Made by a program: the position numbers and the translations under genes
IMG/VR virus record: IMGVR_UViG_3300041955_000143
Location: 1 to 37,289 of that record
Direction: 5' to 3' (one strand)
Origin: a virus
Taxonomy: Duplodnaviria; Heunggongvirae; Uroviricota; Caudoviricetes
DNA length: 37,289 nucleotides
The notes under the pieces: model-generated
Database searches by the model: none
What the model was told of the DNA's origin: nothing
What the model saw: the letters and a program-made list of their open reading frames with translations, nothing else
Part shown: one piece after another, positions 1-37,289 of the stretch
Position numbering within the stretch: the first letter of the stretch is position 1
Layout of the letters: every line of letters starts with the position of its first letter

Positions 1-69
1 TTGGGATTGTACCTCCAAAGAGGGTTCCCGCAGAACGGGAACAAGATTTTGGGAGACGTTTTTTCCCTG

Positions 70-98
70 ATGACAGAGCAGTGATAGTGCATTATACT
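70..98 (+). promoter_or_regulatory. Putative sigma70-type promoter facing antisense into the end of the late operon
   Basis: ATGACA (70-75), 17-nt spacer, TATACT (93-98). Confidence 0.4.
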
Positions 99-106
99 GC
101 TTCTGT

Positions 107-427
107 CTAGTTAGGGATAATCGCCGAATGATGTCGCTCATGCTTTATCCATTGATGTTCGCGCTCAATGACGGGATCGAACCAATCGCCCAACGGGTTG
201 TCTCCTGCGTAATAATTTGTGCAACCACCACTCTTGTCGCAGCGCAAGACGGCCCTGCCCCAATGAGCGCAAACGTCACCAGGGTTGAGCATAGTACATT
301 GCGTTGGGCTTCGTAACTGCCGCTTCCAAATATGATCCCTACCGAGATCGCTGAGATTATCCGCCCGATCCGAAATCCCACCTCCGCAAAGCGCGAGAAG
401 CATAGTCAATGCAGCTACGGTTTTCAT
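107..427 (-). CDS. Small exported or membrane-anchored Cys-containing protein (106 aa)
   Basis: Start re-called at ATG 427 (TGATG overlap with upstream stop); N-terminus MKTVAALTMLLALCGG is signal-like; 4 further Cys. Confidence 0.55.
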   Translation of the reverse strand: MKTVAALTMLLALCGGGISDRADNLSDLGRDHIWKRQLRSPTQCTMLNPGDVCAHWGRAVLRCDKSGGCTNYYAGDNPLGDWFDPVIEREHQWIKHERHHSAIIPN

Positions 428-594
428 CAGATCGGTCCAACTATCACCCGCAGCGCCACGACAGAGGCGGGCATCAGTAGAAGCCACCACGGACTGACGG
501 CAATTCCAAGCACCAAGCCGCCAATGATCATCCCGCCGATCACGACCTTCGTCACGGTATAGGCGATGTCGTTGGCGAGATTTAGGTTGGTCAT
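427..594 (-). CDS. 55-aa two-TM membrane protein, holin-like (not in ORF track)
   Basis: MTNLNLANDIAYTVTKVVIGGMIIGGLVLGIAVSPWWLLLMPASVVALRVIVGPI; GAGGTG SD upstream; stop overlaps next start; lies in lysis region. Confidence 0.65.
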   Translation of the reverse strand: MTNLNLANDIAYTVTKVVIGGMIIGGLVLGIAVSPWWLLLMPASVVALRVIVGPI

Positions 595-602
595 GCCCAG
601 GC

Positions 603-1079
603 TCACCTCTTTGCAGGCTGTGAGGTGCTAAACACCCTCTGGTAACATGCGATCCAATCTTTGCTGATACAGGTCTGGCTATCATCAAGGCTCATTGTAC
701 CACTACACATCACCTTGTGAAGCCGCAACTCCAAGCGATCTTTTACGCCAGCGCTCCATATCGTGTTTGTCCGGCTCTGTGGCCACAAATTTTTAAGATC
801 GTTACTCCCCCCGTTCCAAAGATCAATAAGGTGGTCGAGTTCATAGAGTTTAGCACAAGACTTCGGTCCAGTCGTGGGGCAAGTGATGCCGTACTCCTTG
901 AAGGCCGCCGTTCTGACCGATTGCGGCACATTCCTCACGCTGCCAGTACGAAAGGTCTTAGAACACAACTTCTCCTTGGTCAGCGTTGGATCGGCTTGTC
1001 CAGGCGTAAGTGAGGAATCAGGAAGATCGCCAGCGTAGGCCACGCAACATAGCGCGAGCAGAATGATAATCGAGCGCAT
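603..1079 (-). CDS. Signal-peptide-bearing HNH-family nuclease (158 aa)
   Basis: Start re-called at ATG 1079: MRSIIILLALCCVAYA|GDLPD; motifs TPG...LC, YELDHLIDLWNGGSNDLKNLWPQ, KDRLE..LH..MC.G typical of a secreted-type HNH family. Confidence 0.75.
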   Translation of the reverse strand: MRSIIILLALCCVAYAGDLPDSSLTPGQADPTLTKEKLCSKTFRTGSVRNVPQSVRTAAFKEYGITCPTTGPKSCAKLYELDHLIDLWNGGSNDLKNLWPQSRTNTIWSAGVKDRLELRLHKVMCSGTMSLDDSQTCISKDWIACYQRVFSTSQPAKR

Positions 1080-1087
1080 AGCGTCCC

Positions 1088-1192
1088 TCACATAGCCAGC
1101 AGTTTGGAAAACGCAGTCAGAACATCGTAAGCGACCATACCAAAGCCGAAAATTACAATCATCCAAACGACAATGCGGAATATGTCAGTCAT
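1088..1192 (-). CDS. 34-aa single-TM peptide (not in ORF track)
   Basis: MTDIFRIVVWMIVIFGFGMVAYDVLTAFSKLLAM; ATGA overlap with upstream gene stop at 1189-1191. Confidence 0.6.
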   Translation of the reverse strand: MTDIFRIVVWMIVIFGFGMVAYDVLTAFSKLLAM

Positions 1193-1374
1193 TTTAGTCT
1201 TTCCTCGACCTCAGCCATCGTCTCGCGTACCTTCACATAGCCGCACATTGCCATGATAACCGTCATCGCCTCATCTGGGTCGATTACTTTGTGATGCTCG
1301 GTCAAAATCATGTTGCCGCCTGTATCAATAGCAACGACAGTCCCATCGGGCGCGGTGAAGTGGACGAATTTCAT
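1189..1374 (-). CDS. Small hypothetical protein (61 aa)
   Basis: Start re-called at ATG 1374 (MKFVHFTAPDGTVVAID...VKVRETMAEVEERLK); coupled to downstream ORF. Confidence 0.6.
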   Translation of the reverse strand: MKFVHFTAPDGTVVAIDTGGNMILTEHHKVIDPDEAMTVIMAMCGYVKVRETMAEVEERLK

Positions 1375-1492
1375 AATTTCACCATGTCCAACGCTGAATC
1401 GGAAACGCCATAGCAGCCATACAATAAAACGGATATGGCCCTCGTTCCATGAACGAGCCCTAGGCCCCACCTCTCGGCATGGTTGTATTCCT

Positions 1493-2626
1493 TTATTTTA
1501 CGCGGGCGAATTGCAGATGCATTCCGTCAACGCTCGATCCAGACCAGTTGCCTCCCCACACAGCGCCTTCCTTTTTGAACTCAACGATAAGCGGCGATTG
1601 ATCGGTAAACAAATGCTTCTGCGAGTGCTGCTGGTTTTCCTCGGCATCCCAGTCGATAGCGGCGGCGAAGGCGTGCATGGAGAGAACGCTTATAGGCGCA
1701 TCCAACTTGGTAAGACTGACCGCCAGATCATCGTTTGCAAGCGCTGGCACGAACACGTCGCCATAAGACACTGACCTGATGGGCCGGAAGTTATAGCTGC
1801 CGCTGTATCGGTCGTAGTGTAGCGCGTTGATCTTATCGACGCTCTTGCCTACGTCGTTCCAGACGTTGTTGAGAACGCGGGTGAGGCTTGCGGCAACCTT
1901 CTTATGAATTAGGATGCTGTGCAGCGTAGAAGTCTCGAAGTGCAGAGGCCACGGACAGGGAACCTGTACGGTGTTGGCCTCCAGCCATCCCGGCTGGCGT
2001 GGGTCGCCGTAGAACGCGATGCACTGCGATTGCAGCGGCCACCGACTCTGAGCCGGTGTAAGTGCAGCCGCGAGCGGCTTGGGTTGAGCCATCTGCAACG
2101 CTTGCAGCGTCACGCGATTGTTGCGGTTAGTCCAGCCTTTTGCGTATTTCGCCCAGCCTGCGGTTTTCTTTTTCTCTGCAAGCCACAGATTGCCGATGTC
2201 GGAAATGAGTTGCGCTGCATCCGCTGCTTTAGCGGCATCTATGTCAGCATCCGTCAAAAGCCCGACATGGGACTTGAGCGCATCCTGCAAGAGATCAATG
2301 CCGCCGCGCACCCCAAGATTCACCTCGGCATCAAATACGCGATAATCCACTCCGCTTGGCAAGTCATCAAATCTGATCGGCGGCATGAATTGGGCAACGT
2401 AAAACGCCCTTGCCGCGCTCTCGGTCAGATTGATAATGTCCTCGATGGTTGCTGGCGGCTTGCCTAGCTTCTTGTAATAATCGGACAACGCGGACACGCT
2501 CACGCCGTATCGCGAAGCGCCGCCAGGCTCCCCCTCCCCCGGCGGCGTGCCCGGTGGGTTGAGGTTGAGTTCCGATCCTTCACTTTCGATCAGGTAGTCA
2601 AGCGATAGCGTTTGGTTGATGTTCAT
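1493..2626 (-). CDS. Endolysin: N-terminal glycosyl hydrolase 108 lysozyme plus C-terminal M15-family peptidase
   Basis: SEG...EPGGASRYGV and FDAEVNLG (GH108); IHKKVA, YSGSYNFR, SMHAFAAAIDWD, WGGNW..DGMHLQ (M15C-like Zn peptidase); GAGGTGG SD. Confidence 0.85.
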   Translation of the reverse strand: MNINQTLSLDYLIESEGSELNLNPPGTPPGEGEPGGASRYGVSVSALSDYYKKLGKPPATIEDIINLTESAARAFYVAQFMPPIRFDDLPSGVDYRVFDAEVNLGVRGGIDLLQDALKSHVGLLTDADIDAAKAADAAQLISDIGNLWLAEKKKTAGWAKYAKGWTNRNNRVTLQALQMAQPKPLAAALTPAQSRWPLQSQCIAFYGDPRQPGWLEANTVQVPCPWPLHFETSTLHSILIHKKVAASLTRVLNNVWNDVGKSVDKINALHYDRYSGSYNFRPIRSVSYGDVFVPALANDDLAVSLTKLDAPISVLSMHAFAAAIDWDAEENQQHSQKHLFTDQSPLIVEFKKEGAVWGGNWSGSSVDGMHLQFARVK

Positions 2627-2638
2627 CGCTCCACCTCA

Positions 2639-2761
2639 TCATCCGTGGCCGATAAAAAAATACACGAACATCGCAATCACTACCACGACTACGCTCATGC
2701 TGAGAAGAATACCTGCCGCGGTGCCAGCGAAACTGTTGCGGCCCGCAGGCGTCGGTGCCAT
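2639..2761 (-). CDS. 40-aa single-TM peptide immediately upstream of the endolysin, possible holin or lysis regulator (not in ORF track)
   Basis: AAGGAG SD at 2769-2774; MAPTPAGRNSFAGTAAGILLSMSVVVVVIAMFVYFFIGHG. Confidence 0.65.
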   Translation of the reverse strand: MAPTPAGRNSFAGTAAGILLSMSVVVVVIAMFVYFFIGHG

Positions 2762-2775
2762 TGATGCGCTCCTTG

Positions 2776-4554
2776 TTAAAGGTTGCTACCAGCCGGGGCG
2801 TAGCACGACGTACCGGCACCGAGCGAGTATCCTGGCGCGGTCGTGTTGCCGCTCACAAGATTGTTCGCCACTATGCAGCCGCTAGATGTTCCAGCATCTA
2901 CGATGACGCCGTAGCCAGCGTTGGCAGTAGCGGTATTCCCCGTTATGCTGAAATCGGTAACATTAGCCGCGACCTCTATGCCATGCTTGCTAGCGGTCGT
3001 CAGCCCGTTGTTGTTGAACACGTTGCCGACGAAGACGACGCGAGTGCCGCCGTTGACCAACACCCCATCATTACCGTTGTTTATGAAAAGATTTCCCTGG
3101 AACGTATTGCTGTCGCCAGCCGTATGTGTAAGCCCCGGATAACCAGCGCCCGTCCGTCCACCGCTGAACCAGTTTCCAGTAAAGGAATTGTTGCTTCCGT
3201 TTGTAATGACGGAACCTTGCGCCGAACTGTCAAAAAATGCACCTTTAATTAGATTAAATTGGGGTTCGTTACCGCCATTTGGCGCTATCTCCAGTGCGTA
3301 CTTTGCGCCGTTGTACCACTCGCCGCCGACAATCGAGTTGCCTTGCGAGGCTCCATATATGTACAGATCTGCTTCGGTCGCGCCGTTCAGTACGGTGACG
3401 TTCGTCAGCGCATTATTTGCGGCGGTGGCAATATCTATTCCGATGTACGTTGGGCTGAGAACTTCAACATTCGTCGTCACAGACGTATTGTTGCCGTTGT
3501 AATAAATGCCGATCCAAGGCTGATAGATATTAACGTCGCGAATCACTGGATAGTTCTGACTTCCGGAGGCGCCAGCAGTCACGCATATTGCGGCGCCATT
3601 ACTTGCATCCCCGCCGCATGAGCCGCCAGTGGTGCCAGCGCTGCTATAATTTATATTGAAGTTGGAAAGAACGACGTTGGTGTGCGAAACGATAATTCCG
3701 GTCGCCGTCGCGCTGGTGACGCTGACGATCGAGCTCGGACCATCACCAGTAATGCACGTTCCGGCGGCGGGGGTGACGGCGGCAGAGATGGCGACGGTTG
3801 TTCCACCGGGAATATAGACGCAGCCGACACCACTTGCCGCAGTCAGCGCAGCGGCCAAGCTGACGTAATTGTTGACGTTGTACCAAGCAGCACCGCAGAG
3901 ACCGCCGCTGACAAGTCCGGCCGAACTCGCCTGCAAACACTGCGTCAATCCGGTCACGCTGCCGAGCGTCAACGCGCCAGTAATCGTCGTGACGGGAGTG
4001 ATCGTCACTCGTCCCGTTGAGATAGAACCGATGCCGATGGTGCCGCTGCCCTTGGCGTTCAGCGTCAGGTTCTCATTCGTTCCGGTTGACAATACAGAAA
4101 CGGCAACGCCGCCCGTTGCGGCAGCGCTTTTGATATTCAGCCCGGTAACCGCGCTAGAAGTCGAAGCATCCACATTGAGCGAGGGGTTTGTCGTGCCGTT
4201 TGGGCCAACAGAAAGCGCATTGGCGCTGACCGAAGTCAGATTAACCGTATTGCAAGCGAGAGTGGTCGATCCCGTCGCGACTGTGCAAACATTGCTGCCG
4301 GACTTGTTCTTGAGCGTGAAGTCACTAACGCTGCCTTGGCCAATAATGGCCGCGCCGATAGTGCCGCCGCCGCCGAAAGTTGCCTGTCCGTTAGAGCTGA
4401 TCGTTGCCAAGCCACCAGAAAACAGCACTGGGTTGGGCAGCACCAGCGGATTATTCATAAGCTGACCCGGCACGGTCGTCACGCTCGCGGCCTGAGCGTG
4501 CGCCAGCGTGGGCGCAACGAGCAGAGTGAGAGCGATGAACAAGCGAGCGAGCAT
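2776..4554 (-). CDS. Tailspike-like protein with right-handed beta-helix (pectin-lyase-like) and N-terminal signal peptide
   Basis: MLARLFIALTLLVAPTLAHA|QAA; YNVNNY...GCVYIPGG beta-helix start; Asn-rich repeats (TGNWFSG, QGNLFINN, VGNVFNNN, ANNLVSGN). Confidence 0.75.
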   Translation of the reverse strand: MLARLFIALTLLVAPTLAHAQAASVTTVPGQLMNNPLVLPNPVLFSGGLATISSNGQATFGGGGTIGAAIIGQGSVSDFTLKNKSGSNVCTVATGSTTLACNTVNLTSVSANALSVGPNGTTNPSLNVDASTSSAVTGLNIKSAAATGGVAVSVLSTGTNENLTLNAKGSGTIGIGSISTGRVTITPVTTITGALTLGSVTGLTQCLQASSAGLVSGGLCGAAWYNVNNYVSLAAALTAASGVGCVYIPGGTTVAISAAVTPAAGTCITGDGPSSIVSVTSATATGIIVSHTNVVLSNFNINYSSAGTTGGSCGGDASNGAAICVTAGASGSQNYPVIRDVNIYQPWIGIYYNGNNTSVTTNVEVLSPTYIGIDIATAANNALTNVTVLNGATEADLYIYGASQGNSIVGGEWYNGAKYALEIAPNGGNEPQFNLIKGAFFDSSAQGSVITNGSNNSFTGNWFSGGRTGAGYPGLTHTAGDSNTFQGNLFINNGNDGVLVNGGTRVVFVGNVFNNNGLTTASKHGIEVAANVTDFSITGNTATANAGYGVIVDAGTSSGCIVANNLVSGNTTAPGYSLGAGTSCYAPAGSNL

Positions 4555-4555
4555 G

Positions 4556-5161
4556 TTACTGTCCTGTGTTCGTCAAGAGAAGTTGATGGCCGGTAGAAGA
4601 GCTAGTCGGAGTGTAAATTATCTGGATAACACCGCCAAAGCCAGAGCCGCCAAGACCGTTAGGATTGCCTGCGCCACCACCACCACCGTAACCCGTCGCA
4701 TCGCCGCCGCCAGAGCTACCGCCTTCCCCCGCTGGGGGATTCGGATAGTTGCCCGCGCTGCCGCCTGGACCACCTTGGCTGGTACTGCCGCCAGAGTACT
4801 TAATAGTCCCAGTTCCACCACTGCCGCCAATAGTACCGTGGCCGGCTGGGGCACTGAGGATAGCTCCGAAAGTTGCGGCTTGACCGCTGCCAGGAGCGCC
4901 GGAAGAGTATGCTATGTTCGCGCCAGGAGTGACGGCGTAGTTGTCTATCTCATCCCAGGCACCGCCACCGCCGCCGTTACCAGGGTTGAGCGCATCGCCA
5001 TCAGTGCCATTAGCTCCAGGCCCGATGGCGATGGCGCTGGTGATTAAAGTACAATTTGCCGGGACGGTCCAATTTCCGTTTCCCGTCAGCGTGACAGTTA
5101 CCGCGAACGCACTGACGCTCCACAGCGAGAACAGCAAGGCGATGAGAAGTCGCTTAATCAA
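4556..5161 (-). CDS. Glycine-rich virion-type protein with signal peptide (TTG start)
   Basis: MIKRLLIALLFSLWSVSAFA|VT; WTVPANC...GPGANG...GGGGGA and GGSGFGGVIQIIY typical of phage Gly-rich domains; TTGA overlap with upstream stop. Confidence 0.7.
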   Translation of the reverse strand: MIKRLLIALLFSLWSVSAFAVTVTLTGNGNWTVPANCTLITSAIAIGPGANGTDGDALNPGNGGGGGAWDEIDNYAVTPGANIAYSSGAPGSGQAATFGAILSAPAGHGTIGGSGGTGTIKYSGGSTSQGGPGGSAGNYPNPPAGEGGSSGGGDATGYGGGGGAGNPNGLGGSGFGGVIQIIYTPTSSSTGHQLLLTNTGQ

Positions 5162-5979
5162 AGTGAGTTGTATCCTTGGCCATTGCAGTAGATCGTAGCA
5201 GCGTTTGCGCTAAGCGTTGCGGTTAGCGCACTGTTGGCGCTATTTGATCTGAGCGGAACAGGGAAGGTGACATTTGTTCCACCTCCTGCGGGGACTATAA
5301 ATACACTCCCAGCAGTATCGTTCAACAGTACGGTGATAGTTGTTGCGCTTGTATTTGAACATTGCATCGAAGTCAGATATTCGTAAACGCTTGCCGTACC
5401 GCTTGCAGCAAGCAACGTAATTGTCGTTCCTGTGACAGATGATTGACCTCCGCTGCGCGACATCATCGCCCTCGGCGCGTAGGGCACATTCGTCAGTTTG
5501 CCGTCGAGGTCGGCTACGCATCCGGCCAACTGCCCGGTCGTTACCGCGGTCTGCTGCGTGCTTAGTCCGGCGCAGCCGCCGAGCCTCGCGTTCGCTGGCA
5601 GCGTGCTCGCGGTCGCACCGATGGCCCAGTTCGCCGCAGTAGTCGGATTGACCGTGCCGATCGCGGCGGTCCCCGCGGTGATCTGCGCGAAGATCGGATT
5701 GCCGGAAGCGTTTACCGCGTTGCCTTGCAGGAGGTTTGTGTAGGAACCGTTGGTCGCGGAGATGGCCGAACCGCCAATCGTGTTGGCGGTCAACAGATCG
5801 CCGTTCACGGTGCATTGCAGCAGGCTTCCTTGCCCGTTCAGTAGTGTCTGTCCGCTCGCAATATATTGGCACCCGGTCACGCCGCGCGGGATGCCGCTAA
5901 GACCGGGAAGCTGGGCGAGTTGCGCGTTCGCTACGGACGGCGCGAACAGCAGTAGAAGCGTAATCAGCAACCGTCTCAT
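5158..5979 (-). CDS. Exported-type beta-rich structural protein (273 aa)
   Basis: MRRLLITLLLLFAPSVANA|QL; C-terminal small beta-sandwich (YEYLTSMQCSN...FPVPLRS...IYCNGQGY). Confidence 0.65.
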   Translation of the reverse strand: MRRLLITLLLLFAPSVANAQLAQLPGLSGIPRGVTGCQYIASGQTLLNGQGSLLQCTVNGDLLTANTIGGSAISATNGSYTNLLQGNAVNASGNPIFAQITAGTAAIGTVNPTTAANWAIGATASTLPANARLGGCAGLSTQQTAVTTGQLAGCVADLDGKLTNVPYAPRAMMSRSGGQSSVTGTTITLLAASGTASVYEYLTSMQCSNTSATTITVLLNDTAGSVFIVPAGGGTNVTFPVPLRSNSANSALTATLSANAATIYCNGQGYNSL

Positions 5980-5989
5980 TGCGGTATCC

Positions 5990-6484
5990 TTAATAGTCTA
6001 GGCAGGTCACTTGGGCGTTGATGACGGCGCTGCCCGTGACAAATGCCGAAGCAAAAGTCGCTTGCAGCGTATCTCCGTTTATCAAGGTGACGTAGGCGTT
6101 ACCGTTTTGATCCACAGCAAGGCCGGGCCAGTTGCCTGCCGAGCTTATCGGAACAGGAGGAATGCCCGTAGCGAAGCCCGCACCGGCTGGAAGCGTCACG
6201 GCGGTCCCGCCATACAGGACTGTTGAATTGACAACCTGCACCGTGAGCAAATGTGGCGTTGCCGCTTCGCTATTTGTTGCCCATAGGCCGAAACAAATCG
6301 AACCATTCGCGCCACCAGTGTAGAGCGTCTTGTAGGTTCCCGCAGCATCGGTCCCTTGCTTGAACTGCACGACGCCCCGACTTGGGTTTTGTGCGCTGAT
6401 GATACTATTCGCTGTCACACCAGCAGCCTCGGCGCCCGATATTCCGAGCGCGAGGAAAGCCGCAATAATCAATCGTCCAAACAT
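5990..6484 (-). CDS. Exported-type beta-rich structural protein (164 aa)
   Basis: MFGRLIIAAFLALGISGAEA|AG; beta-strand-rich, in fibre cluster. Confidence 0.65.
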   Translation of the reverse strand: MFGRLIIAAFLALGISGAEAAGVTANSIISAQNPSRGVVQFKQGTDAAGTYKTLYTGGANGSICFGLWATNSEAATPHLLTVQVVNSTVLYGGTAVTLPAGAGFATGIPPVPISSAGNWPGLAVDQNGNAYVTLINGDTLQATFASAFVTGSAVINAQVTCLDY

Positions 6485-6485
6485 T

Positions 6486-8828
6486 TCATATCCCTCCTAG
6501 AGCGAGAACGGCGAGCGTACTAGCGGCTTGAACGTATTTAGATTCACGCGCGAACGCGAGATTCGCGCTGGTGATCTGTGTTGCTGCGAAACTAAGCGAA
6601 CTCACCGCCTCGTTTTGTAGCACATGGCTTGAATCGGTCGTTAGAAGGTAGGCTGTCGTCGACCCGGTAACCGTCGTCGAGTTGATGGCAACGCTCGTTG
6701 CTACACCGCATGATTGCTGTCCAAGCACGGGCCCAGCGGCGACATAGAGGCAATCGCCTGGAGTTCCGTTCGTTACTGTTGTCGCTCCGCCACCGACTAC
6801 GATTGCCGTCGCGGGAGAGCCGATAACGGAAAGTACGCCGGAGCCGTCAATGGCGATGCTTGTCCCATCCGGCTTGCTGCATCCAACCAAGCCCGTTCCG
6901 GTCACGGCCGTCGCGGTGACGCAGTTCAATGTCGTGCTCGAGAACGCCAACGTCACGCCAAGAGTAATGCCTTCTGCATTTGCGGGCGATCCTGTTGGAT
7001 TGCCGACGAGAGAACTCGCCGCAACTTGCTGGAACTTCGCGTATGTAACCGCATTCGCCGCGATAGTTGCCGCCGCGCTGCCCGGGCCGCTCGCCGTAAC
7101 ATCGCTCGTCAGTGCGGTTATGCCCGCCGCAGCGAACGCACCAGTCCCTAATGCGCCGCCTGCTCCGCTCGATGTGATCGCGCTGCCGACGCCGATTGTC
7201 GTATTCGCCAGCGCGGTCGTGCCGGTCACTGCCAGCGCATTTGAGCCAATGGTGGCCCCACCGATCGCGAGAGACGTCGCTGTCGCTACGCCCAATGCTG
7301 GAGTGACGAGCGATGCCCCGGTCGTCGCTACGAGATTGCCAGAGCCGTTTAACGTCGCGGCACTGATAGCAGTGCCGTTGCCCTGTAGGATGCCTGTGAT
7401 GGTGGTCTGTATCGAGATTGCTGGTGTTGTTTGGTAAGTTGCGACAACCCCAGCGAAGCCATTGACCGAGGTCACGCTGACGCTAGTGACGGTGCCAGTG
7501 GAGAGGGAAGCGGTCCCCCAAGTGGCATAGACGGTGTTCTGCGCTAAGATCGGATTGGCGAATGTCACCACGCCGGTCGAGAGGTTAACTGTCCAAGCAG
7601 ACGGTGCGGGCTGTGCGACACCATCCTCGAAGATTTCGAGGACGGCTTGGCTCGCGGGCAGACTAGAGAGTGTGAGTTGGCAATTCGTTATAGGAGAACA
7701 TGCCGCACCAGGAGTGTAATTGACGTTGGCGACAAACGTCTGGTTATGCCAAGTGCTGCCGCCTCCACCGCCGCCGCTGCCGCAGGCACTACCAGAATCC
7801 GCGACACCACCAGCTATGCCATTAGGTCCAGCGGCGACTTGGATACAGTCGCCGGGAACAAACGAGCCGACCTGAAACGCTAAATTACTGGCGACGGGAG
7901 GCAATCCAATGAGATTGCCGTTATAGGTTAGCGTAGCGCCACCGACAATGGTTAGCCCGGTAATGATCGAAACGGAGGTGAATGCTGCACTGTTCGGCGT
8001 ACCGCCAACGCCGATGGGTGGCGGTGTGAGAAAATTCTGTGTGGCGAAAGTACCGAGGCCGAGATTGCTGCGGGCCGTGGCAAAGCTCGTCAGGTCGCTC
8101 AAATTATTCGTTGTTACAAGCGCATTGGTGATGCCGTAACCAGCAACCGTGGTCGGTGTCGAGCCAATCTGTGCGAAAGTGTAATCCCCGCTTTGCGCGA
8201 CGACGGCCCCGGCACGTCCGAATACAGAGGTGACGAGCCCAGCCCCGACCAGCGCGCTCTGAACGAATTGGTCTGTCGCAAGTCTTGTGCTATTATCCCC
8301 ATTACTTTGCGTCGTCCCGGTCACCCCGTTCGGCAATGCGGTGGACATGGAAAGCGCACCAGCAGATCCGGAGACCAGTACGCTATTATTCGCCCCGACA
8401 ACCTCGACAAGCGCACCGCCATTGTCCGCAAGTAACCTGTTGGCCGCGCCGCCAGTGATCGGCGTGCTGTTGACAATAAGGGTTCCGCTACCGCCGCCAG
8501 GCTGCCATGAGGTCAGCCCTGCGCCGTCCGTCGTCAAGACGAAACCATTGGTGCCCGCGTTTACCGGCAGGGTAAAAGTCCATGAACCCGTCGCGGCCGG
8601 CGCTTGCACGGCAACAACGCCAAGCGACCCCGACCCGACAAGCCCGAGCGACCCTGTGACACCAGAGCTTCCAAGCGTCGGATTTGCGGTAGCGATTGGC
8701 GGGGCTTGGGAAATCCCTGGGTTGCCGCAAAGCTGGCCAGGCTGGAATTGGCCAGTACATTCGGCAAATGCGCTTGAAGTAATAAGCACGAAAAAAATCG
8801 CGAAGAATATAGTAGTGCGCAACCTCAT
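6486..8828 (-). CDS. Long tail-fibre-like protein with signal peptide (780 aa)
   Basis: MRLRTTIFFAIFFVLITSSAFA|EC; fibre motifs VTSVFGRAGAVVAQSGDY, NNLSDL, NAVTYAKFQQVAA, GTVTSV; Gly/Ser/Thr-rich. Confidence 0.7.
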   Translation of the reverse strand: MRLRTTIFFAIFFVLITSSAFAECTGQFQPGQLCGNPGISQAPPIATANPTLGSSGVTGSLGLVGSGSLGVVAVQAPAATGSWTFTLPVNAGTNGFVLTTDGAGLTSWQPGGGSGTLIVNSTPITGGAANRLLADNGGALVEVVGANNSVLVSGSAGALSMSTALPNGVTGTTQSNGDNSTRLATDQFVQSALVGAGLVTSVFGRAGAVVAQSGDYTFAQIGSTPTTVAGYGITNALVTTNNLSDLTSFATARSNLGLGTFATQNFLTPPPIGVGGTPNSAAFTSVSIITGLTIVGGATLTYNGNLIGLPPVASNLAFQVGSFVPGDCIQVAAGPNGIAGGVADSGSACGSGGGGGGSTWHNQTFVANVNYTPGAACSPITNCQLTLSSLPASQAVLEIFEDGVAQPAPSAWTVNLSTGVVTFANPILAQNTVYATWGTASLSTGTVTSVSVTSVNGFAGVVATYQTTPAISIQTTITGILQGNGTAISAATLNGSGNLVATTGASLVTPALGVATATSLAIGGATIGSNALAVTGTTALANTTIGVGSAITSSGAGGALGTGAFAAAGITALTSDVTASGPGSAAATIAANAVTYAKFQQVAASSLVGNPTGSPANAEGITLGVTLAFSSTTLNCVTATAVTGTGLVGCSKPDGTSIAIDGSGVLSVIGSPATAIVVGGGATTVTNGTPGDCLYVAAGPVLGQQSCGVATSVAINSTTVTGSTTAYLLTTDSSHVLQNEAVSSLSFAATQITSANLAFARESKYVQAASTLAVLALGGI

Positions 8829-9325
8829 GGCTGTGATTGTCCAGAGCTAAAGAACTCCCCAAAGGCTACCTTGGCTGCTTGGCAATATGCCTGATGCGCC
8901 TCTTCCGGTGTGTCGAAGGCTCCAAGATTAACGGTCTTCTTATTTATTGTAACTCTAGCCACGAATCTTCGATTCTTCGGAGATACACCCTTGAAACCAG
9001 CGGAATTTGTCGAATAAACTTTGCAGTTTTGTATGTTTTGTGCCCTTGTAGCGATTCTTAGATTTTGGATACTATTCCTCTCGGGATTGCGATCTTTGTG
9101 ATCGATTCTAGCGGGCCAAGTTCCATGCACGTAGAACCAAATTACCTGGTGCACGCCGTATCGCTTACCGTCTATGCAGACACGCAGATAACCATCGCCC
9201 TTAGCGCTTCCAGCTAGGTCGCCTGGCTTGACACCGTTAGGGCGCCAGACCTTCCAGCGCAGAATGCCTAAAAGCGGATCGCAATCAAGCAGTTCTAATA
9301 TCCGTTCCCTAGTTGGCTTTAGCAT
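8825..9325 (-). CDS. HNH homing endonuclease with C-terminal AP2 domain
   Basis: Start at ATG 9325; RERILELLDCDP..G, GYLRVCIDGKRY, IDHKDRNPERNSIQNLR, FKGVS..RFVARV...LGAFDTPEEAHQAY. Confidence 0.9.
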   Translation of the reverse strand: MLKPTRERILELLDCDPLLGILRWKVWRPNGVKPGDLAGSAKGDGYLRVCIDGKRYGVHQVIWFYVHGTWPARIDHKDRNPERNSIQNLRIATRAQNIQNCKVYSTNSAGFKGVSPKNRRFVARVTINKKTVNLGAFDTPEEAHQAYCQAAKVAFGEFFSSGQSQP

Positions 9326-9819
9326 TCGTACCACTGGCTGCCCCCGAGAATCGGCGTGATGACTGGCGCTATTCTAACCCATCCGAAGGCGTTCGTAATT
9401 TGCACCTCGGAGAGCCCGTCGCAAAGCTGGCCACTGCTGAAGCTGATCGTGATATTGTTCGTCGCCGCGTCTCCCTTTATGTCCTTGAATAAGATCGAGG
9501 CCGCAGAAGCCATCGTCGCCGCTAGGGGGAGAACCGCGTAGCTCGGAGAGCCAAGAGTCTTGCCGAAGAGGATGATGCTATCGGTGGTCTCTACTTGATA
9601 GGGACTGCCAGAGGTGGCGCCCGCCGTAAGCGTCTCGGTATTCAATGAACGAAACGAGCCGAAAAAATTGGCGAGGACCGCCGTCGTGATCCCGTAGCTG
9701 TTTCCCTGCGCAGCATTCCCCGGTGACACAATGTACATGAGTTCGCTGCCAGTCAGCGGCCCATTCAGGGTCATAAAGCTGGTAAGTCGGCCGTCAGTGG
9801 GCGTGACTGAGTTAGCCAT
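9319..9819 (-). CDS. Virion structural protein, no signal peptide (166 aa)
   Basis: N-terminal LTSF..L.GPLTGSELMYIV module; TDSII...LPLAA...ILFKDIKGDAATNNITI...CDG module common in phage collar and fibre proteins. Confidence 0.65.
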   Translation of the reverse strand: MANSVTPTDGRLTSFMTLNGPLTGSELMYIVSPGNAAQGNSYGITTAVLANFFGSFRSLNTETLTAGATSGSPYQVETTDSIILFGKTLGSPSYAVLPLAATMASAASILFKDIKGDAATNNITISFSSGQLCDGLSEVQITNAFGWVRIAPVITPILGGSQWYEC

Positions 9820-9826
9820 CGCGCTC

Positions 9827-10024
9827 TTACAGTCTCTCTTTCGTTCTCTCTTGTTTCTTTACCCACGCCGCGAAATGCTCGTCCTGCAAGTGCGCCTCCC
9901 AAGCCTTATCGTCAATCTGGCCAGTTTGGCGACAGGCGAGGATCATATCATAGCGCGTCGATTTCGTCGCCCGATCTGGAATCGCGGCTTCGGCGGCAGA
10001 TATGGCATCGTTCCATTCGGTCAT
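9827..10024 (-). CDS. Small conserved-type phage protein (65 aa)
   Basis: Start re-called at ATG 10024 (TGATG overlap); RYDMILACRQTGQI...HLQDEHFAAWV. Confidence 0.6.
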   Translation of the reverse strand: MTEWNDAISAAEAAIPDRATKSTRYDMILACRQTGQIDDKAWEAHLQDEHFAAWVKKQERTKERL

Positions 10025-11790
10025 CAGTAGTACGGCACATAACGCGCCGTCCCCGCCACGTTCACGACGATACAACCCGTCACGCTGCCGCCGCCGCAGT
10101 TGCTCGCCGCCGCGACCGTGCTACCATAGCCGATCTGATTGGAGCTGACAGTGGGGGCAGCAGCAGTTGCCACCAATCCAGACGAAGTAAAAATCCCAGA
10201 GGAATTTATCGAAGCTACTTTTGATGAAAGATACCAAAAGGCCGTCGTGTTTGCCGAGACAATATCCAGTTGCCCCGCTGAAACGCCTAATCCGTAAATC
10301 ACAGTACTATCAAGCAGTTTCAATTTAAGTCCAGTCCCGGCAGCGCCGGAATAATCATTGCCGAGAGAAATAGCATTTGGCGATGCGACCCCCGCTGGGG
10401 CAGCACCAGGAGTACCAAAACTCAGAACGTCACCATTCCCCACCGAACCAGTATCGTAGGCAAGAATGCCGGATGATGTCTGGTAATTCCAACTCGATCC
10501 CGTTCCTGCCGTCGGTATGGCTGTTCCGTTATTAATATCGAGCATTTGAATCGCGTTGCTGACGGCACCCGTCACACCGGCATCGCCCGTGCCTTGCGCG
10601 TAAACTGTCGGAGCACTCCCATCGCCATAGCCGCATCCAAGCCATCTAAAGATATTTCCATAAGCGCCCTGGCTCGTGGAACTGTTTAGCCCACGCATCA
10701 GCAAACAGTTTCCCGTGCCGCCAGCGGCTCTGAAAGTTCCCAGCCAAATGATATTGCTGTCGGCCCAGCCCATGTCTACGGCTAGGCCGTTATTGTAAAC
10801 GATATTCCAAGTGACGTTCGGCGATCCAGAGAAATCGGCATTCGTGCTGCCGAGAACCTGAATTGCCTTGGCGGTTGTGGTCAACTGATAAACAAGAAAA
10901 TTCATATACCCGCGCTGCAACTGCACATCGCACTGCGCGAGATTGGTGCCGGTTATACAAGACAAAATCTCGATGTTTGAAACTGAACCTGCGGCCTCGA
11001 TTGAGGTCAGATCGTAAGTGCCCTGCGAAACGCTATCAATAACGAGATTCTGCGTCGCTTCCGAATTTCCGTTGATCGTGAAGCCAACAAAGCCGCCGCC
11101 GAGATTTTCCGGCGTCGATCCAGTTCCATACGGCGTTCGGTGCTTTAGTGCGACGCCAGAGAATGTCGGTAAGAGCACGGTGGAATAGACACCGTTCGGA
11201 CAGGCGCGGACGAGCACGCCTGAAACATTGTTGTCGATAGTCGCGCCGAAATAGAGATTCCCGCCGCACGGCAGTTGCACGGTGCCGCCGCCTGCTGCAC
11301 CGAGCGTTTGTATCGCCGCGTTAATCGCAGTAGAATTTGCAGAGGCAGATCCGCTGCTATTGAGAGTCACAGTTGGCGTAAGCAGCGCGTTACCAGAGGC
11401 ATTAAGATTTCCTCCCACATTCAAATTCCCCGCAATCCCGGCCCCGCCAGCTACAATGAGCGCGCCAGTGGTCGGAGAGGTAGAGGCGGCTCCAGTTATC
11501 ACTGGATTTGAAAGGTAAAGATTGTTGATCGGCGTACCGCTGACTCCTACCGTCCCGCCAAGCGGAACTGGTGTCGATCCCAACGTCAGCCCAAGCCCAG
11601 CCGCAGAAATAAGCGTCGATCCGAGAAGCCGCTTCGATATTCCGCCTTGCAGCAGATAGAAGGAGTCGCTAGGATTCAGCGCAGAAGCCGTTGGCAGCGA
11701 GCCAACATAAGACGGGAAAGTCTGCGACGTCTGCGCCAGAGCAGGAAATGCCGAGAACAGAAGCGCAATGACGGCGATGATCTTTCTCAT
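10024..11790 (-). CDS. Tailspike-like beta-helix protein with signal peptide (588 aa)
   Basis: Start re-called at ATG 11790 (ATGA overlap): MRKIIAVIALLFSAFPALA|QT; NSTAINAAIQTLGAAGGGTVQLP beta-helix cap; C-terminal CIVVNVAGTARYVPYY. Confidence 0.75.
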   Translation of the reverse strand: MRKIIAVIALLFSAFPALAQTSQTFPSYVGSLPTASALNPSDSFYLLQGGISKRLLGSTLISAAGLGLTLGSTPVPLGGTVGVSGTPINNLYLSNPVITGAASTSPTTGALIVAGGAGIAGNLNVGGNLNASGNALLTPTVTLNSSGSASANSTAINAAIQTLGAAGGGTVQLPCGGNLYFGATIDNNVSGVLVRACPNGVYSTVLLPTFSGVALKHRTPYGTGSTPENLGGGFVGFTINGNSEATQNLVIDSVSQGTYDLTSIEAAGSVSNIEILSCITGTNLAQCDVQLQRGYMNFLVYQLTTTAKAIQVLGSTNADFSGSPNVTWNIVYNNGLAVDMGWADSNIIWLGTFRAAGGTGNCLLMRGLNSSTSQGAYGNIFRWLGCGYGDGSAPTVYAQGTGDAGVTGAVSNAIQMLDINNGTAIPTAGTGSSWNYQTSSGILAYDTGSVGNGDVLSFGTPGAAPAGVASPNAISLGNDYSGAAGTGLKLKLLDSTVIYGLGVSAGQLDIVSANTTAFWYLSSKVASINSSGIFTSSGLVATAAAPTVSSNQIGYGSTVAAASNCGGGSVTGCIVVNVAGTARYVPYY

Positions 11791-12260
11791 GGCGTCAAAG
11801 GAATCCCCGTATCCGTCGTCAGAATAACCCCGCTCTCCGTCGTCAGCACCGTACCCCCACCAGTCACCCCGCCATCCGACGTCAGATATTGCATCAGCAA
11901 TGGAATCTCCCCCGTCTGGTCGCACAGTATCAGTTCCGGCCCCGCACCCCACGGCGGTTCGTTCGGACCACCCCACTGCGCGATGAGAACTGTCTGCTCC
12001 TCGTAGGCGAAGTTCGGCACGCGCACGTTGAAAACAGGCGGGGGGTCGGGGGGCAGGAGAATCGTCCGGTTCAATTCAAAGGGAACATCCCAGCACTTCT
12101 CGCAACGTAAAGAATTAAATTGGAAGACGTGTTCTCCGGCCCATTCCTGCTGCTGCCGCAGTTCTCTGAGAGGATACCAAATACCACACAAATCACAGAC
12201 GCCAGCAGCCTCAGGCGAAGTCGCGTCAACGCGAGTGTGGTAGCTCATTCGTCGACTCAT
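11787..12260 (-). CDS. Conserved phage morphogenesis-region Zn-finger protein (157 aa)
   Basis: Start re-called at ATG 12260 (ATGA overlap); GVCDLCG...EWAG...RCEKCWD...PPDPPPV..VRVP. Confidence 0.7.
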   Translation of the reverse strand: MSRRMSYHTRVDATSPEAAGVCDLCGIWYPLRELRQQQEWAGEHVFQFNSLRCEKCWDVPFELNRTILLPPDPPPVFNVRVPNFAYEEQTVLIAQWGGPNEPPWGAGPELILCDQTGEIPLLMQYLTSDGGVTGGGTVLTTESGVILTTDTGIPLTP

Positions 12261-13285
12261 GCGACCATCCTTGTTTGTAATTCTAAATAGCGGAACGACA
12301 ATCCAGTTTTGGATTTGCGTCCGTCTCGGCACAGTTCAGAGATCCTTCCGCCACTGAGGCCACACGCTCTACCGGCCGCCGCCGTGTTAGGATAAATCTC
12401 GCCTGTATTTATACAGATTACGGGAAAGCTCCTTAATTTGGATAGTTTTTCTTTCCACCCAGCCAACGTTTTAGCCTTCTTAGCTTTGGCTTTTTCAAAA
12501 AAACGAAGCCGTTCCTCTCCCGTTATGGCACCGTAGGCGAAGCACAGACCGCTCTTGTGCGTCTTGCCCGTCTTGCACAGGTATTGAACTATCCCGCGAA
12601 CAAGGCCCTTATCTCGTTCGGCCGCTAGAGCACTCTGATAAATGATACCATCGTTTAAGCAGGTAACTGATCGACCATTCGTTTTGGCTAGTTTTTTAAC
12701 TCTTGAATCCTCAGACGAAACTTTTCGTTCTTGAACGCTCGACAACAGAGATAGTCGTTCCTCGTCTGACATTGGTTCGGTGAAGAAGATAAACGACAGA
12801 CCGTTCCGCATAACACCGCCCCTGTTGCATAGCTGCGCCAAATTGTGCCTCTCAACGCCATAGGCTTTCGCAGCAGCCGCTGCACTTGGGTAGACGATGC
12901 CATCATTCAAACAGATAACCGGCTTGCTCCTTCTTTGCGCACTGGCCGCCTGAAACTCTGTCTGCTTTTCCTTAGAGGTAAAGATCAGGGCACCAGCGGC
13001 AATGTTATATTCTGGCTTTAGCAGGGCGATCAGTCGCTCCTCCTCCTTATACATTTTCTCCACCGTAGGCAGAGTCGTTAAAACCGTCCACTCAAACGCA
13101 TCTCGGCCATATTTGCGGATTGCATTGTAGAAACGCGGGCAATCGCGTCCCTTGCGGTTACAATCCTTAAAGTGTCGGTCGCGACGCGCATTTATGCCGA
13201 GCTTTGTCGCGCCAATGTACCGCTCCCCGTTGACGATGTTCGTCGCCATGTAAACGATAAACTCTATAGTTGCATTTTTTTTCAT
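12257..13285 (-). CDS. GIY-YIG homing endonuclease with three NUMOD1-like repeats (342 aa)
   Basis: Start re-called at ATG 13285 (TAATG overlap); IVYMATNIVNGERYIGAT; repeats KPVICLNDGIVYPS, RSVTCLNDGIIYQS, FPVICINTGEIYPN. Confidence 0.9.
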   Translation of the reverse strand: MKKNATIEFIVYMATNIVNGERYIGATKLGINARRDRHFKDCNRKGRDCPRFYNAIRKYGRDAFEWTVLTTLPTVEKMYKEEERLIALLKPEYNIAAGALIFTSKEKQTEFQAASAQRRSKPVICLNDGIVYPSAAAAAKAYGVERHNLAQLCNRGGVMRNGLSFIFFTEPMSDEERLSLLSSVQERKVSSEDSRVKKLAKTNGRSVTCLNDGIIYQSALAAERDKGLVRGIVQYLCKTGKTHKSGLCFAYGAITGEERLRFFEKAKAKKAKTLAGWKEKLSKLRSFPVICINTGEIYPNTAAAGRACGLSGGRISELCRDGRKSKTGLSFRYLELQTRMVA

Positions 13286-13965
13286 TACGACGCTCGGTAG
13301 AATCCGGTTAAGCCTGGGAAAATATAGAGCGGGACGGCTTCTCCTTGGGACGCGGCGCGCTCGTATGCTTCTTTTGCATCGACCTTGCGCTTGTCCTCGA
13401 GTTGAGGGGCATAGATGCGAGACAGCCGATACGCGAGTTCGGCTACGTAGGCATCCAACCACCAATACTGCAACTGCGCATTGCCGCCTTGCGGGAGCTT
13501 GGCGTCCTGCATTTGATTGTAGGTATAATAAAACATGGTGTATGTCGCCGTACCATCAGGAACTGGCCATAGCGTCAGAGTTTGCGGGATGGCCCGGTCC
13601 AACCAAAAAGTTGTGGGAAAACCTTGGGTTGTAGGATTTCCCAAACTCGCGAAATCCGTGCGACTGAAAGCGAAGATCAATCTGTTGTAAGAACCGTTGC
13701 TGATGTAGACGTCGAGCACGGTGATCGCATTATCGGGAACCGTGTAGGTCGCCGTCCCTTGGACAAGCGGCACGGAATTTAGCTGGACGGTCCAAAACGT
13801 GATGCCGTCAGCGCCCCAAGCAGATTGGAGATAATTGGATTCGTTAAACGCATCGTCCATGTGTTGCGCGAGAATCTCGGTCCGCTTAACGCCACAGCGC
13901 GCAAACGCACTGATCGCCAACTGGCCGATCGGCGGGTTGAAAGAAAATTGGTTAGACGTTGCCAC
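13285..13965 (-). CDS. Head-tail adaptor or connector protein (226 aa)
   Basis: MATSNQFSFN...AFARCG...WGADGITFWTV...QGTATYT...QGFPTTFWLDR...LTLWPVPD...LAYRLS matches podovirus-type adaptor family; position in operon. Confidence 0.7.
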   Translation of the reverse strand: MATSNQFSFNPPIGQLAISAFARCGVKRTEILAQHMDDAFNESNYLQSAWGADGITFWTVQLNSVPLVQGTATYTVPDNAITVLDVYISNGSYNRLIFAFSRTDFASLGNPTTQGFPTTFWLDRAIPQTLTLWPVPDGTATYTMFYYTYNQMQDAKLPQGGNAQLQYWWLDAYVAELAYRLSRIYAPQLEDKRKVDAKEAYERAASQGEAVPLYIFPGLTGFYRAS

Positions 13966-14136
13966 GGTCTCGGCCCTTTCGCCTTTTGGGCGGTTATATC
14001 ATATCGGGCGATTCTCGGCCATTGGCGTTATTTTTCGTCTCAATCGTGCCATGGCAATTCTGGGGCTCTGACGCATAGATCGAGGAACACCGCCAGACAG
14101 ACCACGACGAAGATCAGGAGCATCATCATTTCAGCC

Positions 14137-16839
14137 TCATGGCGTCGTATAGGTTGTGAATGCGTTATAGGCCGTGCTTGGCTGCGTGTAGATGTTCGAC
14201 GTGGCTGTGGGCCACAAACTCCATTGAATCTGCTCGGAAACCATTTGAAACACCGCTGGGGCCAGAGAACTTGGATATGCAGCAAAGGCATCAAAGTCGT
14301 TGGTTAGCAATGTCGCGTAGGCGGTACTCAGATGGTAAGAGATCAACAGGCTTTGAAACTCGTTTGCTAAACACGCTTCCGCAAGAGCAACTGTTCCCTG
14401 AATAGCGGCAGTACAATTATCCGTTCCGCCAGAGGCGTAGGCCGGAATGTTCCAAGTGGATGACGAACCAAACGACGTATTCCAAGTGTCGATGTTGGTG
14501 GCAGATGGCCCTATGTCCTGAAACCATCCCTCATATTGCCACACGCCGCGAATAGTGCAGTTCGGTGTCGCGGCGCACGATCCGGTCGCGTATTTCACCG
14601 CCAAAGCATTGAAAAAGTAGAAATAGCCCTCGCTGGTGCATGGTGCTGAATATGTGTTGGTGGCTTCCACACAATCCAATGTATTCCCGCTCTTTGACGC
14701 ACCGCCACCGGTGGCTATTTGGCCGTGGTTCACATCGTAGTCAACGAACGTCATCGCCGCCGCTAACTGGCTTCCGGTATTCGTGCATCCGTTCCCAAGC
14801 GCCCCGCCGCCGCAACTATCTGCCGCCTGAAACAATGTAAGCGTCTGTCCGGTCTGCACGGTCGCATAATAGCTGCCGGTTCCGTTAAGCAGTTGTGGCC
14901 CCGATCCGGTAGTCTGAACTGAAAGAATCTGAGCGCCGTTTAGATACGGCGCATAGCTTAAATCGTCCATCTGGTCGCACACCGGGCAATGCGTCGGGGA
15001 TGAACTCGAATAATTGGTTGCTATCGCACCGCTCGATAGCGTCAGAGTAGTGCTCCCAACCGTCGTTGCCTGATTGACGCACCAAGACGTGCTGCTGTTC
15101 TTGTAGATAACAATGAGAGGAAGCGAAGTGCCGCCGTTCGGTATCACTTGCATTCCTAGTTGAATACCCGTTCCTGAATTAACCGTCATCGTTCCGGTCG
15201 GGGAAAGCGTGCTGGAAATTCCTGCGCAAGCAGTGGTCGATACCGACCCGGTAACGCTGACCGGCGAAGCCCCAGCTCCTAATGTAAAATTATTGCTGCT
15301 GTCAAACGTCAGATCATTTCCAAGCAACCGCAGATTTTCGACTATACTTCCAGTGCAGGTACACGTTTCCATGCGCTCCAAGTCTGTCATTGACCGGCCA
15401 GCGGCAACCCACGCGGCAGATACCAGTTGCATCACGAGATAACGATTGTACGCGTACTCGTCGTAGGCTAGTTCGTTGACACCACTGGTCGCCGGAAACC
15501 CTCTCTGCAATCCACGCACTTCCGCCCGCTCGGTCTGATAATTCTGGAAATTGAATATCTCATTGCTGTATTCGGGAAACCACTTAAGCCCCTTGACGAG
15601 AGCGGTCGCCATGTAGGTTGCAAACGACGTGATAGAAGCCGAATCGGCTACAGGATCAAAGAACGTCGGAATCTGCACCCAACAGTTCGTGTGCGTCACG
15701 TTGCACAGTGCGACCGTGACAGCAATAGGCACGCCCTGCGTCACCCCATTATTGTTCCAGTAGGTCCAGACTTGAAGATAACTGTCATAGACAAACGTGT
15801 GCATCGTGCTGGCGCTGATCTGATGCAAGGTAAGCGTCTGCGCTCCATAGAGTTGCGCGATGGGTTTGGCCCCAAGTCCGCACCAGTTGATCGTTGGCGC
15901 TAGAGTGTTAGTTACGTCCAACTCGCCTTGGATTATCGCGCCAGTCAGAGTACCCGGGCAAGAGCATGTTCCGCCAGAACAATTTGCGATGTAATTCGTG
16001 CCGCCGCCGGAACTGTTGATGCTCCCTGTGTACCAAGATTGATTGAAGGAAGCGTTCAGATTGTAGCTGAATGAATTGAGACTCGCCAAGTTGGCCCAAC
16101 TCGATACATTGCCATTTGACGTGTCTGTCCAATTGAGAAAACGCAAGACGCGAGGATTTAGCGACGAGCACGCCCCATAATAACTGCACGGCGGCGTACC
16201 GCCCGGTGCTGTCGAGATCAAGGAAACAAAATCTGGATTAAAGCAGATGCCGAGGCTGCAATTCGGCCCGACACCATTAGTTATCGTTGTCTCCTGACTC
16301 TCCAGTCCCATCATAGCGTTGCCGTCACCGCTATATGATCCCGTCGTCGGCAGAGTGACCGTTATCTGTGTTGGATATGCCGAATTGAAATGAAAAATGA
16401 AGCGACAGGCACCAGCGCCAGTCCCGGTAAATGTCGATCCGCTGAATGAGCAGCCCGTCCCTGTTGTACTGGTGACCGTAACGCCACCGCCACCTGTTAT
16501 CCTGAAGGTCTGCGGCCCAGTTGACCATTTGATGAACAAGTCAGACGAACCAATGTCGCCGTTGCCTGTTCCGTTTGGAATGTAGATATTGCAAGTAAGG
16601 TCAGTTCCCGGCGCGGAAGTCGCGTAGAAATCGGCATTCAAAACTGATATGGCGGAAGAACTAAATGGGCTGCACGACTTGAACCAATTAGCGAAGGCGA
16701 AATCGCCGCCTTGGATTGGACCAAGATCAAGAACTGCTGGTACAGCCCCGACCGGAGTTATCGCGCTGGGTCCAGAGCCATGTGTCCAGCCGCCAAGTGA
16801 AAGGCAGAGCAGGCAGGCTATGGTGCGCGCGAGCTTCAT
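14137..16839 (-). CDS. Large exported-type Cys-rich protein with putative glycoside-hydrolase-like TIM barrel (900 aa)
   Basis: MKLARTIACLLCLSLGGWTHG; FNPDF...VLRFLNW, GVPI..TVALCN...WVQIP, PEYSNEIFN resemble an uncharacterised clan-A-like GH or cellulose-binding-protein family. Confidence 0.6.
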   Translation of the reverse strand: MKLARTIACLLCLSLGGWTHGSGPSAITPVGAVPAVLDLGPIQGGDFAFANWFKSCSPFSSSAISVLNADFYATSAPGTDLTCNIYIPNGTGNGDIGSSDLFIKWSTGPQTFRITGGGGVTVTSTTGTGCSFSGSTFTGTGAGACRFIFHFNSAYPTQITVTLPTTGSYSGDGNAMMGLESQETTITNGVGPNCSLGICFNPDFVSLISTAPGGTPPCSYYGACSSLNPRVLRFLNWTDTSNGNVSSWANLASLNSFSYNLNASFNQSWYTGSINSSGGGTNYIANCSGGTCSCPGTLTGAIIQGELDVTNTLAPTINWCGLGAKPIAQLYGAQTLTLHQISASTMHTFVYDSYLQVWTYWNNNGVTQGVPIAVTVALCNVTHTNCWVQIPTFFDPVADSASITSFATYMATALVKGLKWFPEYSNEIFNFQNYQTERAEVRGLQRGFPATSGVNELAYDEYAYNRYLVMQLVSAAWVAAGRSMTDLERMETCTCTGSIVENLRLLGNDLTFDSSNNFTLGAGASPVSVTGSVSTTACAGISSTLSPTGTMTVNSGTGIQLGMQVIPNGGTSLPLIVIYKNSSTSWCVNQATTVGSTTLTLSSGAIATNYSSSSPTHCPVCDQMDDLSYAPYLNGAQILSVQTTGSGPQLLNGTGSYYATVQTGQTLTLFQAADSCGGGALGNGCTNTGSQLAAAMTFVDYDVNHGQIATGGGASKSGNTLDCVEATNTYSAPCTSEGYFYFFNALAVKYATGSCAATPNCTIRGVWQYEGWFQDIGPSATNIDTWNTSFGSSSTWNIPAYASGGTDNCTAAIQGTVALAEACLANEFQSLLISYHLSTAYATLLTNDFDAFAAYPSSLAPAVFQMVSEQIQWSLWPTATSNIYTQPSTAYNAFTTYTTP

Positions 16840-19463
16840 TGCAGCGTCGGGTGCTGGAAGGCGTTGGCCATAAGGTGATTAGCATACTGCGTCGGATGCA
16901 AGTTATCTTGTGTACAGGATTGAACAACGACCGTATTGAAACACCAATAGTATGTCCCGCCAGGGATATAGGCCGAACTGAATACATTTACCGGAGAGCC
17001 GCCTTGGAGGTCGAAATTTCCTGCGTAAGTGCTGCATCCAGTACAGCCACCGGCAACTAGGATTGCTGCGGTGTTGCCTTTGATCCAGGTATTCACCGTG
17101 TCGTTGACCGTGTAGGCAGAATTAAGCGTCTGACCTGCGATGCTTGTGAAAGTGTCTGATCCGGTCGTTTGTGTGTAGGTTGTTGTCTGCCATACTGGAC
17201 CGCCAGAACCACCGAGCAACTTTGACGAGAATGCGTATGCCTTCTGTGCATTGGCCTCGACCGTCGCTGCGCTGTTTGTATCCTGGAAGATATCATTACC
17301 GCCGTACATCACGAACATGCCAGAACAGTAGGCTAGTTCCGCAAGTCTGTTCGGGCTTGAGTTCGCTACCGTGTAATTGTTAAGCGCATCGCCACCGTCA
17401 GACTGATTAAGCACAGGATAGTACGGTTCTACGATCCGTTCGACATCGCCAAGCATACCTTCCGCGTCGTCTAGCGCATCGAGATAAGAGAAGGATCGGC
17501 TGTCGCCAGCAATGCAGTAGGTATGCTGCGTCGTCGGCCCGATAATGGCATCAGGATAGTAATAGGCGCTCCCGGTGTTAGAGGTAATTGCGGCACAGTC
17601 GGTCGTGTGGTCGCCTGGATCGCTGCCGCTGATCGTCGTGACCTCGTTAGGATGGCCAAGACCATCCTTGCTACTGTCGCGAAAATTGGTGTTGCCTTGA
17701 AAGACAAGGCCATTTCCGTTGTTGCGCCACACACGAACCCAAAAGTCCTGTCCTGCCGGTATCGTGATGGATAAAGAATCCGAGTAAAGCGTACTGACAG
17801 CCCCGGTACTTCCCTCAGCAATGCCGCTAAACAAGACCTGCGTACAAGTACCAAGCGGGTATTCAATCCCCGCCGTCATGTTGGTCGTTCCGCTCGGCCC
17901 TGTTTCTGCGCTTGGCGCGTTTGGATGATAATAGTTAGCAAGCGCGAGTTGCAGCGAAGTGATATTCTCCATCGCGCGGTGGTGCGAGCGAGACATCGAA
18001 TAGGCGCTGCTTGTCGTGGTCGGATTGCGCGTGTGATTGGCGACAATGCCGGTGTAGGAAGCAATCGGGGCAAGCACGTTCGAGTTATTCGTCGCCGTCA
18101 CCATTGCGGTATCGCTGCGGGTGTTCCACACCGTCAGATTGGCGATGACGCAATCGCAATAGTTGGAGCCAGAAGCGCAGGCGGCGCTGGATGAAAGCGA
18201 CCCGATACATTCCAGCGTGGACGCACCGATGCCATTGCTGTCGGAGACGGACACGCCGTTTAGCGCCAAGACGCGCCCGCTGCCATCGGCGCTCAGGCCG
18301 AAGTAGTTGGTGTTGTAATAGCGCGTTATCACTCCCGCAGTGTGTTTCCCGGTCGTGACGGGCCAATTCGTATAAGCCGTGCGGGCTACCGTAGAACCGT
18401 CGCCGTTGCCGAGCGCCGTAAGAGCAGTACTGGAACTGACAACCCCAAGGATCGTATGCGCGAGCGGTGCGGTGGCTGACGTATTGAGTGATTGGTCCTC
18501 GGCAAATTCCGCCGTCTGCGCGACGACACGCAGCGCGGAGCCTTCCAGCATCGTTTTCAGAGCACCGCTAGCGGTAATGACATCGGCATTGCAGGTGCCG
18601 ACAGATGACGGGCAATATGGTAGCCACGTCGTACCGACCTTTACGTCAACCCCAAACGCGAGAAGCGTCGAGCCGCCGCTGACGTTCTGCGATGTATAGC
18701 TCGGCCCCGGCGTGTAAAGCTGCGGGATGCCGTTGACCATCGCGACGTGGAGACTGACGCTGGACGTTCCGGTCGCGAGAGCGATGTAGCCGATGCGGCA
18801 CCACGTCTTGCCGCCGTAGGAGAATTTCTTGGGCTGGAATACCTTGATATTGCTGCCGGTGGTCAGCCCGCCGCCGCCATTGCCAGCGAGGATGTAACAG
18901 TTGGCCGCATCAAAATCGACGCCGCTTTTCAGCGAAGCCGTTGCAATACTCAATGCGCCGTAACTGCACTCCTGTGTCGTCACACCGCTGGCGCATGTCC
19001 CCGCCGCGAAGAAGCCGGAGACGACATAGTAATTTCCGCTTGTGACCGAGAACGAGATATTAGCGAAATGTGCGCCGCTCGATGTGTCGTCGGTTAGAGT
19101 GAAGGCGTTACTATTGCCGTCAGGCCCTGTTGCGCCAGTGGAAAAGGACGCAAGCCCGGTATTACTCCAATTAGTCGTATCCTGTGAATCAGTGATTAGG
19201 TTTGTGCCAGCCTGATAGACTTGTAAACCTTCGCTGGTGATGCAGGCATTCCCCGCCGAGGCGTAGGTGATCGCGCCCCCGATAGTCTCGCATGTCTCTT
19301 GCGTGGCTCTAGTGATGCTCAGACATGATGTTATGGTCGAGCAGTTTGTCGCCGCGCTGGTTGCGAAATTAAGCTGAATGCTTGATGGGCTGCTAGCGCC
19401 TGGAATGCCGTGCGTCCATGCAGCAAGACTGAGGATCAGCAGGATTGCAATGCGCCTTAACAT
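16836..19463 (-). CDS. Large exported-type protein with C-terminal SGNH/GDSL esterase domain (875 aa)
   Basis: MLRRIAILLILSLAAWTHG; IAGDSRS (block I), GGD (II), YGGNDI (III), DNLHP (V); N-terminal LITDSQDTTNWS and lectin-like beta regions. Confidence 0.75.
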   Translation of the reverse strand: MLRRIAILLILSLAAWTHGIPGASSPSSIQLNFATSAATNCSTITSCLSITRATQETCETIGGAITYASAGNACITSEGLQVYQAGTNLITDSQDTTNWSNTGLASFSTGATGPDGNSNAFTLTDDTSSGAHFANISFSVTSGNYYVVSGFFAAGTCASGVTTQECSYGALSIATASLKSGVDFDAANCYILAGNGGGGLTTGSNIKVFQPKKFSYGGKTWCRIGYIALATGTSSVSLHVAMVNGIPQLYTPGPSYTSQNVSGGSTLLAFGVDVKVGTTWLPYCPSSVGTCNADVITASGALKTMLEGSALRVVAQTAEFAEDQSLNTSATAPLAHTILGVVSSSTALTALGNGDGSTVARTAYTNWPVTTGKHTAGVITRYYNTNYFGLSADGSGRVLALNGVSVSDSNGIGASTLECIGSLSSSAACASGSNYCDCVIANLTVWNTRSDTAMVTATNNSNVLAPIASYTGIVANHTRNPTTTSSAYSMSRSHHRAMENITSLQLALANYYHPNAPSAETGPSGTTNMTAGIEYPLGTCTQVLFSGIAEGSTGAVSTLYSDSLSITIPAGQDFWVRVWRNNGNGLVFQGNTNFRDSSKDGLGHPNEVTTISGSDPGDHTTDCAAITSNTGSAYYYPDAIIGPTTQHTYCIAGDSRSFSYLDALDDAEGMLGDVERIVEPYYPVLNQSDGGDALNNYTVANSSPNRLAELAYCSGMFVMYGGNDIFQDTNSAATVEANAQKAYAFSSKLLGGSGGPVWQTTTYTQTTGSDTFTSIAGQTLNSAYTVNDTVNTWIKGNTAAILVAGGCTGCSTYAGNFDLQGGSPVNVFSSAYIPGGTYYWCFNTVVVQSCTQDNLHPTQYANHLMANAFQHPTLQ

Positions 19464-20701
19464 GCGCTGCTAATGCCCCAGTAGTTCGACGCATTGGTGC
19501 AATAGGTATTCACGTTGGCGGTCGTCAGTCCTGTGGTCCCAGCGTACCAAGCACCCTCGACAAAATAACCTGTGAGATAGTTCGATGCACAGGTTGCGTT
19601 ACCACCGATGCAAAAACCCGTACCGCCACTTGTCCCGACATTGACTGTCCCAGTTCCGGTGGTGCCGTCCCAATAAAGAGTGGCAGAGGTAGTTGGAAAC
19701 ATGGCAGCAATTACATGCCATGCCGCGTCGGTGACGCTGGCTGCTCCGGACGCCAGAGTTGTACCAAGATTGTAAAATCCTATTTCGCTGGTCGCCGCAT
19801 AAAATGACAGTAGATCATTCGTCTTGGAAATAACGTCCATTCTCGATGTGGAAGTGGGATTCCGGTTAGCTACGGCAATTAGATTGCCATACGTCGCGCT
19901 AGTTATCGTTGCTTTAAGTTGGGTAGAGTTAATGCCAATGAATTGCAGGCATGGTAGGCTTCCTATACAACTAAATGCGAGTGTTGGTTTTTGGGTATTT
20001 GTGGTAGACGTGGCATTATTGCTTCCCACTTGGTCATAAAGCGTACCAACAACGCAGTGGCCAGACGACGCGCCGCACCATGTCGGCAAATTAGTGGAAC
20101 CTGCACAATAAGTCGTCGTTAAATCCAACGCTCCATATATATTAGAAATGCCGGTGCAAGAAGAAGCGTAAGCATCTCCTGATCTCTGGAAAATCGCGAT
20201 ATTGGCGGTAGCTGCAGCCTGCGCTTGATTGTAGGCCCGTATCCCGTACCAATCGGTCGTGGATGCCGCGAGTGTCATATCGCCAGGGCCGAAATAATTC
20301 CCGGTGATCGTCTCGGCTTGCGTATATGGCGATCCTGTCGCACCAGCAATCGTATTGACGATATTGATGCTGTAGCTGCCTGCCTGCACGACGCCGTTGG
20401 TTTCCAGGCTGGTGCCGCTTATCTGGAAGCTAGCAGCATTAGTGCCGGAAAGCGTAAAAGCGTTCGCTGCACAACTTCCTGTCGTGCTTGAACTGATCGT
20501 CCCGATCACCGTGCCGCTTGATGCCGGGCCATTGAAAGTATTGGCACTGAGACTGACGGAGTTGATCGTGCAGGAACCGCCGGACGATTTAACTGTAAGT
20601 GCGTTTGTGTCCTGAAAGGTACCGGGGGCAAAACCCGGCAATACGGATGTCTGCCCTGACAACAACAGGGCTGCCAGGAGCGCAAAAATTACCTTCCGCA
20701 T
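19457..20701 (-). CDS. Exported-type protein with cadherin/Ig-like domain and ConA-like lectin domain (414 aa)
   Basis: MRKVIFALLAALLLSG|Q; SGTVIGTIS...FTLSGTNAASFQISG..L (cadherin-like); WYGIRAY, LYDQVG.NNAT, WHVIA, LYWDG, YFVEGAWY (LamG/AbfB-like). Confidence 0.65.
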   Translation of the reverse strand: MRKVIFALLAALLLSGQTSVLPGFAPGTFQDTNALTVKSSGGSCTINSVSLSANTFNGPASSGTVIGTISSSTTGSCAANAFTLSGTNAASFQISGTSLETNGVVQAGSYSINIVNTIAGATGSPYTQAETITGNYFGPGDMTLAASTTDWYGIRAYNQAQAAATANIAIFQRSGDAYASSCTGISNIYGALDLTTTYCAGSTNLPTWCGASSGHCVVGTLYDQVGSNNATSTTNTQKPTLAFSCIGSLPCLQFIGINSTQLKATITSATYGNLIAVANRNPTSTSRMDVISKTNDLLSFYAATSEIGFYNLGTTLASGAASVTDAAWHVIAAMFPTTSATLYWDGTTGTGTVNVGTSGGTGFCIGGNATCASNYLTGYFVEGAWYAGTTGLTTANVNTYCTNASNYWGISSAC

Positions 20702-22899
20702 TAGCTGAATTTCCCAACACAGACGACGCTGACGTTCGCGCCCGTTGTAACTTTCCAGGCTCCACTAACGCTCTTGGCTCCAACAGGAATTGTGAAGGGA
20801 ACGAGCGTAAGCAACGCCGTGGTGCCGCCACCTGGATAACTGTAGATCGCTGTTGAGTTATCCAGAATAGTTACAACACCTGGCGCAGTCGTCGCAGGAA
20901 CAATCGTGCAATGGGAGAGATAGTCACCAGTTGCCCCCGTCGAACTTTGTAATACTTGTGCTGTCTGCGAAGCAGCAATGGTCACATAGAAATTCGCTCC
21001 GTTAAATACTGGAACATTAGGCTGCTCTGCCGAATTGATCTGTACTACAACGGACGTATCGGTGGCGGCAGCAGCAGTCGAAGCCGCCTTCACCGTCGCC
21101 GCCGTGGTACACGGATTGGTCGCGCCGTTCCCACCATCGCAAAGACCCACGCCGCCGATAGGCACTTTGACAGCTTGCGAAGGAACCGCGCTCGTAATCC
21201 CGTTATAAATACCCTTGAGATAGCCATCGAGGCTGGTCGAACCAGAACCGGCATAGGCCGTATCCGTGCCGTTGGTGATATCCACGACCGCGCCAGAAGC
21301 GAGAGAGCCGGAAGCGTAGGCACCGGAAAGAACCGACCCGCTGACGAAGGCACCAGCGGACACGGCACCGGCTGCAATGGCCCCGCTGGCAATTCCCCCG
21401 CTCGCAATACTTACACTGATCGGCGTCATGCTGGCGATGCCTTGGACAGTCAATACGCCAGTGCCCGCCGAACCAGCAGTGCCCGTTGCTGCGCCGCCGA
21501 CCTTGCCGATGTTGACATAGGCCATACGGTCAATGGTCATCTGCACCGTGCAGCCTTTGCCGGTGGTGCAACTAGCACCGCCGCCAGAAACGTATTCACC
21601 GCCGACAGGCGTGAAACTGGTCGAAGCCTCGGTAAAGGTCGCGCCATCCGCTATTGCCGTTCCGCCAGAACCAGCCCCAGCCTTAATGTTCACATTAAGG
21701 TTGCCACTGGCATCCAGTTGCAATGCGGCCTGCTGGCCGGTCGTGAGGGTAACGCCGGCTGAAACGTACTCTCCACCAGCCAGCAACGAATTTGCCGCCG
21801 CTGTACCAGGAGCCTTCGATCCTTGGAAAGTCAGAAGATCAACCATTGCGCCAGTTGCAAATGCGCCAGAAACGACTTGCCCACTGGCAATCGAGACTGG
21901 CTGCGTAGCTTGATAGAATGTCCCAGTGACCGGAAAAGTACCGCCAGTGCCGGTAACAAGGAACGCATTGGTGTTCGACGCCGAATCTTTCAAATCAATC
22001 CGAACACCGCCGCTCGAGGGCGAGATGCTGAGCGCCCACAAGTCCCCATTCGTCGCTGTCGGGGCATTTGTCGAGGCAAGGCCCATAACGGGCGTGAACG
22101 TCTGGGCTGAATACGTTGCGCCCTGCGCTATCCCCGCCGGGGCGACACTCGCCGCGACATTGACCTTGAGAAAGCCATTGGCATCGCTTTGCAGGGCGGC
22201 AGATTGAGTATTTGTGACTGTGATAGGCGTGGAGTTATAAATTGCCCCGCCAACTAAAGCATTCGTTGGCGCGGATCCGGCGCCTACTGTCGCAAGTCCC
22301 CAAGTTGCAATCGTACCAGGATTTATCAGGAGCGGCGTCATGCTGGCGATGCCCTGTACGGTCAGGACACCAGTCCCGGCGCTTCCCGCTGTACCTGTCG
22401 CCGCGCCGCCGACCTTACCGATGTTTACATAGGCCATGCGGTCGATAGTCATCTGCACCGTGCAGCCCTTGCCCGTCGTACAGTTCGCACCGCCGCCGGA
22501 GACGTACTCGCCGCCGATAGGAGTGAACGAGGTCGAAGCCTCCGTGAACGTCGCACCATCAGCGATGGCTGTTCCTCCCGAACCGGCTCCGGCGACGATA
22601 TTAACCGGCAGGCCATGCGTCGCATCGACCTGCGTGCCGCTACCGCTCGCAGAACCGAACACTGGCTGGACGTAGAGGCCACCCCCGAGGCTTTCGTAGA
22701 TCGCGTTGGAACCGGGCGTAAGACCTGACGACAATGTGGCCGCCGCCGTCGCGCTGGTGGTCGCGCTGATCGAGCCGATTATCGGCATCGGATTGCCGGT
22801 GCTAACCGGGGCTCCGTTCACGATCGGAACGACGTTTTGCGCGTCTGCTCCGGCGCAAGCGAGGATCCAGAAGGCGAGGCCGACGATTATCCGTTTCAT
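20701..22899 (-). CDS. Exported-type fibre-like protein with internal ~87-aa duplication (732 aa)
   Basis: Start re-called at ATG 22899 (TGATG overlap): MKRIIVGLAFWILACAGADA|QN; Gly/Ala/Thr-rich; C-terminal small beta-sandwich. Confidence 0.7.
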   Translation of the reverse strand: MKRIIVGLAFWILACAGADAQNVVPIVNGAPVSTGNPMPIIGSISATTSATAAATLSSGLTPGSNAIYESLGGGLYVQPVFGSASGSGTQVDATHGLPVNIVAGAGSGGTAIADGATFTEASTSFTPIGGEYVSGGGANCTTGKGCTVQMTIDRMAYVNIGKVGGAATGTAGSAGTGVLTVQGIASMTPLLINPGTIATWGLATVGAGSAPTNALVGGAIYNSTPITVTNTQSAALQSDANGFLKVNVAASVAPAGIAQGATYSAQTFTPVMGLASTNAPTATNGDLWALSISPSSGGVRIDLKDSASNTNAFLVTGTGGTFPVTGTFYQATQPVSIASGQVVSGAFATGAMVDLLTFQGSKAPGTAAANSLLAGGEYVSAGVTLTTGQQAALQLDASGNLNVNIKAGAGSGGTAIADGATFTEASTSFTPVGGEYVSGGGASCTTGKGCTVQMTIDRMAYVNIGKVGGAATGTAGSAGTGVLTVQGIASMTPISVSIASGGIASGAIAAGAVSAGAFVSGSVLSGAYASGSLASGAVVDITNGTDTAYAGSGSTSLDGYLKGIYNGITSAVPSQAVKVPIGGVGLCDGGNGATNPCTTAATVKAASTAAAATDTSVVVQINSAEQPNVPVFNGANFYVTIAASQTAQVLQSSTGATGDYLSHCTIVPATTAPGVVTILDNSTAIYSYPGGGTTALLTLVPFTIPVGAKSVSGAWKVTTGANVSVVCVGKFS
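21422..21681 (-). repeat. Copy 2 of ~260-bp intragenic repeat
   Basis: Encodes AGAGSGGTAIADGATFTEASTSFTPVGGEYVSGGGASCTTGKGCTVQMTIDRMAYVNIGKVGGAATGTAGSAGTGVLTVQGIASMTP. Confidence 0.9.
22334..22594 (-). repeat. Copy 1 of ~260-bp intragenic repeat
   Basis: Same peptide with only I/V and N/S differences; many third-position DNA differences. Confidence 0.9.
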
Positions 22900-23792
22900 C
22901 AGCCAGCCCCCGCCTGTACGAATCTCACCCGCAATTCGCCAGTACCGGAATTGATGAGCACCCGACCGGCAGTACATGCACCGTTCACCGAATTGGGAAG
23001 CACGCCGTCGATCGTGGCAGACGCACCGACAATAACGGAAGAATTGAAGGCCAGCGGGAACAGCGCGCCGCCCTCGAGATTGTTCGGATCGTCGTAGGTG
23101 TATTGCAGTGTGAAATTGACCGATCCGCTGACGAGCTCGATCCCCACTCCTATGCTCATCGGGGCATAGCCGCGCCAGTTGAACGATACCCACGGCGAGG
23201 ATCCTACGCCATTCGTCCCCGCAGTAAGCGCGGTCAGGCCGCCGCCGACCGGCGTAAGGCTCGAGACAGTCACGAAGTCGAGATTTGATTGCGCCGCCCC
23301 GCTGCTGCCGACCGCGACGTCCGTGATCGTGTTTCCTGCAGCATTGGTGCCGACGATGGTGAAGCTGGTATCGGTGCCGGTGTAGGCGAGGACCACTCGG
23401 CGCCCGATCGCCGAATTTGCCGCCGTCGCCGTGTCGATAGTCGCTGCGCTGGTAAAGACAATCGTGTCGCCGCTGCCGACGCCAGCGCCGCCAATCGGGG
23501 TACTCAGCGTGACCGTCTTGGCAGCCGAACTGATGCCGACAATCGTGGTGCCGGCTGGAATTACGTTTGCCGTGGTGTCGGAGACAGGCTGGCCAACGAC
23601 CAGGCCAGTAACCGAGGTCAGCGTCAGTACGCTCGTACCGGCCGCCGCAGCCGCCGTGGTCGTCGTTGAAAGATAATGGGTCGTGGAGCCGTTCAGGACC
23701 AGCGGAACGCCTGCCGACCCGCTCTGGCTCGTACAGATGTTAGTGCTGCCGGCCGCCGCTAGCTGCTTGGTAAAGACCGTCCTTAGAGCCAC
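22899..23792 (-). CDS. Virion structural protein, no signal peptide (297 aa, GTG start)
   Basis: GAGGTGG SD; ICTSQSGSAGVPLVLNG N-terminus and SGSVNFTLQYTYDDP C-terminal domain typical of phage structural proteins; inserted TGLVVGQPV...IPAGTTIV module. Confidence 0.7.
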   Translation of the reverse strand: MALRTVFTKQLAAAGSTNICTSQSGSAGVPLVLNGSTTHYLSTTTTAAAAAGTSVLTLTSVTGLVVGQPVSDTTANVIPAGTTIVGISSAAKTVTLSTPIGGAGVGSGDTIVFTSAATIDTATAANSAIGRRVVLAYTGTDTSFTIVGTNAAGNTITDVAVGSSGAAQSNLDFVTVSSLTPVGGGLTALTAGTNGVGSSPWVSFNWRGYAPMSIGVGIELVSGSVNFTLQYTYDDPNNLEGGALFPLAFNSSVIVGASATIDGVLPNSVNGACTAGRVLINSGTGELRVRFVQAGAG

Positions 23793-23801
23793 GCGCCACC
23801 T

Positions 23802-24053
23802 CTATTCCCCGCGCGGCGCTCGGTCCGCTCTGTGCTTCGGTTTCTCGCCCTCGCCGCTGACCTTGATGCCTGGAAACTTGCGATGGACAGCAGCGCGAAC
23901 CTTGGCCTTCTTTTCGGGCGAGCCGTGCTGACTAACCCGCGCAAGCGCATTCCGGCCATGATCTTCGTCAGGTATCGGGTAGGCCCGCTCCTCCGGAAAG
24001 ATGAAGCTGCCTGATTTCAGGTGCTTCCGCGCTCGGTAAGTCAGCCTTGCCAT
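23802..24053 (-). CDS. Small basic phage head-associated protein (83 aa; DUF6582-like motif)
   Basis: LTYRARKHLKSGSFIFPEERAYPIPDEDHGRNALARV motif; DUF number is from memory. Confidence 0.65.
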   Translation of the reverse strand: MARLTYRARKHLKSGSFIFPEERAYPIPDEDHGRNALARVSQHGSPEKKAKVRAAVHRKFPGIKVSGEGEKPKHRADRAPRGE

Positions 24054-24065
24054 ACCAAGGCCACC

Positions 24066-24443
24066 TCAGTCGGACGGCTCGCCGGATTCGCTTAGTTCTC
24101 CTGGAGTTACGTGCTTTACGGTGCTCGCGGTGCTCAAAGGCACGCGATTTGCGCCGACGCCGCCGCCCCTCTTCCGGCCCGGAATACTCATTCCATGCCT
24201 ATGATGCATACTGTGACCCTTGACCTCGTGGTGCGGTTCCTTGCCGTCGACCTTGCCGCCGCGAGCCCGCTTGTCGGCCCGATGCTTCGGCTTGTGGCCT
24301 TCGCCATCCACATGCCCGCCGCGCCGGAGGTGCTCGCCCTCGGTCTTCTCTTCGGCTTCCTTGGCCGCATTGGTTTCGCCGCCAGCTTCCCAGACGGGCT
24401 TGGTCGAGCCACCGCGGGCCCGTTTGTGTCTTGCTCGGCTCAT
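24066..24443 (-). CDS. Basic His/Arg/Gly-rich protein with repeated RxRGG motifs (125 aa)
   Basis: AGAGGA SD; KRARGGS, WEAGGE, LRRGGHV, KRARGGKV, RKRGGGV. Confidence 0.7.
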   Translation of the reverse strand: MSRARHKRARGGSTKPVWEAGGETNAAKEAEEKTEGEHLRRGGHVDGEGHKPKHRADKRARGGKVDGKEPHHEVKGHSMHHRHGMSIPGRKRGGGVGANRVPLSTASTVKHVTPGELSESGEPSD

Positions 24444-24514
24444 CGCTCAGTCCTCTAGGCCCGGATCCGTGGGCTCGGCCGCTGGATTTGACCCGCCAGC
24501 GATCAGGTTAGCGG

Positions 24515-25471
24515 TTAGGTCGCCTTGATACCGATACCCGTGGTCGTCGCGCCGGCCGCGCTGATCTGGTTCACATAGACCGGACCTGTGGTAGCTATTG
24601 CCGTGGCACCGATCGAGATACAGCCGTTTAGGATGACGCTGGCCGATCCGGCGTTGGTGATCGCCGCAGACATTGCCGTGGCACCAGAATCGATGGCGTT
24701 GATCAGCGCGCATTCCTGAAGCAGTAGGAAACGGTCGATGGCAGCCGCAGCCGCGGTGATATGCACGTCCGAAGCATCGCTGACGTTGGCTTGGAACAGG
24801 CAGCGCAGCATTCTCGTCCGCGCCGATCCGCCAATCACCTCCATAGAGGCGTTCGCATTCGTCGCCCTGACAATCGTGTCGAGGCCGATCGTGCAATCCT
24901 CGAACACGTTCTCGTCCGATGCCGTCACGGTGAGCGAGCGCATGCCAGCGAGAGCCGCCGTCGTCGCGTCGCCGCCGCCGTAGAACTGGCAGTTCTTGTA
25001 GTAATTCCGGCCGCCGCCGCTCGCACCTTCGTTCCAGCATACTTGCGAACCCGTCGCCCCGGTAAAGCCGCCGTGGAACGTGCCGATATTGATGAAGTTG
25101 CAGCCGTACCCGGTCACGTTGACCAGCGGGCTAAACGCCGTCGCCCCGGTCGCGGAAATGCGCGCCCGATTGCTGTTGCTCGGCGCCGTAAGCCCGATGA
25201 GATGGGTCATGTTGTTGGCCCAAGTCACCGTCGCCGTGGTATGGACGGTCCCGGACAGGAACACCACATCGTTGTTGCCGTTCTGCGTGAGCGCCAACGC
25301 CTGTGTCAGCGTCGCCAACGGATCCTGCGGACCGCCAGTATTGCCGTCCGAGCCGTTTGTCGCGTCAACCCAGAATTGATTCCCCGTAAATGGCGGGGTG
25401 CCGGCGATGCCGAACAGCGGCATGCCAAATTGATTCTGGATACCGCCTCGAGATTGATTGAACAGAGCCAT
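24515..25471 (-). CDS. Beta-helix virion protein, possible head fibre (318 aa), no signal peptide
   Basis: FWVDATNGSDGNTG..QDPLATLTQAL...NDVVFL beta-helix cap; repeated (N/E/R)C.F turns; AGAGGA SD. Confidence 0.75.
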   Translation of the reverse strand: MALFNQSRGGIQNQFGMPLFGIAGTPPFTGNQFWVDATNGSDGNTGGPQDPLATLTQALALTQNGNNDVVFLSGTVHTTATVTWANNMTHLIGLTAPSNSNRARISATGATAFSPLVNVTGYGCNFINIGTFHGGFTGATGSQVCWNEGASGGGRNYYKNCQFYGGGDATTAALAGMRSLTVTASDENVFEDCTIGLDTIVRATNANASMEVIGGSARTRMLRCLFQANVSDASDVHITAAAAAIDRFLLLQECALINAIDSGATAMSAAITNAGSASVILNGCISIGATAIATTGPVYVNQISAAGATTTGIGIKAT

Positions 25472-25529
25472 TTTGTATCCTCTTGTTCGGCGTCACGTCC
25501 CGCGCCGATCTTCGGGGGTTGGCTAGTCC

Positions 25530-25862
25530 CTATGGACGTTGTGCTTTCTTGTCCGCCCGGTCGGCCGCACGGTTCTCCGCCGCTGTTTCCCAGCGCTCGC
25601 CCTTGCCGAGTTTATTCGGGTCGCCGCCGACATTGGATTCCTTGACCAGATCCGGGTCGGCCGCAGCTTTCGGTTTCTGAACCTCTCCCAATCGCTGACA
25701 AGCTCGATAAGCAAGAATGGCTTTCCGCGCCGCCACCCTCACATTCTCGCAGCGCTCCGGATGACTATCCCAATCGAGAGCGTGTTCGTTTCCGTCATCC
25801 ATGGCCTTCGCTACGAAAACGATCTCCTCATCGGTGGGGATTGCGTCTGTTTCTTTTGCCAT
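25530..25862 (-). CDS. Hypothetical protein (110 aa)
   Basis: GAAGGA SD; EEIVFVAKAM...W...RVAARKAILAY resembles small accessory phage proteins. Confidence 0.55.
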   Translation of the reverse strand: MAKETDAIPTDEEIVFVAKAMDDGNEHALDWDSHPERCENVRVAARKAILAYRACQRLGEVQKPKAAADPDLVKESNVGGDPNKLGKGERWETAAENRAADRADKKAQRP

Positions 25863-25867
25863 TGTCG

Positions 25868-26869
25868 CTAGTCCTTCTCCGGGGCTGAAAGGGCCTCAAT
25901 TCCAGTGCCGTCCGACCACGAATCGATGATGTATTTGATTGTAGCCCAACCAACTCGGAAAGGGTTGCCGTCACGGTCGAAAGTACGAAGTTCGCGACCG
26001 TCTACCACCTCCAAGCGGATTGCGCAGTTCTCGTCCACCTTGATGAGGCTATCGCGGCTCTCATCAAACGATGTGAAATGTCCAAAGTATTGGACCTCAG
26101 CGAGCAACCGCGCGACGCGCGTCTCCGCCAAAGTGGCAAATCGCCCTAAGTGGAGAGACTTTTTGTCCACAGAGATTGTTGCTCTGTAAGCATTTCCGTG
26201 TCGCGAAACGCCAGGGAAGCCGGTCGTGCTCTTCGGATGGAGCCTCTTGTTGTGGCCGTTCTGACTCCTATTGGCTTCGCGTAGATTGCACCAACGATTG
26301 TCGTCGCGGACGTTGTTGATGTGGTCTATCTCGTCGACGGGCCACTCTCCCGTCATGTAGAGCCACGCCAAATGGTGTTCTAGATACTTGTTGTAGTCGA
26401 GACCGATTTGGCGATAGCCAAACCCATGAAGTCCACCGGCCCGTTCGCCGGGGGTCGACATGGACGACCTGATGCGCCAAGTGAAAAAGCCACTTTCTGG
26501 TTCGTAGTGTAGCAATTCCTTTAGCCGCTCTTGAGTAAGCGACTGCTTTGCAACGGCTTCCTTATCCCTTTCGTTGAGAGCCAAATTGGCAAGCCGATTA
26601 TTGGTCTTGATGCCGTCCAAGTATTTCACGCGGCTTGGCCACTCACCGTGAGTGTACGCCCAAGCCAGCGCACCAGCGTTGTAGTTGACCCCATCGACTC
26701 CAAGCATGACGTATCCGAGTTCCGTTATCCTTCCGGCTCCTACTTTGCCGTATTTTCTCGCCTTCGTTTGGCGCGTCTCAACCTTCCTCGTAAAGATTCC
26801 GGTCTCAGCGTCGTAGTCGAAAAGTTCCTTCAGTCGTTCTTGCGTCGGGGTCGGCTGCTTCCGTGTCAT
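25868..26869 (-). CDS. Homing endonuclease with tandem HNH-type modules (first degenerate) and AP2 domain
   Basis: ATG 26869 after GGAGGA SD; TQERLKELFDYDAETG and TQERLKELLHYEPESG; only second module keeps IDHINNVRDDNRWCNL; FPGVS..YRATI...LGRF. Confidence 0.9.
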   Translation of the reverse strand: MTRKQPTPTQERLKELFDYDAETGIFTRKVETRQTKARKYGKVGAGRITELGYVMLGVDGVNYNAGALAWAYTHGEWPSRVKYLDGIKTNNRLANLALNERDKEAVAKQSLTQERLKELLHYEPESGFFTWRIRSSMSTPGERAGGLHGFGYRQIGLDYNKYLEHHLAWLYMTGEWPVDEIDHINNVRDDNRWCNLREANRSQNGHNKRLHPKSTTGFPGVSRHGNAYRATISVDKKSLHLGRFATLAETRVARLLAEVQYFGHFTSFDESRDSLIKVDENCAIRLEVVDGRELRTFDRDGNPFRVGWATIKYIIDSWSDGTGIEALSAPEKD

Positions 26870-26872
26870 CGC

Positions 26873-26925
26873 GTCCTCCATTGTTTAAGGAGGACATTTG
26901 TAACACGTTACCACTCCATTCGCAA
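26873..26925 (-). promoter_or_regulatory. RBS-sequestering hairpin plus overlapping promoter and palindrome for the endonuclease gene
   Basis: GTCCTCC-TTAAACAAT-GGAGGAC (26873-26895); TTGCGA-N17-TACAAA (26925-26897); palindrome GTAAC-GT-GTTAC (26900-26911). Confidence 0.65.
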
Positions 26926-26989
26926 GTGTTTTCCTTCGTAAACCGACAACTCAGTAGTAACTCGATTAACTCAGAAACGCTAGCGAATA

Positions 26990-27916
26990 CTAAGCTGTAG
27001 GAGCCGAACCGTAGATGCTCCGAGGTTCGTTGAAGGAAAACGAATATCTTTCCCATCCCTTCACTAGTAAGTTATCTGTGGTAAAATCCACTTGGAGGTC
27101 CACCTCAAACGGTTCCCTTTCGAGATATAGCAGGCCCGGCTGATCGGTTTTGATGTACCAGGGATACGGGGAGGTGAAGAACACGTTCTTGACGTAGTCG
27201 GTGATGCCGCCGGCTACGGATCCGATGACGTTCGGATCGTTCATGGCGGTGCCGGGACGGAGCTCGGCGCGGAGCAGGCGGAGTGCCACTGGCTCATTGT
27301 TGGGATGGATGACCAGCGTTTTGCCGGTTGCCATCATGCGGAGGCCGGCGTTGTCGTAGAAGCCGGTCTGGATTGCGATCATCGCGTTAAGCAGGGACGA
27401 CTCGTTGAGGTCGACGGCGGTCGTCGGAGTATTGGCGAAGGTCGTCGGACCGGAACCGCCTGCGGGCAGCGGGTGGACGGCGCTCAGAAGCGGCTGGCCG
27501 TCGCCGCCGATCGCGGTGTCGTAGACGGTCGAGTTGTTGAACACCGCGGCGCCGTAGATTTCCTTGGTCTGAGAGAATGAACGCTGCAGGCCGAGGTTGG
27601 AGGGCCGGAACTGCGCCTTGTAGAGGTTGTCCGCGATGGTGTTGCGGGTGATCGCATAACCCAATCCAACGCCGACATGCAGTTGGTTGTAGACAAAGGC
27701 TTCGCCAGATGCGTTATCGAACTGGGTCTGGCCGCCGTCGGTCTTGAGCTGCGCGAGCGGCAGGAAGCGCATCGAAGCCGTGCGCTCCTGTGCCATTTCC
27801 GACTTGCCTTGGTCGAAGAGCTTGGGCCAGATTGCGGGCCATTGCTTGTATTCGCCGACCACGCCCCGGAGACCAGGGATGAGGAGGTCGCGTACTGCTG
27901 AGACGTTGATGGCCAT
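26990..27916 (-). CDS. Major capsid protein (HK97 fold inferred; 308 aa)
   Basis: MAINVSAVRDLLIPGL...LGYAITR..IADNLY...FSQTKEIYGAAVFNN...GDGQPLLSAVHP...DLNESSL...PWYIKTD...RYSF pattern of pelagiphage HTVC010P-like and Mu gpT-related MCPs; strongly GC3-biased codons. Confidence 0.9.
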   Translation of the reverse strand: MAINVSAVRDLLIPGLRGVVGEYKQWPAIWPKLFDQGKSEMAQERTASMRFLPLAQLKTDGGQTQFDNASGEAFVYNQLHVGVGLGYAITRNTIADNLYKAQFRPSNLGLQRSFSQTKEIYGAAVFNNSTVYDTAIGGDGQPLLSAVHPLPAGGSGPTTFANTPTTAVDLNESSLLNAMIAIQTGFYDNAGLRMMATGKTLVIHPNNEPVALRLLRAELRPGTAMNDPNVIGSVAGGITDYVKNVFFTSPYPWYIKTDQPGLLYLEREPFEVDLQVDFTTDNLLVKGWERYSFSFNEPRSIYGSAPTA

Positions 27917-27919
27917 GGT

Positions 27920-28555
27920 TCAAACTCCCAACAGCGCTTTGAATTGCTGGTTGTTGAACGCCACGATGACGTTGTTGTAACCAGAGGTGACGTCTCGCCC
28001 AGGCGAGCCGGGCGGCGATGTCACCATGTTGACGATCTTGAAGGGCGACGTGATGGTCGTGCTCGGCGAAACCACGGACATTCCGGATTGGCCGGTCGTC
28101 GTGTTCCCCACCGGGGTCGCGGCGATGTCGATCGTCTGTCCGATCGTCGCGTATCCAAGGGCGGAAGCACCGCCCTGAACCATCCATTCCGAGTTGGGGT
28201 CGTCGACCACGAAGGCGTCGACATCCGCAGCGGCATCCGATCCGGGATAGTAGTTGTTCCAGACCGTCTTTTTCTGGCTGGTCGAGTAGTAACTGCAGCC
28301 GATGAAAATGCCGACGAGGATCTTGGTGGCGCCGCTACCATCGCCGACCACCCAGGGCGTGATGTAGCCCGCCGCTCCCGATGAGTCGTCACCGGATATC
28401 CACATTCGGACGGCATCGCCGTTGTAGATCGCCGTCACGAACCCGGCTTTGATCCTGTACGGATGCGCGGAACCGGCCTGCGCAAAGTTCGGCGGCCCGC
28501 TCGCGGTGCCGACCTGGAGGAAGCCGAACGGCGATAGGACGTTAGCAGTAGCCAT
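27920..28555 (-). CDS. Capsid auxiliary or decoration protein (211 aa)
   Basis: Start re-called at ATG 28555: SPFGF...IYNGDAV...GIFIGCSY...YYPG...AFVVDDPN..WMVQ...GNTTTGQS...VIVAFNN; this family precedes this MCP type. Confidence 0.75.
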   Translation of the reverse strand: MATANVLSPFGFLQVGTASGPPNFAQAGSAHPYRIKAGFVTAIYNGDAVRMWISGDDSSGAAGYITPWVVGDGSGATKILVGIFIGCSYYSTSQKKTVWNNYYPGSDAAADVDAFVVDDPNSEWMVQGGASALGYATIGQTIDIAATPVGNTTTGQSGMSVVSPSTTITSPFKIVNMVTSPPGSPGRDVTSGYNNVIVAFNNQQFKALLGV

Positions 28556-28752
28556 GGCAAAATCGCCCCGTCTGGCTCGCTGGGCCGGCGCGGCGCAGTT
28601 CTGCCTACGAAGGTCGGTCGCCACGGCGCGTGGCAACATCGGTGCTGGATTTCGCCTTTGCCCGGCTCGGGCTGGCTTGGTCCCTTCGGCAGATCAACTC
28701 CCGGCGCGGGAGGATCGGCCCTTCGGCGCCAACAGCGTGTGGCGTCGGTAAT
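28556..28752 (-). ncRNA. Candidate structured 5' leader RNA of the capsid operon
   Basis: Four hairpins with GCGCC/GAGCC loops (28698-28712, 28660-28672, 28617-28637, 28580-28598) and a long-range helix 28683-28692 with 28601-28613; non-coding; promoter directly upstream. Confidence 0.6.
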
Positions 28753-28758
28753 TGCGGG

Positions 28759-28788
28759 AGACTATTCGGCTTCTCGCACGATTGTCAA
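28759..28788 (-). promoter_or_regulatory. Putative sigma70-type promoter of the capsid operon
   Basis: TTGACA (28788-28783), 18-nt spacer, TAGTCT (28764-28759). Confidence 0.55.
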
Positions 28789-29501
28789 GTTTTGGTCGGA
28801 TGATCGAGTCGGCCGCGCTCAAATAGCTTACAGAATCCGCTCGGATTGATCGGGGATTTGGTCGCGGTACAGGCGGGCCCAGCGTATTTGTCTGGGACAA
28901 ACATCACACAATCTTGGCATTTCCGATTCGCGAACCGCGAAGGATCGACGTATTGGACGGATTCATGCGAGAGCTTCAGCATATCCTGCGCCGCCCTAAC
29001 CCTCGCCAGCAATTTCGGATCATCGGCTAGCGGTCGCAAATCCAAATCGGTTGGCACTGTTTTCAGAGACTCGCTTTCGTCGGATCGGATGAACGGCGCA
29101 TAAACCTTTTCAACCGAACGGGGATCAAATCCGCGCCGCGCGTAATCACGTTCTTCGTACTTTGTCGCAACGGCATGGGCGATTTTGTATGGCCAGCCGA
29201 GAACGTCTTCCGCGGCCTGCTCAAATCTCTCGTGAGCGATAAGGCCGTTTTTCGTGTTCAACGGCCGCCCATCGACTAGCAAAACGGCGAAGGGAAAGCC
29301 TTCCCGCCGCAGATGACGGTCGATATAAACCGTTCCGCCGCCGATACTGCTGCTGCCCAAAAGCGGAATGTCGTGACGCGCATTGAGTTTGAAGGGCGCC
29401 GCTAAGCGAGCCTTGATTTTTGGATCACTCAGCGCCTCTGACAAAAGGTCGTCGATCTCCGACTCGGTGAGATCGTGAGAATGCCGGTGCCCCGCGCTCA
29501 T
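28785..29501 (-). CDS. HExxE-motif domain fused to C-terminal HiPIP-like four-Cys domain (238 aa)
   Basis: DIPLLGSS..G.TVYIDRH, IAHERFE, YKIAH; C-terminus QY...KCQDCVMF-x-ACTATKSPINPSGFCKLF. Confidence 0.65.
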   Translation of the reverse strand: MSAGHRHSHDLTESEIDDLLSEALSDPKIKARLAAPFKLNARHDIPLLGSSSIGGGTVYIDRHLRREGFPFAVLLVDGRPLNTKNGLIAHERFEQAAEDVLGWPYKIAHAVATKYEERDYARRGFDPRSVEKVYAPFIRSDESESLKTVPTDLDLRPLADDPKLLARVRAAQDMLKLSHESVQYVDPSRFANRKCQDCVMFVPDKYAGPACTATKSPINPSGFCKLFERGRLDHPTKT

Positions 29502-29510
29502 TTCGGGGGC

Positions 29511-29816
29511 CTAGTTGACGAGTTTCACCACCTTTGTCGATGGCTCCTCGTCTGGGGGAGTGCACACCCATTCGTGGAAGGCTTCGACATCAGCGCGACT
29601 ATCGTAGAACTCCCAACTATTAAAGCCTTCCTCATCGCGCTCCGCCATCGTCTGAATCGACACCAATACCGAGGGATTACCGGGACTTACTCCGGGTTCG
29701 TTGTGCATCTTCTGCCATCGAATCATTACGATGTCCGGGGTGACTTGCTCGATTATCTCCCCGATCTGGTGAAACTCTTCGGTCATGTGAAACACAAACT
29801 TCCCGACGAGGCTCAT
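29511..29816 (-). CDS. Hypothetical acidic protein (101 aa)
   Basis: AAGGAG SD, own promoter; no recognisable domain. Confidence 0.65.
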   Translation of the reverse strand: MSLVGKFVFHMTEEFHQIGEIIEQVTPDIVMIRWQKMHNEPGVSPGNPSVLVSIQTMAERDEEGFNSWEFYDSRADVEAFHEWVCTPPDEEPSTKVVKLVN

Positions 29817-29840
29817 GGCTGACTCCTTGGCTAGCGGCGG

Positions 29841-29869
29841 ATTATCCTTGGATTACGCCATCATAGCAA
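29841..29869 (-). promoter_or_regulatory. Putative sigma70-type promoter
   Basis: TTGCTA (29869-29864), 17-nt spacer, GATAAT (29846-29841). Confidence 0.55.
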
Positions 29870-29891
29870 CGGGGCGGCCGAAACCGCCCCG
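29870..29891 (-). terminator. GC-rich hairpin, probable intrinsic terminator
   Basis: CGGGGCGGT-TTCG-GCCGCCCCG about 30 nt after the stop at 29919; weak T tract on minus strand, A tract on the other side. Confidence 0.6.
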
Positions 29892-29918
29892 CAAAATCAT
29901 CGCCAATCCACTACGCTC

Positions 29919-30338
29919 TTAGCCGACGACTTCGAGCCTGCGCTGATCTTCGGCTTCTTTCTCGGTCCGTGGCTCGGCCGGCAGTTGTAGCACTGTCGCC
30001 GTCTGTCCTGGTACAAGGTCGTGGATCAGCGCCGTCGATCCGTCAGGGAACTCCAGCGCATCGTGGTGCACATGCTGGTGCTCTTTGTTAAGCTGGCGGA
30101 AGATAGCAACCTTATGGGGAACTTCCTTGTCTGTACCCCACAGCAGGTAGCCAGGGACGGCAATCTTCACGTTTTCGTCGAAGGCGATCTCCGTACCTGG
30201 GAGACAGCAGATTGCGGTCTTACAGTCATCGGCGGCCGAGAGACCGTGGGTGACTGCGTTATCGAAAACCGTAGTAACCAATTTGTCGCCAATGGCAGCT
30301 TTGCGAGAGGCGACGCTCATTAGGCTATAATCGCAAAT
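29919..30338 (-). CDS. Conserved alphaproteobacterial hypothetical protein, apparently starting at ATT (139 aa)
   Basis: AGGAGG at 30349-30344, 5-nt spacer, ATT-TGC-GAT-TAT-AGC-CTA = (M)CDYSL, the N-terminus I recall for this family (..GDKL.T..F...CCLPGTEIAF...FRQ.N....HHDALEFPDG). Confidence 0.7.
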   Translation of the reverse strand: MCDYSLMSVASRKAAIGDKLVTTVFDNAVTHGLSAADDCKTAICCLPGTEIAFDENVKIAVPGYLLWGTDKEVPHKVAIFRQLNKEHQHVHHDALEFPDGSTALIHDLVPGQTATVLQLPAEPRTEKEAEDQRRLEVVG

Positions 30339-30396
30339 GGAAGCCTCCTATTTGGCTAGAGGTGATAGCCTTTCCCTGTGGAGGATGGCTGATTCG

Positions 30397-30425
30397 ATCT
30401 TACCACATCTAAGCGGGTTACTGAA
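30397..30425 (-). promoter_or_regulatory. Putative extended -10 promoter
   Basis: TTCAGT, 17-nt spacer ending TGG, TAAGAT (30402-30397). Confidence 0.45.
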
Positions 30426-30486
30426 CGCCGTGCCGCTCTAGGATGCTGCGGACGCGCTCTTTGCGGTCGGCGACGTGCAAAGGCTC
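30418..30486 (-). pseudogene. Orphaned original 3' end of the polyvalent-protein gene
   Basis: Reads EPLHVADRKERVRSILERHGVQ-stop, homologous to KPFEHVRSRQERVQDILKRHGVF at 31466-31528; abuts the endonuclease stop codon. Confidence 0.8.
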
Positions 30487-31452
30487 TCAGAACGGCAACG
30501 CCATCTGTGCCTCACCGTCGCCTCTGGCCTTCCGAATATCCTTCCATAGTTGACTTGTCTTTATTCCGCCACGCCGCGAAAATTCTGCTCTCGTCTTAGG
30601 ATTAAAGATCCCCCTGCCCTCAGCGATCTGTTTTTTAAGCGCATCCCGCATTTTCTGTGTAAACTTCGGCTTCTTTACCAAGCCTCGATAATTCAGAGGC
30701 GCTTTGAACGCGAGGTCAGTTGGCCATCCTCTTTTGAGGCGCATACGCGCAATCTTCCGTTCGATATGGTATTTTTTACACGCAGTAAGAAACGGCATAG
30801 TCACACCCTCAACGGTAACATCAAAAGCACTCGCTGGATGAGTCGCCCAGTACGCTCTCATCTTGGCCTTAGTCTCATCGTCGTGTTTCATGCCTTTTTT
30901 GAAGTGAGGTTGCCACCCATCGGCCAATAATTTTTTCTTCCCCGCGCTTATATTAGCCTTGTGTTCTTCGGAAAATGGACCTCGTTTTTTTCCTTTAAGT
31001 TTACCTTTGAGAGCCGCGCTAATGCGAGCGCATGTTTCTGGAGATCGCTTTAGACCAAATGACGGATGATTTTCTCCCTGATTGCGCTCTTTGCTTTTTA
31101 TTGAGATCTTTCTCCTTGTTTCCTCTGGAAGCGTTCGCCCAGTTTGATTTTTAATAAATTGATTTCGTAGCCAACCATACAACTTGTTGCCCTTCCTCCC
31201 ATTGCCAACTCCGTTACCGCCTCCAGTCATTGCCAGAGCGGCCCAGATCAATTTCCCATTCCCAGGATATATTTTGACGAGCAGTTGATGCGCGACATAA
31301 TGCTCTTCTGGGGTCAGACGAACGAGATTTTTCAACTCGTTTGAACCACCCAAGCATCGCGGTTTGACGTGATGGCGTTCAGTGCGGACTGATAACGCGC
31401 CACGCGACCTAGCTCTTCGCATCAAGCGATTGTAAATTCTTCGATAATTCAT
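30487..31452 (-). CDS. HNH homing endonuclease (T4 MobD/MobE-like N-terminus) with NUMOD3-like repeats (321 aa)
   Basis: Start re-called at ATG 31452: MNYRRIYNRL...TERHHVKPRCLGGSNELKNLVRLTPEEHYVAHQLL; repeats LPEETRRKIS, RSPETCARIS, FSEEHKANIS, HDDETKAKMR. Confidence 0.9.
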   Translation of the reverse strand: MNYRRIYNRLMRRARSRGALSVRTERHHVKPRCLGGSNELKNLVRLTPEEHYVAHQLLVKIYPGNGKLIWAALAMTGGGNGVGNGRKGNKLYGWLRNQFIKNQTGRTLPEETRRKISIKSKERNQGENHPSFGLKRSPETCARISAALKGKLKGKKRGPFSEEHKANISAGKKKLLADGWQPHFKKGMKHDDETKAKMRAYWATHPASAFDVTVEGVTMPFLTACKKYHIERKIARMRLKRGWPTDLAFKAPLNYRGLVKKPKFTQKMRDALKKQIAEGRGIFNPKTRAEFSRRGGIKTSQLWKDIRKARGDGEAQMALPF

Positions 31453-34400
31453 TGCCACCCCGAAAAACACCGTGCCTTTTAAGAATATCCTGCACTCGCT
31501 CTTGACGGCTACGAACATGCTCAAATGGCTTCTTCACGTTTCCGTGATCGAGCCAATCCCTAAATTCGCCCAAAGTTACCCCAGTAATTTTGCCTATTCG
31601 ATCCTTGCCTCTGCCGTCCGAAAAAGACGCTTCATAGGCACGTCTCGCCTGCCGCTCATTCGCGAAGAACAGGAGGCATTTTCCTTCGTCGTATTTTCCG
31701 CTGTCTGCATCAATTTGATCGACGATGAAGACATGAGGCGCTAGGCGATGAGGACCGACGAAGCAATCTAGGGGATCTTTGTCTTTTGCCGTCACGCCAC
31801 GGATATAGCCGTAATGGGCATTTTTTGGCATTTTGACGGACCACGGCTTTCCGTTCTTATCGATGCCAGACCGCGTTGAACCGGCCGCGTTCTCGATCAT
31901 AATCTCCATGCCTCTGGCGTGGATTCTGTCCTTTTTATAATTCCCTGCATGCTTCTGTGCCTCAGTCGGATTCGGGTCGATATTCTTCGGATCGACTCGG
32001 CCACCGTGCGCCCGTTGCATGCGCTCGCGCTGTGAGACAGTCGGTTGACCTCTGATTACGTTACTAAGGTCGCTGATCCAATTATCTCGCTGGCCGCTTA
32101 CATTCAGCATGAAATTCTGTTCGAGCTTATCGAGCGGCGTTTCGTTCCTTGCGTCCTCGACGTTTGTCGATGGGCGCCATTGCTCGATCGGCTGACTTTC
32201 GGGGACCGCACCGCCATCGGCCCGATGCGATATTAACGCTTCAATCGCATCGTCCTTCGTCTTTCCTGTCGAAAGCATCGCTCCGCTTTTATCGAAGACT
32301 CCCCAACGATTAAGCGGATAGGCGTATTCGACTGTGAGACCGCGTTGCAATACGCGACCGCCGCTAGCGCGTTCAATTACGTCGTCGTCTGACTGTGGAG
32401 CATTTTTCCTTCTTGTGGTGCCAACTGGATCGTTCTCGCCGATCGTGAGTAGCGGCCTTTGGTTGCGCCAGTCGGCGAGTTCTTGATGCTCTGGTTCGCC
32501 GTTGCCGCATGGAATTGCACCGCCAACGGCGCGAGTTACTCGACCTCCATGCTTGAATAGCGGGAAGCCCTGAGTGAGAGCGGCTTTACGAAGTTCTGGT
32601 GTAATTTTGATGCTGTGAATGGGCGTTTCTTTGCCTCTCGCTTTCACAATTGCAATGCTCGCAGATTCTCTATCAGGGAAAGTAGAGTTTCCCCATCCAT
32701 GTGCGTAGTCTTCCGTAACCGGATCATAAATGCGCCATTGATTTGGGCCAGAATGAACAGCATACCATTTATCTTCGTTGTGAGCACGTAGGCCGCTCTG
32801 CTCCACCTTCGCCCCGTATTTCTTGACCAACTTGTTGGCGGCAGCAGGCAAGATTTGATCGTAGAATCCGCGCATACCTTCGCCGCCGACTTTGAGGTCG
32901 AGACCGGAGTATTCGGCGGCATGCTTTGACGCCATTGCCAGCACGTCTGTCTTATCTCGTACCGACTTCGGCAGAGAATTTTGATAGGCGACCGCTTCCT
33001 CTTTTGAGGTAAAGCGCGGCGACCAATTACCGGAGACTCGATTTTTAACACCCCAATTATTTTGCTGGCCAGCAATGTCCTTGACGATCTTTTCGGCCAT
33101 TTCCTTGCCAACATGATCGGCAAGTTCTTTCTCTGGCACGTTTTCTGCCACGCGAGTCCGCTCGTCGCGACCTTTAAGTTTTGCGTCGAGCGTGTAATAC
33201 GGGCCGTCAGTGCCTTCGCTGCGAATAGCGCGTAGTTCGTTAATCTGCTTGCTGAGGTCGTATCGGTCAGCGTTCGTTGCGCCGGTGTCCCAACTTATGC
33301 GGTCGTAACCCTCGTCGGCCGCTTTTCGGATCATGCGCTTTAGGGCCAACTCCGGCCATGTGTTTTTGAAAGGAGCGTCAGGAACGCCGAACTTAGTTCC
33401 TTCAAATTCTCCCACCGCGCGCTCATAAGCCATGCGCGCTATAGCAAAACGGCCAATGGCTGGGCGATCTTGCGGCTCAAACCCAGATAGCCATTCTTGG
33501 TAGCGTCGCGGATTATTTAAATCATTAAGACCAGCAGATCGGTCAATGCTCTGCACGAGGTCGCGCGCTAAATCATTGTTGCTTACGTGTGGTCTGACTG
33601 CTTGGAACAGGTCGGATTCGGCCTTAGAAAGCACTTGACCAGCATCATCACGTCTTTGTTTGAGTGTCGCCAAATCCTCGCCAGTTTGGTATCCTTCCTT
33701 TCTGCCCTTTTGGTGCCAATCCGATTGGACCTCGCTAATGTGTAGAGTCCTATCTCCGCCTATATTCCGATCATCGAATCTGACGTGGGCAAGGACATTG
33801 GGTTCGTCCCAGTGAGAGGAGCGAAAGGATTCTTTCCCGAGAGCACCGCGAAGTGCCGCGAGCTTGGTTGCGAGGCGATCACGTTCCATCGCCAAACGAG
33901 CCAATTCAGCGTCACGAGCTGGCACTGCGGTCGGATTTTCGCGCAAGTAATCGCCAATTTTATTGTTCGTGTAGCTGAGCCACGCCCCAGTGCTCTTCAT
34001 TTCCTCCGTTGCCGGTCGATCCCGTGTCGGCAACGTCAGCAGCAATTCCCGATAGTTCTCGCCGCCGGGGAGAGTGTATTGAGCAAATTTTGGCGTTTGG
34101 CCGTAACCAGTGCTTGCGGCTTCCCATTGTCTGTTTAGATTATCCAATCTTGCTTGATTTTCAGGATCGCGAGCAAGTCCAGGATTTTCTGGCCAATGCG
34201 ATAACTGGCGGATTTCGCTGTCTATCCGAGTAATTTCCTGTTTGTCGGGCGCACCTTTCTCGACCTCCTGCACATCGACCTTATTGCCGCGAATGTAATC
34301 GGCGAGGTCTTGCTTTGAGACATTTCCCTTCTGATCCGCGAGCCAATCGTTGACTCCGAGCCAATCTAGTTCTTCCGGTTTGACGCCTGGAGCGTTCCTC

Positions 34401-36856
34401 AGCATTCCGAGCCATTGATTTGCTGGCGCGGAGTTTGTCTTGGCGTTGGTCACGGCATTTTCGACGGCGGAATAGAAGCGGGGGGCTATTTGCTCTTGGG
34501 GTGACGCTGGCGCTTCTGGCTCTTCCTTTATGGGCCGCCATCCATCTTCCGTTAAGGCTTCAATCTTTGATGGCGGAACTACTTTGTTTGAATAGATGTC
34601 TCCCGTGGATTCCTTCCTGAATGGATGCGTATCGGCGGGGATGCGCAATAGAACAGGGCGTCCTTCTTCCGGCGCAAACTGCCAAGCGTTACTTGCGGTA
34701 GGCGTAAAATAATTTCGTCTGTCCGTCGAACCATCGGGCCAAACATCTTGATCCGTGAAATCTCTAGGCTTGTGCAGCTTGAGCCCCTGTTCGGCAATGT
34801 CGGCGGCCCGTTCCTCGTTTGTGGCGTGATAGACGTATCCAGGCGTAGTTTCGACGGGTCCGTTAACGGTTTTCAGCTTCCCGCCAGCCATGCCAAGCGC
34901 GCCTTCCTCAGCCATCGGCAATCCGCCCGTCATCGCGATCCCGGCAAGATCGGCCGCGCGGTTTGCTACCGTCGCGTTGGCCATGTTGAGGCGCGCTTGA
35001 TCTTCCTCGCTCCAAGTCGGCTTGCCTTGTGCGTCGGGCGGACCAGATGGCGCAATATCAAACTTACGAGCGACAACATCGCCGGGAGCGGCAACGGCAC
35101 TATAGATGCCTTCGGCTGCGCCTTTGGCGACAACGCCGACCGCACTTGGAATCTTGCTGACGGTCGCCGTAGCCGCTGGAAGAGATTCTAGCGTTATTGG
35201 CGCTTCGCTCGCGAGCGTAGGAGCGAAAGGATCGTGATCGATTTCTTGTAAATCGTATGGCCGATTTGCCTCGTCAGTCGGCGTTGGTTGCGGATGCACC
35301 GTGAGTTGCGGGACGCCGTGCGGTGCTGGAAATTCGTTGGCGCCAACGTCATCTATGTCGCCGCCATCGGCGTAGCGCATAACTCTGCCGCCGCTGGCCA
35401 TGCCCTGTTCCCAATTGGTCGGAACCTTAAAGTGAGCCGCTCCCCCAGCGACCAGACCAGCAAGGCCGTATTTTTTGATGATGTTTATCAGGCGGTCATT
35501 AAAGACGACATAGTTGCTCGTAGGCTTCGGTGCGGACGTTATTTTCGACTTCAAATCAGAAATGAAATCCTGTTGCTTGGCTATTTGCGATGCGATTTCA
35601 TCTTGGCTGAAAGCCGCGCGCACTGATGGGGCATCGGCATTCTTCTGCATTGCATTCAACGTCGATTCTTCAACGGCAATACGTTTCAGCAGCGCATCAC
35701 GTTCTGCCAGCGATGCTTGCGTGGGGCGTGATCCTTGGTCTAGGTATTTGATGCCAGGGATGCCAGCTTCGCGGAGAACTTCCGTCGCCTCTTTCGGTGA
35801 TTCTTGATAGCCTATTCCGCCGCGAGTTTTCTCCATTTTCATATCGCCGTAGAAACTGGCGCCGGACTTTGATCCCTCGCCGCGATAAGCACCCATCAAG
35901 CGGCTTTTTACATAACCGTCGTCTGCGCTCTTGATATAATCGGCATAAATATCGGGGCCTTGCTGAAACGCATCGTAGGCTTTTTTAAGTAATTGACGTA
36001 TTCCAATATCTTCTGCCGCGTCACTACTGACTTGTGATCCATTGAAATATCGCCGCGCATTTTCGTACAATTGTTTGTTTGTCGCCCTTGGCACCGACGT
36101 ATCGTAACCGAGAGATTGCAACGCCTCCTGCACCTTCGGGCTCTGTTCACTCAGCGGCTTATCCCAATCAAGAAAATGCTCGGGATCAGCGTTGATTGCG
36201 ACTTCGTACATTTTGCCAGTGCCGGGAGGTGTAACTCCTGATTTCAGCGCCTCCAAATGGGCTATCGCGTCCTCGCCGTATGTGCGTCCTGCCGAGGTCG
36301 TTCGTTGTTCTGGCGAGCGAGCCATGGCAATCGCTTTGTCGAAGTCGCCATCGGCCTGCGTGAGTAGTGTATTTGCATAAGCCTTCGGTCCTTTGGCTTG
36401 TTCAAGCGCATCTCGATACGCCTGCGCCGTCTGCGGATTCTCCGCAAAATACAATCCATGCCCGTAAGCCTGTGCGCCCTCGCCTGTTCCGATCTTCGAT
36501 AGATCGAACTGCTCAAAATCATGCGGCGAGCCATGAAATGCGCGGATGCCCATGCCTGCCGCGTCACGTTCTGCCGGGGCCGCGAACGAGGAACCAGTTG
36601 CCAATGCAGCAAGGTCAGCAGACCGCGCAACCGCCTCGTCGCTCAACGGATCGACGTTGCCTTGGGCAACGTCGCCAGGAAGTGTGACGGCACTCCATGT
36701 CTGCTTTGCGAGTTTCGCTGGCCACGTCTGTGCCAGTTTGTCTACTGCGGATTGTGGCAGTCCTTGAGACGTCGCGCCCGCAAGCGGATCGGCAAACGGA
36801 TCGGCCTCGACGGGAAGGAGGTCGTAATCAAGCGGCTGATCGGGCACGGGGGACAA
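31409..36856 (-). CDS. Large polyvalent protein, probable injected cargo: ART-PolyVal-type domain, second ART-fold domain, large unknown domain, InPase-type inorganic pyrophosphatase domain
   Basis: AFHGSPHDFEQFD...GHGLYF...GIPGIKY...NYVVF; YVYHATN...GL...NYFT...VLLRIP; SEVQSDWHQ...WPELALKR; PTEAQKHAGNYKK...IENAAGSTRSG...YGYI...DKDPLDCFVG...DQ...DEGK. Confidence 0.85.
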   Translation of the reverse strand: MSPVPDQPLDYDLLPVEADPFADPLAGATSQGLPQSAVDKLAQTWPAKLAKQTWSAVTLPGDVAQGNVDPLSDEAVARSADLAALATGSSFAAPAERDAAGMGIRAFHGSPHDFEQFDLSKIGTGEGAQAYGHGLYFAENPQTAQAYRDALEQAKGPKAYANTLLTQADGDFDKAIAMARSPEQRTTSAGRTYGEDAIAHLEALKSGVTPPGTGKMYEVAINADPEHFLDWDKPLSEQSPKVQEALQSLGYDTSVPRATNKQLYENARRYFNGSQVSSDAAEDIGIRQLLKKAYDAFQQGPDIYADYIKSADDGYVKSRLMGAYRGEGSKSGASFYGDMKMEKTRGGIGYQESPKEATEVLREAGIPGIKYLDQGSRPTQASLAERDALLKRIAVEESTLNAMQKNADAPSVRAAFSQDEIASQIAKQQDFISDLKSKITSAPKPTSNYVVFNDRLINIIKKYGLAGLVAGGAAHFKVPTNWEQGMASGGRVMRYADGGDIDDVGANEFPAPHGVPQLTVHPQPTPTDEANRPYDLQEIDHDPFAPTLASEAPITLESLPAATATVSKIPSAVGVVAKGAAEGIYSAVAAPGDVVARKFDIAPSGPPDAQGKPTWSEEDQARLNMANATVANRAADLAGIAMTGGLPMAEEGALGMAGGKLKTVNGPVETTPGYVYHATNEERAADIAEQGLKLHKPRDFTDQDVWPDGSTDRRNYFTPTASNAWQFAPEEGRPVLLRIPADTHPFRKESTGDIYSNKVVPPSKIEALTEDGWRPIKEEPEAPASPQEQIAPRFYSAVENAVTNAKTNSAPANQWLGMLRNAPGVKPEELDWLGVNDWLADQKGNVSKQDLADYIRGNKVDVQEVEKGAPDKQEITRIDSEIRQLSHWPENPGLARDPENQARLDNLNRQWEAASTGYGQTPKFAQYTLPGGENYRELLLTLPTRDRPATEEMKSTGAWLSYTNNKIGDYLRENPTAVPARDAELARLAMERDRLATKLAALRGALGKESFRSSHWDEPNVLAHVRFDDRNIGGDRTLHISEVQSDWHQKGRKEGYQTGEDLATLKQRRDDAGQVLSKAESDLFQAVRPHVSNNDLARDLVQSIDRSAGLNDLNNPRRYQEWLSGFEPQDRPAIGRFAIARMAYERAVGEFEGTKFGVPDAPFKNTWPELALKRMIRKAADEGYDRISWDTGATNADRYDLSKQINELRAIRSEGTDGPYYTLDAKLKGRDERTRVAENVPEKELADHVGKEMAEKIVKDIAGQQNNWGVKNRVSGNWSPRFTSKEEAVAYQNSLPKSVRDKTDVLAMASKHAAEYSGLDLKVGGEGMRGFYDQILPAAANKLVKKYGAKVEQSGLRAHNEDKWYAVHSGPNQWRIYDPVTEDYAHGWGNSTFPDRESASIAIVKARGKETPIHSIKITPELRKAALTQGFPLFKHGGRVTRAVGGAIPCGNGEPEHQELADWRNQRPLLTIGENDPVGTTRRKNAPQSDDDVIERASGGRVLQRGLTVEYAYPLNRWGVFDKSGAMLSTGKTKDDAIEALISHRADGGAVPESQPIEQWRPSTNVEDARNETPLDKLEQNFMLNVSGQRDNWISDLSNVIRGQPTVSQRERMQRAHGGRVDPKNIDPNPTEAQKHAGNYKKDRIHARGMEIMIENAAGSTRSGIDKNGKPWSVKMPKNAHYGYIRGVTAKDKDPLDCFVGPHRLAPHVFIVDQIDADSGKYDEGKCLLFFANERQARRAYEASFSDGRGKDRIGKITGVTLGEFRDWLDHGNVKKPFEHVRSRQERVQDILKRHGVFRGGNELSKNLQSLDAKS

Positions 36857-37289
36857 CCTTTAAGAACTTCCCTTGGCGCTTCGGGTCCCTAATATACCAT
36901 TCCCCGTCAGGCGCTTGGCGAGCTCCAATTTGTTGGGGATGAAAGCGATGTGGCGCGACGGGACTCCGCGAATCATCGACATTGCCGCCATGCGATTTCG
37001 CTTCTGGCTTCTGCTCTACTGCGCCGCCTGTATTCTGCTGCTGTGCTGGCCCTGGAATTTCTTGTTGTTGTGGTTGGGCACCTACGGCACTTGGAAGCTG
37101 AGGACGAACCGTGATTCGCGGAATAGCCTTCGATCCAGCGACAGCAGAGGCTCTCCTAGCAACATCGGCAAGGGCGTCACCGACACGTTTATTCCGAGAT
37201 GCTATCTGTAGCCCACGCATCAATTCGGTGGGATCATCAGAAGCCAACAGTGCCGCGACTCGTCCAGCCGTATTGCGATCAACATATCC
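36828..37289 (-). CDS. C-terminal part of a large protein, probable internal virion or ejection protein; 5' end outside window
   Basis: Frame open to window edge (GYVDRNTAGRVAALLASDDP...); KSHGGNV motif and terminal IGARQAPDGEWYIRDP..GKFLKV motif. Confidence 0.7.
   Translation of the reverse strand, partial: GYVDRNTAGRVAALLASDDPTELMRGLQIASRNKRVGDALADVARRASAVAGSKAIPRITVRPQLPSAVGAQPQQQEIPGPAQQQNTGGAVEQKPEAKSHGGNVDDSRSPVAPHRFHPQQIGARQAPDGEWYIRDPKRQGKFLKVVPRARSAA

Follow-up and report, generated by a model that had tools for sequence, protein, structure and literature searches.

Sec-type signal peptides on ten fibre-, spike- and lectin-like late proteins of an uncultured wetland phage

The window, a stretch of 37,289 nucleotides, comes from an uncultured wetland phage with a 101-kb, DTR-bearing and virulent-looking genome. 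The phage belongs to a clade of short-tailed phages of roughly 100 kb, and no cultured relative of it was found. Ten minus-strand genes of the window, SP1 to SP10, start at positions 22899, 20701, 19463, 16839, 11790, 8828, 6484, 5979, 5161 and 4554; their summed length is 5,519 codons or ~16.6 kb, in line with the ~16 kb given in the earlier note. As claimed there, all ten translations begin with Met, then Lys or Arg, then a hydrophobic stretch, and each combines a charged n-region with a hydrophobic core of 10–15 residues and a cleavage site made of small residues. A-x-A-type sites had been proposed for most of them; they are canonical in seven (SP1, AGADA↓Q; SP5, FPALA↓Q; SP6, SSAFA↓E; SP7, SGAEA↓A; SP8, SVANA↓Q; SP9, SVSAFA↓V; SP10, PTLAHA↓Q), and the c-regions of the other three are weaker and not classic sites (SP2, LLLSG↓Q; SP3, AAWTHG↓I; SP4, LGGWTHG↓S). 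The apolar run within residues 1–32 is 10–15 residues long in eight of the ten proteins; it is longer in SP6 (18) and SP9 (23), extending through the c-region into the mature part. Except for a borderline 19-mer in SP1, none of the ten contains a second TM-like segment. Our signal heuristic passes 3.6% (loose) or 1.1% (strict) of 2,440 candidate starts genome-wide, and ten hits in ~15 adjacent genes are far beyond chance. Translational coupling was also confirmed, since the overlaps or gaps between the genes are very small (−1, −1, −7, −4, −4, −4, +1, +10, −4 and +1 nt). The neighbours p297, p226, p181, p166 and MCP all lack a hydrophobic N-terminus, just as had been stated for the adjacent structural genes.

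The SP genes occupy three variable slots, each directly behind one conserved signal-less protein encoded on the same strand. Slot A is preceded by p297 (22899–23792), which is conserved in six relatives (G002, G003, L026, L027, L034 and L042); its AF2 model (pLDDT 61) has a β-sandwich core and gave no fold match. The slot is closed by the signal-less p226 (13285–13965). The earlier note had taken this gene for the head-tail adaptor; it is actually the weaker of two SU10_adaptor paralogues, scoring 36 bits compared to 67 bits for the one at 50916–51629 of the genome. Slot B follows p181 (11787–12260), a CxxC...CxxC protein whose start, judged from orthologue N-termini, is likely Met25 of the listed ORF. 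Slot C follows p166 (9319–9819), which consists of a fibre N-terminal anchor motif and an XD1-type domain. Residues 57–166 of its AF2 model (pLDDT 75) superimpose on residues 78–175 of TSP4 (VIA Z 12.1, rmsd 2.4 Å over 97 residues), and the protein also matches T4 gp10 (VIA Z 9.6) and T4 gp9 (9.4). Its BFVD matches are fibre and spike N-termini, and its own N-terminus aligns with a fibre-anchor profile (hhalign E 2e-5). As modelled, p166 is a stand-alone anchor-plus-XD1 stub, resembling the N-terminus of CBA120 TSP4.

SP1 (20701–22899, 732 aa) opens slot A, its start overlapping the p297 stop by 1 nt. It is fibre-like with a viral knob-like C-terminus and has 8 Cys in the mature part; the PV/IP...NPMP motif at its mature N-terminus is common to the first slot-A genes of relatives. 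SP2 (19457–20701, 414 aa, 12 Cys) contains a ConA-like lectin domain, which is sub-threshold in Pfam (Laminin_G_3, 20.5 bits; cut-off, 27.6). SP3 (16836–19463, 875 aa, 22 Cys) has an SGNH esterase body; it matches phrog_8480 with an E-value of 3.9e-26, carries the GDS motif at residue 653, and has homologues without signal in cultured rhizobiophages. SP4 (14137–16839, 900 aa) is Cys-rich (28 in the mature part) and unassigned to any family. Its sole homologue, P0190, also bears an N-terminal signal, and its weak structural neighbours are bacterial surface proteins of cellulose-binding type. In slot B, the start of SP5 (10024–11790, 588 aa) overlaps the p181 stop by 4 nt. SP5 is of β-helix type, and its 8 Cys form four close pairs. 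Homologues of its body carry a signal in P0002–P0004, and lie behind phage-fibre N-termini, without signal, in P0005, P0007 and P0016. The closest one has its own signal, and its bacterial locus is one of polysaccharide ABC-transporter and glycosyltransferase genes.

Slot C is opened by SP6 (6486–8828, 780 aa, 10 Cys), in which a Cys-loop (C-T-G-Q-F-x5-C-G-N-P) is followed by fibre repeats with 3,084 HMMER hits. Besides the −3 and −1 Ala, all 11 orthologues share residues C24, G26, Q27, C34, N36 and P44. SP7 (5990–6484, 164 aa) is a small β-sandwich protein whose family falls into Atlas clusters that are 83–100% viral; its signal-bearing orthologues sit after SP6-type genes in L025, L026 and L047. 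SP8 (5158–5979, 273 aa, 6 Cys) is a short fibre or knob protein, with signal-bearing orthologues in L025 and L047. SP9 (4556–5161, 201 aa) uses a TTG start, and SP10 (2776–4554, 592 aa) is a right-handed β-helix (Pfam Beta_helix, 41.8 bits; NosD, 30.5 bits), which weakly matches the AlgE4 epimerase helix and has 10 Cys as five close pairs. No GenBank phage homologue of SP1, SP5, SP6 or SP10 was found. Thus the bodies named in the earlier note held up for SP10, SP3 and SP6, and by eye for the Gly-rich SP9; the lectin assignment reached only the sub-threshold score of SP2. The small members SP7 and SP2 look more like lectins than like fibres.

The SP6-type genes are closely associated with p166. 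They are present in 11 of 11 lineages with full-length p166 and in 0 of 4 with a short or different p166, counts that come from related lineages and hence do not represent independent events. In six IMG/VR relatives, the SP6-type start overlaps the p166 3′ end by ~14–16 nt. The Cys-loop can be joined to different bodies, such as the SP5-type body in P0004, and the SP6-SP7-SP8 cassette moves as a unit between different phage backbones. In relatives, the SP genes are flanked by p166 on one side and by the genes of the adaptor, collar fibre and nozzle on the other.

Three lines of evidence indicate that the signals are functional: they are conserved amid sequence drift, the cysteines of the mature proteins almost always come in even numbers, and signal-less homologues are Cys-poor. 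The −3 and −1 Ala are invariant across 11 SP6-type proteins of 28–47% identity, in which the h-region drifts freely; signals are likewise retained by the SP6, SP7 and SP8 orthologues in L025 and L047 and by P0190. Among the signal-bearing proteins of the clade, the mature Cys count is even in 35 of 36 (binomial 5e-10), provided that the signal-peptide cysteines are excluded, and most of the cysteines form close pairs. The sole odd count is that of SP9, with one Cys. Of 98 proteins that lack a signal and contain one Cys or more, 47 have an even count. Within the SP6 body family, the median Cys content per 100 aa is 1.2 with signal and 0.17 without, and the signal-less members begin with classical fibre anchors. 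We are therefore confident that the ten proteins are exported and cleaved, and Sec export with disulfide folding is highly probable for them. These data strongly support the premise of the earlier note that late proteins resembling fibres and spikes carry Sec-type signals. Our literature search found no description of tailed phages with such signals on such proteins.

At 47.8–51.6 kb, the genome also encodes a complete tail module without signals, comprising adaptor, collar fibre and nozzle, and the complete relative G002 has no large signal-bearing genes in the slots examined. Because of these two observations, the SP set is accessory and dispensable for making particles. The earlier note had proposed a candidate export-dependent virion assembly system; an essential one is excluded on the same grounds.

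To explain the data, we favour a reading to which, taken as a whole, we give slightly less than an even chance. Late in infection, the host Sec system would export the ten soluble proteins, signal peptidase I would trim them, and disulfides would form in the periplasm. The ten genes would make up a variable host-recognition and glycan-cutting set, held as exchangeable cassettes in the three slots. The particle would be built in the cytoplasm, bearing signal-less stubs such as p166, which ends where other phages continue into the fibre. Opening of the inner membrane by the holin would let the contents of cytoplasm and periplasm mix, and the matured fibres and spikes may dock on the stubs through their conserved N-terminal modules.

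A strong rival, quite conceivable though we would not expect it to prevail, is that the exported proteins never join the virion and act as free periplasmic or released enzymes or lectins on the envelope glycans or matrix of the infected cell. Possible roles are cutting or deacetylating capsule, EPS or O-antigen to let progeny escape, destroying receptors on debris, excluding superinfecting phages, or display at the cell surface in the manner of the Bdellovibrio MAT fibres. The latter show that cells do possess Sec-exported trimers that resemble phage fibres and have a conserved N-domain (PMC10769870). Signal conservation, Cys parity and Cys density serve this rival equally. The ordinary tail module and G002 also count for it and against docking, as do the signal-bearing nearest SP5-body relative, whose polysaccharide export/synthesis locus fits a periplasmic glycan-processing enzyme, and the lectin- or CBM-like rather than fibre-like SP2 and SP7. 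The SGNH esterase SP3, the β-helix of SP10 and the end of the gene block at the lysis cassette fit free proteins as well. Furthermore, p166 lacks XD2 and XD3, the domains that bind partners in CBA120, where XD1 is described as a spacer and not as a partner-binding domain (PMC8825819). For post-export docking on tailed phages, no precedent was found in the literature. Between the two outcomes that the earlier note had left standing, docking appendages and a secreted arsenal, the evidence nevertheless leans to docking, without deciding. It does so because SP6-type genes are found strictly together with the gene of the TSP4-N/gp9/gp10-like stub and overlap it, the stub being a virion-type anchor that would otherwise end in nothing; because a single conserved module at the mature N-terminus is joined to bodies of different kinds; and because the same bodies bear classical fibre anchors in signal-less phages. 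The location within the tail gene cluster of relatives points the same way. Ten different bodies are a large number when a single host cell has few glycans, and fit a multi-specificity receptor-binding set better, and soluble enzymes need no long fibre shafts.

Two other explanations fare worse. The textbook assembly of tailed-phage appendages is cytoplasmic, and the hydrophobic N-termini might not be used for export at all, the proteins remaining cytoplasmic or tethered to the inner face and assembling as usual; the N-terminus would then be a trimerisation or tethering helix, or internal starts would yield signal-less isoforms. The weaker c-regions of SP2–SP4 agree with this, and the public gene call P0039 places the SP6 start at residue 74 and so leaves the signal out, which provides an alternative start on paper. 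However, G003 and L020 conserve SP6 residues 1–108, the invariant −3/−1 Ala beside a drifting h-region indicates a cleaved signal and not a structural helix, and most h-regions, at 10–15 residues, are too short for a membrane anchor. Since Cys parity appears only once the signal-peptide cysteines are omitted, and one fibre family is Cys-rich with signal and Cys-poor without, we regard this explanation as very unlikely. Hardly more probable is that part of the set represents morons, auxiliary genes of host origin for secreted carbohydrate-active enzymes, which would serve the host or the turnover of carbon and play no part in the mechanics of infection. Some 5% of the CAZymes of prophages bear signal peptides and were interpreted as secreted auxiliary enzymes (PMC13507307); the structural neighbours of SP4 and the bacterial homologue of SP5 would suit such an origin. 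Against it, the genes belong to the late operon of a virulent-looking phage and show translational coupling with its structural genes, the SP1, SP6 and SP7 families are viral as judged by their nearest clusters, and the SP6-SP7-SP8 cassette travels together between phage backbones.

The favoured docking arrangement has partial counterparts among known systems. Like the branched complexes of CBA120 (TSP4-N with TSP1–3), G7C (gp66/gp63.1) and T4 (gp9/gp10), it combines an anchor followed by an XD1-fold domain in p166 with side-by-side spike or fibre genes, multi-specificity, conserved N-termini and variable bodies (PMC8825819). Different from these complexes, p166 stops after XD1, before any XD2 or XD3 jellyroll, and the distal proteins are separate genes with Sec signals and paired cysteines, whereas folding and assembly are cytoplasmic in all known members. 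The mosaic adhesive trimer (MAT) fibres of Bdellovibrio bacteriovorus share the signal peptide on phage-tail-fibre-like proteins, a conserved N-terminal module right behind it, mosaic variable tips and many paralogues per genome (Caulton et al. 2024, PMC10769870). They are, however, cellular proteins that a predator displays on its surface, and their conserved N-domain measures ~130 aa; the SP genes belong to the late operon of a phage, the conserved SP6-type Cys-loop module spans only ~25 aa, and a virion stub is presumed to be the partner. Right-handed β-helix and SGNH bodies are also found in P22 gp9-type tailspikes and in the SGNH proteins of Mesorhizobium phage Lo5R7ANS and Rhizobium phage RHph_N2, and the genes of such cultured-podophage spikes similarly lie at the end of the structural module, adjoining the lysis genes. 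Unlike the SP proteins, the cultured virion-borne depolymerases and SGNH spikes have no signal peptide, and the annotated fibre of the nearest GenBank relative, MW202675, has neither signal nor cysteine. Sec signals are carried by lambda Lom and Bor and by T5 Llp, whose genes lie among or adjoin tail and receptor-binding genes. Each of these is a small, solitary outer-membrane protein or lipoprotein serving exclusion or host fitness, unlike the ten SP proteins, which are large, resemble fibres, spikes or enzymes, and have conserved N-termini of docking type. The lysis cassette of the present phage encodes two additional exported proteins, at 603–1091 and 107–427.

The source record is a complete 101,289-bp IMG/VR phage with direct terminal repeats, and the window represents its first 37 kb. 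At least half of the sampled words were present in two wetland metagenome runs, and none of the sequencing runs listed as holding this sequence is of RNA. All genes of interest are located on the minus strand. Read 5′ to 3′, the late operon starts with a 1,815-aa polyvalent protein, the scaffold-like p239, the capsid protein (26990–27916), p318, p125, p83 and p297; it continues with SP1–SP4, the SU10_adaptor-like p226, one GIY-YIG homing endonuclease, p181, SP5 and p166, and ends with one HNH homing endonuclease, SP6–SP10 and the lysis cassette. Here, SP1–SP10 denote the ten late proteins with Sec-type signals, encoded between 2776 and 22899. The capsid protein resembles proteins of uncultured phages; cultured phages that infect Pelagibacter, Roseobacter, Caulobacter and several further hosts have similar capsid proteins, at 28–39% identity. 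The tight coupling of the SP genes described in the earlier note was confirmed: they overlap or abut, with spacings of −7 to +10 nt, and the starts of SP1, SP5 and SP6 overlap the preceding stops of p297, p181 and the inserted HNH gene, respectively. No convincing internal terminators or promoters were found, their counts being at the level of shuffled sequence.

The ten proteins had been described as starting with Met, a basic residue and a hydrophobic stretch, mostly followed by an A-x-A-type site, and this description holds for all of them. In every case, a positively charged n-region is located at the extreme N-terminus and precedes a hydrophobic core, as expected of Sec signals, in which the core has ∼8–16 residues. 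Pro, Gly or Ser is common directly after the core. Within the first 32 residues, the apolar run is 10–15 residues in length in eight proteins; it is 18 residues in SP6 and 23 in SP9, extending beyond the core in both. The cleavage site is a canonical A-x-A in 7 of the 10 and weaker in SP2 (L-S-G), SP3 and SP4 (T-H-G each). Lipoprotein, Tat and pilin-type signals were considered as well and rejected. By eye, none of the ten contains an [LVI][ASTVI][GAS]C box or an RR motif, as lipoprotein or Tat signals would; the lipobox (LLALC) is confined to the spanin-like ORF 107–427. Apart from one borderline 19-mer in SP1, no further membrane-like segment was detected in the ten, and the lack of a long h-region and of a second transmembrane segment rules out signal-anchor membrane proteins.

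As background for our rule-based score, we took 2,440 candidate starts from the six reading frames of the whole genome, of which 1.1% pass under the strict and 3.6% under the loose setting. The ten signal matches among ∼15 neighbouring genes are not due to chance. As had also been noticed, this type of N-terminus is absent from the signal-less neighbours, namely p297, p226, p181, p166 and the capsid protein. Gln is very frequent at position +1 of the predicted sites (A-x-A↓Q), both in the window and in the relatives and metagenome homologues; cleavage there would yield pyroglutamate N-termini. In the public protein collection, SP6 (6486–8828, minus strand) starts at residue 74 (P0039), so that its signal peptide and a conserved Cys-loop are hidden by the automatic call.

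Judged from comparative sequence data, the SP proteins are very probably exported, cleaved and folded with disulfide bonds. Three lines of evidence, all independent of the rule-based predictor, argue that the signals are functional: signal conservation, cysteine parity and cysteine density within one family. At the same positions in related IMG/VR phages and metagenome contigs, the orthologues or analogues keep the signal. Alignment of 11 SP6-type proteins, which share 28–47% identity, revealed invariant Ala residues at positions −3 and −1; the only other invariant residues, C24, G26, Q27, C34, N36 and P44, belong to the Cys-loop just past the cleavage site. The orthologues of SP6, SP7 and SP8 at the related loci L025 and L047 (27–54% identity) all begin with signals, and so does the sole homologue of SP4.

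Once the predicted signal is removed, the cysteine count is even in 9 of the 10 window proteins and in all five signal-bearing proteins of the related phage G003; most cysteines of these proteins are arranged in pairs spaced by 6–25 residues. Clade-wide, and for predicted mature parts only, the count is even in 35 of 36 signal-bearing proteins (binomial 5e-10), compared to 47 of the 98 cysteine-containing signal-less proteins encoded at the loci of the relatives. The signal-bearing proteins are also richer in cysteine, with a median of 1.4 versus 0.84 Cys per 100 aa (Mann-Whitney p 6e-4). Among the best 150 HMMER matches to SP6, the median is 1.2 Cys per 100 residues for the signal-bearing members and 0.17 for the signal-less ones; the latter start with phage fibre anchors of the classical type. 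In the nearest GenBank relative, the annotated fibre lacks both cysteine and signal.

As for the protein bodies, the assignment of tailspike β-helices made in the earlier note stands for SP10, which matches Pfam Beta_helix with 41.8 bits (cut-off 25.9). For SP5, the helix is predicted via homologues alone, which show tailspike-type architecture. Different from usual tailspikes, which have a signal-less N-terminal particle-binding domain and assemble in the cytoplasm, SP10 and SP5 both start with a signal peptide; the mature N-terminus of SP5 matches the fibre-anchor profile weakly (E 2e-3, probability 13%). The proposed SGNH body was identified in SP3, of which residues 454–872 match phrog_8480 (E 3.9e-26), with the block I GDS at residues 653–655. 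The GH-like body could not be confirmed; SP4 shows no GNE motif, and its structural neighbours are weak. Pfam and PHROGs gave no name to SP1, SP4, SP5, SP6 or SP8, and PDB sequence searches with SP1, SP4, SP5, SP6 and SP10 returned nothing significant. By tblastn, GenBank phages gave no match to SP1, SP5, SP6 or SP10 and marginal matches only to SP8. No match to a Dsb-like or any other Pfam family was obtained for six additional small exported proteins encoded in the genome.

Across 17 related loci, the signal-less backbone p297, p226, p181 and p166 is conserved, and in most relatives it is followed by adaptor, collar fibre and nozzle. The signal-bearing genes are located in three variable slots: p297 and p226 flank slot A, p181 and p166 flank slot B, and slot C follows p166. 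Between zero and five signal-bearing genes, of varying type, occupy the slots; G003 has five, and the complete relative G002 has none. The genome also contains a second SU10_adaptor protein, which scores better than p226 (67 versus 36 bits). A Collar-domain fibre and a nozzle-like protein come after it (genome 47.8–51.6 kb), and all three are signal-less. Owing to this separate signal-less adaptor, collar fibre and nozzle, and to slots that vary down to none in G002, the signal-bearing set is accessory and exchangeable, a layer distinct from the core tail.

Of the two SU10_adaptor paralogues (window 13285–13965; genome 50916–51629), the window copy is of the ring type and always linked to p181 and p166. 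p181 (11787–12260, minus strand) is conserved and Zn-ribbon-like, with two CxxC pairs; it is always located between the adaptor paralogue and p166 and has no family match. p297 was modelled with an AF2 pLDDT of 61; no Foldseek match in the PDB reached E ≤ 0.001, and only generic β-sandwiches were returned. Four homing endonuclease genes (three HNH, one GIY-YIG) lie between structural genes on the minus strand, at 30487–31524, 25868–26881, 12257–13285 and 8825–9334. The GIY-YIG gene and one HNH gene exactly occupy slot borders, and the HNH gene at 8825–9334 parts p166 from SP6; relatives carry homing endonuclease genes at these junctions or at different ones. Outside the window, one 194-aa protein without family match (genome 51678–52262, minus strand) is encoded immediately upstream of the main adaptor and has a twin-arginine-like start, SRRLFLGG. 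The SP6-SP7-SP8 cassette, with signals on all three products, is also found on unrelated phage backbones (L025, 1–7144; L047, 1523–5438), which suggests a mobile module whose products act jointly.

The model of p166 has a pLDDT of 75. Residues 57–166 superpose on domain XD1 (residues 78–175) of TSP4-N, the N-terminal part of the phage CBA120 protein TSP4, with a Z score of 12.1 (VIA) and an rmsd of 2.4 Å over 97 residues. Z scores of 9.4–9.6 were obtained with T4 gp9 and gp10, and p166 also superposes on baseplate proteins of Klebsiella phage KP1. In BFVD, p166 matches tail fibres, pectate-lyase spikes and gp9/gp10 proteins, in each case at the N-terminus. Over its first 50 residues, it also fits the N-terminal anchor profile that represents signal-less fibres (hhalign E 2e-5, probability 77%); no similarity was found to a second subtype of fibre N-terminus (A3). 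As predicted by the model, p166 is the part that fixes fibres to particles in other phages, and it ends there. With 166 residues, it ends with XD1 and lacks the XD2 and XD3 jellyrolls, to which binding of the partner spike is assigned in CBA120 (PMC8825819). For this reason p166 is no full member of the gp10, gp9 and TSP4-N adaptors; the likeness is limited to the anchor-plus-spacer part. A search of 185,579 bacterial and archaeal species genomes returned no relative of p166 and hence no prophage or host lead.

All 11 lineages with full-length p166 contain one SP6-type gene, whereas none of the four with shortened or different p166 does. In six IMG/VR relatives, the start of the SP6-type gene overlaps the 3′ end of p166 by ∼14–16 nt. 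A programmed frameshift joining p166 to SP6 was considered and rejected, since one homing endonuclease gene lies between them in this phage. On the different backbone of L047, one signal-less 153-aa protein precedes SP6-SP7-SP8. The Cys-loop behaves as a portable N-terminal unit, because it is also present on P0004, a protein with an SP5-type body.

The reading we favour, though tentatively, is that the exported set consists of accessory receptor-binding and glycan-cutting proteins that would join cytoplasm-built particles at lysis. The SP proteins would leave through Sec, and the particles, built in the cytoplasm, would bear stubs. Holin lesions would then mix the compartments and allow the SP proteins to join the particles via these stubs; we infer the timing from the sequence of holin, endolysin and spanin, whose order of action is established. 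Slightly more doubtful is the claim that some tailed phages complete their particles outside the cytoplasm, in which Sec-exported accessory receptor-binding fibres and depolymerase spikes, oxidised by host Dsb, would be clipped on signal-less stubs only once lysis breaches the envelope. Co-occurrence and gene overlap make p166 a candidate partner of such distal fibres or spikes.

Several observations stand against docking. The SP set is dispensable, and a bacterial polysaccharide locus contains the nearest relative of the SP5 body. Some SP members are small and lectin-like, and XD1, the domain with which p166 ends, is regarded as a spacer (PMC8825819), XD2 and XD3 being absent. According to the main rival, which we consider somewhat less probable than docking, the SP proteins would act in free form as exported enzymes and lectins, or be fibres displayed on the surface in the manner of the MATs of Bdellovibrio. 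In MAT fibres, the signal peptide is followed by one conserved β-rich N-domain of ∼130 aa (PMC10769870); compared to its published description, the conserved segment of the SP6-type proteins is much shorter.

Tailed-phage assembly is taught as wholly cytoplasmic, and full-text literature searches returned no description of signal-bearing tail fibres or spikes. Signals have been reported on 5% of prophage CAZymes, tail proteins being excluded beforehand (PMC13507307). A large and conserved fibre- and spike-like late set that folds in the periplasm would represent either a second compartment of virion assembly or an unrecognised class of phage-secreted glycan-active proteins. If the SP proteins do dock, host range would be tied to the secretion and disulfide machinery of the host, and virion assembly would extend across two compartments. 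Either way, host Sec and Dsb functions could influence host range, and anyone studying or engineering these proteins would have to express them in the periplasm or under oxidising conditions. Annotation pipelines may misfile such proteins, by taking signal-bearing ones for auxiliary enzymes or by calling a downstream start, as for SP6; the cysteine-parity test is a cheap way of finding them in any phage genome.

The lysis cassette contains one GH108+M15 endolysin (1493–2626). At 603–1091 (minus strand), it also encodes a 162-aa protein without Pfam match, which has a good signal ending in CCVAYA↓GD, six mature cysteines and the HNH-like motif ELDHLIDLWNGGSNDLKNLW; this product may be an exported nuclease. 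The spanin-like ORF 107–427 (minus strand) lies inside ORF 107–688. With its lipoprotein-type signal, LLALC↓GG, it resembles an o-spanin embedded in the frame of an i-spanin, which points to a host with two membranes.

Follow-up and report, generated by a model that had tools for sequence, protein, structure and literature searches.

Are the signal peptides carried by tail-operon genes of a tailed phage actually used for export? The question is raised by ten signal-peptide (SP) genes, all on the minus strand, that belong to the tail operon of an uncultured soil phage of 101 kb; their products are fibre-, lectin- and esterase-like, and they lie in a window of 37,289 nucleotides (the whole stretch of DNA analysed). 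According to textbooks, tail assembly takes place in the cytoplasm in all tailed phages studied so far, and exporting tail-operon products conflicts with this. A preliminary description had reasoned from cysteines: even counts in the mature proteins point to structural disulfides, these to folding in an oxidising compartment, and this in turn to real export. SP were called with a heuristic rule of our own: the n-region had to be positive, a hydrophobic core of 10 residues had to follow, and positions -3 and -1 had to hold small residues. By this rule a Sec-type SP is predicted in 10 of 10 proteins, with cuts mostly of the A-x-A type and a Gln at +1 in 5 of the 10, and the full-length homologues all keep an SP-like N-terminus.

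Several of these genes have a fibre-like character. The product of g2776 (2776..4554, 592 aa) has its SP at residues 1-20, cut at AHA↓Q, and ten mature Cys that fall into five neighbouring pairs (90/101, 206/220, 245/267, 313/324 and 560/584); residues 404-566 match a right-handed beta-helix (PF13229, E = 1e-10, 41.8 bits against a gathering cut-off of 25.9). The TTG-started g4556 (4556..5161, 201 aa, SAFA↓V) is the sole odd member, with the single Cys C37, and its family match is a weak one to phrog_4474 only. Six Cys (37/56, 136/154, 207/265) are found in g5158 (5158..5979, 273 aa, ANA↓Q), whose C-terminal portion weakly resembles the end of a 738-aa SP protein of the relative L061, and two (64 and 161) in g5990 (5990..6484, 164 aa, AEA↓A). 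The 780-aa fibre-like protein of g6486 (6486..8828, AFA↓E) has ten mature Cys in five neighbouring pairs (24/34, 328/349, 377/383, 636/650, 693/707), and two short modules of it (around residues 195-259 and 554-640) are 50-84% identical to fibre ORFs of 57 viral contigs. In g10024 (10024..11790, 588 aa), where the longest ORF reaches 11976 and the SP begins at M63 of that ORF, the cut ALA↓Q is followed by a fibre-type N-terminal motif; the eight Cys make up four pairs of neighbours (175/197, 278/287, 362/386, 565/573), and over its first 88 residues the protein shares 40% identity with the L061 SP protein encoded directly upstream of the tail adaptor.

The highest count of the set, 28 mature Cys plus 2 in the SP, belongs to g14137 (14137..16839, 900 aa, SP ending in GGWTHG). 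The product of g16836 (16836..19463, 875 aa, SP ending in AAWTHG, 22 mature Cys) is laid out as N-terminal beta-sandwich domains, then a CBM, then an SGNH carbohydrate-esterase domain with catalytic residues GDS 653-655, D853 and H856; in 100 aligned sequences, S655 is present in 100, D853 in 94 and H856 in 97. It matches phrog_8480 (E = 4e-26), and its AF2 model (pLDDT 83, pTM 0.85), in which residues 2-16 form a separate N-terminal helix, is matched by Foldseek to the carbohydrate esterases 9kr0 (E = 7e-15) and 7toh (E = 4e-12), and also to baseplate and fibre proteins of phage Pa193/E217. By fold and triad, g16836 is thus predicted to encode a complete SGNH carbohydrate esterase. Next to it, g19457 (19457..20701, 414 aa) has an N-terminal signal, a weak ConA-like lectin signature and 12 Cys, with a C-terminal loop (401/414) whose second Cys is the last residue. 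The product of g20701 (20701..22899, 732 aa; the longest ORF reaches 23193) shares 37% identity with the 738-aa SP protein of L061 over its residues 175-400. Its SP may be cut in either of two places: at a lipobox-like ILA↓C, where WILA↓C at residue 15 agrees by eye with a loose PROSITE-style pattern, or five residues on, at the signal peptidase I site ADA↓Q. Besides one Cys in the SP, eight stand beyond the signal (140/146, 444/450, 587/597, 664/727), and with either cut these eight remain and the parity is the same.

The mature-region Cys of the ten proteins were recounted by script, which returned 10, 1, 6, 2, 10, 8, 28, 22, 12 and 8, exactly the numbers counted earlier by eye. Nine of the ten are therefore even, as had been claimed, and the probability of at least 9 of 10 even counts is 0.0107, in agreement with the earlier figure; the four motifs quoted then (CTTGKGC, CSPITNC, CSLGIC and CPSSVGTC) are all present. 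Two minus-strand genes of the window served as cytoplasmic controls, and their counts matched as well: the major capsid protein (MCP; 26990..27916, 308 aa, identified by tblastn hits of up to 59% identity with annotated capsid proteins) has no Cys, and the 1815-aa polyvalent internal protein (31409..36856, PF18823 and PF18760) has 3 (0.17%). Among the SP-less ORFs of the same genome of at least 100 aa with any Cys, 36 were even and 32 odd, and Cys density was 2.01% in the mature SP proteins versus 1.37% in the other ORFs. Taken alone, the parity value is weak and post hoc; the controls, including the spacing tests below, back it.

A much stronger signal than parity alone came from the spacing of consecutive Cys. 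Gaps within pairs (C1-C2, C3-C4 and so on) were compared with gaps between pairs, and the former were shorter in 8 of 8 testable SP proteins (Fisher-combined p = 4.7e-9). The same gap test found no pair spacing in 18 SP-less proteins of the same genome (p = 0.70), nor in a second SP-less control (p = 0.27). In SP-bearing relatives, the spacing went in the expected direction in 14 of 15 (p = 1e-9). Most pairs stand alone along the chain, each delimiting a loop of 5-25 residues, and do not build four-ligand clusters. Short CxC and CxxC motifs also occur (436/438, 493/495, 618/621, 807/810), where metal binding is possible instead.

We then asked whether Cys are gained and lost in pairs among homologues. 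For g14137, a search of 5.8 billion proteins gave one homologue besides its own record (P0002, 43% identity), in which the adjacent pairs 194/199, 218/224, 618/621 and 723/734 are jointly missing and the other ten are kept; no Cys was lost singly between the two. In the g16836 family, the pair-by-sequence cells were 63 with both Cys, 30 with neither and 4 with a single one, and the mature Cys of nine members (22, 20, 20, 16, 18, 16, 14, 16 and 18) are all even. The six homologues of g19457, with 12, 12, 10, 4, 12 and 4 mature Cys, all have SP-like N-termini, making 7/7 even and 7/7 with SP in that family. Even counts hold throughout the full-length homologues, and in the related phage L061/L074 the adaptor gene is preceded by genes for four SP proteins with 6, 4, 18 and 8 Cys. 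The homologue sets used here and below are not independent in phylogenetic terms. It could be objected that even counts arose by chance, or that the Cys are metal ligands rather than disulfide partners, given that 9 even counts out of 10 reach only p = 0.011, post hoc, and that a few CxC and CxxC motifs are present. However, four protein families and the synteny-defined relatives all repeat the pattern, which consists mostly of isolated two-Cys loops with no four-ligand clusters, and the controls are flat for both parity and pair spacing. We consider this explanation barely credible.

Members with and without SP were also compared within families. Esterase-domain relatives had even counts in 21 of 23 cases with SP versus 51 of 88 without (Fisher p = 0.0018), and synteny-defined metagenomic relatives gave even:odd ratios of 21:3 with SP versus 90:103 without. 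The conserved N-terminal module of g2776 also occurs in 10 SP-bearing proteins, 9 of them even, and in 54 SP-less fibre-like proteins that are poor in Cys; among the SP-less members with a non-zero count, the even:odd split is 21:24. SP-less fibres sharing modules with our proteins have 0-4 Cys per 300-1800 aa (most ORFs with a g6486 module lack an SP), and the closest annotated relative has, after its adaptor, a 687-aa SP-less fibre with no Cys. Within families, then, the even bias and the pair spacing are confined to SP-bearing members. The near absence of Cys from the module-sharing SP-less fibres means that pairing tracks the export signal, and not merely an extracellular destination.

These comparisons bear on the view that the hydrophobic N-termini are not export signals at all, and that the proteins are ordinary virion fibres, folded in the cytoplasm, whose Cys become oxidised in air only after lysis. 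Cytoplasmic tail assembly is the textbook rule for tailed phages and our SP calls are heuristic, which would both suit this view. Yet the related SP-less fibres, although they too come to lie outside the cell, have almost no Cys, their parity is that of a coin flip, and their Cys are not spaced in pairs; the N-termini, with a complete n-h-c layout and A-x-A sites, are retained in all homologues despite sequence divergence; and the two Cys of a pair come and go together, as expected of structural disulfides required for folding. Cytoplasmic folding followed by oxidation in air is therefore very unlikely in our judgement.

We conclude, with a probability of roughly 0.8, that the ten SP proteins are Sec-exported and oxidised by the host in the periplasm, with disulfides between neighbouring Cys stapling beta-rich domains. 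The Sec export and oxidative folding first proposed from Cys counts is thus supported by pair covariation, by SP and even counts in homologues, and by the within-family SP contrast. The proteins would be made with a cleavable Sec-type SP, passed unfolded through SecYEG, and cleaved by signal peptidase I, mostly at A-x-A. A host DsbA/DsbB-type system would oxidise them while they emerge into the periplasm, mostly between sequence neighbours (C1-C2, C3-C4), as expected for co-translocational oxidation by DsbA, and the disulfides would staple loops of the beta-helix, the CBM and SGNH esterase, the lectin-like sandwiches and the fibre modules. We infer translocation, cleavage, the identity of the oxidase and the final location of the mature proteins from sequence. 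No DSBA, Thioredoxin_4 or Thioredoxin family match was found in the phage genome, and because the phage encodes no such protein, folding would depend on DsbA/DsbB-type enzymes of the host, tentatively an alphaproteobacterium.

The genomic setting of the SP genes bears on the role that their products might have. In the middle of the SP gene run lies a SU10-type tail adaptor (13285..13965, minus strand, PF24175 E = 9e-9, 1 Cys, no SP), with 61% identical counterparts in three related viral contigs; its position inside the run means that the SP genes, which flank it, belong to the morphogenesis operon. Directly upstream of the first SP gene, a conserved SP-less all-beta protein of 297 aa (22899..23792, minus strand, 2 Cys, AF2 pLDDT 82, weak fold matches) is encoded by a gene whose stop overlaps the start of that SP gene. 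It has 66 metagenomic relatives, its homologues have 0-2 Cys, and an SP gene directly follows the homologue in L072, L074, L076, L083, L095 and L103. SP-less tail parts are found elsewhere in the phage, namely a nozzle homologue (genome positions 47833-49908) and a fibre-like 307-aa protein (49919-50842).

The presence of these SP-less parts fits the proposal that the ten proteins are exported and disulfide-bonded without being virion components: as free periplasmic or released enzymes and lectins, they would strip or mask the surface polysaccharide receptors of the infected cell, so that there would be less superinfection and less loss of progeny on debris. Sec export would indeed keep them apart from particle assembly in the cytoplasm, the predicted complete esterase of g16836 and the depolymerase-like beta-helix of g2776 suit such activities, and in the relatives L059/L060 the stretch fetched has no gene for a large SP protein close to those for capsid and adaptor. 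Against this, the SP genes occupy the position of the relatives' fibre genes in the morphogenesis operon, with overlapping stops and starts; modules or N-terminal motifs of ordinary SP-less fibres recur in g6486, g2776 and g10024, and many SP-less fibre-like ORFs have the modules of g6486 and g2776; in contigs L005 and L047 the sole large fibre gene of the stretch fetched carries a signal; and ten genes are many for an accessory role. We give this proposal serious weight, a little short of even odds. Alternatively, in this phage and a broader group of soil phages, the host-recognition proteins may mature in the periplasm via Sec, signal peptidase and Dsb, and join the DNA-filled particle built in the cytoplasm when the holin breaches the inner membrane, or after lysis. 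We found no description of such two-compartment virion assembly for Caudoviricetes, and regard it as a tentative and rather unlikely scheme.

Precedents exist for parts of the periplasmic folding proposed here. The receptor-binding minor coat protein pIII/g3p of filamentous phages has a Sec SP and acquires periplasmic disulfides before it joins the virion; inovirus particles, however, form at the membrane without any cytoplasmic capsid, whereas the present phage is tailed, with an HK97-type capsid and a particle built in the cytoplasm. Among tailed phages, the spanins Rz/Rz1 and the SAR endolysins are exported and use periplasmic disulfide chemistry, but these are small proteins of lysis whose disulfides are intermolecular or regulatory, and the proteins described here are large, multi-domain and fibre-like, with many probable structural pairs. 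The CBM and SGNH domain with intact Ser-Asp-His triad of g16836, the beta-helix of g2776 and the tail-operon position recall the esterases and depolymerases of phage tailspikes and fibres, and g16836 has structural kin both in baseplate and fibre proteins of the Pseudomonas phage Pa193/E217 and in CBM+SGNH acetyl-xylan esterases (7toh, 9kr0). The SP-less fibre-like relatives found here differ in having few Cys.

That exported proteins prefer even Cys numbers is well established, and the preference is used to predict DsbA substrates, and hence oxidative folding, from genomes (Dutton, Boyd, Berkmen & Beckwith 2008 PNAS, as cited in PMC7678975). Our proteins resemble such substrates, as these are presented in that citing text, in combining an SP with even mature Cys, the bias being absent from cytoplasmic proteins of the same genome. 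The rule as cited was set up on bacterial proteomes; here it concerns a ten-gene run in a tailed-phage morphogenesis operon and phage relatives, with an unusually clean consecutive-pair layout. In Bdellovibrio bacteriovorus, the MAT (mosaic adhesive trimer) fibres are phage-tail-fibre-like mosaics with swapped tip domains and an SP, and disulphides are seen in solved tip domains (Caulton et al. 2024, PMC10769870). This means that fibre architectures can be exported and oxidised, but MAT fibres are proteins of a cellular predator, neither phage-encoded nor linked to capsid or adaptor genes, and the likeness drawn here is one of architecture, SP and disulphides.

The even-Cys rule is thus already known, and its application to tail-operon proteins of a tailed phage is the unusual part. 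Recombinant receptor-binding proteins or depolymerases of this class would need periplasmic or oxidising expression, and the combination of a signal peptide with paired Cys could be used by annotation pipelines to flag the class. Since cytoplasmic folders do not evolve dozens of co-varying neighbour Cys pairs, and the SP-less fibre relatives have none, the Cys pattern is independent evidence, from the letters alone, that the signal peptides of the tail operon are in use. The question it raises is what exported proteins of fibre-, lectin- and esterase-like type have to do with a particle that is built in the cytoplasm.

The window covers the first 37 kb of a complete genome of 101,289 bp with direct terminal repeats, and every real gene of the window lies on the minus strand. 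The phage looks podovirus-like; the window encodes an HTVC023P-type major capsid protein (26990-27916, best annotated relative 59% identical), an SU10-type adaptor (13285-13965), a polyvalent internal protein of 1815 aa and an endolysin (1493-2626), while a nozzle homologue and a portal are found further along the genome. Ten genes whose products start with a predicted Sec-type signal peptide (SP) flank the adaptor: g2776, g4556, g5158, g5990, g6486, g10024, g14137, g16836, g19457 and g20701, each named by its lowest coordinate in the window. Because of this position, and because most of them abut or overlap each other, they are assigned to the morphogenesis operon. Four homing-endonuclease genes, three HNH-type and one GIY-YIG, are inserted in the structural operon (8825-9334, 12257-13285, 25868-26881 and 30487-31524, minus strand), two of them between SP genes.

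The preliminary description had taken even cysteine counts in the mature proteins (the part after the SP) as a sign of disulfide-bonded, periplasm-oxidised and truly exported products. A script recount returned identical numbers (10, 1, 6, 2, 10, 8, 28, 22, 12 and 8, in gene order), found the four Cys motifs quoted, and agreed on 0 Cys in the capsid protein and 3 in the 1815-aa protein. The associated parity probability of 11/1024 is arithmetically correct but, taken alone, weak and post hoc. Weak Shine-Dalgarno motifs at every start gave no help in choosing between candidates; the choices were based on SPs conserved among homologues. For g10024 and g20701, the starts retained (11790 and 22899) are internal to longer ORFs, with the SP at the internal start.

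Parity was compared with that of SP-less ORFs from the same genome, the sorting into SP and SP-less being heuristic: among those of at least 100 aa with any Cys, 36 had even and 32 odd counts. The large virion proteins of 308, 781, 1311 and 1815 aa contain 0, 0, 2 and 3 Cys. We then measured spacing, comparing the gaps C1-C2, C3-C4 and so on with the gaps C2-C3, C4-C5 and so on, as pairing between neighbours predicts that the former are shorter. Within-pair gaps were shorter in all 8 testable SP proteins (medians of 8-19 residues, versus 30-148 between pairs), with p values per protein of 0.001 to 0.2 and a Fisher-combined p of 4.7e-9. Applied to 18 SP-less proteins of the same genome, the test gave p = 0.70, and none fell below 0.05. 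A zinc-finger-type reading was rejected, the Cys pairs being isolated two-Cys loops. That the even counts arose by chance, or from metal binding, is poorly compatible with these controls, and we give it a negligible probability.

Homologues, in sets that are not fully independent, were examined for the fate of each pair. For g14137, a single relative besides its own record was found among 5.8 billion proteins (P0002, 43% identity), and none in viral_contigs or the phage collection. P0002 keeps ten Cys pairs, two with small alignment shifts; the adjacent pairs 194/199, 218/224, 618/621 and 723/734 are jointly absent, and no single Cys is lost. The g16836 protein has nine full-length relatives (31-51% identity), 8 of them with an intact N-terminus, and all the intact ones start with an SP-like segment. 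Mature Cys in this family, query included, number 22, 20, 20, 16, 18, 16, 14, 16 and 18. Following the 11 consecutive pairs of g16836 through the family, 63 pair-by-sequence cells had both Cys present, 30 both absent and 4 only one; several of these single cells showed a compensating new Cys nearby. A profile search of genome_contigs with this family returned nothing. In the g19457 family an SP is present in 7 of 7 members (mature Cys 12, 12, 12, 10, 4, 12 and 4). A related phage of 96 kb with a 61% identical adaptor (L061/L074) encodes four SP proteins upstream of the adaptor, with 6, 4, 18 and 8 Cys. No match to g6486 was found in this relative (G001/L061), nor any relative of g20701 in viral_contigs.

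Since fibres likewise finish outside the cell, the interpretation hinges above all on the contrast between SP-bearing and SP-less proteins. Among esterase-domain relatives of g16836, even and odd counts were 21:2 with an SP and 51:37 without (Fisher p = 0.0018). Proteins that have the conserved g2776 N-terminal module gave 9:1 and 21:24 (non-zero counts), the SP-less ones having typically 0-2 Cys. Same-strand ORFs of 66 metagenomic loci, collected via g22899 (the SP-less gene adjoining the first SP gene), gave 21:3, one of the 3 odd members having a mis-set cleavage site, against 90:103 (non-zero counts); the spacing signal was again restricted to SP-bearing proteins (p = 1e-9, versus 0.27 for SP-less). 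A pair of short fibre modules in g6486 is found again on 57 viral contigs, where SP-less fibre ORFs have 0-4 Cys per 300-1800 residues; the four SP-bearing ORFs with these modules (on L003, L005, L047 and L062) have rows of close Cys pairs. In MW202675, the closest annotated relative, the adaptor is followed by a 687-aa SP-less fibre with 0 Cys. The combination of SP and paired Cys recurs in L005, L047, L062, L072, L079, L095 and L128. Judged from sequence, Cys pairing tracks the export signal, and not an extracellular destination as such, as expected if disulfides form while the protein folds in an oxidising compartment. That ordinary cytoplasmic fibres are instead oxidised after lysis is poorly compatible with these controls, and appears very unlikely.

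On the uncultured phage contigs L005 (7016-10825), L047 (9176-12838) and L062 (1748-7314), the large fibre gene ending the tail module has an SP and paired Cys; it is the only such gene in the stretch fetched for L005 and L047, whereas L062 has three consecutive SP genes. In several SP proteins the C-terminal residue is a Cys closing a short loop (g19457, 401/414 of 414; L061:5859-7004; L061:8537-9976; P0005), and this predicted disulfide loop is a recurring design among them. The CTTGKGC loop occurs twice in g20701 (residues 140-146 and 444-450), with ~300 residues between the copies, suggestive of a domain duplicated within the protein.

Pair spacing, joint gain and loss of pairs and SP-linked parity considerably strengthen the confirmed observation and support the reading of oxidative folding and export, and we estimate at about 0.8 the probability that the ten proteins are exported and disulfide-bonded. 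They would be translocated by Sec, cleaved by signal peptidase I after translocation, and their consecutive Cys would be oxidised co-translocationally by a DsbA/DsbB-type system of the host. A phage-borne oxidase was sought with PF01323, PF13462 and PF00085 (DSBA, Thioredoxin_4 and Thioredoxin); none was present in the 101-kb genome, and the controls, including the alphaproteobacterium Caulobacter, were detected. For a gene carried by an insertion element in the phage, the best relatives (42-49% identity) come from MAGs of Alphaproteobacteria, Hyphomicrobiales and Xanthobacteraceae, a weak hint at a diderm host with a periplasm. No spanin pair, another sign of such a host, was identified, and 107-427 had no PHROG matches. 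Downstream of the endolysin, a small ORF (603-1079, minus strand) has an SP-like N-terminus, 6 mature Cys and only weak HNH-like PHROG matches; its product could be nuclease-like and secreted, or an accessory of lysis. Outside the window, small SP-like ORFs lie at 46381-46782, 51678-52262, 67949-68503, 85540-85968, 91462-91989 and 92712-93308 (mature Cys 6, 1, 3, 8, 2 and 3); next to nozzle-region genes, the ORF at 51678 carries SRRxFL, a twin-arginine (Tat-like) motif.

The SPs of both g14137 and g16836 end in W-T-H-G, followed by IPG/SGP, and WTHG or SWHG also ends the SP of several distant esterase-family homologues (P0013, P0037, P0020). WTHG fits a T(-3)/G(-1) signal-peptidase site, but its conservation is odd for a c-region. 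Four of the ten predicted cuts expose an N-terminal Gln (g2776 AHA|Q, g5158 ANA|Q, g10024 ALA|Q and g20701 ADA|Q), which could form pyroglutamate and shield the mature N-terminus. Residues 1-21 of g20701 (..WILAC AGADA Q..) loosely fit a lipobox besides the ADA|Q signal peptidase I site, and this protein might be a lipoprotein acylated on its first Cys. The same was rejected for g14137, as the Cys within its SP do not fit a lipobox.

An AF2 model of g16836 (100-sequence alignment, pLDDT 83, pTM 0.85) has a separate helix at residues 2-16, then beta-sandwich domains and a C-terminal CBM and SGNH esterase, with an intact GDS...D-x-x-H triad. It matches acetyl-xylan and polyvinyl-alcohol esterases, as well as baseplate and fibre proteins of Pseudomonas phages Pa193/E217. 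A right-handed beta-helix is present in g2776, and g19457 gives a weak ConA-like lectin signal. In the ESM Atlas, g14137 yields only leads, to bacterial hypothetical and cellulose-binding-type clusters (TM 0.4-0.55), hinting at a likeness to bacterial secreted carbohydrate-binding-type proteins. Modules or N-terminal motifs are shared with ordinary fibres by g6486, g2776 and g10024. Taken together, the ten proteins resemble a suite of receptor-recognition proteins that bind or act on carbohydrates. After export, they may act as free envelope-acting enzymes and lectins, a destination to which we give somewhat less than even odds. A bolder and rather doubtful reading makes them receptor-binding proteins of the phage, added to the particle when the holin acts or later. 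The conserved SP-less g22899 protein (22899-23792, minus strand, 297 aa, all-beta) may be their particle-side partner: its gene lies directly 5′ of the leading SP gene, both here and in many metagenomic relatives (L072-L137), often with a stop/start overlap. Its AF2 model is good, but Foldseek links it only weakly to tail proteins and to discoidin/CBM-like domains (best E = 8e-4, TM <0.25).

Periplasmic disulfide chemistry has phage precedents in filamentous-phage pIII, spanins and SAR endolysins. For fibre-like proteins that are exported, the closest working analogue is found in the MAT fibres of Bdellovibrio, which combine an SP with disulphides in solved tip domains (PMC10769870). Large fibre-like proteins of tailed phages are absent from this list. 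A literature search for SPs on tailed-phage fibres, or for SP-bearing disulfide-paired tail-operon proteins in Caudoviricetes, found no description; Matrishin et al. (2023) mention SPs in Porphyromonas phages, but for genes of unknown function and not for tail fibres. That exported proteins prefer even Cys numbers is already an accepted means of predicting DsbA substrates (Dutton et al. 2008, applied in PMC7678975), and the parity argument is a known method in a new place. The finding lends solid support to a phenomenon that is unusual, but it establishes no new principle.

Follow-up and report, generated by a model that had tools for sequence, protein, structure and literature searches.

Ala-x-Gly-Gly-x-Val motifs bound the modules of a polyvalent tailed-phage protein and possibly mark sites of proteolytic processing

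The window analyzed here, 37,289 nt of the Caudoviricetes record IMGVR_UViG_3300041955_000143, belongs to a complete DTR phage genome of 101 kb. In a megablast comparison with 50,697 phage records the window had no match, and tblastn returned domain-level matches only. The window encodes an 1815-aa polyvalent protein (P0001), predicted to be a packaged and ejected cargo, with the following features:

36828..37289, minus strand: 3' portion of the gene for the 781-aa virion protein upstream (phrog_5880); KSHGGNV encoded at 36978-36998
31409..36856, minus strand: gene of the 1815-aa polyvalent protein, TTG start (ORF list and translation)
36794..36820, minus strand: second linear motif LLPVEADPF, aa 13-21, at the head of ART unit 1
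35432..36565, minus strand: ART unit 1 conserved block, aa 98-475 (sub-cut-off ART-PolyVal match and coverage profile)
35381..35401, minus strand: motif 1, MASGGRV, aa 486-492, following ART unit 1 and a hydrophobic run of G/A/L
35354..35374, minus strand: motif 2, YADGGDI, aa 495-501
35225..35251, minus strand: second linear motif LQEIDHDPF, aa 536-544, at the head of ART unit 2
34526..34852, minus strand: second ART-like unit, aa 669-777 (phrog_3147)
32555..34531, minus strand: central domain of ~650 aa, no Pfam family (coverage profile)
32537..32557, minus strand: motif 3, FKHGGRV, aa 1434-1440, straight after the G-F-P-L-F end of the central domain
32513..32533, minus strand: motif 4, RAVGGAI, aa 1442-1448
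32351..32371, minus strand: motif 5, RASGGRV, aa 1496-1502, directly upstream of small module Y
32219..32344, minus strand: small module Y, aa 1505-1546, predicted three-strand plus helix fold (pLDDT ~80)
32204..32224, minus strand: motif 6, RADGGAV, aa 1545-1551, directly upstream of small module X
32021..32200, minus strand: small module X, aa 1553-1612, W-R-P-S-T-N-V-E-D-A-R ... N-W-I-S-D, helical at low confidence
31994..32014, minus strand: motif 7, RAHGGRV, aa 1615-1621, 10 residues ahead of where the InPase match in Pfam starts
31550..31963, minus strand: InPase domain, aa 1632-1769 (Pfam PF18823), folded in the AlphaFold2 model

The InPase match was strong (E 8e-43), while the ART-PolyVal match at aa 98-163 stayed below threshold (29.5 bits vs a cut-off of 31.2) and the second ART-like unit had no match in Pfam. 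PHROG matches were to DarB-like, minor head, and virion proteins, and a large protein database held 491 homologues. The central domain, which terminates in I-T-P-x-L-R...G-F-P-L-F, was common to ~110 polyvalent homologues, whose several domains include LPD, ART, and InPase among others. With its InPase, weak ART-PolyVal match, and shared ~650-aa domain, the 1815-aa protein has the multidomain make-up of phage polyvalent proteins. Its gene sits in a virion/packaging module, between the 781-aa phrog_5880 plus S74/SLT ejection proteins and the head genes.

The pattern [MYFR]-[AK]-x-G-G-x-[VI] occurs seven times in the 1815-aa translation. The initial annotation had listed these seven heptads in linkers rather than domains, and both points held, apart from a start for FKHGGRV (32538) that was one base short. 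Chance expectation was 0.028 copies per shuffled 1815-aa protein, with a maximum of 2 in 20,000 shuffles, and 7 of the 15 GG dipeptides fit the heptad (vs 0.03 expected). The R-A-x-G-G core is present in 5/7 copies. When 119 homologues were laid over the protein by BLAST, coverage dropped at each of the seven motifs, which follow the ART-1 block and the 650-aa domain, fall within the weakly conserved residues 1450-1610, or directly precede the InPase. An AlphaFold2 model of aa 1425-1815 had pLDDT <50 at residues 1425-1504 and 1548-1570, segments that contain or abut four motifs, with the intervening modules and the InPase folded.

Enrichment across homologues had been suggested as a check on the motif, and 120 distant homologues contained 95 copies vs 14.3 +/- 3.7 expected (~7-fold), with Ala at +1 in 76/95, counting the variable first residue as position 0. 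A second protein family of this phage, the 345-aa family, had 114 copies vs 5.8 +/- 2.3 expected and Ala at +1 in 106/113 (94%) among its best 150 representatives. Both statistics were drawn from related sequences, so these copy counts are not independent events. Five of the seven motif positions were constrained among proteins <30% identical and also among unrelated families, which included polyvalent proteins as well as tape measures from phages of Gram-positive and Gram-negative hosts. Motif 7 was kept as R-A-H-G-G-R-V-x-P-x-N-I in ~17 homologues.

The motif also moved with the modules. RASGGRV plus Y, RADGG plus X, and RAHGGRV plus InPase each travel as pairs, although P0008/P0010 have X and Y in the opposite order to P0001. 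Where the InPase is N-terminal, as in homologues P0070 and P0062, no motif precedes it. The motif is not part of the InPase domain itself, as InPases without it occur in four phages (PB1-like LMA2 gp17, BcepF1 gp124, Bacteroides BF1-TP2 gp68, and Rhizobium RHph_TM29 gp083). These observations support the motif as a boundary between separable modules of a polyvalent cargo protein. Several homologues terminate exactly at the motif (...FSSGGRV, ...YAFGGTV, ...YAYGGFVAA), which a pure inter-domain cut site, as originally proposed, does not explain.

Genome-wide, 15/16 strict matches fell in six internal or ejection-type genes of the 24-56 kb virion block, bearing out the suggestion that several virion proteins share the signal. 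The six proteins are the polyvalent ART/InPase protein, the S74/SLT ejection protein, the 781-aa protein, the 345-aa protein, a post-portal Pro/Gly-rich protein, and a 125-aa basic protein. Fibre genes encoded 131 GG dipeptides and zero motifs. KSHGGNV in the 781-aa protein was present as first described, and the RARGG repeats reported for the 125-aa protein comprise two RARGG copies plus LRRGG and RKRGG:

24066..24443, minus strand: 125-aa basic His-rich protein with four motif-like sites
24402-24422, minus strand: RARGGST
24309-24329, minus strand: LRRGGHV
24249-24269, minus strand: RARGGKV
24156-24176, minus strand: RKRGGGV

The multi-protein pattern was repeated in IMG/VR loci L031, L039, L049, L060, L072, and L074/75. 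The 125-aa and post-portal proteins, like the 137-aa and 251-aa proteins of L060, are little beyond motif chains.

The motif and an HExxH peptidase signature were mutually exclusive. HExxH was absent from P0001 and found in 0/24 motif-rich homologues vs 63/96 others (Fisher p = 7e-10), and motif-rich lineages appear at ≥5 places on a MAFFT plus FastTree tree of the central domain, computed without support values. In the other homologues the HExxH segment follows G-F-P-L-F and had no Pfam match, so we call it an HExxH signature only. Zincin-mediated processing of polyvalent proteins was predicted by Iyer et al. 2017 (PMC5512222), who make no mention of a glycine or linker motif. Taken with that prediction, the exclusivity makes the motif look like an alternative to a built-in peptidase. 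The zincin (MPTase) polyvalent proteins belong to the same class (virion-packaged, with ART-PolyVal, InPase, and large unassigned domains) and come with the same idea of processing into effectors, but they carry the MPTase, whereas here the protein has no HExxH, the complete genome has no MPTase-PolyVal match (PF18818), and A-x-G-G-x-V stands at the module boundaries.

A mapped cut at this motif comes from a tape measure. T5 pb2 is cut after R1127, as mapped by mass spectrometry (Linares et al. 2023, PMC10038345). The context is ...F-V-P-R(1127)/A-E-G-G-M-M... (slash, scissile bond), which places the bond before Ala and three residues upstream of GG. P-R-A-x-G-G is kept in T5 and four divergent Demerecviridae tape measures (37-68% identical in the region). 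A PSSM from V/I-containing copies did not rank the T5 site, which has M at +6; since PSSM training was circular on the regex positions, we fell back on the 5-residue core, which matches the 1219-aa pb2 twice, one match being the mapped cut site. The 1815-aa protein shares the [R/x]/A-x-G-G core. Like pb2 it is predicted to be virion-interior and ejected, with R-A-x-G-G sites, and motif 1 follows a hydrophobic stretch (G-L-A-G-L-V-A-G-G-A-A), as does the pb2 cut. In T5 the cut (pb2* plus pb2C) parts an enzymatic C-terminal piece from the remainder. The two proteins differ in that they have no homology outside the motif, that T5 has M-M at +5/+6 vs x-V/I here, and that pb2 has one site followed by a G-E-H-G-T-E-V-V unit, whereas P0001 lacks such a unit in cis and has seven sites instead of one. 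No G-E-x-G-x-E-V-V or G-E-F-V-F unit lay within ~10-15 residues downstream of the P0001 motifs, and the only G-E unit in this phage is in the 345-aa family protein.

Tape measures of other siphophages have [FY]-A-x-G-G-x-V around a conserved C-terminal block. The block F-[AS]-x-G-G ... G-E-F-V-F ... G-Y-A-x-G-G-x-V-G occurs in the tape measures of T1-like, Klebsiella, Pseudomonas, and Arthrobacter phages and was matched by 1044 records. Hendrix and Casjens reportedly described the conversion of lambda gpH to gpH* plus gpHC in 1974. gpH loses ~14 kDa from a glycine-rich C-terminal region (PMC12617516). This region of gpH, itself an ejected lumen protein, contains three A-x-G-G-x-V/T sites, S/AIGGAV (706/707), F/ATGGFT (733/734), and Y/ATGGYV (778/779), and for lambda the link between cleavage and motif is a prediction. 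The lambda layout F-A-T-G-G ... G-E-F-V-F ... G-Y-A-T-G-G-Y-V resembles the motif plus G-E unit of the 345-aa protein, and hhalign of the 345-aa family against the gpH C-end gave E 0.0011 at a probability of only 20%, which we take as a lead only. gpH is a tape measure protein, while the 1815-aa protein is a multi-enzyme cargo.

As the same motif stands at the mapped T5 cut site, the heptads are probably a processing signal of packaged and ejected proteins, cut before Ala, a reading to which we give an even chance. The seven heptads would then be copies of a short linear motif, [R/K/F/Y/M]-A-x-G-G-x-[V/I], present in one large set of tailed phages and marking the borders of independently shuffled modules in virion-packaged, host-ejected proteins. 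The scissile bond would lie between position 0 and Ala, so that products begin A-x-G-G-x-V. We infer that the polyvalent protein is cut in this way at its motifs during or after packaging. Cutting at all seven sites would release ART unit 1 (~52 kDa), ART unit 2 with the central domain (~104 kDa), three small modules of 5-8 kDa, a 22-kDa InPase, and two peptides of 8-9 residues. Candidate enzymes would be a host protease, an unrecognized phage protease, or catalysis in cis or trans by the conserved G-E-[FY]-V unit. Under the bacterial N-end rule, products cut before Ala would start with a stabilizing residue, whereas cutting after GG would leave destabilizing Arg at the front of 4/7.

Some observations speak against processing. 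Direct evidence comes solely from a single site of an unrelated protein, T5 pb2, with M-M at +5/+6. A cut at a C-terminal motif would take off just 6-8 residues, and tandem copies with a spacing of 8-9 residues would yield tiny peptides. P1 varies among R, K, F, Y, and M, a range that one protease would not usually accept, and none of the nine protease families searched for was detected in the complete genome.

Capsid-targeting peptides are an established principle, as in the T4 CTS, and the heptad may instead be an uncleaved docking or assembly peptide that tethers cargo and ejection proteins to DNA or to a common receptor within the capsid, portal, or tail channel; binding would gain avidity from multiple copies, and the T5 cut would be a lineage-specific add-on. 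The motif's presence at extreme C-termini, where cutting gains little, its tandem copies, the small basic proteins made of motif chains, and its confinement to genes of virion-interior proteins all fit docking. This reading names no receptor, though, and accounts less well than processing for the exclusivity with HExxH, the missing motif at N-terminal InPases, and a mapped tape-measure cut exactly at the motif, and we regard it as possible but rather unlikely. It is much less probable that the heptad is a passive flexible-linker idiom with no specific reader, a lineage-specific hinge spread with modules by recombination. Predicted disorder around the motifs, the flexibility favored by Gly-Gly, and the capacity of shuffling to copy linkers alongside modules suit such a hinge, but five of seven positions are constrained over divergent and unrelated families, hinges do not normally keep Ala, Val, and an aromatic or basic residue in a fixed register, and the GG-rich fibre proteins of the same phage lack the motif.

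Proteolytic separation of modules, as first proposed for this locus, is a reasonable idea given the pb2 precedent; its placement of the cut after GG is not supported, since that precedent cuts before Ala. GG/X processing is well established in adenovirus, African swine fever virus (ASFV), and Ubl systems, where, as predicted here, virion precursors are cut at short Gly-Gly-containing sites, and Gly-Gly is by definition invariant in all copies, yet release of effector modules by an adenain/pS273R/Ulp-type cysteine protease is the least probable of the readings, because adenain needs M/I/L at P4 where 80-94% of copies would have Ala, conservation spans position 0 to +6 (V/I) and fits a site centered upstream, the products would often begin with destabilizing Arg, and no C48, C5, C39, or JAB match was found in the complete genome. 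A double-glycine leader with C39 export does not fit, as the motifs are internal or C-terminal and PF03412 had no match. The T4 gp21 and phiKZ/SPN3US prohead proteases offer another parallel, in which one signal is common to many head-internal, later ejected proteins, but their sites are x-x-E/ and their phage-encoded protease is of the S77/gp175 type, with no such protease found here.

A search of the rest of the genome for a maturation protease had been suggested. Searching the complete genome for nine Pfam families (S78, Prok-JAB, ClpP, S49, S77, C48, C5, MPTase-PolyVal, and C39) returned none, and the CE-clan models PF02902 and PF00770 had no match at E ≤ 1. Approximately 40 neighboring ORFs compared with PHROGs and Pfam were mostly family-less with no protease, and an atlas search with a 238-aa HExxE/HiPIP-like neighbor gave no protease lead. 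The genome may encode a protease of novel or very divergent type.

The C-terminal domain of the 345-aa family is widespread and unannotated; the family comprises ≥4,416 clusters at 50% identity, with invariant R, D, E, and H and two G-E-[YF]-V-[IV]-P hairpin units. A model of the domain had no PDB match in a fold search and matched only its own family in AFDB, and a complex prediction with P0001 aa 1425-1510 gave a score of 0.00 and no verdict. We think it unlikely, though less so than a passive hinge, that A-x-G-G-x-V is a general processing code for tail-travelling Caudoviricetes proteins with this domain as the enzyme. Such a code would apply to the tape measures of siphophages, where the domain would act in cis, and to what podophage-like viruses carry as cargo and ejection proteins, with action in trans on polyvalent proteins. 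If true, it would explain the T5 pb2 cut and a lambda gpH cut predicted at S706/A707 or F733/A734.

Our literature search found no paper describing the A-x-G-G-x-V motif. The only proposal so far for how injected polyvalent proteins are deployed is self-processing by built-in zinc peptidases, and the motif supplies testable candidate cut sites for those that lack a peptidase. It would let a reader of sequence predict interior or ejected virion proteins, and it links proteins of uncultured phages to the classic questions about the site and mechanism of lambda gpH and T5 pb2 cleavage. If the motif serves for docking rather than cutting, it would be a new signal for targeting proteins to the virion interior, one that could help to load phage particles with foreign cargo. 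The rule, if valid, applies to thousands of metagenomic phages.

The complete phage genome is 101,289 bp with direct terminal repeats, and the window is its first 37 kb. Most head genes across the complete genome had no PHROG or Pfam match. The structural module was rich in HNH/homing endonuclease genes (8825-9334, 12257-13465, 25868-26881, 30487-31524, and genome 44314-45060). The features of P0001, the large motif-bearing protein, were as follows:

31409-36856, minus strand: 1815-aa ORF of P0001, 198 kDa at full length (ORF list, translation)
P0001 aa 98-163: ART-PolyVal match (Pfam, sub-threshold)
P0001 aa 1632-1769: InPase domain (Pfam, E 8e-43)
32219-32344: module Y, a small unit between the central domain and InPase
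32021-32200: module X, a second small unit in the same interval

The C-terminal part of P0001 also matched DarB-like, minor-head and virion proteins in PHROGs. These Pfam and PHROG matches place P0001 among the packaged proteins that Iyer et al. 2017 (PMC5512222) termed polyvalent. Its 650-aa central domain (aa 776-1434; window 32555-34531), ending in I-T-P-x-L-R ... G-F-P-L-F, had no Pfam family and was the commonest element common to ~110 polyvalent homologues.

The initial annotation had reported seven copies of a di-glycine heptad in P0001 and had placed them in interdomain linkers. All seven were found in place, compared to a mean of 0.028 matches (maximum 2) in 20,000 shuffles of the protein. 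The linker placement also held, as the motifs fell where BLAST coverage by 119 homologues collapsed: after the ART-1 block (aa 98-475), directly behind the G-F-P-L-F end of the central domain, within the poorly conserved aa 1450-1610, and 10 residues upstream of InPase. When aa 1425-1815 were modelled with AlphaFold2 (mean pLDDT 66.7), values were <50 at aa 1425-1504 and 1548-1570, with four motifs inside or abutting these segments, while the 42-residue module at aa 1505-1546 was folded (pLDDT ~80) and InPase confidently so. The last motif, RAHGGRV, had a pLDDT of ~70. Upstream of the first motif pair was a hydrophobic stretch, G-L-A-G-L-V-A-G-G-A-A-H-F (aa 466-485; window 35402-35460), that was kept in the homologue P0008.

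Among 120 homologues collected through the central domain, [FYRKMWH]-[AKRS]-x-G-G-x-[VI] occurred 95 times vs 14.3 +/- 3.7 expected. Position 0 was R, F, Y or K, +1 was Ala in 80% of copies, and +6 was V or I. Copies travelled with particular domains. R-A-H-G-G-R-V-x-P-x-N-I preceded InPase in ~17 homologues, and motif-less lineages retained only the InPase domain start P-T-E-A-Q-K-x-A-G-N-Y. Modules Y (aa 1505-1546) and X (aa 1553-1612) are ordered Y-X in P0001 and X-Y in its close relatives P0008 and P0010, and in all three each module kept its own variant on the upstream side, RASGGRV for Y and RADGG for X. In other homologues a motif copy came after a CxxC mini-domain. Because of the module swaps and the InPase-linked and CxxC-adjacent copies, the motif behaves as a boundary element of a shuffled cassette. 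Several homologues ended exactly at the motif, which counts against a purely "between-domains" role. Such terminal copies, and tandem ones, are better accounted for by the main rival to a processing signal, an uncleaved docking peptide. That rival accounts less well for homologues with an N-terminal InPase, which had no upstream motif copy.

Other elements of these proteins were also recurrent. Module X begins W-R-P-S-T-N-V-E-D-A-R, which may resemble the N-terminal R-x-S-x-N-V-E-D-R-R of YpfJ-type putative metallopeptidases. A C-x2-C ... C ... C mini-domain in the 238-aa neighbour (window 28785-29501, minus strand) was HiPIP-like, with a TM by matched model of 0.89 over 62 residues in an Atlas structure search; a similar domain followed by the GG motif lies inside the polyvalent homologues P0003, P0009, P0012, P0015, P0031, and P0068. 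A second linear motif, L-x-P-V-x-[HA]-D-P-F, lies at the head of both ART units of P0001 (aa 13-21, 36794-36820; aa 536-544, 35225-35251) and within this genome was found only in the polyvalent protein. It recurred at or near the C-termini of P0061, P0068, P0093, P0060, P0019, P0091, and P0097, and in homologues sometimes sat 4-5 residues behind the GG motif.

Genome-wide, 15/16 strict motif matches, as counted on a crude gene call, fell in the virion block at 24-56 kb, where six genes carried them:

125-aa basic protein
polyvalent protein P0001
781-aa phrog_5880 protein
1311-aa S74/SLT ejection protein
genome 45336-46373 (8837-9874 of locus L001), minus strand, outside the window: 345-aa protein
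genome 55031-55957, just downstream of the portal region, outside the window: Pro/Gly/Ala-rich protein of ~300 aa

The Pro/Gly/Ala-rich protein contained 3-4 GG motifs (YAKGGAV, RKRGGRV, KKRGGRV, RARGGRL), had no family match, and is possibly a scaffold-like or internal core component. Fibre and spike genes of the same genome had 131 GG dipeptides and zero motifs. The multi-protein pattern was also present in the related IMG/VR loci L031, L039, L049, L060, L072, and L074/75, including small proteins that were hardly more than motif chains.

The 345-aa virion protein had a DUF6496-like N-terminus. Its C-terminal domain falls in an unannotated family of very large size, for which a profile of the domain found 4,416 representatives at E <= 1e-3. 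Family members were 150-1400 aa long and all carried the domain at the C-terminus; some were polyvalent themselves, with N-terminal InPase+CHAP, SLT or ART. Across the 150 top-ranked representatives, 114 motif copies were counted where 5.8 were expected; the motif occupied three fixed places and preceded two V-P-x-G-x-Y-V-x-P / G-G-E-Y-V-I-P-P units. The domain's AlphaFold2 model (pLDDT 81.7) consisted of two hairpin-plus-helix repeats, placed the internal motif on a disordered loop, and had no PDB fold match. Its invariant residues are R25, D27, E123 and H142, and the domain is, speculatively, a candidate catalyst.

Tape measure proteins provided the one mapped cleavage. T5 pb2 contains F-V-P-R(1127)-A-E-G-G-M-M followed by G-E-H-G-T-E-V-V, and its maturation cut was placed "after R1127" by mass spectrometry (Linares et al. 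2023, PMC10038345), so the bond lies between position 0 and Ala of the motif. Only two [RKFY]-A-x-G-G cores occur in the 1219 residues of pb2, and P-R-A-x-G-G was kept in Demerecviridae tape measures only 37-68% identical in that region. A docking peptide is a poorer account of this coincidence. In lambda gpH, F-A-T-G-G-F-T is followed first by G-I-V-H-R-G-E-F-V-F and next by G-Y-A-T-G-G-Y-V. According to a 2025 study (PMC12617516), gpH loses ~14 kDa from its glycine-rich C-terminal region, at a site and by a catalyst not known. Its A-x-G-G sites 706|707, 733|734, and 778|779 are candidate cut sites, the first two of which fit the reported fragment sizes. The hydrophobic stretch before the first P0001 motif pair parallels one preceding the pb2 cut as well as the glycine-rich region of gpH. 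The gpH-type block was also found in tape measures of T1-like, Klebsiella, Pseudomonas, and Arthrobacter phages, with 1044 phage records matching. Profile-profile comparison of the 345-aa family with gpH gave a weak match (E 0.0011, probability 20%), and homology of their units is treated as no more than a lead.

The 40-residue tape-measure block, P-x-G-x-V-H-x-G-E-F-V-F-T-K-E ... L-Y-x-L-M-x-G-Y-A-x-G-G (lambda H, L083, and L094-L097), shared up to 80% identity among lambda, T1-like, Klebsiella, and even Arthrobacter phages. Elsewhere along their length the proteins were unrelated, which gives the block the look of a mobile module under strong constraint.

The initial annotation had likened the motif to the GG cuts of adenain/Ulp proteases. 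This analogy failed on three counts: none of nine protease families (S78, S77, S49, ClpP, Prok-JAB, C48, C5, C39, MPTase-PolyVal) was matched in the complete genome, the motif does not follow the P4 rule, and the T5 bond sits before Ala, not after GG. Behind the central domain, about two thirds of homologues had a segment with an HExxH signature and no Pfam match. HExxH was present in 0/24 homologues with >=2 motifs vs 63/96 others (Fisher p = 7e-10). On a rough central-domain FastTree without support values, motif-rich proteins were scattered over >=5 separate positions, some of them inside groups of HExxH-bearing proteins. Built-in zincin processing of polyvalent proteins was predicted by Iyer et al. 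2017 (PMC5512222), and a motif that substitutes for it would be expected to give such complementarity, with lineage effects possible. An uncleaved docking peptide explains such exclusivity less well.

Processing of packaged phage proteins is already known as a concept. The motif was not described in the polyvalent-protein paper (PMC5512222) or the literature searched, where partial coverage makes absence no proof; the motif, its module-boundary role, its distribution, and the link to tape-measure cleavage appear new. We infer each mechanistic step beyond the T5 cut. With the scissile bond N-terminal to Ala, as in T5, cleavage at all sites would release computed P0001 fragments of 52.2, 103.6, 5.9, 5.3, 8.0, and 22.4 kDa, along with two short peptides. 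N-terminal Arg marks proteins for degradation under the bacterial N-end rule. Cutting after GG would expose Arg on four P0001 products, and the products of a cut before Ala would carry stabilising N-termini. The motif is most economically read as a processing signal that virion-interior, ejected proteins have in common.
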